From the NCBI RefSeq assembly GCF_006345805.1, contig NC_042998.1, positions 84,754,001-84,818,000 on the forward strand: a stretch of 64,000 nucleotides of DNA, read 5' to 3'. The stretch comes from Octopus sinensis. Lineage: Eukaryota. Within the stretch, counting starts at the first letter, position 1. Each line of letters starts with the position of its first letter. The notes beneath the pieces are model-generated. The model was not told the origin of the DNA, did no database searches, and saw only the letters and a list, made by a program, of their open reading frames with translations. Shown piece by piece: positions 1 through 64,000 of the stretch. The position numbers and the translations under genes were made by a program.

Positions 1-1378
1 ATGAACTGTTTATCCTTACAAGACAAGCATTTTACAGAATAAGGATTTAACAACGTCAACACAACTCAAGTAATTTCTCTTTGAACTTTTTTTCATAACA
101 TCATAATAGAGAAAAGAGTATTTCATGGTGCAACGTATGGAAATTATTCTATAGAAGAAAAGCAAGCACTTGCTATCATGAACAAATGCAATGAGGAGTA
201 TGATTCTGAATTAGAGTGAATGAAAGGGAAAACTCATTAAGATGCTAAAAGGAAATGCCATGTCCCAGACACCCTGAAACAGGAATATCTCACCAAAGCA
301 GTTTGTTTGTTTTACTTGAATTTGGCTGGTGTCAAAAACTCTGATCGACTGTTTGATTCTGCTGTTAAAGTAGCCAAATGCTGTTATGAAAAATATCTGA
401 AAGGTGAACTTGACAGTGCTGAAAAAAGTCCAAAGAAACGTTTCAGAGTCACTGGAGGAGTTTGTAAAACAAAAGTACCAAGCATGAGAGAAGCCTTGTT
501 TGACTGGTTTGCTCTATGGAGAACTGGCCCAAGGCAAGAGATATTGTTAGAATATCGCTGCATGCGATATCACCACAAACTCTTTTCCTATTACAGGCTG
601 AGAAATTTTATGAGGAGTGTATTTGCCAGCACCCAGATACACCAACTGAGGAAAAGATTTATTTTTCAAAATGCTAGATGAAAGGTTGGCAAAAAGAGTT
701 CAGGATATCACTGAAATTTCCAAACAAATGCATTTCAGTCTCCAAAGAACAATGTGTTGAGCGCATTCAGGATTATTTGAAGAACATATGGAGTATGCGT
801 TGTTATTTCTTAGACAAATTTTGTTTAAATCCTCCTATTATCAATGTGTTTTATTTTAATTTCTTTTGAAAACATGTTGCTTGTATCAGTATCTTTTTAG
901 TCCACAGCGTTTAAAAAGAAAATATATCCCATAATTAACAAATGTCTTATTTTTATTATCCAAATGTATAGCTTAATTAAAGCGAGCATTTGAAGAACAT
1001 GTATGTGCTAATTTCACTCCTTGCTCATTTCTTTTGCCTCGTTGTGTCGTTATATGTGCTTTAAGATGCTTTTTTTCCTGATTTTCATACATTCACTATA
1101 CAGTTACGCACCCCTGTTTATTCGAATCCACCCGCTTATATGAATTTAAGTAAATGTCCAACCCACCCGCTAATTCCCCACACCACTATTATTTGAGACC
1201 TAAGAGTAAATAACTGGTTTTTAAAAAAACAAGGGAGACAACTTATAAATTTTAGAATTTTATACAGTTACCACTATACAATTACCAATTTTCCAACTCA
1301 CCTGCTGATATGAATTTATGGAAATGTCCAACCCACCAGCTTATTCCACATATCCCTATTATTTTGGACTCGAGAGTA
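1..1378 (+). mobile_element. Degenerate pogo/Tigger-like DNA transposon remnant (3' part), with a duplicated terminal segment
   Basis: Broken ORFs 307-681 and 678-869 (KRFRVTGG..K.KVPSMREALFDWF; FRISLKFPNK) resemble a CENP-B-type HTH transposase. Two ~115-bp similar segments (~1095-1208 and ~1259-1378) both end in ...GAGAGTA/AAGAGTA. Confidence 0.5.
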
Positions 1379-1540
1379 TTGCTTTAAAGTTGATGGTTAA
1401 AACATGCAATTATTTTTGCACATAAATGATATAAAATATATTTATATAAAGATATTTATCATGTAAATTTTGTATTTTTTTCATGCATGTATGATACTGA
1501 TAATTATTTTTTGATGCATAAAATCCATTTTTTTTTTTAG

Positions 1541-1810
1541 GACCCTTAGAACCAACTAATATAACTGAAATTATTGTTACTGGAACAAATGTTTCTATTA
1601 AATGGCAATTTGACAAGCAGAAATCTGGTGGAGATGTATGGATAATTAAATACAAAGTCGAAAATGCAGACACTTACGAAGAAAAAAATAGGAGCTTACA
1701 AAGCATACAATTAATATTGCTAGAGGATGGTACAAAGTACGAAGTGGAAATATGGACTGTGGCTAACAATATGACAAGTGAAACATTCTTGAATACATCA
1801 TTTGTTACTG
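1541..1810 (+). CDS. RPTP exon A1: complete FN3 domain (phase 1-1, 270 nt)
   Basis: ttttttag|GA...ACT G|gtaag; PLEPTNITEIIVTGTNVSIKWQF...WIIKYK...LEDGTKYEVEIWTVANNMTSETFLNTSFVT, with FN3 W, Y and L..G..Y motifs. Confidence 0.9.
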
Positions 1811-2159
1811 GTAAGTAGGCAAATTTAAAATTCTTTTTCAGAACATAAATTTGACTTTGCTTGTATGATCTTAATCAAAACAGCAAAAATTAAAATTCCT
1901 AAAATTAGATCAGGAATAAATGTATTTCTTTGAAGGAAATAATGCTATTAAAACTTTAGAAGGTTAAAGAAAAATTCATTTTCATGGTTAGAGATTTAAC
2001 TTATAATGAAGAAAATTTCTAGTTTGATAAAGAATTTTTGTTTTTACTTTACCTATGTTATTTTTGGGAGCAACCTATTTAATTAACTGTTTTAATGCTA
2101 TGTCATTATGGATCATATAATTTCACACTATTTTATTAACATATCTTTTCTCATCCAGT

Positions 2160-2620
2160 TCTCTATTTGAGACTACTTCCCGCTGTGGGATGAAGTTAAA
2201 ATAATAGACAGAGAACACTACTAGAAAATACGAAAACTAAAAGAAACAGCACATATGCTAGGACATAATAACCTCCTAAGCAGACCGAGTGCAGATATGA
2301 GTAGCATATGGGAACCAGTATTAAGGAAGAATAGGTAAATATTAGATTTATGAGCCCTAAAATTCACTCCATAATTGCCCAAGAGCATATGGCGTAGTAG
2401 TTAAGAGCATGGGCTACTAACCCCAAGATTCCGAGTTCGATTCCAGACAGTAACTTGAATAATAATAGTAATAATAATAATATAGGAAAAATACCTTAGG
2501 AATGAGAACCCAGATTCGAAATTACCCCAGGACACCTGATGAAGGTTGGAGAGTATATCAGCTGAAATGTTGTGTTAACCTCAAGCAAAACGAGGACAAA
2601 TATTTGTCAAATGTAAGTAA
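2160..2620 (+). mobile_element. Penelope-like element 3' remnant (GIY-YIG C-terminus and terminal repeat) with a tRNA-like head at ~2383-2460
   Basis: Frame WDEVKIIDREHY*KIRKLKETAHMLGHNNLLSRPSADMSSIWEPVLR; A-box TGGCGTAGTAG and B-box GTTCGATTC; CTGATGA...GAAA motif at 2536-2567. Confidence 0.6.
2532..2575 (+). ncRNA. Degenerate minimal type I hammerhead ribozyme-like motif (PLE-associated)
   Basis: acac-CTGATGA-a ggttg gagagtatat cagct-GAAA-tgtt-gtgt. Stem I acac/gtgt; stem II and the palindromic stem III are restored if C>T decay is reversed. Confidence 0.5.
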
Positions 2621-2697
2621 TGTAAATAATCTTTTCTTATCTTTGTTATTAAACTAATTTGCATAATAAAGACTTATAAATATTTGTTTATTTCCAG

Positions 2698-2821
2698 ATC
2701 CTGATGCTCTTTCTAATGCTACTGTGAAAACTAATGGAAGAAACATTACAGTTATTTGGGTAAAACAGCCATCATTTACATATACTGCTTGTTTAACAAA
2801 TGTACCCACCTGTTCTGAAAA
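2698..2821 (+). CDS. RPTP exon B1: N-half of FN3 (phase 1-2, 124 nt)
   Basis: tttccag|AT CCT...GAA AA|gtaagt; DPDALSNATVKTNGRNITVIWVKQPSFTYTACLTNVPTCSE(K). Confidence 0.9.
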
Positions 2822-3913
2822 GTAAGTTTATCATAATATTAATTAATTTGATTTTTAAATCCAGTTGATTTACTAAACAGTAAGATATAACTTCTGCTAA
2901 TTGTATTTTTGTTATAATCCAGCTGATGGTATTTTTGTGTGTTAGATGTAATTATCTAGTAAACATTACTCAAACTGTATGTTTCAATACATATTTAATC
3001 TTTGAAAATATTTTAGGTTTTGATATCATTCCTTAATTCTCAAAGCCCTACTCATGTAACTTTCCCAATCTTGTTAGAAAGTAGAAAGTTTGCTGTCACT
3101 TTCACCTGCCAAGGTAGGTTGAATATAGTTGATTACACTTATGTGTCCCCACATGTATTTACAAGGTATAGGCACTTATTTCCTGTTTCTTTGGCATGCG
3201 TTTCTTGTTTCAGATTTCCTGTTTCTAGGATATGCCTTAATTTCTGTCATTCAAAAGTTTTATAAGACCCAACAAATTAGTGCTTTTTACTCTATTACAA
3301 TAATTACAATCTATTCTTAAACTCACCAGTATGGAAATATTTAAAATATATCACAAAATTAATCTTTTTAGTTTTAATTCTTACCATTCTCTAATTAAAG
3401 CATAGATGTAATATCAACCATGTGATGACTCCTCTACTTCTCAGAATTGATAAATTCTGATGTCATTTAGAAAGCTGGTATTTATTGATGACACTTGAAT
3501 ATCACTAAAATTATTTTCTCTGAGTCCATGCTGTATTTTCCCAATTAAATCCTTAAGAATGAATAACACCTAATTCTCACTGCATGAAGTATTAACTGCT
3601 TTTATGCTCAAAATCTAAATGAAGAAAAATTCACTTGATAAAATGCAAAAAATAAAGACACATGGTGCAAGGAAGAAATCTTTGTAAAGCTAAAGTGAGG
3701 ATAAACTTTGTGTATTTCCAGTTTTCAACCATAAACAACAATGTTATTTGAATTGCATCTTCATGTGGCGTATAATTTGGTGTCAATAGCAGATATTTGA
3801 GACACGGCTTTAAAACTTAATCTATAAACTATGTAAATGAGATGCTTGTAATGTTTGAACTTGAGTTTGTATTGTCTTCAATATATGTCAATTATGAATC
3901 TTTTATTTTTAAG

Positions 3914-4032
3914 GAAAAACATAAGCACACATACATTTACAGATCTGGTAGCTGGAAAATCATATGATTTATCTATCATTGTACATGCTTATGACAAAAA
4001 CAGCAGTGAATATAATAGTACTATAATACTCC
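3914..4032 (+). CDS. RPTP exon C1: C-half of FN3 (phase 2-1, 119 nt)
   Basis: tttttaag|G AAA...CTC C|gtaagt; KNISTHTFTDLVAGKSYDLSIIVHAYDKNSSEYNSTIIL. Confidence 0.88.
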
Positions 4033-4773
4033 GTAAGTCTTTGATATGAATTCTAATATTATTAATATTGCCAAACCTGATTTATTAGAATAGTGATAAC
4101 TCAAATATTAATTATTTTCATGAGTGAATATTTATTTTTTTACATGTATTTTTATTCCAACATTTTAAACTGAGGTAGTACGTTTTAAATTCAGGCATAC
4201 CTTATACTATGTCATTAATTGGTTTCAAGAGTCATGACTTAAGTCAAAAAACAACTTCAGTTGTATTAACTTGTCCCTAGATTAGGCAAGGTCGAATTTA
4301 CTTGGCTCTAGGCTAAACTGTTAATAACCATTCCCTGTTGTGTACTTTATTTATGAATGCATTTTCAATAATACATGGTTAATAACAACCTATTTTAAGC
4401 TTACAAACAAATAATTTTTATTTTTTAATACAGTACAGTAAAAAAATAGTAATCTAAATTTATGAATACAATTTGGCGGTGTTTACCATACATTGCGGAT
4501 GCTTTATTTATGAATGCAGTTTGCAATGACGTTTGGTAAAATAAAAGCCTTTTTTTAAGCTTAAAAACAAATTCAGTAATTATTATTATTTTGCAATAGT
4601 GAAAAAACCTAAATTATCTTAAATGTACAAATATGTACATACAATTTGGTGGTTTACATTATTGACCAAATGCCACATATCAGAGGAGGCTCTCAATAAT
4701 AACAGTGTAGTAAAACGTTGGTGTCCCAGCATGGCCACAGCTTTGAGCTGAAACCAACAAGAAAATATATGTA

Positions 4774-4828
<55 letters not shown>

Positions 4829-4849
4829 TAGTAAACATAATACACACAT

Positions 4850-5512
4850 AGAGACAACTGTGCTGGTATGGTCATGGATGAGGACAACACTGTGAGGAAG
4901 TGCCACTCCCTAACTGTGGAAGGAACCTGTAGAAAAGGTTGACCCAGGAAATGAGATGGTGAAGCATGACCTTCGAACATTGGGCCTCAAAGAGGCAATG
5001 ACAGGAGACCGAGACCTTTGGAGATATGCTGTTATTGAGAAGACCCAGCAACTAAAGTGAGATCACCACCATGGCCGATTCCAGTGTTGCATGTCCAGCC
5101 CATTTAAGAGTATGATGATGTGTCAGGTAATATGATATGCTTGAGAAGACCTGTTGAGTCAAGTAAAACCAAAATTACAGCTGTGGCTAGTGTCCCCTAA
5201 GTAGCTCCCATGCTGGTGACACATAAAAAGCACTATCCAAATGTGATCGATGGCAGGACTGCCTGACTGGCCCCCGTGCCGGTGGCACATCAGAAGCACT
5301 ATCTGAATGTGGCCTGCCTGACTGACTCCTGTGATGGTGCTATGTAAAAGGTACCCACTACACACTCAGAGTAGTTGGCGTTACGAAGGACATCCAGCTG
5401 TAGAAACATTGCCAGATCAGATTGGGGCCTGGTGCATCCGCTGGCTCTCCAGACTGCAGTCAAACTGTCCAACCCATGCCAACTTGGAAAATGGGCGTTA
5501 AACAATGATGCT
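4850..5512 (+). mobile_element. 5'-truncated RTE-clade LINE (ORF end plus long 3' UTR ending in AAACAATGATG)
   Basis: RT C-terminal remnant (GHG.G..VRKC...VEGTCRKG...DL.TLGL..AMT.DRDLW) followed by the 3' UTR motif GGAAGGGCATCCAGCTGTAGAAAC...CCAACCCATGC and a (GAT)n-type tail, repeated many times in this window. Confidence 0.7.
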
Positions 5513-5934
5513 GATACATACATACATTCATACATACATACATACATACATAATAAATATGACTATATATTAGTATATGAGTATTCCAAATGGATCATAA
5601 TGTAATTCTTGTATTGTCCTTTGTACACCCTGATGATTTTCCATACAAGGAATTTAAAATGCAAAATTATATATTTATGTATGTTTTGCAATTTTAATTT
5701 TGTTTGTGAAATGAAACAATTATAGGTGAATATGTTAATTAATTAATAAATTAATTTGTATCCATTAGATCTCTATTTTCTAACTTGATAATAATATTTG
5801 ATATTTTATGATATTTTATATAATATATTAATTAAAGAAACATCTCTTCAAAATGTAATTTATTTAACCAGTGTATCGTGGATAAAAATATCCCTATAAG
5901 AGGTTTAATATCCTCATTGTGACTATTCTTTTAT

Positions 5935-6090
5935 TTGTTTCAGTCATCTGACTGTGGCCATGCTAGTGCATAGCTTTTAATTGAATAAATTGACCCCAGG
6001 ACTTATTCTTTGTAAGCCTAGTACTTATTCTATTGGTCTCTTTTGCTGAACCGCTAGGTTATGGGGATGTAAACATGCCAACATTGGTTG
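5935..6090 (+). mobile_element. Octopus-type SINE fragment
   Basis: GACCCCAGGACTTATTCTTTGTAAGCCTAGTACTTATTCTATTGGTCTCTTTTGCTGAACCGCTAG core; related copies at ~4670-4760 (-), 7345-7525 (-), 7540-7745 (+) and 41390-41600 (+). Confidence 0.6.
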
Positions 6091-6254
6091 TCAAATTTAT
6101 ATTTATATATATAACATATAAGTTCAAATAAAAGTTATAAACCTCATCGAGGGATAATAAAATCCAGTGAAAATACTGGTTAGTTACCTATTCAAAAAGT
6201 GTTGAATATTACAATTAATATTCAACTGCAAGGTAACCAGATAAATCGTGGATT

Positions 6255-6455
6255 CATCATCATCATCATCATCATTTAACGTCCGCTTTCCATGCTAGCA
6301 TGGGTTGGACGGTTCAACTGGGGTCTGGGGAGCCCGAAAGCTGCACCAGTCCAGTCAGATCTGGCAGTGTTTCTACAGCTGGATGCCCTTCCTAACGCCA
6401 ACCACTCCGAGAGTGTAGTGGGTGATTTTATGTGCCACCGACACAGGTGCCAGAC
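6255..6455 (-). mobile_element. RTE LINE 3'-UTR terminal fragment, young subfamily
   Basis: (CAT)n tail then TTTAACGTCCGCTTTCCATGCTAGCATGGGTTGGACGG; CpGs intact; nearly identical to 54340-54540. Confidence 0.7.
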
Positions 6456-6809
6456 GATATATATATTTAAAGAAGATAAGAAAATAGGGAAATAATTGAT
6501 AAATAATTATTTATTAATTAAAAAAATTTCAATTCCAAACCTTTAGAAATTAATTAACAAATTTAAAACCATTTAAAAGTTGAATCACATCAGAGTTAGC
6601 TAAGGATTTAACAAATTAGGTGTTCAATTCCTGTAGGTTGAGTATACTGCTGCAAACTGTTAACTGATAAAATTTAGATATAAAGAACTTGGTCTAAACT
6701 TTACCAAGGGGTGGAAGGTAGTATATTTATTGGACTTATAATAAAAATTAAGAACAGAGCTGTTAAGTAAAAGAAAAAGCGAAAGTAGGTATATGAGTAT
6801 AATTGTTAT

Positions 6810-7210
6810 CATTATCATCAGCGTTTTCCATGCTAGCATGGGTTGGACAATTTGACTGAGGACTGGCGAACCAGATGACTGCACCAGGCTCCAGTCTGAT
6901 CTGGCAGAGTTTCTACAGCTGGATGCCCTTCCTAATGCCAACCACTCCAAGAGTGTTGTGGGTGCTTTTACATGCCACCGGCACGAGGGCCAGTCAGGTG
7001 GTACTGGCAACGGCCATGCTCAAATGGTGTTTTTACGTGCCACCTACACAGGAGCCAGTCCAGCGGCACTGGCAGCGACCTCGCTCGAATGTTTTTTCAC
7101 GTGCCACCAGCATAAGTGCCAGTAAGGCGACGCTGGTAACGATCATGCTTGAATGGTACTTTTTATGTGCCACCGGCACGAGGGCCAGTTAGCTGCTCTG
7201 GCAACAATCA
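6810..7210 (-). mobile_element. RTE LINE 3'-UTR fragment with internal subrepeats
   Basis: Same family as 6255-6455, with repeated TTTTACGTGCCACC(GG/AG)CAC units. Further copies at ~7770-8050, 25330-25460, 28030-28620, 32780-33140, 36800-37560, 38340-38870, 44390-44600, 57770-57990, 60490-60740 and 62810-63570. Confidence 0.65.
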
Positions 7211-8059
7211 TATATTACAATATCATATGCACCAATACTAATGCAATAAATAAGTAGTGTGTAGATTGATATTAGTAAACTGATAAGTAAATAAAATAGA
7301 AATTAAGAAGTAAAATTAAAAATAAAAATGAACATGTAATTATCTAAGTTATGGGGAGGTAACCTGCGTTTACGTCCCCATAACTTAGCGGTTCGGCAAA
7401 CGAAACTCATAGAATAAATACTTAGCTTACAAAGAATGAGTTCTGGGGTCAATTTGTTCGACTAAAGCTGGTGTTCCAGCATGGCTGCAGTCAAATGACT
7501 GAAACAAGTAAAAGAATAAAAGAATATATTTATTCTTTTTTATTTTTTTCAATCATTTGACTGCAGTTATGCTGGAGTACCACGTTTTTTAGTCGAAGAA
7601 ACTGTCCCCAGGGCTTATTCTTTGTAAGCCTGGTACTTATTCTGTTGGTCTCTTTTGCCGAACCACTAAGCTTCAGGGACATAAACACACCAACAGCAGT
7701 TGTGAAGCAATGGTGGTGGGGACAAACACTGACACTAAGACACACACATAAATATCCATATATATATATGATGGGCTTCTTTCAGTTTCCAACTACCAAA
7801 TCCACTTGAGAAGATGACCCATCAACTTGAGCAAAATCGCAGTCATGGTGTATACTCGTGTCACGGGAATGGGGCCTGTGCTGGTGACACATAAAAGCAC
7901 CCATTATAGTCTTGGACTGGTTGGTGTTAGGAAGGGTATGCAGCCATAGAAAACCATGCCAAATCAAACTAAAGTCTGGTGCAGCCTTTCAGCTTACCAG
8001 CTCCAGTCAAACCATGCAACCCATGCCAGTATGGACAACAGATGATGATGTTGTATGTA

Positions 8060-9512
8060 TATAATTGGCCCTTTTCATCAATGCAGACTGTCAATTTAGC
8101 TTAGAGGTTACTTAAACGAACATATCAGGGGCTCCTTTTCTTGCTGCATCTTTCAAGGCTGATTCTTCGTATGATTGAAGCGCAGCTTCTATCACAGTAC
8201 TTGCATACCAAAATGGTGGCTCAGTGTTCTGCATTTCTGTTGTTTTCCTTTCACCGCTGACGCTTCTCAACTTGTTTGTTTCTGTAGCTGCTCTCTAGCG
8301 AAGCAGCTCCTTCTTTCACTACAGTCCTCCATATTGTTCTGTCCTCAGCCCTCTCTTCCCAGGTGCTGACATCCACCTCACACTTGTACAAACTAGTTTT
8401 GCAAGTGTTCTTAATTTCATCATCATGTGAACCTGTCCACTGTCAAACTCTTTGTTATCAAGCTTGATATGGCCTTTCACTGTGCCCTCCTGAGTGAGGA
8501 TGACTGTCTTCTTTACACTGATGACCAAACCGAAGGCCTTGCATGCTGATGATAGGTGGTCTATCATTATTTGTAGAGTTAATTCACTGTCAGCAACAAG
8601 TGCCACATCGTTGGCGAAGAGAAAGTCTCTTAAGAGAAAGTGCTGTATTGATCTTGGTCTTGGCCCGAAGTCTAGAAAGATCAAAGAGTGACCTATCAGT
8701 TCTCCAACAAAGGTAGACATCTCCTGGTGACTCTTGAAATGCATACTGCAGCAATACAGCAAAGTAAATGCTGAAAAGGATTGGTGCTAAGACACAACCT
8801 TGTTTTACTCCGCTGTTGATGTTGAAGCTATCTGATATTAAACTGTCAAACTGAATAGTGGCCTTCCTGTCATCATGGAATGAAACAATGAGCTGCTGTA
8901 GTATTGGGGGACAGCCACATTTTCCAAGTACTATGTACAGTCCTGATCTGCTGACTGTAGCAAATGCCTTTGTCAGATTGACAAATGCTATATTTAGTGG
9001 TAATTGCTATTCCCGGCATTTTTCTTGTAGTTGACGAATGGAGATCATATCTGTTGTTGAGTGGTTAGATCTAAAACTCAGTGGCTCTCTGGTAGTACTC
9101 TTTCTGCTAGCTTTTGAAGGCGTTTCAGAATGATCCTCGCAAAAGCTTTTCCAGTGATGCTCAGAAGTGAGATGCCTCTACAGTTATTGCAATCTCCCTT
9201 TTCCCCTTTATTTTTGTAGAGTGATGATCTTGGGATCTCTCATATCCTGTGGAATTTTTACTTCCAACCAACATGTCTTTAGTAACTTGTATAAATGTGG
9301 AAGGAGGGTATCTTTGTTCTCTTTCAACACTTCAGCAGGTATATTGTCATTTCTGGGTGCTTTTCTGCCTGCAAGTTCGTTGATTGCAGTGGGGAGTTCT
9401 TCTTCCTTTGGTGGTATATCAAGTTCTGTCATTTCGGGGAGCTGAGGAATGGCCTCATCAAGCTGTCTATCAACATCTCACTCCTTTGTGTACAATTTAG
9501 AGTAATGTTCCA
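8060..9512 (-). mobile_element. RTE-BovB-like LINE reverse transcriptase remnant
   Basis: Minus-strand ORF pieces GRKAPRNDNIPAEVLK...PQDMRDPKIITL and LLRDFLFANDVAL...ACKAFGLVISVKKTV (decayed YADD motif); multiple stops and frameshifts. Confidence 0.85.
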
Positions 9513-9537
9513 CCCATCTTTCCATTTATATATATAT

Positions 9538-9570
<33 letters not shown>

Positions 9571-10094
9571 ATGATGATGATGATACATATATAAATATAT
9601 GTATATATAATAAATCCCCAAAAAATGAAGAACAAACACAAGAAAGAAACAACAATGCATGGACATGGTACATGCAAGGTATGAGTAGACGCCCAGGGAG
9701 GGAAAGAAAGGTAGTCTTACGTTTCAAGCAAGGTGCTTCATCAGAAACAGGAGATGGAGGAAAGTCCAAGAAAAAAAAATAAGACAGAGGGGAAAAAACT
9801 GCCAATGATCCACATGTGGTTACATTTATATAACACACACATAAATGTTCAATTTATAAGGAAAGATCCAGAGGAACAGTTACAAAGTAGCCAGATGTTA
9901 CATAAGCATCCTATGACTTTGTAACCACACTTGTGTGGGAGTTAATGCTGGGGATAAGTGAGAAGAGAACATAAGAATAACGGTAAATGGAGACAAATGC
10001 CCAAGATGTTACTTAAATCATTTAACATCTTGGGTATTTGTCTCTATTTTCCATCATTCTTATATGTATATATATACATATATGTATGTTAACA

Positions 10095-11870
10095 TATCAT
10101 CATCATAACCATCATTGTTTAATGCCTGCTTTCCATACTGGCATGGGTTTGACTGAGGACTGGAAAACCAGGTGGCTTTCATCACCTGATCCAACAATTT
10201 GATACCTCTGTAGCTATTCGTATCTAATGCATCACCTTTACCTTTGTAGCAGTTTACTATGGTGCTGCTACCCCAGTCATTGGGTATGACACCTTCATGT
10301 ATCACCTGATTGACTGTATGAGTGACTAGACTATAGCCTACACTGCCAGATATTTTAAGCATCTCAGCAGTGATTCCTGATGGGCTGGGGGTTTTCCCTG
10401 TCTTCATACTTTTAATTGCTTTATCTACCAAGGTACTGTCAATTTGGATAGCTGGTTCCTCTGTTGGGTTGACATTTGGTAGACTCTTTTTCTCCCATTC
10501 ATTCTCTTCATTTAGCAACCTTTCATAGTGGCATCTCCAAGTCTCTCTCTTTGCAGCATCATTAAGTGGAAGTGAGTCATCATCCATGTGGACACATTTC
10601 CCTCCTATGATATCATGATTCTCTCTCACACACTGTCTTGCAATACGAAACATACAAGTCTCTGGTTCTCATGACTCAGAATATTGGCAAATATTTTCTT
10701 CTGCTTCCCCTTTAGCTAAGTAAACCTATCTCCTAGCTTCCCTTTTGTTGATCGGATACAGTTTCCTTCTCTCACTCTTCTTCCAGTCCTTCCATGCCTG
10801 TTTCTTTTTCCTAATGGTCCTGTCAACTACATTGTTCCACTACCACGTTATCCTAGGTCAAGAGGGGACTTTGCACTCTCCACAGATCTGGTCAGCACCC
10901 CTTGACAGGTTGTCCCATAGGAATCTCCAGTTGTCCTCCACATTATGTGATGTTATATGCTCCTCTTTTTCGTCAAAAGCTTCAAGTAATACATCTCTAA
11001 ATCTCTGTCCATCCACAGGATCCTTAAGCTTCCAGACTTTTCTTTTCCATGCTGGTCGTCTTCTGGCTGCCATTTAGCCCTGATCCTGAAGTCGCTTTCT
11101 ACTAGCCTATGATATGAGGTGCATTCTTAACCTGGGAAAGTTTTGGCATTTATAAGTAGCCATCTTTCCCGTTTCCTGGTGAGAATGTAGTCAATCTGAT
11201 TAGTGGGCCCACCAGACTGGTAGGTGAATAGGTGACTGGTAAGTTTCTTGAAGTTAGTATTACAGAGCATAAGATCATTTGCATCTCAGAACTCCAGCAG
11301 ACTGGTTCCTTCCTCATTGTGGGAACCAAATCCATTGTCACCATGTACACCATGGAAACTCCCTGAATGTTATCCAACATGCCCCTTGAAGTCACCAGCC
11401 ACAAAGAGAAGGTCCCTATTAGTCATTGATGAGGTAGTCTGCAAGAGGGTGTCATAAAATCGGTCTTACTGTTTTCAAGTATCCCAAGCTGAGGAGCATA
11501 AGCTGAGACAATGGTTGTTAATCCATGTTGCACCGCTAGTCTAAGCTTAAGTATTCTATCACAGACTCTGACTACCTTGATTAATCAATCCATTTTCTCC
11601 ACAAGGAGTATACCCACGCCCCCAAACTCATCAATGTTCCCTACCCAGAAAATCTTATACCTATGTTCTTTGCCTGTGAGGAACCTAACAGAAGTTTCTC
11701 TTCACCTTACTTCTTGGATGCAGCACAAATCAACATGTCTCTGTCCAAGCATCTCAACAATCTCATCAGACTTACCTTTCAACTTGCAAACATTAAGTTA
11801 GCCAACTGTGATGGTGTGGAAGGTGTGGGCCAGTGAGACCCTGGGATGGGGGATAGCAACATTATGCATC
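10095..11870 (-). mobile_element. RTE-clade LINE with APE endonuclease and RT N-terminus, internally deleted and fused to its own 3' tail
   Basis: ORF 10060-10653 (WRCHYERLLNEEN...KAIKSMKTGK...SGITAEMLK...YKGKGDALDTNSYRGIKLL); endonuclease remnants at 11150-11800; the RT breaks directly into the terminal (GAT)n segment at ~10175. Confidence 0.8.
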
Positions 11871-11907
11871 TAAAAAGAAAGCTTGCAATGACATTATATA
11901 ACACACG

Positions 11908-11954
<47 letters not shown>

Positions 11955-11999
11955 ATATATTATATATATAATAATATTATTTTGAGCTTTCTTTTCTGT

Positions 12000-12780
12000 T
12001 GCATAATGTTTGTATCATTCAGAGACAAATAACAAAAAACAAGCAACATCCCTATCAAATGTAATTTGGACATTGAAAGAAGGTGTAATAAGCAATCCCC
12101 ACATTGAATGGAAAATTATTGCTAAAGCCAAAAGATATGGAGGACGGGGTATCAAATGTGAATTCTGTATTACTGAAAAATTAAATATTATACAATCAAC
12201 AGACAACATCTTAAACGTTAAGGAGGAAACTTTCACTTCCTGCATACATAGAAACAATATTTTACCTTCAAATACTATAAAGACTCCCTATAAATGAGGG
12301 TAACTATAAACGAGAGCGACCCTACTAGGATAGCACCTTCATAAATGTGAACAGACATAGCACACAAAGTTCACACAACAAAGAAGAAATAACTCCCAGT
12401 GACGTACAATCTCAACATACAAGTACAAAAACACTGTGTGCAGAACAAAAACAAACAAGTAATGCAAAATTTAAGAAATTTACCGGAAAGACAAATCCAA
12501 GAGACAAACTTCAAAAAATGCCTTCTAGAGTAACATCCCATGATTCATTGTTTTATTGATGCAAATTTACAAGAAATCCGGTGAACGAAACAAGACTGTT
12601 TTCCAAAATGGAGGTGAACACCTTTCTCCATTTGATTGGCTTGAAAAATTGTTAAGATACTAGGATATTCTACTCTTCTTATCATGAAACCAATGGTAGC
12701 CTTAATTCACAAATGAAGAAATTATATATCCACCAATGCGGTGTTGAGCACTCATTTCATTGTTCTACATTTACATATAT
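12000..12780 (+). mobile_element. Penelope-like element C-terminal remnant and terminal region
   Basis: ORF 12010-12297: TSLSNVIWTLKE...IEWKIIAKAK.Y....CEFCITEK..I...NILNVKEETFTSCIH matches the Cys/His-containing C-terminus I know from some PLE GIY-YIG proteins; flanked by (CA)n/(TA)n tracts. Confidence 0.6.
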
Positions 12781-13185
12781 ATATATATATATTCGAAGGC
12801 ACTTAGTTGAGTACGTATGTTAATTATCAGTGTTCTCAAATTTAAAATTGAAATACTATACTGAATACGGGAGTGAGTAGAAATATGATTTTACATCTTT
12901 AACCCAGAAACGCGTATATAGTTAATCAAAGCCAGGTGGATTCATTATTTTTTTTCTCTTTACCTTCGTGAGTTGAGAGTATTGCTGTCTGGGAGATATC
13001 TTATGGTAGTGGAATAGTATTTAACTGCTTTTCTAAATTTCGGTATGTGGTGAAGCAATTTTTGCTGAATCCTAATTATAATTATGCTTATAATTATAGA
13101 AATTTTGCATAAGGTTACCGATAATGGTTCTTTTAACATACCGAACTACTTGGTAAAATTATTAATTGATTAATTAATTTTACCC

Positions 13186-13245
13186 TGATTTTAGAACAAA
13201 TTAAATTCATACTGCAAGGTATCACTGTATATATGTTATATATGT

Positions 13246-13276
<31 letters not shown>

Positions 13277-13336
13277 ACATATATAACATATATACAGTGA
13301 TACCTTGCAGTATGAATTTAATTCGTTCTAAAATCA
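13186..13336. repeat. 151-bp near-perfect palindrome centred on (TA)n
   Basis: Left TGATTTTAGAACAAATTAAATTCATACTGCAAGGTATCACTG-TATATATGTTATATATGTTATAT is the reverse complement of right ATATAACATATATAACATATATA-CAGTGATACCTTGCAGTATGAATTTAATTCGTTCTAAAATCA (1 mismatch outside the TA tract). Confidence 0.95.
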
Positions 13337-14770
13337 TGTTTGTTTTACAATTTACTCATTTTACAAATCAGTTTTCCCCATTGTAATTAACTAAAATATA
13401 ATTAATCCATTCTAGCTCCTCAAACTACCCCAAAATTATTTTTCATGGGTTTTAAAATGGAAAAGGTCTAGTTACAAATAAAATGACAATTATGAAAATG
13501 CAAAAGAAATATGTAAACTGGTTATATTAACTGAATTACTTTAAAGATAGGATGATATGTGCATGAGGAAGAAGATAAAGTGAGGAGGAGATTCTCCTTC
13601 CATTAAGACATCTGGTGTTTTCTCTCTCACTTCCCTTAATTTAGGATTTTTGGACACACTTTGTTCATTTTTTACACTTGCGGGTCATTTCATTAGAAAC
13701 ATTCAAGAGAGGTCGGCTTTTTCTTGTCATTTCAAAATGTCACAAGAATGTGCCAGAGCAGTGTCATTAAATAAAGCTGCTTTACAACCTATAGCTACTC
13801 TTTCAGGATGATATTTTTCTACAAATTCAGAAACATACTGCCATTTTGTTGACACTGCCTTTATGTCACTCATAGAGATGTTATTCTCTGCTACACTGCC
13901 AGGCCATTTTGGTGATTTTCAGGCAGTTTACAATGTTGTAGTGTTCCTTTCAAAACTCACAATGGGTTAGATTTGTATTTTTGGTGACTTGAGAGTGCCG
14001 ATGAAACAGGTATTTGGCGTACAATTTCTTAAAATTAGGAATCACCTGTTGGTCCATGGGCTGCAAGATAGGGGTGGTGTTGCATGAAAGGTACATAACT
14101 TTTTATAAATTTAAATTCATCCAGGATATCATATTTGAGGTTAGGAGGGTGAGCAGGAGCATAGTTGAGGATGAGGAGGGTCTTGAGAGGAAGATTGTTC
14201 TCCAGAAGATACTTTTTCACTGTTAGTTTGAAAACAAGGTTGACCCATTCAAAGAAGAATTGCCTGATGACCCAGGTTTTAATATTTACTCTCCACATGA
14301 CCTACAGCTTCTCCTTCAGGATTTTGTGTGACTTGAATGCTTGTGGGTTTTCAGAATGGTATACAAAATATTTTAACTGTGTAATGCTGATCTTGATAGT
14401 ATGATTAACTAATAACTGGAGGTTGTCTCAGGTTTTTGTGACCTTGTCTATTAGGGATTGTATTTTTTTCATTTTTTTTATTAATGTGTCTATAATTACT
14501 TTGTTGAATGTATTGTACTGTAGTTTCTGTGTTGGTGATTGTGGTATTGTTGAATACTGAAAAGCCTTGACACTGTTTCATAGTGAAACTCATTGGTATT
14601 TTTTAAATGTTTTAACTTGCACATCAATGAAATAAATAGGTTATTTATGTGTGTAGAGCAGAATGTAAGAGGGAGAGGTTTTTGTTGCCTTGGTGATGTG
14701 TAATATGTGTTAGTGTGGATTGTTTAAGATATAAAGGGCGTCTAGTTATGAATTTAAGTAATAAATTATG
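13295..14770 (-). mobile_element. Tigger/pogo-family DNA transposon remnant
   Basis: Terminus TA|CAGTGATACCTTG; ORF 14035-14298 MWRVNIKTWVIRQFFFEWVNLVF...KKYLLENNLPLKTLLILNYAPAHP resembles TIGD1/Tigger DDE transposase; far end not resolved. Confidence 0.8.
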
Positions 14771-16599
14771 TTACCTAGCTCCTGTGGAGGGCTAATTGGG
14801 CCTTCAGCCCCAAACTGAAGGGATTGATAATAATGAAACACTTATTAATATTCTACCATCTCAGATTTATATCACAGAGTAATCACATTTGGAGAATTTT
14901 GTATCACTGTGATGTTTGGAGATCACTGTAAAGCTGCAGGATGAACATTCTTGGTTTTACCATTTGGTGTTAGTACGAAGAGATTGTTACCAATTCTAAC
15001 TCTGGGAAAACTAACATAGAGCTGACCATGGGAAAAGCACTGCTGCATGAGGTGAAGTCCAACAATTTAGAGCAATTGTCCTTAACTCTTGTTAATTATA
15101 TTATTGTAGGTGACAGAAAACTTACAAAGTTTTGATATTAAATTCAAAATGTTTTGGTCAGTTTTCTAACACAGAATGTCGCAATTGTTGTTATAGCTAA
15201 GGGAGGTAATTCTTGTAAACCATTTGAAACCTCTTATAGTTACATTACCTGCTAGAAATAGCAGCCAGAATGCTCTTACATCAAATCCCAATACTGGATG
15301 TTCAAGAACAAGATAAAGGTCAGATTTTCAATCTCAGAATTATCCTGATTTCAAAAAAGTATAACATGTCTATGTGGAGTAAATGTAGACTGTGATACAA
15401 AGGTCCCGAACAGACAGAATTTCACTTTTATTTATATAGAAGTTTATGCTTATGAGAGTAAGGTGTTTACTTTTCAATGTATTCCTTGAGAAACTGTGAC
15501 ACTTGCAAAGGAGTTAAGAAAGGTACTTTTTGTTTTTTATTGATATAGTTATTTTTCCTGTAAAACCATCTTTTATTCTGGAGTATTTGTAGATGTTGTT
15601 TGGTGGTGCTTACATGAGTATTTTGTAGACTTTGTATACATCCTTTATAGATGTTTAAGAGCTTGATTCATGCTGCTTCATGGCTACTGCCATTCTTTGA
15701 TGGCAACCATACTGTTAGGAAGAATGTTTCTGTGTGTTGAGTGCACATTGTTCAACATTGCTTATATAACTAGTTTTTAAATGGAAATATTGTACAGCAT
15801 GCAGTCTCCTATACAGAACCCTTCAGACCAAGCTTGTATCAGAATTTGAAATCTTTTGATTTTGAGAATAGTAGAAAAATATATTTATAGGATATATCTT
15901 CAAGGTTACCTGGAATAACCTAGCCTCAACCCTTGCCCATCTATAAAAACAAAATTCTGATTTCTATATGTCTCTATTATAGGTTGAAATTAAGTTTTGA
16001 GCCCATAGAGATACCAATACAGTGTATTGATAAGTCTAGTTTAATAGGGCTTGTTGATGTTTTTACTAATTTAGTATAATTATGAGGAAAATATCACTGA
16101 TTAGCTTAGGATGATATAAAAATACAAATAATAATAAAACAGTTACATACCAACTGCCTAGTGAATATATTGCAAGATATTGTTCATTTGCATTATGAAT
16201 ATTCACACCTAATTGAATAAATAATGACTTTAAATGATGTTATTGTTATCTGTATTGTAATAAACTGGCAAATGAAGTGGAATAAAGCTAGAAGTTTTTA
16301 TTTCAAAGTAAAACATTCAGGTCTGATGTGCAGACAGCTTACATGATTTTTCAGTTTGCAGCATTTTGAATAAAAGATTGTTTATCTGTATGTATAGAAG
16401 TGCTGGCTGCCATTTTTTGCAAGTTGAATAACTGAATAGAGTTATCTTGTGGTCAATCAAATATCATAAGAATATATTACTTCCAATTAGTGGTATCATC
16501 ATCTACTTCAAAGTCAAAAGAGATGTTTTCAATAGAAGCATCTACTGCATTATCACACTGATAGACCAAGTTCAACAGAAAGAGCTACAACTAATTATG

Positions 16600-17510
16600 A
16601 AGATAAGCTTGTATGAAAAGTAGTTTGAGTTTGTATCAGGATGGAACTCTATTGATGCTGTCTTCCTGATGTGGAGTTTTCATTTTAGGAAAACCAGTTA
16701 TTCAAGAGCAAGCCATTCTCTCTAGCATTTGTTGATGTGGAGATCACCTTTGATAGGATATCCTGCTCTGTAATCAGGTGGTTGGTAAAAAGATAAGGAG
16801 TAAAAGAATGGTTTTTGAAAGTGGTGTAAAATTATACAGAGATCTTGTGACAGTTAGCAATGAGTTCAGTGAGTAAGTTACCACACAGCTTGATATTATC
16901 GAGACTCAGTTCTCTATCCTCTCCTATTTAGTATATATAGGTCACCAGGCCATATGAAAGAAGTTTCAGACTAACTGTCCATCAAAAAATATCTATATGC
17001 CCAAAAATTTTGATCTCACAGCTACATCTGTTGAAGAGATAAGTTTCAAATATGGTAGCAAATCAAGTGGCCAAAAATCGTAGCAAAGAGAAAAGTTTTA
17101 GTTAGAAAGTAAAAAACATAAAACAGTATTGCTATTGGAAGGCAACCATGCTGAATATGCAGAAAAATAAATAAGATTTCTGTACTGTGTACATACATAA
17201 TGCAAACCATATATGTGCAAGAGATACAGTAGTATCATAGGCAAGGTCAAAGAGAAAACATAGTGTGCAAGAGAGAAGCTGCAAAAGTAAAGATGTGATG
17301 TGTATGAGAGATGACAGTTGTGTAAAGCAGTGTCGAGTGATTCAAGTGGAAAGAACTATGCTGAGGTTATACAAGCTAATCTCAGAAGTTCAACTTAAGA
17401 AAGATGACAAAGGACTGCAGTAAATGTGGAGATATTGTGCAAGAGACTTGTCCAACAGATGCAAATATGGAAGAACAGACATAAAATGATGATGATGATG
17501 ATGATGATGG
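16600..17510 (+). mobile_element. Highly degenerate RTE LINE RT remnant
   Basis: Decayed motifs corresponding to STIDAVF, AFVD(L)EKAFDR and SVLSPLLF; ends in a (GAT)n tract at ~17487-17510. Confidence 0.55.
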
Positions 17511-17957
17511 TAGTTTACCTGTAACTGCACCAGCAATGATAATGATCATGAAATGTAATCAAAGAGGTATATGTGTAATGCTTGCACATATGCCTCTTGT
17601 AAAGTCTTGAAGAGAACTTTATGAAATCTGTATAAATAAATGCAATACATTTTAAAATTTAAATTACAGATATCTTACATTAATTTATTTCAGCTAGTGT
17701 AACACGATGCCACTGTTCTCAAGATTATTTTGTATAATAAGATAAATGTTGAAAATTTATAGTAAAAACTAAACAGAATATCTTTTGAACCTCAAAATTA
17801 AATTTCTTGTATGTAATCATTATTATTGAAAATGTTACACTGTTCAAATCATTCTTGTTGTCTAATTGTACAATAATGTAAAAATTAAAACTGCAGGTTT
17901 CTCCAATGACACAGTGAAGACATAATATTGAACAATATTTTATTTGATTTCTTTCAG

Positions 17958-18224
17958 CTCCATTGCCACCAACTAATGTGCTTAAACACAGTATTACAAC
18001 AAATAGTGCTAACATCACATGGAGTTTTAACAAGACATTATCACAAGGAAGTGAATGGTTAATTAAATATAAAACAGATTCTCACCCGTACAAAAACAAA
18101 ATAAGCGATAAGCAAAGCATTGAATTAACATCATTAGTTGATGGTGAGAAATATGAGGTAAAAATATGGACCCGTTCTAATATGGTATACAGTGAATCAC
18201 CTGCCACTGGTAGTTTCGTAACTT
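17958..18224 (+). CDS. RPTP exon A2: complete FN3 (phase 1-1, 267 nt)
   Basis: ctttcag|CT CCA TTG...ACT T|gtaagt; PPLPPTNVLKHSITTNSANITWSF...LVDGEKYEVKIWTRSNMVYSESPATGSFVT. Confidence 0.92.
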
Positions 18225-18994
18225 GTAAGTATTTGAAATGAATCTTCCTTAGACATTTACAAACTATACAGAACATCAATTGTTTTTATTATGTAATGAC
18301 TTTAACTTGGAATATTTTAACTTGATCAGAAATATTGGTATTTCTTTTAGTTATGACCCATAAACTGTGTTGCTGGTCTACTAATATACTAATTCTTTCT
18401 GTTTTTGCTCCTTGTAACAATATCTTTAACCAGTTCTGGTATTGTAAAATTTCATAAAATATCTGAAGAACAGCCATGGTCAAACTGTAGGCCTGTGGGG
18501 CTTTCTGAATGGTTCCCCAAGAAAAAATTACTATGAATTTTATTAGTAGAGTGGTTTGCTTCATGCTGAATCATGTCTCATGCAGTTCAGTTTTTTGAAA
18601 AATGTTGCCTATGACTGGTTTAAAACTAGAAAATAAGCTATTCATTGTTCGTCCCTTATTAATTATCATGGTATCTGTCAATAATTGTTTCTCTTTCAGT
18701 AGTTAAATTGCAGCTATATTAGAGCTGGAAGATTTCATTTCTGATGTGAAAAATTCAGTATTGTGTTATATATAAACTGTTTAAATAGAGAAGCAGTTGG
18801 ACTCCTCCACCTTGTTATCATCTTCCTCCTCTCCCTCCATCTTCTTCATTGTCTTCTTCTTCATTGTTGTGCCACCACCACTACCACCATCACTCTTGGA
18901 TCTAACAGTTACAGGTCCAAGGGTAGTGCCTTTCCACTTTACTAGATGTTCTGGGTGCTTATCTTGCATTTCAGTTTGGGGTTTTAAATTTTTA

Positions 18995-20041
18995 TCAGGC
19001 TGAGTAAAAAGTAAGCAACACTTTGAAACATGAAATTCATCACAATATATTTCAACAATACAGAAATTTCATTCAACGAAGTAAGTACCACTACAGCGAA
19101 CATTAGTGAAATGTGTGGTCAAGCATTGTCATGAAGAATGATTGGCCCTCTTCTGTTGACCAGTCTGGGATAGAGTAGTAGCAGTTTTTCATTCATTTTG
19201 GCAATTTAATGGCAATATGTTGCTGTTGTAATGGTTTTTCTGGGTTTTAAGAAGTTATAGTGGATGACTCCAGCAAGACACCACTAAACAGTCATCATAC
19301 CCTCTTTTTGAAGAGCTCAGGTTTAGGGAAGGTTTTCTGTGCTTCTTTTTGGTCCAACCACTTCGAAGGACATTTTTTATTATTGTACAGAATCCATTTT
19401 TCATTGCAAGTTACAATACAGTGGAGAAATGGATCGGTCTGGTTATGTAGAAGCAATGAACAAATTTCATATCTGTGCATTTTCTAATTTTCATTCAAAT
19501 TGTGTGGTGCTCTTTTGTCAAGCTTTTTTGATTCTCCATTTACATGCAAATGGTGGCAGGCAATTTTCTGGCTAACTTGAAGTTCTTTTGCCAGTTCTCA
19601 AATGGTTTTACATGGATCTTTCTCAATGACTGTCTTTAATTGACTGTCATCGATGATGGATAGGCATCCGCTACGCTCACGATCTTCAAGGCTCAGGTCT
19701 CCACTGTAAAATCCTTTAAACCATTTTCAAGCTGACCACTCAATGGTCATTTCCTCACCAAATGTTTCGTTGATATTGCAAGCAGTTTCAGCTGCTTTAC
19801 GTCCTTTTTTGAAGTTGAGTAACAAAATTGCTCAAATGTCACGCTTTGACAGTTTCATTTCGGATGATGGAAACAACAGAGAAAAAAATATCAATGGTAA
19901 TTTATTGATGCATTTGGGCAAGTCTATGTCTGTATTATCAAACTATTGTAAAAAAATGTTTAATAAAAATTCAAAACACAGCAAAAATTCGGTACAAATT
20001 CTTCATGGTTCAAAACGTTGCTTACTTTTAACTCAACCTGA
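18995..20041 (-). mobile_element. Mariner (DD34D-type) transposon, defective, 40-bp TIRs
   Basis: Left TCAGGCTGAGTAAAAAGTAAGCAACACTTTGAAACATGAA vs right (reverse complement) TCAGGTTGAGTTAAAAGTAAGCAACGTTTTGAACCATGAA; transposase remnant FLHCIVTCNEKWILYNN at 19295-19480. Confidence 0.9.
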
Positions 20042-20320
20042 ATAAAAATGTGTCTTCCCAAACACCAACCACTTTACTAGATGTTCTGGGTGCCTATCTT
20101 GCATTTCAGTTTTGGGTTTTAGATTTTTACTTGGAAGCATGCAGTTCTATGTCAAGCTATAATCTGAACTACTGCAAAGTGATTGAAAGTATAATTTCTG
20201 TTTCATTAAATTGACTTTTTAATGTTATAAAACATTATTACAGATTATATGATTTAACATTACTTTATTAACATTTTCTACACGTAATAAATGCATATAC
20301 AACTCTTTATTTATTTCTAG

Positions 20321-20349
20321 TACCTAAAGCTCTTTCTGAAGCTACAATT
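20321..20349 (+). pseudogene. Truncated copy of exon B (intact acceptor plus first 29 nt)
   Basis: ttatttctag|TACCTAAAGCTCTTTCTGAAGCTACAATT, then an abrupt switch to intron sequence GTTAATTATCATGG; 20057-20349 duplicates 20626-20918 (569-bp offset). Confidence 0.85.
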
Positions 20350-20889
20350 GTTAATTATCATGGTATCTGTCAATAATTGTTTCTCTTTCAGTAGTTAAAT
20401 TGCAGCTATATTAGAGCTGGAAGATTTCCTTTTTGATGCGATAAATTCAGTATTGTGTTATATATAATCTGTTTAAATAGAGAAGCAGTTGGACTCTTGC
20501 ACCTTGTTGTCATCCTCCTCGTATTCCTCCACCTTTTGTCTTCTTCTTCACTGCCTTCATAAACACACACCCTCACAACCACTACCACCACCACTCCTGG
20601 ATCGAACAGGTCCAAAGGCTGCCTTTCCAAACACCAACCACTTTACTAGATGTTCTGGGTGCCTATCTTGCATTTCAGTTTTGGGTTTTAGATTTTTACT
20701 TGGAAGCATGCAGTTCTATGTCCAGCTATAATCTGAACTACTGCAAAGTGATTGAAAGTATAATTTCTGTTTCATTAAATTGACTTTTTAATGTTATAAA
20801 ACATTATTACAGATTATATGATTTAACATTACTTTATTAACATTTTCTACACGTAATAAATGCATATACAACTCTTTATTTATTTCTAG

Positions 20890-21013
20890 TACCTGAAGCT
20901 CTTTCTGAAGCTACAATTATATCTACAGGAAAAAATATTACAGTTACGTGGAGTCAACGTAAACATTTTACATATACAATTTGTCTAACCAATATAAGCC
21001 GTTGTTCTGAAAA
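20890..21013 (+). CDS. RPTP exon B2 (phase 1-2, 124 nt)
   Basis: tttctag|TA CCT...GAA AA|gtaagt; LPEALSEATIISTGKNITVTWSQRKHFTYTICLTNISRCSE(K). Confidence 0.9.
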
Positions 21014-21297
21014 GTAAGTTTATTACAATATTGATTAATTTTTTTTTTTTTGATAATGCAATTGATTTACCAAACAGTAATAGATAACTTGTGTAAATTG
21101 TATTTTTCTTATTATCCAGAAGAGGACGTATTTGTGTGTTAGATTTAGTTGTGTTTCAGTACATATTTTAAGAAAATATTTTAGATTTGGACATTGTCTC
21201 TTAATATTAACCAGTATAGGTGAGGTACTTATAATATTTCAACTTGAGTGTGTGTTGTGTTCAATACATGTAAACTATTAATCTTCTATTTTTGTAG

Positions 21298-21416
21298 TCA
21301 AATTGCAAATACATCCACATTCAATAACCTGACACCTGGAATGAATTATACTGTATCTATTGTTGTTCATGCTTATGGGAAGAACAGCAGTGCATATAGA
21401 GACTCTGTAGTAGTCC
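21298..21416 (+). CDS. RPTP exon C2 (phase 2-1, 119 nt)
   Basis: tttgtag|T CAA ATT...GTC C|gtaagt; NQIANTSTFNNLTPGMNYTVSIVVHAYGKNSSAYRDSVVV. Confidence 0.9.
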
Positions 21417-21854
21417 GTAAGTTTTTTACACATGTTAATAGATTAATAAATATTAATAGATTTGATTTGTTTGTATATTGATATACCCTTGTTTGAATAA
21501 TGATATGCCTGTCTTGTTTTCTCATTTTAGATAATTTTTTTTAATACAAATAGCTTATATAAATCTATTTCAGCTAGTGTAACACAATGCCACTAGTACC
21601 ATTGTTCTCAGGATTATTTTGTATAATAATAAGATAAATGTTGGAAATTTATGATAAAAGCTAAACAGAAAATATCTTTTGTACCTCAAAATTAAATTTC
21701 TTGTATGTAATCATTATTATTGAAAATGATGTTACACTGTTCAAATCATTCTTGTTGTCTAATTGTACAATAATGTAAAAATTAAAATGGCAGGTTTCTC
21801 CAATGACACAGTGAAGACATAATATTGAACAATATTTTATTTGATTTCTTTCAG

Positions 21855-22121
21855 CTCCATTGCCACCAACTAATGTGCTTGAACACAGTACTACAACAGA
21901 TAGTGCTAACATCACATGGAGTTTTAACAAGACATTATCACAAGGAAGTGAATGGTTAATTCAATATAAAAATGATTCTCACTCGTACAAAAACGAAACA
22001 AGCGATAAGCAAAGGATTGAATTAACATCATTAGATGATGGTGAGAAATATGAGGTAAAAATATGGACCCGTTCTTATATGGTATACAGTGAATCACCTG
22101 CCACTGGTAGTTTCGTAACTT
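21855..22121 (+). CDS. RPTP exon A3: complete FN3 (phase 1-1, 267 nt)
   Basis: tttcag|CT CCA...ACT T|gtaagt; paralog of A2 (ORF 21860-22138). Confidence 0.92.
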
Positions 22122-23092
22122 GTAAGTATTTGAAATGAATCTTCCTTAGACATTTACAAACTATACAGAACATCAATTGTTTTTAATGTGTAATGACTTT
22201 AACTTGGAATATTTTAACTTGATCAGAAATATTGGAATTTCTTTTAGTTATGACCCATAAACTGTGTTGCTGGTCTACAAATATACTAATTCTTTCTGTT
22301 TTTGCTCCTTGTAACGATATCTTTAACCAGTTCTGGTATTGTAAAATTTCATAAAATATCTGAAGAACAGCCATGGTCAAACTATGACCCTGTGGGGCTT
22401 TCTGAATGGTTCCCCAAGAAAAAATTACCATGAATTTTATTAGTAGAGTGGCTTGCTTCATGCTGAATCATGTCTCATGCAGTTCAGTTTTTTGAAAAAT
22501 GTTGCCTATGACTGGTTTAAAACTAGAAAATAAGCCATTCATTGTTCATCCCTTGTTAATTATCATGGTATCTGTCAATAATTGTTTCTCTTTCAGTAGT
22601 TAAATTGCAGCTATATTAGAGCTGGAAGATTTCCTTTTTGATGCGATAAATTCAGTATTGTTATATATAATCTGTTTAAATAGAGAAGCAGTTGGACTCT
22701 TGCACCTTGTTGTCATCCTCCTCGTATTCCTTCACCTTTTGTCTTCTTCTTCACTGCCTTCATAAACACACACCCTCACAACCACTACCACCACCACTCC
22801 TGGATCGAACAGGTCCAAAGGCTGCCTTTCCAAACACCAACCACTTTACTAGATGTTCTGGGTGCCTATCTTGCATTTCAATTTTGGGTTTTAGATTTTT
22901 ACTTGGAAGCATGCAGTTCTATGTCAAGCTATAATCTGAACTACTGCAAAGTGATTGAAAGTATAATTTCTGTTTCATTAAATTGACTTTTTAATGTTAT
23001 AAAACATTATTACAGATTATATGATTTAACATTACTTTATTAACATTTTCTACACGTAATAAATGCATATACAACTCTTTATTTATTTCTAG

Positions 23093-23216
23093 TACCTGAA
23101 GCTCTTTCTGAAGCTACAATTATATCTACAGGAAAAAATATTACAGTTACGTGGAGTCAACGTAAACATTTTACATATACAATTTGTCTAACCAATATAA
23201 GCCGTTGTTCTGAAAA
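23093..23216 (+). CDS. RPTP exon B3 (identical to B2)
   Basis: tttctag|TA CCT...GAA AA|gtaagt; same 124 nt as 20890-21013. Confidence 0.88.
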
Positions 23217-23500
23217 GTAAGTTTATTACAATATTGATTAATTTTTTTTTTTTTGATAATGCAATTGATTTACCAAACAGTAAGAGATAACTTGTGTAAA
23301 TTGTATTTTTCTTATTATCCAGAAGAGGACGTATTTGTGTGTTAGATTTAGTTGTGTTTCAGTACATATTTTAAGAAAATATTTTAGATTTGGACATTGT
23401 CTCTTAATATTAACCAGTATAGGTGAGGTACTTATAATATTTCAACTTGAGTGTGTGTTGTGTTCAATACATGTAAACTATTAATCTTCTATTTTTGTAG

Positions 23501-23619
23501 TCAAACTGCAAATACATCCACATTCAATAACCTGACACCTGGAATGAATTATACTGTATCTATTGTTGTTCATGCTTATGGGAAGAACAGCAGTGCATAT
23601 AGAGACTCTGTAGTAGTCT
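23501..23619 (+). CDS. RPTP exon C3 (phase 2-1, 119 nt)
   Basis: tttgtag|T CAA ACT...GTC T|gtaagt; differs from C2 at 2 nt (I>T and junction codon P>S). Confidence 0.88.
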
Positions 23620-24035
23620 GTAAGTTTTTTTTACACATGTTAATATTAATAGATTTGATTTGTTTGTATATTGATATACCCTTGTTTGAATAGTTATATG
23701 CCTATCTTGTTTTCTCATTTTAGATAATTTTTTTAATACAAATATCTATTTCAGTTAGTGTAACACAATGCCTCTAGTACCATTGTTCTCAGGATTATTT
23801 TGTATAATAATAAGATAAATGTTAGAAATTTATGATAAAGGCTAAACAGAAAATATCTTTTGAACCTCAAAATTAAATTTCTTGTATGTAATCATTATTA
23901 TTGAAAATGATGTTACACTGTTCAAATCATTCTTGTTGTCTAATTGTACAATAATGTAAAAATTAAAATGGCAGGTTTCTCCAATGACACAGTGAAGACA
24001 TAATATTGAACAATATTTTATTTGATTTCTTTCAG

Positions 24036-24302
24036 CTCCATTGCCACCAACTAATGTGCTTAAACACAGTATTACAACAAATAGTGCTAACATCACATGG
24101 AGTTTTAACAAGACATTATCACAAGGAAGTAAATGGTTAATTCAATATAAAAGGGATTCTCACCCATACAAAAACAGAACAAGCAATAAGCAAAGCATTG
24201 AATTAACATCATTAGATGATGGTGAGAAATATGAGGTAAAAATATGGACCCGTTCTTATATGGTATACAGTGAATCACCTGCCACTGATAGTTTTGTAAC
24301 TT
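24036..24302 (+). CDS. RPTP exon A4: complete FN3 (phase 1-1, 267 nt)
   Basis: tttcag|CT CCA...ACT T|gtaagt; ORF 24041-24319. Confidence 0.92.
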
Positions 24303-25137
24303 GTAAGTATTTGAAATGAATCTTCCTTAGACATTTACAAACTATACAGAACATCAATTGTTTTTAATGTGTAATGACTTTAACTTGAAATATTTTAACT
24401 TGATCAGAAATATTGGAATTTCTTTTAGTTATGACCCATAAACTGTGTTGCTGGTCTACTAATATACTAATTCTTTCTGTTTTTGTTTCTTGTAACAATA
24501 TCTTTAGCCCGTTCTGGTATTGTAAAATTTCATAAAATATTTGAACAACAGCCATAGTCAAACTGTAGGCCTGCGGGACTTTCTGAATGGTTCCCTAACA
24601 AAAAATTAGCTTGAATTTTTTTACTAGGTGACTCACTTGATGGTGAGTCATGTCTCATGCAGTTCAGAAAAATGTTGCTTATGCCTGGTTTAGAACTAGA
24701 AAACAAACTATTTCACTGTTCATCCCTTATTAATTATCACAGTATCTGTCAGTAATTGTTTCTCTTTCAGTTGTTAAATTGCAGCTATATTAGAGCTGGA
24801 AGATTTCCTTTTTGATGTGATAATCTCAGTAGTGTGTCACACATAAACTGTTTAAACAGAATATCTGTTAGACTTATCTATTGTATAATTGAATTAAGTT
24901 AATTGTGGACACTTCACTAAATATCTTGCATTTCAGTTTTGGATTTTACATTTTTACTGGGAAGCATGCAGTTTTATCTCAAGCTATAATGTGAACTACT
25001 GAAAGGATTATATTTGTCTCGTTAAGTTAACATTTTAATGCTATAAAACATCATATAATTTTACATTACTTTATTAAAATATCCCTGAGCATCCTTATAT
25101 TATTAGAGTAATTATACAAACTTTTGTTTATTTCCAG

Positions 25138-25261
25138 ATCCTAAAGCTGCTTCTAATTTTACTATAGATACTAAGGAAAGAAATATTATAGTTACCTGGG
25201 AAAGACGCAAACGCTTTTTGTACACAGTTTGTTTAACAAATATACACAACTGTTCTAAAAA
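25138..25261 (+). CDS. RPTP exon B4 (phase 1-2, 124 nt)
   Basis: tttccag|AT CCT...AAA AA|gtaagt; YPKAASNFTIDTKERNIIVTWERRKRFLYTVCLTNIHNCSK(K). Confidence 0.9.
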
Positions 25262-26683
25262 GTAAGTTGATTTACATTAATTAATTTGATATTTTGAAAT
25301 TACATTATATTTTATTCTTTGTTATTATGTTACCTATGCAAGGCCAAGATCCGCACCAGGTTCCAACTAAGCTGAAACAGACTATGGTACTTGGTGTGGC
25401 CCCTGCCTTGCCAGATCCTGTCAAGCCATGCAGTGTATGCCAGCATGGAAAATGTATTTAGTGTGTCAGGTGTGTATAAGAAGATGAAGGCTGTTTACCA
25501 TAACAAATAATATTTATTTAGAATAGATGGTACAAACACAGTTTTTACATGATGTAAGAAATCAGATATCCATGTGTCTTGGATCTTTTTAAATGACAAA
25601 TAAGAGCTAATTAGCTGCGAGACAAAATTGTGAAGGTAACAGAAACATGTGTAGTGTTGTATGTGAGGTTTATTCAGAAAATATATTCAGTTCATGGCTA
25701 GGACTTACTGTAACAAATTATAGCAGGTGCCAGCGAAGTTGGTAACATGACATTTAATTTCCTTGTAGGCTGTGGCAATAGAATTAGTTGCTGAACAAGT
25801 TGCCATGATAAAGCAGGAGAATGACAATGGTCTGAAATCTATTAAGCAGGTGTCATTGTAGCAATGGTGATAAGAAGTCGGCTTAGGCAGACGTTAGAAC
25901 GACAGTAACTGCATGTGTCTGTGCCTTAGGCAGAAGAGAGATTTGTGCTTCTTGGTGTCCAAAATGGTAAGAGAGAGAGAGAGAGATGAAAAACCTTGGA
26001 ATATATAGGAGTTGGCTGCCACATCACCTGTTGGCATTTTCAAGCGAAGGGATGTAATTCAACTATCTTTATGTTACACGTATGTTAAATATTGATGATG
26101 ATGATGGTGCTATGCATTAGATGTATTCATTTTCCTTCTGGAAATTACTTTAATTGTTCAAAAGTATTTTAATACATGTTTATTTAGAAGGAAAATGTTT
26201 TAAAATCAAACTTTTCATTATTAATGTCTCCCTGGCTTCTTTATTCATCTGGAACTTTTGAAACCACATTTAATAGAAATTGTCTTTTACTCGATGATTT
26301 ATGATCCCTATCCTTCTTGGATTAGTAGAGGTAGTTATTTAGAATTTTCCTTTTGCACAAATGTTTATCTGCATGTTTGTAATGAACTTGTAATAACAAA
26401 TCATTCTCAAGACCTGCTTTATTTCAGCTGGCACTGTCATGAGGCAGGTCTTGGAAAGTAATCTTGTCCTTATATTTTACCTTGGTTTTTATCAGTTTGC
26501 CAGTTAAGTCATTATTGGAAGCACAAGGCTTCTAGGTACAGTTGTATTGTGTATTGATTAAACTAAACAAATAAAAGAAACTTTAGACCCATATACACAT
26601 GACTAATGATATGACCGAAAGAAATGTATCTCAGTGGAGCATTCTGCATACTTACATAATAGGAAGAACTCCCATACCTAATA

Positions 26684-27951
26684 CAAAGGAGAATCAAAAA
26701 TTGTACATACTTGTTTTTTCAATGTATTTATACAAAGGCAGGGGATAAACAAATACATTGTCTTTCTATATAGTCACGTTCCTTTTCAATGCACTTGGTC
26801 CAGAGGTCCACAAGCTTGTGTATTCCCTCCAAGAAGAAGGCTTTTGGTTGGTTGTGCAACCATTTATGTACCACTTCCTTCAAATCTTCATATGTAGGAA
26901 ATTGACAACCACATAAACCATCTTTGAGTGGTCCAAAAATATATTTGGAAGGGGCGAGATCTGGGCTGTAGGCAGGGTGTTTCAGCACCTCAAAACCCAA
27001 TTGGTTAATGGTTTCAACAGTCTGAGCAGTATGTGTTGGTGTGTATTGTCATGCAATGACAAAACTTTCTTGAAGAATAAGTTTCAGTTTGTTGGCCAGC
27101 AAAGCACTGTATCTTGTACTGTTGATTGTACACCCCTTTTCCAGGTAGTCTGTCAATATAGGCACTTTTTGAGTCCCCAAAAAGGGTCAGCATTACCTTT
27201 CCCATGGAAGACTGAGTCTTGAATTTCTTTGTCGCTTGTGAGCCAGGATGTTTCAACTCCATACTCTGTTTTTTGTATCATGCCTCATAATGATGGACCC
27301 ATGTTTCATCTCTAGTGACTATTCCTCATCCTCATTGTTGTAGTGATTGAGTAAACATTGGCAGACCTCAAGACGTTTACACTTGTGCTCTGTGGTAAGC
27401 TCTCTTGGCACCCATCTTACACAGACTTTATGGAAGCCAAGCTCATTATGAATAATTTGATAAGCAGAACCATGACTAATCTGCCGAAAATGAGCTACCT
27501 CATTGATGATAACTTGCCGGTTCACCATTACCGTCTCTCAAGTTTGCTGTATCTTTTCATCAGTGGTGGAGGTTAACAGGCATCCTGCTCCCTCTTCATG
27601 TGTTATGCTTGTCCAGCTACTTTTAAACATTTCGATCCACTCGTACACACTTCTACACAGTAGTGCACTGTCCTTGTATTGTACTTAAAGCCTCCGATGA
27701 ATTTCAGCAACTGATACACCTTCCGACCAGAGAAATCAGATCACTGCTCTTCGTTCTTCTTTGGTGCATATTGCTAGTGGAGTGGCCATGTTTACACTGT
27801 GAAGCCAGAAAGAAAAATGGCACAATTAGGCTCAAACTTTGATCACTTGACCACAATAGTAACAACTATAAGCATGCATGCGCATAAGGCAGTGTGACAA
27901 TAATAAAAATATGTTATGGCAAAAGTGCAGATAATTTTTGACTTCCCCTTG
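26684..27951 (-). mobile_element. Full-length (~1.27 kb) defective mariner element
   Basis: TA|CAAAGGAGAATCAAAAATT ... AATTTTTGACTTCCCCTTG|TA TIRs; transposase pieces GFHKVCVRWVPRELT, GKVMLTLF and HPAYSPDLAPS on the minus strand. Confidence 0.92.
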
Positions 27952-27953
27952 TA

Positions 27954-29802
27954 TCAGGTCATCCCATAAGTTCTGCCCGATTTTACCTTTTTTAAAATTG
28001 AATGGAATTTGATAGTACTTTAGAATGACCTTTGAACGTTGGGCCTCACAGAGGCAATGACGAAAGACCGAGACCTCTAGAGATATGCTGTGACTGCGAA
28101 GACCCGACAAATAAAGTGAGTTCATGGCTGTATCCTACACCAGCTTCACACAACCAGCCCAAGCCCATTCAAACTACCTTGGATCGCAGGACAGCCTTCT
28201 GTACTTACCTTGGATCGTGGGGCGACCTGCTGTGCTTGAGGAGACCTATTGAGTCAAGTACAACAACATCAAAATAAAAATCAAATGGAAATTGCAGTTG
28301 TGATACCCGTGCCAGTGGCACATAAAAAGCACCATCTGAACATGGCCGATGCCCCCACTGCCTTGGCTGGTTTCCGTGCCAGTGGCATGTAAAAAGCACC
28401 AACTGATTGTGGCTGTTGCCAGCCTCCTCTGGCCCCTGTGCAGGTGGCATGTAAAAAGTACCCACTACACTCATGGAGTGGTTGGCACTAGGAAGGGCAT
28501 CCAGCTGTAGAAACACTGCCAGATCAGACTGGAGCCTGGTGCAGCCTCCTGGCTCCCCAGACTCCGGTTGAACCGTCCAACTCATGCTAGCATGGAAAAC
28601 GGACATTAAACGATGATGATTTGTGTACATTTAAACTAATTAAATAATATTTTACAGAATAATAGAATAAAAATTTTTTTGATTAAGACCCTTTCTAACA
28701 TGGAAGTATCCAAAGAGCATTTGAAGCACATAATGCTTTATGAGTACAAAAAAAAGAAACTCTGCAACCAAAGCGACTCAAAACATACACTCAGTTTATA
28801 GGAAAGAATGCGTAAATGAAAGAACTTGCAGAAGATGGTTTGCAAATTTCAGAAGTGGAGATTTCGGTCTTGAAGATGAAGATCGAACCAAGACATTAAG
28901 TTGAGTTTGATGATCAGCTCATTGAGGCACTACTTGAAGAAAATCCTGCATTATCAGTTGAAAAATTGGCAATAAAGTTGTATTGGCATACAACTGTTCA
29001 TTTTCATCTTCAACAACTTGTAAAGATTCCTAAACTTGGGATTTGTGGTCGCTTTCAGACAATTCATGAGGTACCCATTTTCCAAGTTGACATCTGCTCT
29101 TTACTCCATTCTCGCAAACTCATTTCATCCTTTTTGGATAGACTTGTGACTGGGAACGAAAAATGGATCTTCTATCAAAATGTTAAATCTCATGAACAGT
29201 GGCTTGGTAAAAGGGAAGAAGCTCAACCACAACCGAGAAGGAAACTTCATGGGATAAAGGTTCTTCTCTCTATTTGGTGGGATTGCAAAGGAGTAATTCA
29301 CTTTGAATTGTTACCACTTAATGCAACAATCAATGCTCAAGTCTACGGTCAGCAATTAGAGCCTTTGAACCAAGCTTTGAAGAAAAAAAGACCCGCTTTA
29401 GTAAATCGAAAAGGTGTGATGTTTCATCAGGGCAATGTACGACTTCACATTGCAAAGATCACATCACAGAAGATCAAAGAGCTTGGTTGGGAAAAAAATT
29501 CCTCATCCACTTTATTTTCCTGACCTTGCTCCTTCAGACTACCATTTGTTTCATAGTTTACAGAATCATTTGGGAGACATAACTTTCGCAAGCCAGGGTA
29601 TGTCGAAACTGACATTTCAGGGTTCTTCGCTTTGAAACCAAAAGAGTTTTACATTGGTTGGATTAAAAAGCTTGTAAATAGATGGAAGGAAGTCATAAAT
29701 AATCAGGGGAAGTACATTAATGATTAAATTTCAATTAAATATAACATTTGATCACTTGTTTTCTTTATTCGAAATTTGGACAGAACTTATGCGATGGCCT
29801 GA
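27954..29802 (+). mobile_element. Defective mariner element of a second family, interrupted by an RTE 3'-UTR insertion (~28030-28620)
   Basis: TA|TCAGGTCATCCCATAAGTTCTGCCCGATTT ... AAATTTGGACAGAACTTATGCGATGGCCTGA|TA TIRs; ORF start MEVSKEHLKHIMLYEY at ~28700; LVTGNEKWIFY, KVLLSIWWDCKG and YFPDLAPSDYHLF. Confidence 0.92.
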
Positions 29803-30489
29803 TATAATGATGTGAAAAACGTTGATCACTTAAGATTATCTAAGCAATTAGAATGTTCAAAATCTAAAAGCAGCTAATTAGGGTGTTACTCCAATGAGAT
29901 AGGTTGATTGAAAATTTTGGACAATAAAGACAATGCAGATTACAGATCTTTAACATGTGTCATATATATCAATATACAATACTGGCATATAAATGAGTGT
30001 GTGTGAATGTATGTATTTGTATGTGCTACTTATGTGAGAGTCTGAGTCTGTATGTTGGGGATATCTGTTAATCCTCATTGCCTTGCAGCATGAGCTTATA
30101 GATGCCAAGCTCTAAAAATACAGAGAGTTCTAACAATTGGTTATTAGTCCTGCTATGTTGCTATTGGTTGGCAGCAGTGATGGTGAAACCAACTGTCTAC
30201 ATTGGTGGTGTTGGCAATCGTGGTACATACCTTGGTAGTAGTTGGTGATGTCATTGGCAGTACATGTCCTGGTAGTAGTCGGTGATAAGGTGGTGGCAAG
30301 CAAAAGCAGCAGTCATCATTGTTGTAACGGCATCAGTCATGGAAGCAGCAAATATGGTGCTGACAGACATCAGTACCATTTATCATTGTAGTGCTGATAA
30401 TGTTGGTTGTGGTAGTGATGACACTGGAGATGGTTGGTAATTTATATAAATCCTACTTCGATTGATTATTAATCTTCAAGTTAAGCTGG

Positions 30490-32600
30490 TGGATCAACAA
30501 GAATTTCCTATATTTTTCTTTGTGGCCAGTATGGAAGTGTCTGTCTTGCTAGTGGTGTTACTGCATTTAAGTATGTGCTTGTAGAAGGCAGATGCATTTA
30601 TGGTCAAGTGTTCCTTCAGTTGGACGAGGAGCAAATGGATTGATTTACTGATGTAGTAGTCACTGCTTTTAGAACACTTTACTTGGCAAACCATGTCCAC
30701 AGACACTTTCCCATGTCACTGATAGGACAGGTCACTAATGTGCAGGGCAGTTGTTCTGTGTGAGATTGTTTTGTTGGCTGATGTCTATGCAGAGATGGTC
30801 CTGAGTGAATCAGTATGATACCAAGATCTTCCTTGCAGATAACTTTACAGATGGCTGTGGTGTCCTCTCATTAAAGTAAGGAATCCCTAGGAAGCAGGTG
30901 TTACAGGGATTCTTCTTGCCACATTTGTTTGACTTGTATCCTGAGTGCTGAGTGTTAACAACAAATGCTAGATACTCATTTATTCCAAGAATCTTGAGAA
31001 ACTGAGTAACCTGATTGACCCAGCTGGTGCTGTCACTGCATCTGTTATGGATACGGGCAGTTTTGTCCCATATCACTGATAAGGAGGATTGACTTGTATT
31101 GATCAAAAAGGTGTCAGCTGACTGTTTTTTGGTTGAACGAGGTGTTGATTTTCTCACTGTCTGTAATGCTTAAGTGAAAGTCAAGTAGGGACAGGGATCC
31201 ATCATTGTCAGGGTGATTGATAGTGAACACAGTGTGCTGTCCAGGTTATTAAAGGTTTCCAATTTTGCAGTGGCTCCTCATGGAAGTGGGGTGAGCATGA
31301 AGATGTAGTCCATCCTGGTGAAGAAGGTGCATGAGTGACAGGTACTCAGTACTCTGCACTTGAGCCAATGTAAGTAGGCTTGACAGGTTGGACCCCTTGG
31401 CAGACTTGAATACTGTTTGTATGTATTGCCAAGGAAATCAAAGTGTGTTTTGGCAACTATTTTGGGAGAACAGGTATCAAGGTGTAGAGTGAGACCATAT
31501 CTGGGTTGAAAATACACCTGTTGCATCTCAGGGCGTCAGGTTTGAGTTGGTGTGATAATTGGATGAACCTGTCCAAGCTGTTGACGTGTTCCAAGAAAGA
31601 TGAAAGTATGAATTTCAGGATTCATGAAAGAAGCCACAAGATTTTATAAAATGGCCCTTCTAAGCCACAGACTCTACATCTGATGTAGAGGTCAAGTTCC
31701 TGTTTATGGCGGTAAAATGTAGGCATCCTACTGTTGCATATAGTGAAGTTTCTCCTGTCTCTTGCTGGAAGTTTACACCAGTTACAGCTATTGTTACAGT
31801 TACAAGTATTGTTACAGTTACAAGTATTGTTACAGTTACAAGTATTGTTACAGTTACAAGTATTGTTACAGTTACAAGTATTGTTACAGTTACAAGAATT
31901 GGTCCAAGTATTGTTGATCAGATTGTCCAGTAAGGTCGCAGTAACTCATGACTTTCGTATGAATCTTATTGTTATAAACCCATATATGCCGATAAAAAAA
32001 TGAAGTCTTAAAATTTCACTGTATTTATGTCTGTAATGCTTAAGTGAAGAAGGTGCATGAGTGACAGGTACTGGTGAAGAAGGTGCATGAGTGACAGGTA
32101 CTTAAAATTTTACTGCATTATGGTAAGCTTTCACAATCTCGAAGAGAAGGACAGTATGCAGCTTTTAGCTACGGGTGTCAACTATCTAATGAACATTTTG
32201 TATGATCAGTCAGATGCTTCCTGGTGAGTTCATGTCCAAACAAGTAGGAGCAGGTTTGCATTGCAAAAACACAACCAGGGGTATATATGGGTTACAGCAA
32301 AAGGCTGTTGTATGTGTCTTGTGCAATAACAAAATTCTTTACAGTTCTTGGTCCAAGTATTGTTGATCAGATTGTCCAGTAAGGTTGCAGTAACTTCAGT
32401 GACTTTTGTATAAATCTTGTTGTTTTTAAAGTGAAAGGATGTTGTGTGTCTTGTGCAATAACACAAAATTCCTTGCTGTAACCAGAGTTTCCTTAAGGTG
32501 GCAATTATTGATCTAGAAAAGTTGAGTAGGAAGGAATTAGCATGTCTGTCCACAATGGTGAAAATGGACTGTTTTAGCCTGGAGAGTTTACTATCTAGGC
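30490..32600 (-). mobile_element. Degenerate, rearranged Penelope-like element (RT plus GIY-YIG); inverted RT fragment at ~33150-33440 (+)
   Basis: VCQVKCSKSSDYYISKS.HLL.VQLKEHL..NASAFYKHIL.C (GIY-YIG-like); THFDFLGNTYKQYSSLPRG (PLE RT F.F.G..YKQ..G.PMG-like); AHFDSLGNTYKQY on the + strand. Confidence 0.65.
31789..31896 (+). repeat. Perfect 18-bp minisatellite (TATTGTTACAGTTACAAG) x6
   Basis: Six exact copies; explains the IVTVTS and LLQLQV repeat ORFs. Confidence 0.95.
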
Positions 32601-33901
32601 ATTGGCTGGTTGGAGGTGTGTGGAATGTTATGTCAGGATGATTGATGGGGAATTTGTGACAGATGGAATGGTTGATTCCCCAGATGTTGGGGTCAGTCAG
32701 GTTTTCAGGGCTGAATATCTATTTGAGTTTGTATGCCATCCAGTGGAAGATGGCCTCAATGTTAAGCTTCAACTTGGTGTTCAGCTTTTGTGTCTCAAAT
32801 GGAAATTGTAGCTTTGATCCCTGTGCTGGTGGCACTTAAAAAGCACCATCCGAACATGGCCGATGCCAGTACCACCTTGACTGGCTTTCTGTGCTGGTGG
32901 CATGTAAAAAGCACCAACCAATCATGATCGTTGCCAGCCCCTTCTGGCCCCTGTGCCAGTGGAATGTAAAAAGCACCCACTACACTCACGGAGTGGTTGG
33001 TGTTAGGAAAGGCATCCAGCTATAGAAACACTGCTAGATCAGACTGGAACCTGGTACAGCCTCCTGGCTTCCCAGACCCCTGTCAAACTGTCCAGCCCAT
33101 GCCAGCATGGAAAACGGATGTTAAATGATGATGATGATGAATTTAGGTCTGAAACTGAGGATCATGAGTTCATTGTGGGTCAGGGATTCTCTGAGGTTCG
33201 TAAACTTTCAACAAGTATATTTTCAGCCTAGTTGTGGTCATGCTATACACCTTATTGTCTCCTCTCCCTGCTGTCAACCTGATAACAAAATGCATTGTCT
33301 CATCAAACTTATGCTGTTTTGGACTCACCACCTCTGACATCCCCCAACTATTGTCAATCATAGCTGCCAATGCACACTTTGATTCCCTTGGTAATACTTA
33401 CAAACAGTATGTAGACCCGCTTATGTGGTCCAGCCTCTGAGACCTGCTGGTTTTTGTTTAGCATAGAGCATTCAGTACCTCCCACTTATGCACCTTCTTC
33501 ACTAGGTATGTGCCATGACCAATACCATTACTATTACAATGATGACTTCTGGTCTTGCCACAATGATGACTGTTGCAGAAGTTCATCATTATCTTCTGCC
33601 GGAACTGTGTGGAGCTCAGGTGTTTTGCTCATTAACACACATCACCCAGTTTGAGATTTGAATCCATGATCCCTCAACTGTGAATCTGCTGCTCTAACCA
33701 CTAGGCCATGTGCCTCCACTTCAATGTCAGTAGATAGATAAAATTATATTTACGTCAACTTACCTCATTATATAAAGTCCCTAGATATAAATTTTTATTC
33801 CAACAAAATAAAGAAAAAGCAAAAAAAGATCCTTGTAAATATTTGAACTTGAGTTTGTATTGTCTTCAATATATGTCAATTACGAATCTTTTATTTTTAA
33901 G

Positions 33902-34020
33902 GAAAAACACAAGCACATATACATTTACGGATCAGGTTGCTGGAAAATCATATAATGTATCTATCATTGTACATGCTTATGACAAAAACAGCAGTGAATA
34001 TGAGAAAACTAGAATACTCC
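33902..34020 (+). CDS. RPTP exon C4 (phase 2-1, 119 nt)
   Basis: tttttaag|G AAA...CTC C|gtaagt; KNTSTYTFTDQVAGKSYNVSIIVHAYDKNSSEYEKTRIL; close paralog of C1. Confidence 0.88.
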
Positions 34021-34144
34021 GTAAGTCTTTGATATGAATTCTAATATTATTAATATTGCCAAATCTGATTTATTAGAATAGTGATAACTTGGATACTAAT
34101 TATTTTTCATGGTTGAACTTTACATATTGTTTTATTTCAACATC

Positions 34145-34372
34145 TTAACCCCTTAGCATTCAGATTACTCTGTCTAATATAATACTTATTTATTTACATT
34201 GTTTTGAATTAATTATGTATTATCTTGTAGCTTTGATTTTTCAGTGATGTTATTGTTTAGTTTTAGAATGATGTTGTTGGATAGTTGTGAGAGGTTAGAT
34301 CTAACTGGTTTGAATGTAAAACTGGTAGAATATTTGGGCTGGATATGGTTGGTTTAAATGCTAAAGGGTTAA
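34145..34372. mobile_element. piggyBac-type MITE (TTAA ends); related copies at ~42120-42340 and 43354-43581
   Basis: TTAACCCCTTAGCATT ... AATGCTAAAGGGTTAA termini. Confidence 0.75.
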
Positions 34373-34410
34373 ATTAAGATAGTATGTTGTTAATATTATA
34401 TTTTATAATA

Positions 34411-34622
34411 AGGCAGTGAGCTGGCAGAATTGTTAGCATGCCAGACAAAATGCTTAGAAGCATGTCATCTATTTTTATGTTCTGAGTTCAAATTCAGCCA
34501 AGGTCAACTTTGCTTTCCATCCTTTCAGGCTCATTTAAAATAAGTACCAGTTGAGTACTGGGGTCAATGTAACAGTTTATGCCCTCACCTGAAATTGCTG
34601 GCCTTGTGCCAAAATTTGAAAC
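34411..34622 (+). mobile_element. Octopus-type tRNA-derived SINE; partial copy at ~59735-59925
   Basis: AGGCAGTGAGCTGGCAGAATTGTTAGC...TTCTGAGTTCAAATTC...TTTGCTTTCCATCCTTTCAGG...AAATAAGTACCAGTTGAGTACTGGGGTC...GTGCCAAAATTTGAAAC. Confidence 0.7.
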
Positions 34623-34878
34623 TAATATCATATTTTACATTGTTTGAGTTATTTGTATGATGAATAATTGTTATATATCCCACAAAAATTCAAAGGAAGC
34701 CTTAATTTGACATTTCAAGATGAAGACCATCTTACATAATACATTTCATGAAATGGTTGTTGATTTATATTGATTTATATGTTGATTTATGAAATGGTTG
34801 TTGATTTATATTTCTTCTGTGGCATTGTGAGAAGATAAAATTAAAAGATTTTTTTTATTATTTTAAAAATTATTTTAG

Positions 34879-35136
34879 CTCCATTACCACCAACTAATGT
34901 GACAAAAAATCTTACAAACAATAAATTGTTTATGGAATGGTATATTGATAGTAATATAACTGTTGCAAGTGAATGGCATATTGAATATAGTACTGAGAAC
35001 GACACTAAATATCTTAATACAAGCATCAGAAACGCAACCTTGAACTTGGTTAGTGGTAAAGAATATGAAATTAAAATATGGAGCATATCTCTTGGTGTAA
35101 TGAGTGAAACCTTTTTACTTACAAATCTTTATACTG
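34879..35136 (+). CDS. RPTP exon A5: complete FN3 (phase 1-1, 258 nt)
   Basis: tattttag|CT CCA TTA...ACT G|gtaagt; PPLPPTNVTKNLTNNKLFMEWYI...WHIEYST...LVSGKEYEIKIWSISLGVMSETFLLTNLYT. Confidence 0.9.
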
Positions 35137-35899
35137 GTAAGTATATTCTTTTACAGTTTTATTCTCTAACCAGTTCAGTCATTCTCCTGTAGACATGTTA
35201 AGGGCCCACCTTCATATATTTAGCAACTCATATCAACCCTAGTATTTCTTTTAATATGCTACTTATTTTATTGGTCCCTATTTCTCAGGCTTCTACATTA
35301 CTGACATAAAAAGACACAATGTAAACAACAGTTTTTTTTTGTTTTTTTTTTAAACCTGTATAAACACCCACACACAAACATATCCAAGTTGGACGTACAA
35401 ATTAGCCACATTTTTGTTTTTATCAGTTTGCTAGTGAAAGGTCATCATTGTAGAGCTTCCAGTGTTGTGTATTAACTAAACTAAACTAAAAAAACAAAAA
35501 AACAACAACTTTAGACCCATATACATATGACTAATGATATGACTGAGATAAAAATATCTCTGGAACATTCTGCAAACTGAGTACAAATACTTAGATATGT
35601 TATAGGAGGTACTCACATACATATTATAATGATCTGGAAAACTTTGTTCAACTAAGATTTTAGCTCCATTACCACCAATTAGAAGTTGAAATTTCTCTGT
35701 AAAATGTTTAACTAGCTAAGGTATTGTATTTGTGTGTGTGAGAGAAAGAGAGATGGGGGGAGACTTCTGCATTGTTTTATTCTACTAAATTTCACTTTAA
35801 TTGTATTGACCGACTCAACATTATTGTGCAGTGCCACATAGGAACACAAAAAATTCATACCAAACTTAAGAAGCTATATAACATCATCATCACATCCAA

Positions 35900-36380
35900 A
35901 AAATTATCATAAGCACATAATTCAACTGAACAGCTTTCATATGACATGTCTTAGGCAAATATGCAAGGTTAAGTGAGATGACAGAGTAAAGAATAGCACT
36001 GTCCTGGAAATGTGTGGAATACCTTAATTGAATTAGCTTGAAAATTTGTGATGCAGTGTTGGCTGGCAACTTCTACGGTATAAGGAGAGATTCAAAAATA
36101 ATTTGAAACACCTGAATATCAGTAAAGATATTTTAAGACTCTTGCAAGAAACCATGCAGACTGGAGGAAAGAGAGCTTTTTCCAGCTTCAAAATTTCAGA
36201 ACTCAAAGGGTACTTCATCAAGATCAGTTATGAGAAAATAAAGCAACAGAACAACAATCTTCCTGTAAACCACCACTGTTCACATTGTGATTTCTCAGTT
36301 AGGTCACATACTGGTTTAATAAGTCATAGCCATATCTATATTGTTTTTGGTGGCCTAAGGACTCACATGAGTATTCACTA
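35900..36380 (+). mobile_element. Degenerate RTE LINE C-terminal remnant
   Basis: HHCSHCDFSVRSHTGLISH resembles the C-x2-C...GL.SH terminal motif of RTE ORFs. Confidence 0.5.
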
Positions 36381-37709
36381 AGTGAAGTGGATGAATTGTA
36401 AATGTTGGTGAATAGTAGTAATAGTAGTGTGAGTGTATTGTTGATTGTCTATTTGTGTACCAGTATAATTGTTTGGTAGGACCAGCTTGTTTTTTCTTCT
36501 GATATTACCTGATTCCTGTTTGGATTATTATTATTTTTTGTTTGCCTTCTTGCTGAACACTCGTAGGTAATTTTTGCCAGGAGAGTCCATTATATTAGAA
36601 AGTACAATAAACACTGGTGTGTATTATTTGTGACTTCATATGTTTTACCAATGTAAATTTCCTAAGTGTTGTAGTTACTTAAACCCTATACTGAAAGCAG
36701 ACTGGATGATGATAATCTGTGGGGTGCTTAACAGTAGCAGTGTTGTCCATCTGTTTGTAAATGCAAGACACTACATATATGTATACGTGTGTGTGTGTGT
36801 ATATATATCATCATCGTTTAACATCCGCTTTCCATGCTAGCATGGGTTGGACGATTTGACTGAGGGCTGGTGAACCAGATGGCTGCATCAGGCTTCAATC
36901 TTGATCTGGCAGAGTTTCTACAGCTGGATGCCCTTCCTAACACCAACCACTCCAAGAGTGTAGTGGGTGCTTTTACGTGCCACCAGCACGGGGCCAGTCA
37001 GGCAGTACTGGCAATGACCTCACTCGAATCTTTTACACATGCCGCCAGCACAAGTGCCAGTAAGGTGATGCTGGTAACGATCACGCTTGAATGGTATCTT
37101 TTACGTGCCACTGGCACAGAGGCTAGATAGCTGCTCTGGCAACAATCATGCTCGGATGGTGCTCTTAATACCCTACTAGCACAGGGCTCGAGTGCCAGTA
37201 AGGCGACGCTGGTAATGATCACTCGAATGGTGCTTTTAAGTGCCACTGGCATGGAAGCCAGTTAGCCGCTCTGTCAATGCTCACACTCGTATGGTGCTCT
37301 TTGCACTCCTCTAGCACGGATGCTAGTCATCGAATCTGATTTTGATTTTGATTTCACTTACCTCAACAGGTCTTCGCAAGCAGAGTTTTAGTGTCCAAAG
37401 AAGGAAAATGTATGCATAAGTAGGCTGGTTATGCCCCTGGCATAGGCCACGAGATTATAGTCTCATTTGGCTTGCCGAGTCTTCTCACGCATGGCATATT
37501 TCCAAAAGTCTCGATCACTAGTCATTTCCTTGGTGAGGCCTAAAGTTTGAAGGTCGTGCTTCACCACTGTCTGATGAATGGAAATGTGTATATACACACA
37601 CACACACACACACACACAAGTAAGCACAAAACAAGGTGGAAAAAATAGTACTCAAATACCGAAGGTAGAGTAATATGCTTTTTTATTAAAGCTAAAAAAA
37701 AATCACAAA

Positions 37710-37751
37710 AACTATAACTCAGAGTTTCACATTTCCATTCATCAGACAGTT
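37710..37751 (-). ncRNA. Minimal type I hammerhead ribozyme-like motif in a PLE terminal fragment; inverted partial copy at 37565-37588
   Basis: Minus strand: aactgt-CTGATGA-atg gaaa tgt-GAAAC tctga GTT-atagtt. Stem I aactgt/atagtt; stem II is ACG-GAAA-CGT if CpG decay is reversed. Confidence 0.55.
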
Positions 37752-37762
37752 GTGGTCAAGAC

Positions 37763-37795
<33 letters not shown>

Positions 37796-40700
37796 TCTAC
37801 ATTGTAGTTTTAATTTAGGATCACATCTCAAAAAGTCAATTCTCCAAATTTGGTCAGTATCTGCATTCTTTTTAAACTTTTCTTTTGTACACATTCTGTG
37901 TTACTAGGTCTCTATTAACTTAGTGATTTTTGTATACATTTCTGGTCTTGTTGCATATCCCAATATATTTCATTTTGACTGTTGTTAGATTAATCCTTTT
38001 GTAGTATACAATGTGCAGTCAATTAGAAGTTACAATATTTCAGTACGTCTACAAAGAACCGAACAATTCTAGAAATAGTATTTTAAGTTATAAGAATGGT
38101 TCTAAGATGCTGATACTTGGTCCACTTAGATTTCATGGCTTTTTCTTTTGCTCTTTATTTTAATTTAAGGATTCCAAATCAAACACATATATTACATCAT
38201 TAGTTATAAAATTAGATTATGCAGTCACTGAAAACATTGGTAGATACAAGTTCCCTAGTCTATTCAGGTAATGCAGTCATTTGTGAACAAGTTATTAAGC
38301 TTAATTTACACACACATACACACACCATCATCATCAGTATCATCATCATTTAACATTTGTTTCCCATGCTGGCATGGATTTGATATTTTAACTGGAACTG
38401 GAAAGCTGGAGAGCTGCACTAGGCTCCAGTCTGTTTTGGCCTGGTTTCTATGGCTGGATGCCCTTCCTAATGCCAACCACTTCACAGAGTGTATCAGTTG
38501 CTTTTAATGTGTCACTGGCAGGAGTGCTTTCAACGTGTCATTGGCATGGGTACCTTATGTGTCACCAGCATGAGTGCCTTCTACATGTCTCCAGATTGGG
38601 TGCCTTTTATGTGTCACTGGTACAGGTGCCTTTTACATGTCATCATTTTCATCATCAACATCATTTAATGTTCACTCTTATGCTAGCATGAGTTGGGCAG
38701 TTTGACAGGAGCTGGCAAGTTGGAAGACAGTGCTAAGCTCAAATGTATGCTTTGGCATGGCTTATACAGCTGGATGTCCTTCCTAATGCCAACCACTTTA
38801 CAGAATGTACTGGGTGCTTTTTATGTGGCACCAGCACAAGTGGAGTTACCAAGTACCTTGAAAGACTAGACTCCTCAGCAGAGGGGAAAATACTTTGTGG
38901 GGAGATGGCTTTATGTCAGGTGATGAGAGGTTAGAGTAAGATAGAGGGACAGAAAAAAGTGTCTTGCAGTAGAGAGAGAGAGAGAGAGAGTAAATGGTGT
39001 TGAAGATGCACTGGAGCATACGCTTAAGTTACAGAGAGCTATACAGAGGTGGTACAGAGGACTGGATAAGGTAGGTGGGTAGGTAAGTTGCTGAGAATGT
39101 GGAAGGAGAGAGTGAAGGGAGAATAATGTGAAATGAGGGGTTGTTAGGATGAGATTTCAGAGGCAGATTGGGTGTAGGAGCATAGACATTATCAACATGC
39201 CTATAGAGCCTTATTTTTACTTAGATGGATGGGTCTTCCCAGACACAGCAAGTCACCAATCATCTCGGTCCTTTGTCATCTCCTGTGTGAAGCTCAACAT
39301 CTGAAGGCCATTTTTCACTACTTCATCCCATGCCTTCTTGGATCTTCATCTTCCACATATTCCATCCAAGTGTATTATTCTCACCAGTCTAGGAAGGCCT
39401 TTGAAAGCCATGGGCTCTGCTCCTTAACATAAAAACATACATGTGCATGCGTGCACACACACACACACACACACACACTCTCTCTCTCTCTCTCTAGCCT
39501 TTCACTTCCAACTCATAATACTGCTTCCACATCTATGATGGTGACATTACTACAAATACTGACATTGTAAATCACATTACAAAAGAAAAAGAGAAAAGGC
39601 ATGCTGGTTGATAGGCTTTAAGTCACTCACCAACACAACCCAAGCCTAAGGTGTGAGGGTAAGATTATCAGCACAGTGAAAGTCAGAGTGATTCACACTA
39701 CTGATTTATTAATCTTTCTTCTTTGATAGTTAGGCCTTCGTCTTGGATGGAGTCAATACACTGCCTGAGGATGTAGTCCACTATAATTGCCAAGAAAAAA
39801 ACCAGTAAGGACATATTCCTGTAGGATTACTTCTATTATTGAAAATAGTTAGACTGTCTGTAAAGTTTGATGGATTTTTATACATGGTGGTCATGGCTTT
39901 GACATTCTCATCTGGACTACCATAATTCAACAGGATATGTAGCATGTCCTTTCTGTTGACACAAACAAATGCTTGGAAAAATAATATTAATGCCTTTTAT
40001 ATGGAGATTTTGAAATCCCCTACAATTCTTCTAAGGTCAAGCATTTGAGGTAGAGTTGATCTGTGTTTGCAGGAGTTGTTTTGATTCTACTTTAGAATGG
40101 GATATGTAAGATGAAATTCTATTTAGGCACTTACAGCTATAGATTTTTGAAGATAGAAGTAAAAATGGAATTCCTCTGTTGCTCTGAGGCAGGTGAAAGT
40201 TACTATTCTTTGAAATTGGAATAATTACAGGGTAGGCTTTAGTGGCCATGCTTAATAAAACAGTCACATCAGATGTTATATTTTGGAGACTTCCATACTG
40301 TAATAGAGAATTAAGACTGAAACACGTTAACTTAAAACTGAAGATCTACCAAAGCTGACAGAAAGATACATCTCTGTTGCAACCACTTGGAGAAGAAGGA
40401 AAAGGAGGACTGCATTAATCACTGAACTCACAACCAACTTTAATTTAACTAACAACACTTTTCTACATAATTTGCAAGTTATTTTTGATCATTTTATATC
40501 ATGCATTTTGTGATTGTGATCAGTACATAGAATATATACATACAATGATCTTCTGCATGATTTTTCCTTCTAAATTTCATTCACAGAGCATTGATCAACA
40601 TGAGGCTATGATAGACATTTACTTAGGGTTCTACAGCTAGCTATTACATCTAATTTTCTTAGAGACTCACAACTGCCTGCAGAGTGTAAAAACCTATAAA

Positions 40701-41080
40701 ACGCCTTCTCTGTGTTAATCACTGTAAAGTAAATTGTCTGTTGTAATTAAGGAATTTTCTTTCCTTATAAAGAGAAAAAATCAAATATTAGGAATAAAGC
40801 TGAAGTTGAAACTTGTGTGAATTGATGAAATATTTTCCTTCAGTATGTAACATCAAAGTTTGGTGATATAATCAATAGACTAGTACAACAGGCCAAATGG
40901 GTTATTATGTTTAGTTTCCTCCTTGAAATATTTAGTTTCTCCATCCCTGGATTGATAAAATAATTTCCACTAATGTACTGGGACTTCTGTCTTAATCAGA
41001 CTAAAGAATTTTTTTTGCTTCTTGTTGTTTGGTATCATTATTATTATTGATAATGAAATAATTCTAAATATACATTTTAG

Positions 41081-41211
41081 CTCCAGAAGAAGTATTGGAT
41101 ATAATTGCAAAGGAAAATGATTCTCAGTTAACAGTATCTTGGTCACCTCCTTCACAGTCAACGATCACACGCTACCGAATAGGTTATTCCGAATCATGTT
41201 CAAGGAGTCAA
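41081..41211 (+). CDS. RPTP exon D1: first part of FN3 no. 10 (phase 1-0, 131 nt)
   Basis: cattttag|CT CCA GAA...CAA|gtaagt; APEEVLDIIAKENDSQLTVSWSPPSQSTITRYRIGYSESCSRSQ (W.PP and Y.I.Y FN3 motifs). Confidence 0.88.
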
Positions 41212-44200
41212 GTAAGTATCTTACACATTCTGAAATTATTCAACTGATATAGTCACTTTGAATAGGTTTTAATGTCTTGTGTGGGGAAAGAATTTCATTA
41301 GTGTATGTTATAACATTTTCTGAAGAGAACTTTATTACTGTAAGTTTAATTTCAACTATTTACACTACTATATTCTTTCTCATATTTTAATTGTTTCAGT
41401 CATTGGACTGTAGCCATGCAGTCATGCAGGGTCACTGTGTTAAAGGATTTACTTGAGCAACTCGACCACTATACATGTTTTAAGTCTGGTACTTATTCTA
41501 TCTGTCTATTTTGCTAAACCACTGCATTATGGGGACTTAAACAAACCAACACTGGTTGGTTGTCAAGCAGTAGTGGGAGACAAACACACATACACACGCT
41601 ATGAGATTTCACAGAGTTTCTTTTTACCAAATTCATTTGCAAAGCATTTGATTGCCCTGGATCTATAGTAGAATACACTTGCCTGGGGTGCTGCATAATA
41701 GGACTGAACCTAAAAATACATAGTTGCAAAGTAAGCCTCTTAACCACATAGCGATGCCTGTGCCTTTGTAGATTTTTAATTTCTTGAGACAGTGTGAGTG
41801 TAAGGGGCTACAGTGCTGAAATAACAGCTCAAACAATTGCTGTTGAAATCTATCCTCAAGCATTCCGTCTTAATTTTTGTTAAAGCTTATTACCTTATTT
41901 GTCTCAGTCACAAATTAAAATGCCTGAAAGGACAATACTTAATTTCATTTTCTATAAAATCAAGTGAATGATAGATAAAAAAATCTCTTGAACAAGATTC
42001 TACATTATTCTTAGTTACTTTTCTCTGCTAAATATTGCGCTTATGTTAGGCAAACTAATTTAAGTAGAATTCTCTGACAATGGAATGTCTACGCTAACTT
42101 GGTCATTTATATTGCCAAAATGACCAGCCTAACAGAAATACATGCTACTTCAACATAATTTATTCATATTGTTTTGAATTTCTTATGCATTATCTTGTAG
42201 CTTCACAATTTCAAAAGTTGGATCATTTATTTTTATGACATTGTAGGGTAGGTGTGAAAAGCTGGATATCACTGGTTTGAGCATAAAACAGGTAGAATAT
42301 ATGGGCTAGATATGACTGTCTTATATGCTAAAAGATTAAGGTTATTCAACTCAGTATTAAAAAGAGCATCCAGTTATAAACATTTTGTTATACAAATTCA
42401 AATATTCAAATTTACAGAAATATCCAGTTGCTGCTAGCTTAGTAAAATGATGATGAAATTGTTTTAAAACTTCAAAAGAATCTATATGGAATTTCTCTGA
42501 GCATCTGTGACTGTTTTTAAGAAACTGCCTTTGGCAATGATACTTTATTCTCACTGGCCTAATCCAGCTAAATTAAATTAGTAGTATATTGTAGAACTTT
42601 TCAAGACCTTAATAACATGGAAAATTTCATACATGAAAACTTTGTGAAATGAAGAATAAAGAATAAATAAAACATGATGTGATCTTTATACAGCCTAGAA
42701 TTAAGTGTCATGAAATAGCTGAGACTTTTTATAATATCCAAGATAGATATAAACAAATAGCTGGCATGCCAATACCTTCTAGTTGCTAATTTGCATAGAA
42801 AGGGTTTGCCTGGTTGTTATGTCACAATAGTTAGTATATTCATCTGGATTATGATAGGTACATGGTTTAAGCCCCTTTAGTGGTTCTGTGCATATCTTTT
42901 CAGTCTAAGATTCTTGTTATAAAGTCTACTTTAATTTAATGTTTAGAAGTGAAATTCTTAACCATTTTACTTAACTGAATGCTACTAATATTGAAAAGTC
43001 ACATTTTATTGATGTAGATGCTGGTATAATGGTATAAATAATGAGCATTTCATTAGCTTGATGCAATTAGCTAAAATTCTTCTGTGGCTACTTAAAATAT
43101 ACAATTGAAGGACACCTAAGCATACTGTATTCAAAAGATCTTGAAATCATCTAATCACTAGCATTTTAATTTCCCTGAAATATTTGGTAATTTAACCCTT
43201 ATGTTGCCATCTTTCTGTTGAACTTCACTGCCTTTATTTCAATTAATTTCGAAAAGAATAATGAATCTATTAAAATAACTTTGCCATCATTAAACTGCTG
43301 TTTGGAATATAAATAACATGAAGTTTTAATGGCAGGTTTTAATTTAGATTACTTTAACCCTTTAGTGTTTAAACCAGCCATATCCAGCTCAAATATTCCA
43401 GTTGTTTTATGTTCAAACTGGCCAGATTCAACCTTTTGCAGCTACCCTAAGATGTCATTTTAAAACTAAACAAACACACCACTGAAGTCTCAAACCTACA
43501 AGATAATACATGGTTAATTCACAGTAATATGAATAAATAAGCATTGCATTTGCCAGAGCAATCTGAATGCTAAAGAGTTAAAACAAGAAGTTTGTACAAA
43601 AGAACCAAGGTTGGTCTTGAGCAACTTGGTATTTGAAGTGGTAAAGTATCAGAAAACCACAATAGCAAAAGAACAAAATCTTTTATTGCAAGTAGGACAC
43701 ATATGTTCTTTGATTATCTCATCAAAGAAGTCATGGATTAATTTTCTCATAAAATAGAAAAAAGTGATCATAAGAGAAGAAGAAAAAAAAAAGAAATGAA
43801 AAAGACAAAAGTGGCTCATCTGAAAAGCATTCATATTTTTGCATTTTCAGGACTGCTTATCTTGTAAGAAAGTAAAACAGAACACGGGAGGCTCTGGTTT
43901 TAAAGTAAGAACAAACTTTTATTATTATTTTTTATTTATATATTTTACATATAAATATTCTGAAAGTTTATTGTAAGAATGTTTGTGTGTGTTTGTCATT
44001 GTCTTTTTAATATCCACTTTTCAATGCTCCCATAGATCAGACAAAATTTGTTGAAGCAGATTTTCTAAGGCTAGGTACCCTTTCTGTCACCTACGTTCAC
44101 CTTGTTTTTTCAAGTGTGGTAGCATTTCCCTATTGCTAGACATGTTTATATGGAACATTGAAAACGAATGACACTTCTTATGTGACAGTGATGCTTATTT

Positions 44201-46012
44201 GCATCTATCGTGGTATATTTGAACAAGCACGCACACACACACACACACAAACACATGCATACGCATGCACATGATTGGCTTCTTTCATTTTCTGACTTTG
44301 ATTTGACCTGAAGCTATTAGCAGAAAGTACTGCACAGTGGGACAGACTCCAAAACTACATGGTTAAGATGCAAATTTCTTAACCATGCAACCATGCTATC
44401 ATCATCATCATTTTATGTCTTCTTTCCATGCTGGCATAGGTTAGGTGGGTGGTTTCTATCCAAGTCTGTTCTTATTTGGAGTTATTGCCATTACAGATCA
44501 TATCTTGCTCATATTTTTTTTTGCATGTTTCTAGGGATGGTTGCCCTTCACAGTACCAACCATTTTACCAGCTTTACTGGATACATTTTATTGAAGCACC
44601 AGCACTAGAAAGGATGTCATGTCCTCTTGACCTTGTGTTGTCTTTTTTTGATCAAGGCTGAATAAATGAAATAGTAATGATAAAGAGAGAATTAGGGCAT
44701 GTAGGTGAAAGAAGAGGGTGTAAGAGAAGAGAGAAATTGGGTGATAATTGTGAGAAGGTGATAGAGAGAGTAATAATAGAGACACAGTGATGATGATGAT
44801 CATCATCGTCATCGTTTCATGTCTGCTTTCCTTGCTGTCGCAAGTTGGATGGATTGTCATAGTCTGGGTCAGTTCTTATTCAGAGTTACTACCTTCTTAG
44901 GTGAGTCAGAGAAACCACATCTTGTTCCTACAGTCCATTTTTGCATGTTTTTGTGGCTTGATGCTATTGCTAGCATCAGCAACTTCACTGTGTTTTAGCT
45001 ACATTTGATTGTAGAATCAACACTAGAGAAAAAGAAAGAGAAAGAGAGAGAAGAAGGGAGGTTGTTGCCATGTTCTTTATGAGATTAAAGAGTTCTCTGT
45101 ACTCTTTGTTGGCTTTGTTTTTCAAGACAGATGTGAGCAAGAGAGTGTAATGACTAACTGAGTGGTAGAAAAGAGTGTGTGAAAAGGAGTGAGAAGTTAG
45201 TGAGGCAAAGAGGAATGTGATACTGATAGCTATATATTGATTTATGGTAAAAAAAAAAATTGAATAGAAAAGCAGTGTGTGTAGTGACACACAGGTACAC
45301 ACACACACACACACCTACATGTGGGTGTCTTTTCTTTCTGTTTGATTTCAATAATTTTTGTTTTATATAAATATATTTTATCTTATTTTTATTGGGATAT
45401 AACATGTATGTGTATGACACATATAATGCAGAACTACATTAAAAATATAAATCCAAAACTGGGAGAAAAAATGGAAAAAGAGGGACGAGGAAAGAAAAAG
45501 AAAAAAATAACCGAAAAGGAGAGAATGAAAAAAGAAAAAAAACATTAATTCAACACCAAGTGCTTCAATTGATTGCATGTCACAAGGTTCAATGGAACCT
45601 ACTGAAGCAAGCCAACATGCTCATGACATTACCATGGGCGATTGCAAGGCTAAGGTGTTGGAGCAGCCAAGCACCCTCATGAACATCACCTGACACCAAG
45701 GTAAGGCAAGCCACCAGTGATAACAAGAACTTCATTGTTAGTAGCCTAGCCCCTCCAAACATCTCAAACACCACAGGCTAGAAAAAATAGTTCACTAACA
45801 GGTCTTGATACTTAAGATTTTGTTCTGTTTGGCTACAAAAGCAGTGACCCTCTCATTTACTGCAGCATCCAGGATGTAGGAAGGAACAAAGGAATAACAG
45901 ACTGTGATATCCCAGATGAGGCACCTACCCCTTATACAGCGACAAAGGGTAAGACCATTCTGTTTGTATTTATGACTATAGTCTGTGTACAAAACGGATT
46001 TTTCTTTTTCAG

Positions 46013-46087
46013 GTGACGAGATCTAACGATATAAATGAGACATCGTATACATTCTCAACCAAACCGGGTTGTTGTTATCACATAATA
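46013..46087 (+). CDS. RPTP exon D2 (phase 0-0, 75 nt)
   Basis: tttttcag|GTG ACG...ATA|gtaagt; VTRSNDINETSYTFSTKPGCCYHII. Confidence 0.82.
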
Positions 46088-47119
46088 GTAAGTTTTTTGA
46101 TTTTTATTTCACGATATTAATAATTTTTCATTTTTAAATAAAATTCTCAGAAGGTATATCAACAGATAGAACTGAGGCCCTATCCTATATAAACTAAAAC
46201 GAGTTATTTTGGCAAGTCTGTCTTCAAAATAGCCAAATTCTTATATGGATAGAAATAATCATATGGTATTGAGTTGCATTTTCATATTTGTATTTCTCAA
46301 ACATCTCATTTAAACTTATTACATAAACATAGCAAAACTGAATAATGTGAAGTGAGCTGCAAACTTAATATACTTAACACTTGCTAATTGATGACTGCAT
46401 ATCCAAGTGTATTTACATGAATTTATTAACTTTAATAATGAAATAAAGTGTTCAGATAGTTTAGTTGAGATCAATCATGCAGTCTACACTAGTGTTTTAC
46501 TACCAAGTATCTACTAGCTTGCATCTAGTTAAACCTTATTGTTAAGATAGCCTGCTTGTTAGAGCTGCTTTAATCCTCGGAATTAATGCATGTACAATTT
46601 TCCTATTTTGTAAACAATTTGTACCCCTATTTGGGATTAAAATTCATATTAATGAGAATTTGTGATAGTAAGTGAATGATCATTATTTTGCTTTGAATTT
46701 TCTGAAGCTATGTTTTATTCTGTACAGAGTAATGTACATTATAAACTTTAAATGCTTTTTGAGAAAGCAACTTCTTATTTTATGTATAGCAAAGTTTATA
46801 TTCTTTCATAGCCAGCTGAAAAAGAGTACATTTGACTTAGCTGTACTGGCTCTGAGAAAAATCTAAGGTGTATTGAAACTATAGTAATCTCACTAGTTAC
46901 TTGTACTGATCACATGCTCTTGAAACAATTTTTCAGCAAGGCTAATTTTATTTACATATAAAAAGCTGATTATTTAATATTTGTTTGATTGAATATAATT
47001 TTAATTTCACATTAGAAATAAGAAAAAAACATTAAAATGAATAATACCACAATAGACAAAATTAAACCAGATTTATGACACCCCTAAATTAAAATTAAAG
47101 TTATTATTAAATCTTTTAG

Positions 47120-47186
47120 ATTTGGGCATTTAACAGCGTTGTACAAGGGAAACCAACTTATCACAAATGCAGAACAACATCTTACA
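47120..47186 (+). CDS. RPTP exon D3 (phase 0-1, 67 nt)
   Basis: cttttag|ATT TGG...TAC A|gtaagt; IWAFNSVVQGKPTYHKCRTTSY completes the FN3 (Y.I.IWA.N...G.P). Confidence 0.82.
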
Positions 47187-47640
47187 GTAAGTTAAATATT
47201 TAAAGAACCATCTTAAAAACCTATTTTTTTCCACAGTAGTATGGCTTGGTGAGACATGAGAAAATAAAACAAAAAGAGCTTTTATTTAGTTGACAGCTCA
47301 AAAACATCTCTAACTTTCTCAACTGCAACATAACATCTTGTCTCATGTTAGATGAATCACCACTAATTTAAAGTAATTTTTTTTCTCTCTTCTAATATTC
47401 CCAGATTACTAATACTGGTAAGGTTTTCAAAACTCACTTTAATTCCAACTTTATTGTTAACAGTCTACTCTCCTTACATTTAACCCTTTCATTATCATAT
47501 TTTTGTTGAAATACACTGCCTTTGTTTTAATTAATATTGAAAACAAAATGAAGAATTTAATAGAATAATGTATCATTATTAAGATGGTGTTTGGAACATA
47601 AATTGATATGAAATTTTGAAGGAAGGTTTTTAATTTAGAT

Positions 47641-47883
47641 CAGTGATTCTCAACTGGAGTCCTTATGACCCTTGGGGTCTGATATGGAATATCAGATTTT
47701 GTTATAATTTCTCTGCAATAAATCTGTTATACTTCTGAAATTCACAAAATATTTTAGCAATCTTTATGCAATTTCTAATAATATTTCATTATAAAAATAT
47801 TACGATATTTTAAATATAGAATTGCTAGAAGGGTCCATGAATAAAATAAGAGACCTCAGGTGAAAAATGGTTGAGAAACACTG
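47641..47883. mobile_element. hAT-type MITE with 8-bp TSD
   Basis: CAGTGATTCTCAAC ... GTTGAGAAACACTG; flanks ATTTAGAT / ATTTAGGT. Confidence 0.8.
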
Positions 47884-49488
47884 ATTTAGGTAATTTAAAA
47901 CAAGAAGTTTGTGTCATAGAACCAGAGGCAGTCTCTGTAAAATGAGTAGAGAAACAAAGCCTCTAGTGTTTTATTGTGTTGCTATGCTTTTATTTCATGA
48001 AAGGCCTGGGCTGACAAGTTAAGGTGATTTTCAGAAAAACAAGTCCGCTGATTCTCACTTCTCTCTCAACTTTTTCCTTTATCCCATACACACCAAATTT
48101 GCTATCTCCTAATAACTTTCTGAACGTCTGGCTATGTAGTTGACACTTGGAGTTCAACTCAAAGTCTGAAGTGATGTGTCATTTTTTTTGCTTTTATTGT
48201 GGAAATCCTTGGTACCACATTTCACCAAAGCCAAACTATCGGCTGTGTCATTGCAATTCTAATGAATATGTGTATGCTTGAAGGCTGATTTACATTTCTT
48301 TTTCACTTTCATCACTTACCCTCATATTAAAACATACCTTCCTCTGCAACTTCTGTTTTCTACTCTCTGGCTCTGCAAACACCCCTTCTTTCCTATACCA
48401 CTCCAATGTTTTCTGCACCACCTTCTTAAACAGAGGCATGAATCTTCATGACCGTTTTATCAGAAGCCCTTCAGCCCTTAACCACACTCAACAAGTACCT
48501 TCAAATGCTTCTGTCACAGTTTCCCTTCAACCCAAACACCACATCTAACTCCAAATCCCAGTACCAAGTCACTTAAAACTTTTCGATTAGCACAATGAGG
48601 GCAAATCTGTGATCTTCCATTTCAATTTATCATTTTATTTTAATTCATTAACCACTGTTCAGTATATAGAGTTTCTGAAAACCACAAACCCTTGCAGTCT
48701 CTTAAACATAAAAAAATGACTTTTCATGTTTGAAACATATTTTTCTAAACAAACAATTCCTCTTTTCATAATTTCAGTCCTACCCCTTCTGTCTACCTCC
48801 CCAACTTTATGAGCATTATGAGTAATATATGCTTGCATACATTGAGATACATTCCTGCCTCTTACATCTGTTCCTTTACTCTTTCTCTCTCATGGTGGTC
48901 TTACCCATTCCATTTTATTTTACCTATGCCTTACTGATCTGTTAAAGAAAGCCCTTTCTTGGTTACTCACTCATGCCTTGCTCTTTCCTCCTACATAACT
49001 TCCTCCCTTATAGATTCTTCAAATGCAGTAATGCATTCTTAAACCTTTAGAAAATGCTTACTGTAACCTAGTAGTCAGGGATTCCAACCCCTAAGGCCAT
49101 GAGTTCGATTCCTGGACTAGGTAGTATGTTGTATCTGAGCAAGACACTTTATGTTGTTCCAGTGTGCTCAGCCGTAATGAATACCAGCTCCCCTCCCCTT
49201 CCAGTTGTCACATTCTAGATGTTCTGCTGGGTCAAGTTGGGAGAGCAGAAAGAATGTCTGTATTTGCTTGTGACTACATAGACATGTAAAACAATTAGTA
49301 ACAGTATGGTGCTTACTGCCAAATCATACTTGTGAGTGATGGCCATGGTCTTTTATGTACATTTGAATAAATGTATACAAACACATACACACATACATGT
49401 GTATGTATGCACATCCCTCCTCCTTGTATGCATCACATTTTTGTCCCCTTTCCAAATAATGTAAAAATATTTTCTACCTTGTGAGTAT

Positions 49489-49550
49489 GTGAGTATATGT
49501 ATACATATATGCAGGCTGGTATATATGTGTGTGTGTATATATATAATATA

Positions 49551-49604
<54 letters not shown>

Positions 49605-49608
49605 ATGT

Positions 49609-49656
<48 letters not shown>

Positions 49657-49742
49657 TGTGTGTATATGTGTGTGTGTGTATATGTGTGTGTGTATATATG
49701 GTGTGTGTGTGTATATATGTGTGTGTGGTGTATATATGTGTG

Positions 49743-49776
<34 letters not shown>

Positions 49777-49951
49777 ATATATATGTGTGTGTGTGTGTAT
49801 GTATATATGTGTTGTGTGTGTGTGTGTATATATATATGTGTGTTGTGTGTGTGTGTGTATGTATATATGTGTGTGTGTGTGTGTATATATATATGTATGT
49901 ATGTGTCTATATGTGTGTATATATATGTGTGTGTGTGTGTGTATATATATA

Positions 49952-49980
<29 letters not shown>
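49489..49980. repeat. Compound (TA)n/(TG)n microsatellite, ~490 bp
   Basis: Nearly uninterrupted alternating purine-pyrimidine sequence; source of the spurious C/V/Y/I ORFs. Confidence 0.95.
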
Positions 49981-49982
<2 letters not shown>

Positions 49983-49999
49983 TAGGTTTGGAGGGTATT

Positions 50000-50358
50000 A
50001 TATATTAGAAGAAATAAGGTACTCAGAAATCTGGATGGGTTTATATTTACAGATTTTTATTAATATGTCACATGTTTTTATAAATCATATATTATCGCTT
50101 GCATCCACTCTAGTGGATTCTTCAGTTTTTACCTATGCCTTACTGATCTGTTAAAGAAAGCCCTTTCTTTCTTGGCTACTCACTCATGCCTTGCCCTTTC
50201 CTCCTACATAACTTCCTCCCTTATAGATTCTTCAAATGCAGTAGTGTATCCTTGTGCAAGTGCTAATATATGATTTATAAAAACATGTGACATATTAATA
50301 AAAATCTGTAAATATAAAACCATTCAGATTTCTGAGTATCTTATTTCTTCTAATATAT
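50000..50358. mobile_element. Fold-back element: 104-bp inverted arms enclosing a ~120-bp copy of 48918-49040
   Basis: Arms 50000-50103 and 50255-50358 are reverse complements with ~5 mismatches; the internal 50127-50253 matches TTTTACCTATGCC...AAATGCAGTA 1.2 kb upstream. Confidence 0.85.
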
Positions 50359-50971
50359 ATATATATATATATATACATTCACGTACTCACAATACACATA
50401 TCACTGCTTCTCCTAACCTCCCTAAGCTCCAAGGGATATTAGTTTCAGTTTAAATGATCACTGTTCTTTTTCTCGTACTTCACTAAGTTACTTTAACACT
50501 GCCTGCCTACCAAACCCCTTTTCACTTAGTTATCTGATGGCAACCAATGTCATCTGAAACTATGGGCACACTGCACACTTGCTTGTGGTCACACAAGTCT
50601 TGGAACCTGCTACTAATCAATGCATACTGTTTTATAAGTGTATATCGCTTTCACAGGGGCCCCAGTGCATTACTTTGCCCAGGTGCCTATAATATTATTA
50701 AGATACACCCATCCCTCACAATGTGACCCCCTCCTTTTCAATGCCTATATTCTCAGTCATATCTCAAACTTTTTACAAACATCTGTCTCTATCAGATGAA
50801 ATCTTTAATTCAGTGAATCAAGATTCTCTTCTCTGCATATGAATTTACCATATTTACTAACTTCACTAAATAACCATTATCCTTATAAACAACTAGTTTC
50901 CTGAGACTATTCACTTTCCTTTTTGGTGTTTTTTTTTTAAATTTTGAATTATAATACAAAGTAGCTGCTTA

Positions 50972-51850
50972 TGAAATGGTATCAAAAAGTTCCTGGACTA
51001 ATTCTGTAGCACACCAATAGATACAGCACATACTTGCGTGTGCAGTGAGAGCTAGCAGTGACCTTCATGAGGCAATGTGTTGAGTGACATCGCTCTGTTT
51101 ACTTTGCAAGTTGTGAAATTTGTGTCTTTGTAATCATATGTATACTGTTGACTGTGATTTTGTCATGGAGCCAGTGTGAAATTTTGTGTTAAACTTGAGA
51201 AATCTGCTTCAGAGACATTGAGTATGCTTCAGCAAGCTTATGGCAACAAGGTAATGGGTTGTACACATTGTTTCAAGTGGTACAGGCACTTCAAAAGCAG
51301 AATGTCTCTGGAAGTTAATGAGCAATCTGGAAGACCTGCCATGATTGTCAACCCTGGAAATGTGGTATTATGCATTGACAATTCATCCTCCAGGGCCAGA
51401 TCGTCAATTGAGAATTCTAGTGAGTTTTGAAAGGTTAAAGAGAGGACATTCAGTGAATGTGACTGGGTTTATGGAGCATGAAGAATGGGATTCTTTACCG
51501 AGCTCTTGTCACTCATAAGTTTGTCGCCAAAAACAACATGGTATTGCTTCCACATTCACCTATTTGCCAGATTTAGCACCTGCAAACTTCCATCTCTTCT
51601 CCAAGATGAAAATGCAACTCAAAGGTCACTGTTTTAACACCATTGTCAAGATCCAGAGCAAATCATAGAAGGCCCTCAACCTGCTTACAGAAAACGACTT
51701 CCATGCCAGATTCCAAAAGTGGCAGGAATGCTGGGACCGGTATATTGCTGCACAGGGTGATTATTTTGAAGGAGATAATGTTAAAACTTATGTAATGAAG
51801 TTACTTTTCATTAAACGTAACCAGTCTGGGAACCTTTTGATACCACCTTG
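50972..51850 (+). mobile_element. Internally deleted mariner element
   Basis: TA|TGAAATGGTATCAAAAAGTTCCTGGACT ... AGTCTGGGAACCTTTTGATACCACCTTG|TA; ORF 51176-51430 KFCVKLEKSASETLSMLQQAYG; PDLAPANFHLFSKMKMQLKG. Confidence 0.9.
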
Positions 51851-52982
51851 TATGTTGGCAGTGATTTTTTTCAATCTCTTAAGTACCTCAGCCCTTTTTA
51901 AAATTTACACCCTATTTTTCTTTAACCTCTATATCTTATACACTACTGCTAATATCTTCCATTTCTCCCAATACTGATAGGTTCCATTAACAACACTGAA
52001 ATGTAATTATTTAAGAGAAAAATCTAAACACTCATCCCATATTTTTAAGTACAATACCATCCAACCCATGCCAGCATGGAAAGCAGATGTTAAACGATGA
52101 TGATGACTACTCATTTCACCGATTGTCTTTTCATAAACATCCTATTGTGAATTGTATTTTCATACGGTATCATGGCTAATAACTTTGCCTACTAATTGAA
52201 AGACAACTGATATCTATACATTATAGCTGAGTGCACAGACACGACCACATGGTTAACAAGTTTGCTTTGCAACCATGTGGTTTCAGCTTCAGTCCCACAA
52301 CAGACTATCCTGAACAAGTGTCTTCTGATAAAGCCCAGACTGACCAATATCGTGAATTAAACTGATCGGTGGAAACTGTACAGAAGCCCATTGTGTGTGT
52401 ATATGTGTTCATGTGGGTGTGCATATATGCAGCAATGTTGACATTCCATGGCTTTGCTTACCTCTGTTTGAGCGAAACAGTGATATGATGTTTATATTTC
52501 TTTGTTGGTGTTATGACCAATCACTCTGCATTCTCCAAGACTACTGGAATAAAAAATCCTTTACTTTAAAAACAAGTAGGGTTGGTGACAAGAAGGGCAT
52601 CTGGTTGTAAAATGCCACCTCAATTAAATCCCTGTTGAACCCAAACTAACATGAGTAAAAAACCCAGCTATAAATGAACAAGCACATAGCATTGAGGAAA
52701 GAATCCCTTTTAAAAATATTTACTTAAACAAATGAAACAGATATGCAATAGATTTCATAAATATCTAGCTTATATTTATGTGAAAAGTTAGATGCTAATT
52801 GTTATATTTTTGATAAATTGTTTACATTTAACTTTTTAATAATTTACTTAAAATTTTTAATAACTGTTTTCTTGCAAAATGCTAACTGTATGATTATTTG
52901 TGAAGATGAAATATAAAAGAAAATGTAATGAGTGTTATAAATTTAAAATGGGTTTTATTTTCTTTTTGTCTTTCTTTTGAAG

Positions 52983-53444
52983 AACCACCAGTTGAAAACA
53001 AGCCTGATAACATACAGTTAGCTTCTGCTACGACTGAGTCAGTTACAGTGACTTTAAAACCGAACCCTTTCAAAGAAACCCAAGGACCGATTATTAATTA
53101 CAACATAATTATTGCTACAGACAAAAGCATGAAGCATACTAATAAAAGGGAACTTCCCACCTGGAAAAAATTTAAAGATGATGGAAACATTAAAGCATAT
53201 CAGATATTTTGGAATTGCAGTAATCTTTATGAGAAGTCAAATGCTTGCAGCAATTTCCATAGTAAATCAAAACGGAGTTTAGATGAAGCTATTAAATATA
53301 GCATTGGCACTGAAAATTGTGAGAATGCGAAAAGCTTTTGCAATGGCCATTTAATGCCAGACACTGAATATTATATTAAAGTCAGAGCCTATACGTTTGA
53401 TGAATTTTCAGACACAGACTATTCACCAGCAATCAAAACTGAAA
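52983..53444 (+). CDS. RPTP exon E: membrane-proximal FN3-like domain (phase 1-1, 462 nt)
   Basis: tttgaag|AA CCA CCA...GAA A|gtaagt; GPIINYNIII...CNGHLMPDTEYYIKVRAYT...TDYSPAIKTE, typical of the juxtamembrane ectodomain segment of RPTPs. Confidence 0.92.
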
Positions 53445-54339
53445 GTAAGTAATGTATCATAGTTGATATTGATAAACACGTTCTCTTTGCAGCTTGAGAT
53501 TTTAGATTCATTATAAACATCTACATGGAATAGCTCCATTGGTTTTCTGAATGCAAAGCCTTCCAAATCATCACACTCTATTAATTCTCATCAATAATCA
53601 ATTACTCAAATTGATCTGTTCCTTCAATTAATTTGGATTCATTACAAACAGTAGTACCACACATGTTGACAGATCTTTGGTGAGAATACCATGGTCATTG
53701 TCAAAGCCACCACCATTATATTAAATTTGCCTTTCCATCCTTACATGTATTGAGTGAGTCCTTTCCCACACAGCATCCTGCTATTTATTGTTCCTTTGTC
53801 ATCAGCGTGAGGTCTAACATCCTAAGATCAGTTTTCATGAATTCTGCCCATGTCTTTCTCAGTCTTCCTCTTCTACTAATTCCTTCTACATAGACTTAGC
53901 TCTTGTTTACTCATCTATCATCATCCATCCGTAGTCTGAAAAGGAAGAAGGAAGACAAGCACTCAGTCCATCACAAATTGGTGAGGTAGATGTTGATAAT
54001 CAGTTCAACTTGAAATTCCACTGATTGATGTCTATGAGGAGAAAAAGACATGAACAGAAGGCTGTTCTAGAATGATGTGGGATTTTTCAGGGTGAAACAA
54101 ACTAAGAATGATTACTAGTGAAATGATAAATGAACTTGGTTGGAGTTTGTTGACATATTAGTAGTTCAGAAGATTAGAAGCCATTGTAATAGCATTAAAA
54201 AGGACAGAGTAATTAGTATAGTTATTGTCATGTGTTGGTAAGCAAATCGTTTCCAATTAATTGAATGGTGTTTGTATGTATGTGTGTGGTGTGGTGTGTG
54301 TGTGTAGTAGTGGTAGTAGCAACATTGCACTGGGTATCA

Positions 54340-54840
54340 TCATCATCATCATCATCATTTAGCGTCCGTTTTCCATGCTAGCATGGGTTGGACGGTTCAA
54401 CTGGGGTCTGGGGAGCCCGAAGGCTGCACCAGGCCAGTCAGATCTGGCAGTGTTTCTACAGCTGGATGCCCTTCCTAACGCCAACCACTCCGAGAGTGTA
54501 GTGGGTGATTTTATGTGCCACCGACACAGGTGCCAGACGAGGCTGGCGAACGGCCACGCTCGGATGGTGTTTTTATGTGCCACCGACACAGGTGCCAGAC
54601 GAGGCTGGCAGACGGCCACGCTCGGATGGTGTTTTTATGTGCCACCGACACAGGTGCCTGATGAGGCTGGCGGACGGCCACGATCGGATGGTGTTTGTTA
54701 CGTCCCCAAAGCACGGAGGCCAGTCTATGCGGTACTGGCTACGGCCACGTTCGGATGATTTTCTTGTGTGCCACCGGCACTGGTACCACAAAGATACAAA
54801 TTCCATTGATGTTCATCTATTTTGATTTGTTTTGATTTGA
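54340..54840 (-). mobile_element. Young RTE 3'-UTR copy with a ~62-bp internal tandem repeat (about 3 units, 54505-54700)
   Basis: Unit TTTTATGTGCCACCGACACAGGTGCCAGACGAGGCTGGC..ACGGCCACGCTCGGATGGTGT; CpGs preserved. Confidence 0.75.
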
Positions 54841-55974
54841 TTTATATGAGCTATATATTCTCATATGTTGTCATACTTATGCTTTGTAGAGGGCCTACAA
54901 CTCGTCAAGGATGAATTATTTTGTAATTCTGAAGAGGGGACCTAACCTTTGAGATACATTTTAGTAACACAATAAATTTTGTGATTGTCATGTGAAGTAA
55001 GGAAAAAATCATGAGGCATAGCATTTGTAGTAAAGAGGTTTTGGTGCTTGTAGTTCACAAATATGAAGAGTGTAGTGTTTGAAATTATATTCCTCATTTA
55101 TGCTATAATTTAGTGTTGTTAAAGCAAACTAGAGTTTCAGGTAAGTCCTCACTAAATGATCTTCTTGAGGTCTCCCTTCATGGAAACAAAAATGTCAGAA
55201 AACTGAAAAAAATTGCCTCTCCTTGATTAGTCATATGCCTTTACAGTTTGAGCTTGGATTTGCCTTTCATGCCTTTCAGATCAATTGATTAAGTACCAGT
55301 AAAGTAGTGGAGTCAACTTAATTGACAAAATATATCCATGATTTTATGATCTAGTGCCATTGCTAGAAATCGCTAATATTAATAATTATATTGATAATCT
55401 TATATCTGTTTGTCTGTTTGGTTATATGTATGTACACACATATGTACGTACATATATATGTATTAGATATCTATTTTATAGAGACTAATGGTTCATAAAC
55501 ATTAATTCTCATAGTTACTAGTAATTAATTGTGCAGAGTTTTAGTGAGTGTGAGATGAATCTCACCTAGCAAGTAACATAACATTCTCAGAATCTCTGGT
55601 AGCAATTCCCTGCATACAATTATTGTGAGCTGCAGTAGGTAGAACAAAGCCTGACTCAAAGATAATGAAGATATACCTGATATTCCAATAACATATCCAG
55701 ATAGGATTTCACATCTATCTCTCTATCTCTCTCTTTATTGCATCAAAGAAATGGGTAAATTGAATGTTAAGTGTAATTAATTGAAAAATAAAATTAAACA
55801 AAGGAAGCAGTAATTATATATTGCAAATTTTACACATTATTTTTCATTCTTTTTTAGTGTTTGTTCATTACTGTAATAATTTAGAAATGTAGTTTCATAT
55901 GTAATCGTCTGTTTGTGCTTGACAAGAAAAGTGAAAAATTTGTTTCTTCTCTCATAAAATTCTAAAGATATACT

Positions 55975-56401
55975 CATCATGATCATCATCATCTAGTATT
56001 TTAAATCCAGGTTTTGTCCCCATTAACGTGAGTGGCTGGATCTACCTCAATGCATTAGCAACTACCGTCACACCATCTTGCCATCTTGCCTGGTTTTGAG
56101 GGTCCTCCTTTTTCAAACTAACCCTCCCTATCTCCTCCTCCTCTACTTGTCCCCTCCACCTTTTCCTTGGTCTACCTTGCTTTTGCACTCCATTTACCTC
56201 AAACATAATCACCCTCCTCAGAACATGCTCTTCATCCCTCCTCCACACATGCCCATACTACCTCACTCCATTCACCCTTGCCAACCATTCCACCGATTCC
56301 TCCAACCCCAGCATTCCCATAAAATCCTCAGTCCTCCTCTTATCAAACAGCTTCACCCCACACATTTCTCTCACCATTGCTCTCTCAGTCCTTCTCAAAA
56401 T

Positions 56402-56444
<43 letters not shown>

Positions 56445-56930
56445 TCAGACACCATGTCTCATTCCCATACAGCATTGCAGCTTTCACACAACTCTTATAG
56501 ATCCTACCTTTCATCTTTAATGAGAACCTTTTCCCATATAACAACACTCCACATTCCCTGAACTTCATCCAGTCAAGTCTCACTCTTGCTGTCACAGCTG
56601 CTTCACATCCACCACTTACATCCACCATATCTTCCAAATAGCAAAAATCCTCTCACCGTTTCCACTTTGTCACATAGTGTTTCCACTGGTTCCGCCAGCC
56701 CTCCAGCTCCTTCTCACATCTTCCACAAACAAACTCTCTCTCCAGTCTTGGAGGTCACCTTCTTTATTTTCGTACATCCACCATGAATCCATTTCTCACA
56801 TCTTGTACACATCATTGCATTTGCCATTACCATCCTCCCACATACCCCACATGGGTCCACCTTACTCACCAGCACTTCTCCTTCCACCCTGCTCACCATC
56901 ACCTTTGTCTTCCCAAGGTAAATCCACCTT
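55975..56930 (-). mobile_element. RTE LINE 3' half with internal (GA)n
   Basis: PCGVCGRMV..NAMMCTRCEKWIH, GRIYKSCVKAAMLYGNETW and RGRPRKRW-type remnants. Confidence 0.8.
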
Positions 56931-57004
56931 CATTTAATAATATAAGATAATTACTTGTAATGTTGAATTTAATTTGTCATTGCACATTTACATTCTCGTT
57001 TCAG

Positions 57005-57164
57005 AAGAAAAAATGGAAGGTTATCTCATTGCAATTATTGTACTAATAATTCTACTAATTATTGTTGTGATTGTTGGCATTGTCCTATATATGGTGAGAA
57101 GAAAGAAAACAAAACCCAAGCCAGTTGTTCCAACAGACAGTCCTTACATTATGCAACCCACAAG
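57005..57164 (+). CDS. RPTP transmembrane exon (phase 1-2, 160 nt)
   Basis: tttcag|AA GAA AAA ATG...ACA AG|gtattt; KEKMEG-YLIAIIVLIILLIIVVIVGIVLYMV-RRKKTKPKPVVPTDSPYIMQPT: hydrophobic helix followed by a basic stop-transfer segment. Confidence 0.92.
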
Positions 57165-57984
57165 GTATTTAATAAAACAATTTTTGAAATTTCTGTAAAA
57201 AACATTTTTACTAGTGTTTCGTAATTCATGGTTGACCAAAGAATATAACACATTTTTGAGCACAAGTGATGACATTGAATCTTCTTGAAAACCAAATGCA
57301 CACAATTGTTTCTCTCTTTGGGCAAAATATTTAAGAAGGTACATTTTTTAGTTACTGTATTTGATGACCTATAAGATGCATGAGTACATAGAATGTACCC
57401 TAGCCTAGGCTATACTTTTGTAAAATAAATTACCGCTAAAATAATATTCCTCCACTTACCTGTATAACTTCATGTTATTACCAGTAATTATATGCAATAT
57501 ATTGCATCCACATTTGATATAAACAAACCATAGGCGATTGTTCACCAATAGATGGCAGCACACATTTTGTAAGCATACATACTGTTTTGAGCCTACATTG
57601 AGTGCAGTGGATGCAAGGGGTATTTTTAAAGCCATTTTGGGGTAAAAAAAGGTATGTCATATAGGCCATCAAATACTGTACCGACTACAATGTTTGTTGT
57701 GAAAAAATATCTTAGATAAACTAAAACTATACTGTCTAGGTTCATGTATGTTTAATATATACATATATATTTTCATCTTGCAAGTACTTGGTGACCTTGT
57801 CAGTGCAGGTACCACTTAAAAGCACCCAGTCCACACTGTAAAGTGGTTGGTGTTCAGAAGGGCATCCAGCTGTAAAAATCATGCTAAAACAGTCACAGAA
57901 GTCTGGTGCTGGCTTCTTCCTGGCCAGCTCTTGTGAAACCATCCCTCCCACCTCCCAAGCTAGCATGGAGGTTAAACGATGATG

Positions 57985-58067
<83 letters not shown>

Positions 58068-58089
58068 AAAGAGAGAGAGAGAGAGAGAA

Positions 58090-59715
58090 AGCTTTCCATA
58101 GAGTACCCTGCTGTGTGATGAGGTGTTCTCTTAGGAGGCTAGGGGTAGACAAATGGCTTGTGAAAGCAGTACAGGCCATATACAGAGATGTTGTTAGTGA
58201 GGTGAGAGTTAACTACAAATACAATGAAGAATTTGGTGTAATTGTAGGCATTCATTAAGGCTCGATCCTCATTCCCTTCCCTTTCATCATTGTCCTCCAG
58301 TCATAACAAAGGAATTCAAGACTGGCAGCCCCTGGGAACTACTATATACTGATGGTCTTGCCCTCATAGCTGATTCCATATCAGAGCTAGAAGAGAAATT
58401 CCAAGTGTGGAAGCAAACCTGGAATCTAAGGGCCTTAAGGTTAAAGACTAAGGTTTTAGTAAACAAGAAAGTACATAGGACCCTACCCACTTCAATTTGT
58501 AGGAAAGATGTAAGAGGAATTCTATATGGTGTACACATACAAGATGTGCAGTGGAATAATAGGAAGTTCATCAGAGAAAGTAGTGTTTGTATGTAGAAAA
58601 TGCACAGCAGCCACAAAAACTACAGAAACTTGAGAAATTGATTTTCTCAAATATCTCAATAGCCCTTTAGAAGTAGTAGACAATTTCTGCTATCTATGGA
58701 ACTGAATTAGTAGTGGGGGAGAATGCACAGAAACTGTAATAGCTATAATGAGAAGGATGGAGAAAATTCAGAGAACTTTTAACTCTATTGGCAACCAAAG
58801 GTCTCCCTCTGAGTGAAAGAAAGATTGTATGATGCATGTATACAAACAGCAATTCTACAGGAAGTAAGATATGGGCCTTGAATGCAGAGGACATGTGGAG
58901 GTTTGAGAGGAATGAAGCTAGTATGCTCTGCTGGATGTGCAATGTAAGTGTACATGTGTGTCAGAGCATGTGTGTTGAGAGAAAAGTTGACATAAGAGGA
59001 ATTAGATGTAGCATGCAAGAAGGAAGACTGCACTGGTTTGGCCATGTGATGTGAATGAATGCCAACAGCTCTATAAAGAAGTGCCAATCTCTCAAAGTGG
59101 ATGGAACACATTGAAGAGGGAAGCCTAGAAAAACATGGGGTGAAGTACTGAAAGATGACCTCAGGACACCGAACCTCTCAGAAGAGATAACAAAGGACCA
59201 AGATATCTGATACCTTGTACTCAAGAAGACCCATCTTCCACAGTAGAAGTGTTAAGACCCCTCCCTCTGATAAAGAGGGTTGGCCTGCAAAAGCCCTGTG
59301 CTGGTGCCACATTAAAGGCACTCATGCTGGCACCATGTATTAGATTGGTACATAATTATTGTGGCCTTTTTTCAATAAATTTTATTTAACAAAATGCCAA
59401 GCAGAAATTGAAGTAGATGGTGAATATGCTCCAGAATAATCATTTAAAGGTGTTTTTGTTAAATGTTATTTTGTTGTTGAATAAAATTTATTGAAAATGC
59501 CGCAATAATTTTGCACCAACCTAATACAAGTGCTCTAAAAGCACCCAACCCGCACTGTATGGTGATAGGCATTACGAAGGGCATCCAGCCATATAAACCA
59601 AGCCAAATCAAACTGGAACCTGATGTGGCTCTCCAGCTTGCCAGTGTTGGTTAAACCATCCAACCCATGCCAGTATGAAAAATAGACAAAGGATGATGAT
59701 GAGGAGGAGGAGGAA
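58090..59715 (+). mobile_element. RTE LINE 3' part (RT C-half plus 3' UTR to (GAT)n tail)
   Basis: GS.LIPFPFII, PWELLYTDGL, WRFERNEASML.WMC and LHWFGHV remnants, followed by the shared 3' UTR motif GAAGGGCATCCAGC. Confidence 0.8.
59340..59524. mobile_element. Mariner-derived MITE with Hsmar1/MADE1-like TIRs, TA TSD
   Basis: TA|TTAGATTGGTACATAATTATTGTGGC ... GCCGCAATAATTTTGCACCAACCTAA|TA; inverted arms extend ~60 bp. Confidence 0.85.
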
Positions 59716-59924
59716 GAGGAGGATATATATATCAGTCATGCTGGATGAAATATTTAATGGCATTTCTTCCATCTTCACATTCTAAGTTCAACTGGTGCTG
59801 GAGTCTGCTTTGCCTTTCATCCTTTCAGGGTTGATAAAATAAATACCAGTTGAGTACCGAGGTTGATATAATCAATTTACCTCCTCCCGCAAAATTGTTG
59901 ACCTTGTGCCAATATCTGAAACCA

Positions 59925-59962
<38 letters not shown>

Positions 59963-61256
59963 TTGTATATGTATGTGGCTTTCCGTTGGTTATGATGAGG
60001 GTTCCATTTGATTTGATCAATGGAACAAGCTACTTTTGAAATTAACAAGCAAGTGGCTGATCACTCCACTGACACTACGTATATAATACAGATTGTGACA
60101 GTCAATAAAACAGAAATGAAATTTTAACATTTCTTCTTTCTGTACAAATTAGTGGTTGGAGACCCCTGCTCTAGATAACAAATACTGTGTGAAGGCACTG
60201 CTCAATAGACATATATTGGTCTCACAAAAAAAATATTCAAGGAAAGTTATGCATCATTTGCAGTTTCTTTTAGAAATAGATGCAAGCCTAATGCTACTTA
60301 GCTTTCCAAGTTTGTATAGTTTTTGAAGGATAGTGGGGTGTGTCCAATCTACCCAGAAACTGAAGCATCATCTCAAAAACTAATAAATATAATGGACAAT
60401 GCAATGGATGCAAACATTTGCCTAACAGAGAGGTTAAATATACTAACTTTACCAGTGAACACATTTAACAAGAAGTTTGCATCCATTGCATTTAACATCA
60501 ACATCAAAATCAGATCAAATCACAATCAAATGGAAATTGTAGTTTATACCAATGCCAGTGCTGCTGTCTGGCTTCCCGTACTGGTGGAACGTAAAAAGCA
60601 CTAAACAAACGTGGTCAATGCCAGCCCAATTACCCTGACTGGCTCCTGTGCCAGTGGAATGTAAAAAGCACCATCCAAATGTGGCTGATACCAGTGCCAC
60701 CTTCACTGGCTCCCATGCCAGTGGAATGTAAAAGCATCATCAAATTTTTCTATCTACCATATTCAATTGACACTTAGACATTTACTTAGAGAGCATGTAC
60801 ATAGCTCAGTTCCTCTTTTAGAAATTTAACAATTCATATTTGAAATAATAGTGACCCTCCTTTGAAATAGAAGGAGTTTACTTCAATGCTGTCTGTTGCA
60901 AAGACAGGTGCATTTCATTCTCTGTGTAGTAAGTAAGATATCTTGGTCATCTTCCTTCACAATCATCTTGAGCTAGTTCTTCAAAAAGAATGTCATCTTC
61001 ACCACATCCTGTGTATTTGTGGTGTGGCATTTGAAGTGATACTAAAGAAAATAAACAAGAGATTTTTTCTATAATTTGTGGGTACATGTTTATATAAGTA
61101 CTGGATAAACTCTGTAATTATAGATGGTTCTGTAGGATTTTTTTTTTATATATAATTATATGGGAGCAGTAAATCAATAAAGTTGACTTGACTGATTTAC
61201 TATTTTATTTAAAAATAATTCAGGCAATCAGTTATAAATATTCTTTTCTACTTTAG

Positions 61257-61341
61257 CCATCCTGTTAGGGCAACGGACTTTGAATCACATTTTACACAGA
61301 TGTCTGCAGATAGTGATTATCGATTTGCAGAAGAATATGAA
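61257..61341 (+). CDS. RPTP cytoplasmic exon: PTP-domain wedge start (phase 2-0, 85 nt)
   Basis: ctttag|C CAT CCT...GAA|gtaagt; (S)HPVRATDFESHFTQMSADSDYRFAEEYE. Confidence 0.9.
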
Positions 61342-61612
61342 GTAAGTGTTTATATATTTTCTTTTTTCTTTTCTTTTATTTGATGAACATAGTATGAGAA
61401 AAGTTATGTACTTAATTTTTAAGCTATCCATTCTAAATTATTCAAATGATTACCAGTGCATACAGGGGTATATGTTAAACAACAATCAGTTGAAAGGAAA
61501 ACAAGATAGATAGTCACTAATGAAGAAATTGTGGAATGTATAAAATGTGAACATCTAAAGTGTATTATAATGTGTGTGTGTGTGTGTGTGTGTATAGGGA
61601 TATATATGTATG

Positions 61613-61643
<31 letters not shown>

Positions 61644-61649
61644 CACCTT

Positions 61650-61980
61650 GATCGACTAGTCTGTTGGGCGTCCATTTGACACCGCTGGTCACAGCATGCT
61701 GTCCACTCTTCTCTGGAGTGTGCCTTTCTCATCCACGTGATCTCAATCGCACACCTGAAATTGTAACTCCACCATCGTGGAGGCCTTCTGAGTGGTCATT
61801 TCTGCTTGCATGGGTGCCACTCGACAAATGCGCAGGTTCACTGATTATTGGTGAGCCGGGCGATGTGTCCGGCCCATCTAAACTTGCTGTGTGTATATTT
61901 TACGATGACATCCCTCACGCCGAACTTCTCTCTGATGACCTCGCTACTGATGTGTTCTCTCAACGAGATTCCAAGCATTA
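61650..61980 (-). mobile_element. RTE LINE 3'-terminal fragment
   Basis: MLGISLREHISSEVIREKFGVRDVI...KFRWAGHIARL; truncated by the Helitron at 61981. Confidence 0.8.
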
Positions 61981-62353
61981 TCTCTCTATATATAAACGGC
62001 AGTTTGTCTGTGTGTGTTTCTGTGTGTCTGTTAGGTTGTACCCTCACCCTGACCACGGCTTTCAACCGATTCTGATGAAACTTGACACACACATAGCCCA
62101 ATGTCATAATTCAAAACTAACGCAGCGAAAATTTTGAAAAGTTCCCCCAGTTCTGAAAAAAATCGATAAATTCGACATGGGGTCGAGAATCACAAACACA
62201 AACCACAGACTGTCTAGGGGACGCAACTCGACCTTTTTAACTAAAAAAAATTACCATCATTCCCCCCCCCCCCATTTTTTTGCTATAACTCTCTAAAAAT
62301 GCTTTATAGTTATTTCCCTTACAAACCCGAGCAACGCCGGGCAATACTGCTAG
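61981..62353 (+). mobile_element. Non-autonomous Helitron (373 bp)
   Basis: A|TCTCTCTATATATAA ... CCCGAGCAACGCCGGG (hairpin) CAATACTG CTAG|T; 5' TC, 3' CTAG, A/T target, no TSD; CpG-rich, so young. Confidence 0.8.
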
Positions 62354-62365
62354 TATATATATATA

Positions 62366-62805
62366 CTAGCAGCTAAGCCTGGTTTCACCTGGTCAGTTTG
62401 GATGATGTGGCTGTAAAACCTGCTCTGTGTAAGCATTCGACTTGTTTGGGCACACTTACATTAAAAAACAACTTTAGAAGGACTTTTTTTCTATCAAAAC
62501 GCTAAAAATAACTGACCAACAAAAAAACACAACCAAGATTCAACCAAATCAAAAAATAAACCTAAATACTAAGTGAACAAAGATAAACCATCCTACTTCC
62601 ATTGTGCGCGCACACACACATTCACATACCCCCCTTTTACATGCACACACATATATTCACACAGAGTTGAGATGCTGTTTGATTTATTTTTCCAGCATAC
62701 AATTTTCATCATCCTACTACTAAAATGGCATCAGCCCTTCCTTCCTTATTCATCTATCATCCCTTCCTTTCTCATTCATAAACACAAGAGTATTATTATA
62801 GTAGA
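62366..62805 (-). mobile_element. Second non-autonomous Helitron, tail-to-tail with the first
   Basis: Minus strand A|TCTACTATAATAATAC ... CCAGGTGAAACCAGG CTTAGCTG CTAG|T. Confidence 0.7.
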
Positions 62806-64000
62806 TTATCTCAGTAACCAACCACTCCGAGAGTGTAGTGAGTGCTTTTTATGTACCACCAGCACGAGGGTCAGTCAGACGGTTCTGGCAATGACCACGC
62901 TTACGCTCAAAAGGTGTTTTTATGCACTACCTGCACGGGAGCCAGTCTGGCGGCACTGGCAACAACCACACTCGAATGTTGTTTTTCATATGCCACCGGC
63001 ACATGTGCCGGTAAGGCAATACTAGCAACGATCATGTTTGAATGGTGCTGTTCACGTGTCACCAGCACAGGAGCCAATCTATGGCCCTGGCAATGATCAC
63101 GTTCAGATGTAATTTTAACGTTCCACTGGCATGAGTGCCAATCAGGCAGTACTATCATCGGCCACGTCAATGATTTTGGTTTGTTTACACTTGCCTCAAC
63201 AGGTCTTCGCAAGCAAAGTTTATTGTCCAATGAATTAGGGTACTCATAAGTGGCCTGGTTACACCCCACATTCGGATGTGCTTTTAATGTTCCACTGGCA
63301 TGAGTGCCAATCAGGTGGTACTGTCGCCGGCCACATCAGCAATTTTGATTTTGATTTCACTTGCCTCAATAGGTATTCACAAGCAGGGTTTATTGTCAAA
63401 TGAATGAGGGGTATTCATAAATGAGCTGGTTACACCCACTGGCATAGGCCATGGAGTATGGTCTCAACTTGGCTTGTCAGGTCTTCACAAGCACAGCATA
63501 TCTCCAAAGGTCCCGGTCACTAGTCATTGCCTTGGTAAGGCCCAATGTTCAAAGGTCATGCTTCACCACTTCATCCCAGGTTTTCGTGGGTGTACTTCTT
63601 CCTCCATTAGAAATGTAGATAAGTACAGTATAAAGTTTGTCCACCTTCAGAATTACCCAGTACTATCAGTAGTATTACTATATACTTCCAAGTTTAAATT
63701 TGGGCATTCGTCATGTGTAAATATAAAATTGAAGAAATTGGACTCAAGAAGAAGGAGTATGGTTGGACATTTATTTATTATTCACTACAATTGTTTTGAC
63801 ACAATGTTGTACTCCAAGAATACAGGTATTAGATTATGTAACTGTTTGTTTGCATAATGAGATCTAGTTGTGTTTCCTCAGGTAACTTCAAGGCCATCTT
63901 CTCTGTTCATCATGATTTGAATTTAGTTGCAGCTGATAGACCCATGGTGTGTGCTGCAAGAGCGCATTCGTTGGACTACCATTTACAGCAGTCCAACAAA

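What the first reader, a model, noticed from the sequence alone, without database searches (positions are those of the whole stretch)
1541..35136. Receptor phosphatase ectodomain built by serial duplication of a phase-symmetric two-FN3 exon cassette
Seen: the order is A1-B1-C1-A2-B2-C2-A3-B3-C3-A4-B4-C4-A5. A exons (258-270 nt, phase 1-1) each encode a whole FN3. Each B (124 nt) plus C (119 nt) pair encodes a second FN3 type, phase 1-1 as a pair. All B and all C exons keep exactly the same lengths, and intronic flanks are still alignable between copies. Copy ages range from identical (B2=B3) to ~50-60% aa identity (B1 vs B4). Known: R3 RPTPs (PTPRB/J/O/H/Q, Ptp10D) have FN3-array ectodomains whose length matters for ligand access and size-based segregation. 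Inference: this locus is an actively expanding, probably copy-number-polymorphic receptor, i.e. a candidate variable immune or recognition receptor in a cephalopod.
Basis: partly seen in the sequence, partly recalled or inferred. Interest (0 to 1): 0.85.

Follow-up and report, generated by a model that had tools for sequence, protein, structure and literature searches.

The report
Octopus phosphatase receptor with duplicating FN3 cassettes
This is the outer part of an octopus cell-surface tyrosine phosphatase gene whose stalk of fibronectin-type domains grows by repeated in-frame duplication of a three-exon, two-domain block; the duplication is an ordinary habit of this gene family, but here the outer domains also change faster than the neighbouring non-coding DNA.

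Summary
Thirteen + strand exons (1541-35136) follow the order A1-B1-C1-A2-B2-C2-A3-B3-C3-A4-B4-C4-A5. All have AG/GT borders and the stated lengths and phases. With seven further exons they splice into one open 1111-aa frame.

The gene is an R3-type receptor tyrosine phosphatase, orthologous to O. bimaculoides 'phosphatase 10D'. Only the start of the cytoplasmic part lies in the window.

Positions 17658-24874 are a young tandem repeat with a 2.2-kb unit of A+B+C. B2 equals B3, and introns are up to 99.5% identical between units.

Argonauta hians has amplified the same cassette independently: five 1.3-kb units, 98-99.9% identical, with different breakpoints. The O. bimaculoides assembly has gaps at exactly this array. 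About one in five R3-like phosphatases surveyed carries near-identical internal FN3 repeats, so the phenomenon is family-wide.

New here: orthologous exons differ more from O. bimaculoides than their flanking introns do (12.0% against 7.6%), and pairwise omega is about 1.8 (p=0.008). That points to positive selection on the outer part.

Copy-number polymorphism was not tested, and nothing supports an immune role. Verdict: a new member of a known kind, of moderate interest.

The parts
1541..1810 (+). Exon A1, 270 nt, phase 1-1, one whole FN3 domain
   Evidence: Pfam fn3; closest to Argonauta A1' at 43% aa
2698..2821 (+). Exon B1, 124 nt, phase 1-2, first half of an FN3 domain
3914..4032 (+). 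Exon C1, 119 nt, phase 2-1, second half of an FN3 domain. 90% nt identical to C4, which lies 30 kb away.
17658..24874 (+). Young tandem repeat block of about 2.5 units of ~2.2 kb (A, intron, B, intron, C, intron). Identity between units is mosaic, 82-100%.
17958..18224 (+). Exon A2, 267 nt, phase 1-1
18989..20047 (.). DNA-transposon insertion of about 1.06 kb in the A2-B2 intron, with 46-nt terminal inverted repeats
20051..20349 (+). First copy of a 569-bp partial tandem duplication (98.7% identical to 20620-20918). It ends in a truncated B pseudo-exon: acceptor site plus the first 29 nt, at 20321-20349.
20890..21013 (+). Exon B2, 124 nt, identical to B3
21298..21416 (+). Exon C2, 119 nt
21855..22121 (+). 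Exon A3, 267 nt. Its upstream flank resembles that of A4 and its downstream flank resembles that of A2.
23093..23216 (+). Exon B3, 124 nt
23501..23619 (+). Exon C3, 119 nt, 2 nt different from C2
24036..24302 (+). Exon A4, 267 nt
25138..25261 (+). Exon B4, 124 nt, ortholog of O. bimaculoides B4'
33902..34020 (+). Exon C4, 119 nt
34879..35136 (+). Exon A5, 258 nt, phase 1-1, 73% aa identical to its O. bimaculoides ortholog
41081..47186 (+). Four small exons (41081-41211, 43851-43904, 46013-46087, 47120-47186) that together encode one more FN3-like domain
52983..53444 (+). Exon for the large membrane-proximal domain (Pfam PTP_tm, described from PTPRJ)
57005..57164 (+). Transmembrane exon (GYLIAIIVLIILLIIVVIVGIVLYMV followed by basic residues)
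61257..61341 (+). First cytoplasmic exon, the juxtamembrane lead-in to the phosphatase domain. The catalytic exons lie beyond the window.
8322..10668 (-). Decayed LINE-type retrotransposon (reverse transcriptase fragment) that fills part of the 13.9-kb C1-A2 intron
28900..29520 (+). Mariner-type transposase remnant in the 8.6-kb B4-C4 intron

Best explanation
The region is the ectodomain-coding part of the octopus ortholog of the single invertebrate R3-type receptor tyrosine phosphatase (the Ptp10D / PTPRB-J-H kind).

Shown:
- Nine FN3 domains alternate between a one-exon type (A, phase 1-1) and a two-exon type (B+C, phases 1-2-1). They are followed by one more FN3-like domain, a PTPRJ-type membrane-proximal domain, one transmembrane helix and the start of the cytoplasmic part.
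- The central 7.2 kb is a young tandem array of a 2.2-kb A+B+C unit.
- Argonauta hians amplified the same cassette on its own.
- Ectodomain exons diverge faster than their introns.

Inferred mechanism of growth: A-type and B/C-type sequences share no DNA similarity with each other. Misaligned recombination or replication slippage can therefore pair only like with like, so the duplicated unit is the two-domain period. Every unit is a multiple of three bases with phase-1 borders, so each gain or loss keeps the reading frame. Patchy identity between units (82-100%), a 569-bp partial duplication and the C1/C4 similarity point to several rounds of unequal exchange and gene conversion.

Inferred function: the array forms a heavily N-glycosylated stalk (43 sequons in 766 aa) that sets the reach and surface of the receptor. 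The excess of amino-acid change suggests adaptation to a changing extracellular partner, which remains unidentified.
For: - Exon model and open frame.
- FN3 identity.
- Membrane-proximal PTP_tm domain at 46.4 bits against a cut-off of 26.3.
- Ortholog with a single Y_phosphatase domain and C-terminal YxN motifs.
- Colinear alignment to the O. bimaculoides locus with 6.5% intron mismatch.
- Tandem architecture.
- Argonauta locus with five 1317-bp units 97.7-99.9% identical and the same exon phases (A 267, B 127, C 119 nt).
- Copies cluster within species (88-100% aa) rather than between species (45-49%).
- O. bimaculoides N gaps cut an A exon and begin 3 nt into a B-type exon.
- Family-wide survey of internal repeats.
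- The 1:1 and 1:2:1 FN3 exon patterns are already described for R3 phosphatases: PMC5336234.
- Selection: NG86 dN 0.170 against dS 0.100. ML omega 1.81, LRT p=0.008, bootstrap 95% interval 1.21-3.05, omega 1.7-2.5 under three frequency models. Exons 12.0% against flanking introns 7.6%, Fisher p=1.4e-7.
Against: - No transcript evidence shows that all 13 exons are used.
- The catalytic domain and the N-terminus lie outside the window.
- Copy number in one assembly cannot be verified without reads.
- The selection test rests on a single species pair and 519 codons. With single-copy FN3 exons only, it is not significant (omega 1.75, p=0.11).
- Among the recent paralogs, exon and intron divergence are similar, so those copies look neutral rather than clearly selected.
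- High omega also appears in the transmembrane/juxtamembrane exons on very few changes, which is harder to explain by ligand-driven selection.
Confidence: 0.75

Rival explanations
1. The cassettes are old, and the high identity of the central copies comes from ongoing gene conversion (concerted evolution) rather than from recent duplication.
For: - Identity is patchy: 99.5% over 20348-21350 but about 95% in the A exons and 87% further on.
- C1 and C4, 30 kb apart, are as alike within each species (88% in the window, 93.9% in O. bimaculoides) as orthologs are between species.
- O. bimaculoides already has at least one B*-type unit.
Against: - Copy numbers differ between the window (4 B-C pairs) and Argonauta (6).
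- The repeat blocks have different breakpoints and unit lengths, 2203 against 1317 bp. Conversion alone cannot produce that.
- Whole introns, not only exons, are shared between units.
- The two processes are not exclusive.
Confidence: 0.25
2. The near-identical units are an assembly artefact: a false tandem duplication, or haplotypes placed in series.
For: - B2/B3 and about 1 kb around them are 99.5-100% identical.
- Tandem repeats are error-prone in assembly. The O. bimaculoides assembly fails at this very place.
Against: - The three A exons differ pairwise at 12-14 sites.
- Only copy 1 carries a transposon and a 569-bp partial duplication.
- The window has no N.
- An independent gap-free assembly of another octopod shows the same kind of array.
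Confidence: 0.08
3. One reading: a copy-number-polymorphic, variable immune receptor.
For: - Lineage-specific cassette amplification.
- Omega above 1 and exons faster than introns.
- Dense N-glycosylation.
Against: - No expression, polymorphism or binding data exist.
- The orthologous family acts mainly in development and in control of receptor kinases (general knowledge of Ptp10D, PTPRB and PTPRJ).
- The same repeat behaviour is seen across many non-cephalopod R3 genes.
- Fast ectodomain evolution fits other partners as well, such as gametes, cell-cell recognition or pathogens using the receptor as an entry site.
Confidence: 0.1
4. The ectodomain is simply under relaxed constraint, either because the gene is decaying or because the FN3 domains are pure spacers. 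The changes would then be neutral.
For: Paralog comparisons give pN/pS of roughly 0.7-1.5. Variable sites among the Argonauta units are as frequent in exons as in introns.
Against: - Omega is significantly above 1, not merely near 1.
- Exons diverge more than introns.
- A 3335-nt frame in AT-rich DNA stays open, with all 40 splice dinucleotides intact. The orthologous exons checked in O. bimaculoides also keep their AG/GT borders.
Confidence: 0.1
5. The phase-symmetric cassettes serve mainly as alternatively spliced modules that give isoforms with different ectodomain lengths.
For: Any A exon or B+C pair can be skipped in frame. NCBI lists 28-30 isoforms for fish relatives that have repeated FN3 blocks.
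Against: No transcript data for this gene. The three O. bimaculoides isoforms differ only at the C-terminus.
Confidence: 0.15

Closest known systems
R3-subtype receptor tyrosine phosphatases (Drosophila Ptp10D; vertebrate PTPRB, PTPRJ/DEP-1, PTPRH, PTPRO, PTPRQ)
   Same: FN3-only ectodomain, PTPRJ-type membrane-proximal domain, one transmembrane helix. In the ortholog: one phosphatase domain and C-terminal YxN tyrosines. FN3 exons follow the 1:1 and 1:2:1 phase patterns described in PMC5336234.
   Different: Molluscs were not covered in that study. Here a two-domain cassette is very recently amplified, and the ectodomain shows omega above 1 between two congeners.
Argonauta hians GAB1597277.1 + GAB1597278.1 (one gene split into two models)
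   Same: Same domain order A1-(B C A*)n-B4 C4-A5, and the same exon phases and sizes (A 267, C 119 nt).
   Different: Five units of 1317 bp at 98-99.9% identity instead of about 2.5 units of 2203 bp. Different repeat breakpoints. B exon of 127 rather than 124 nt.
Octopus bimaculoides XP_014781629-31, 'tyrosine-protein phosphatase 10D'
   Same: Colinear ortholog. Introns about 93.5% identical in aligned positions.
   Different: The gene models start at an internal Met of an A-type exon because the assembly has N gaps in the array. Ectodomain proteins are only 72-80% identical.
Other R3-like phosphatases with near-identical internal FN3 blocks (for example Hyla sarda XP_056384175.1, Alosa sapidissima XP_041966844.1, Styela clava XP_039263207.1, Sinanodonta woodiana KAL3882876.1)
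   Same: Recent in-frame amplification of one-, two- or three-FN3 blocks.
   Different: Unrelated lineages and unrelated repeat units. Exon structure was not examined here.
Intragenic coding tandem arrays such as the LPA kringle IV-2 repeat (from general knowledge, not tested)
   Same: Multi-exon, phase-compatible units, including introns, repeated head to tail inside one gene.
   Different: LPA copy number is known to vary between people. Here variation within a species is unknown.

Membership tests
R3-subtype receptor tyrosine phosphatase | Ectodomain made only of FN3 repeats | tested here: met
   Pfam fn3 E=1.4e-30 plus Dep-1 FN3 models. Per-domain hits. Alignment to fibronectin 1FNF. The N-terminus lies outside the window and was not seen.
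R3-subtype receptor tyrosine phosphatase | Large membrane-proximal FN3-like domain of the PTPRJ type | tested here: met
   Window 52982-53440 hits PF18861 PTP_tm at 46.4 bits (cut-off 26.3).
R3-subtype receptor tyrosine phosphatase | Single transmembrane helix | tested here: met
   One hydrophobic stretch of 26 residues followed by RRKK in exon 57005-57164. Read directly; no predictor was run.
R3-subtype receptor tyrosine phosphatase | Exactly one cytoplasmic phosphatase domain | tested here: inconclusive
   Not in the window. The colinear O. bimaculoides ortholog has one PF00102 match (281 bits, one stretch).
R3-subtype receptor tyrosine phosphatase | C-terminal YxN tyrosine motifs | tested here: inconclusive
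   Not in the window. The ortholog ends ...IYENETYMNEDIYENT....
R3-subtype receptor tyrosine phosphatase | FN3 domains bounded by phase-1 introns, some with an internal phase-2 intron | tested here: met
   A exons are 1:1 and B+C pairs are 1:2:1. The pattern is described in PMC5336234.
Recent intragenic tandem exon-cassette array | Head-to-tail units that share introns as well as exons at high identity | tested here: met
   20348-22698 against 22553-24874 is 94.9% identical, with a 1-kb stretch at 99.5%.
Recent intragenic tandem exon-cassette array | Copy number varies between individuals | not testable with these tools
   No reads or second individuals. Only between-species differences were seen.
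Variable immune or recognition receptor | Expression in immune cells, or binding of non-self | not testable with these tools
   No expression or binding data were available.
Variable immune or recognition receptor | Excess amino-acid change in the exposed part | tested here: met
   Omega 1.81 (p=0.008; bootstrap 1.21-3.05) and exon divergence above intron divergence. One species pair only.

The most novel reading that the evidence does not exclude
In octopods the ectodomain of the single R3 phosphatase may be an arms-race surface. It would be positively selected and would change length through cassette gain and loss that still segregates within populations. The receptor would then act in recognition of a fast-evolving partner (a pathogen, a gamete or a self/non-self cue) rather than only as a developmental regulator of kinases.
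Probability: 0.15. Interest if true: 0.7.

Novelty: new member of a known kind. Interest (0 to 1): 0.42.

Why it matters
This locus is a clean, datable example of how a modular receptor lengthens, exon cassette by exon cassette. The same event has happened independently in two octopod lineages.

The survey suggests that recent FN3 amplification is a general and little-discussed property of R3 phosphatases. It also explains why gene models for them are often truncated or split.

The excess of amino-acid change over intron change is unusual for a conserved signalling receptor. It gives a concrete reason to look for the extracellular partner of this orphan receptor class in cephalopods.

Tried and rejected
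- A second word-index protein search with the 340-aa membrane-side part found nothing, not even the known ortholog. That index is too sparse for this gene.
- A contig look-up for isoform X2 failed. The longest isoform, X1, worked.
- Tandem Repeats Finder reported nothing because the periods exceed its 500-nt limit. BLAST self-comparison was used instead.
- A plain self-BLASTP gave no off-diagonal hits. It was replaced by a segment-against-whole comparison.
- I looked for extra decayed A/B/C exons in the two large introns with permissive tblastn and found none.
- I considered that diversifying selection acts specifically on the recent A2/A3/A4 copies. Their changes are almost all replacements, but the counts are small and intron divergence is similar, so I did not claim it.
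- Literature searches for octopus Ptp10D or for selection on R3 ectodomains found nothing relevant.
- Structure prediction was not run, because spliced sequences cannot be submitted and the sequence evidence for FN3 was sufficient.
Full report
**What is in the sequence.** Reading the borders shows AG before and GT after every exon. A exons are 270, 267, 267, 267 and 258 nt. Every B exon is 124 nt and every C exon is 119 nt. A exons begin and end in phase 1. B exons run from phase 1 to phase 2 and C exons from phase 2 to phase 1, so B+C (243 nt) is again a phase 1-1 block. Joined together, the 2301 nt give 766 codons with no stop.

**What the exons encode.** Pfam finds fn3 (E=1.4e-30, six stretches) and the Dep-1/PTPRJ FN3 models. 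Single A domains score around the fn3 threshold. B2+C2 matches fn3 across the exon junction. A sequence search of solved structures aligns C2-A3-B3C3 to fibronectin repeats in 1FNF, with each B+C pair covering one whole repeat. The 766 residues carry 43 N-x-S/T sequons.

**Which gene it is.** The best database relative is O. bimaculoides 'tyrosine-protein phosphatase 10D' (XP_014781629-31). Mapping it onto the window finds seven further exons downstream. Four small ones encode another FN3-like domain. A 462-nt exon hits the PTPRJ-type membrane-proximal model PF18861 above its cut-off. A transmembrane exon and the first cytoplasmic exon follow. All 20 exons splice into a 1111-aa frame with no stop. 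The catalytic domain lies beyond the window. The ortholog has one Y_phosphatase domain and C-terminal YxN motifs. These are the features of R3-type receptor phosphatases. The 1:1 and 1:2:1 FN3 exon patterns are already described for that group, although molluscs were not included (PMC5336234).

**Anatomy of the young repeat.** BLAST self-comparison shows that 17658-24874 is a tandem array with a unit of about 2203 bp.
- Units 2 and 3 are 99.5% identical over the 1 kb holding B and C. B2 equals B3, and C2 and C3 differ at 2 nt. Identity falls to about 95% in the A exons and 85-90% elsewhere.
- The upstream flank of A3 is closest to that of A4. Its downstream flank is closest to that of A2 (5% divergence against 13%). 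This is what an unequal exchange between two A-type units would leave.
- The A2-B2 intron holds a 1.06-kb transposon with 46-nt inverted ends.
- The same intron holds a 569-bp partial duplication that ends in a truncated B exon, consisting of the acceptor site plus 29 nt.
- C1 and C4, 30 kb apart, are 90% identical in the exon and 88% over 330 nt including intron. B1 and B4 are only 72% identical.

The history is therefore a mosaic of several exchanges, not a single event. The two large introns are swollen by a LINE fragment and a mariner remnant.

**Other species.** An exhaustive search with the O. bimaculoides protein found an Argonauta hians protein made of five nearly identical B-C-A blocks, next to a gene model for the phosphatase part.
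- Its gap-free locus (L001) reads A1', then five units of 1317 bp at 97.7-99.9% identity including introns, then B4', C4', A5'. Exon phases are the same, with A at 267 nt, C at 119 nt and B at 127 nt.
- A1, the amplified A type and A5 each pair across species (43%, 45-49% and 31% aa). The amplified copies are 88-100% alike within a species.
- The Argonauta block starts 165 nt before a B exon and ends 17 nt after an A exon. The window's block starts 300 nt before an A exon and ends inside an A-B intron.
- Unit length, unit number and breakpoints all differ, so the amplifications are independent.

The O. bimaculoides locus (L002) is colinear with the window and differs at only 6.5% of aligned, mostly intronic, sites. 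The window therefore comes from a close congener. That assembly has N gaps exactly at the array. One gap removes the 5' part of an A exon. Another starts three bases into a B-type exon. This explains the N-terminally truncated gene models and leaves the copy number there unknown, at one or more hidden units.

**How general this is.** I cut each of 168 proteins into 80-residue pieces and compared the pieces with the rest of the same protein. The set was mainly the 150 best R3-like representatives. Thirty-three have internal repeats at least 80% identical over 60 or more residues, many at 100%. Periods correspond to one, two or three FN3 domains. They include proteins from amphioxus, shad, climbing perch, platyfish, sharks, frogs (up to 3885 repeated residues), a tunicate and a freshwater mussel. 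Recent FN3 cassette amplification is thus a habit of the family. Some cases may be assembly errors.

**Selection.** Among the recent paralogs nearly all A-exon differences change the amino acid (pN/pS 5.75, 0.74 and 1.48). Counts are small and intron divergence is similar. Argonauta units vary about equally in exons (17 of 513 sites) and introns (about 31 of 708). These comparisons look neutral.

Between the window and O. bimaculoides the picture is different.
- Ten ungapped orthologous exons differ at 189 of 1579 sites (12.0%). Their flanking introns differ at 427 of 5608 sites (7.6%), Fisher p=1.4e-7.
- Nei-Gojobori estimates for the FN3 array are dN 0.170 and dS 0.100.
- A pairwise codon likelihood model that I wrote gives omega 1.81 for all 519 codons (LRT 6.95, p=0.008) and 1.98 for the FN3 array (p=0.023).
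- Omega is 1.7-2.5 under three codon-frequency settings, with a bootstrap 95% interval of 1.21-3.05.
- Limits: one species pair only. The subset of strictly single-copy FN3 exons is not significant on its own (omega 1.75, p=0.11). The few transmembrane and juxtamembrane changes also lean towards replacement.
- Gene conversion cannot explain the excess in A5 or the downstream exons, which have no similar paralog in the gene.

**Interpretation.** The structural and evolutionary reading is well supported: an R3 phosphatase whose FN3 stalk grows by in-frame unequal exchange of a two-domain cassette, repeatedly and recently in octopods. The function of the extra domains is inferred. They lengthen and re-surface a glycosylated stalk, and the replacement excess suggests adaptation to a changing partner. 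Polymorphism is plausible but untested, and an immune role is only one of several possibilities.

Noticed in passing
window 20321-20349: A truncated copy of a B exon (intact acceptor, first 29 nt) lies 540 nt upstream of the real B2 exon, at the junction of a 569-bp partial duplication. If it were spliced in, it would shift the reading frame.
   Followed up: partly
window 3840-4168 and 33827-34148; L002 626-919 and 23107-23401: C1 and C4 with their intron flanks are as similar within each species (88% in the window, 93.9% in O. bimaculoides) as orthologs are between species. This suggests gene conversion across 20-30 kb.
   Followed up: partly
L002 9882-9981 and 11035-13854: The O. bimaculoides chromosome assembly has N gaps exactly in this array. 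This is why the RefSeq models for the gene start at an internal Met, and why a separate 294-aa FN3 model lies upstream.
   Followed up: yes
L001 10001-16954 and 23244 onward: In Argonauta hians the gene is annotated as two separate models: a 'hypothetical protein, partial' and the phosphatase. By colinearity with the window they are one gene.
   Followed up: partly
L001 2906-4390: Just upstream of the first FN3 exon seen in the Argonauta locus there is a 1.5-kb GC-rich simple repeat that reads as an open Gly/Val/Ser-rich frame.
   Followed up: no
window 57005-57164 and 61257-61341: The transmembrane and juxtamembrane exons show 16 replacement changes to 1 silent change against O. bimaculoides. 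This is an odd place for an excess of amino-acid change.
   Followed up: partly
window 6250-7200, 28200-28630, 32800-33140, 36800-37130, 38320-38850, 54340-54700: There are many copies of one SINE-like element (core TTTCCATGCTAGCATGGGTTGGAC). The same family is scattered through the O. bimaculoides locus.
   Followed up: no
window 49350-50050: A long TG/TA microsatellite block of about 700 nt lies in the intron before the membrane-proximal exon.
   Followed up: no
proteins P0008 and P0009 (transcript-derived, species unknown): These are more distant relatives (41-45% identity). They carry only one B/C-like plus A-like pair, but one of them has a different FN3 block duplicated. Different cassettes appear to expand in different cephalopod lineages.
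   Followed up: no
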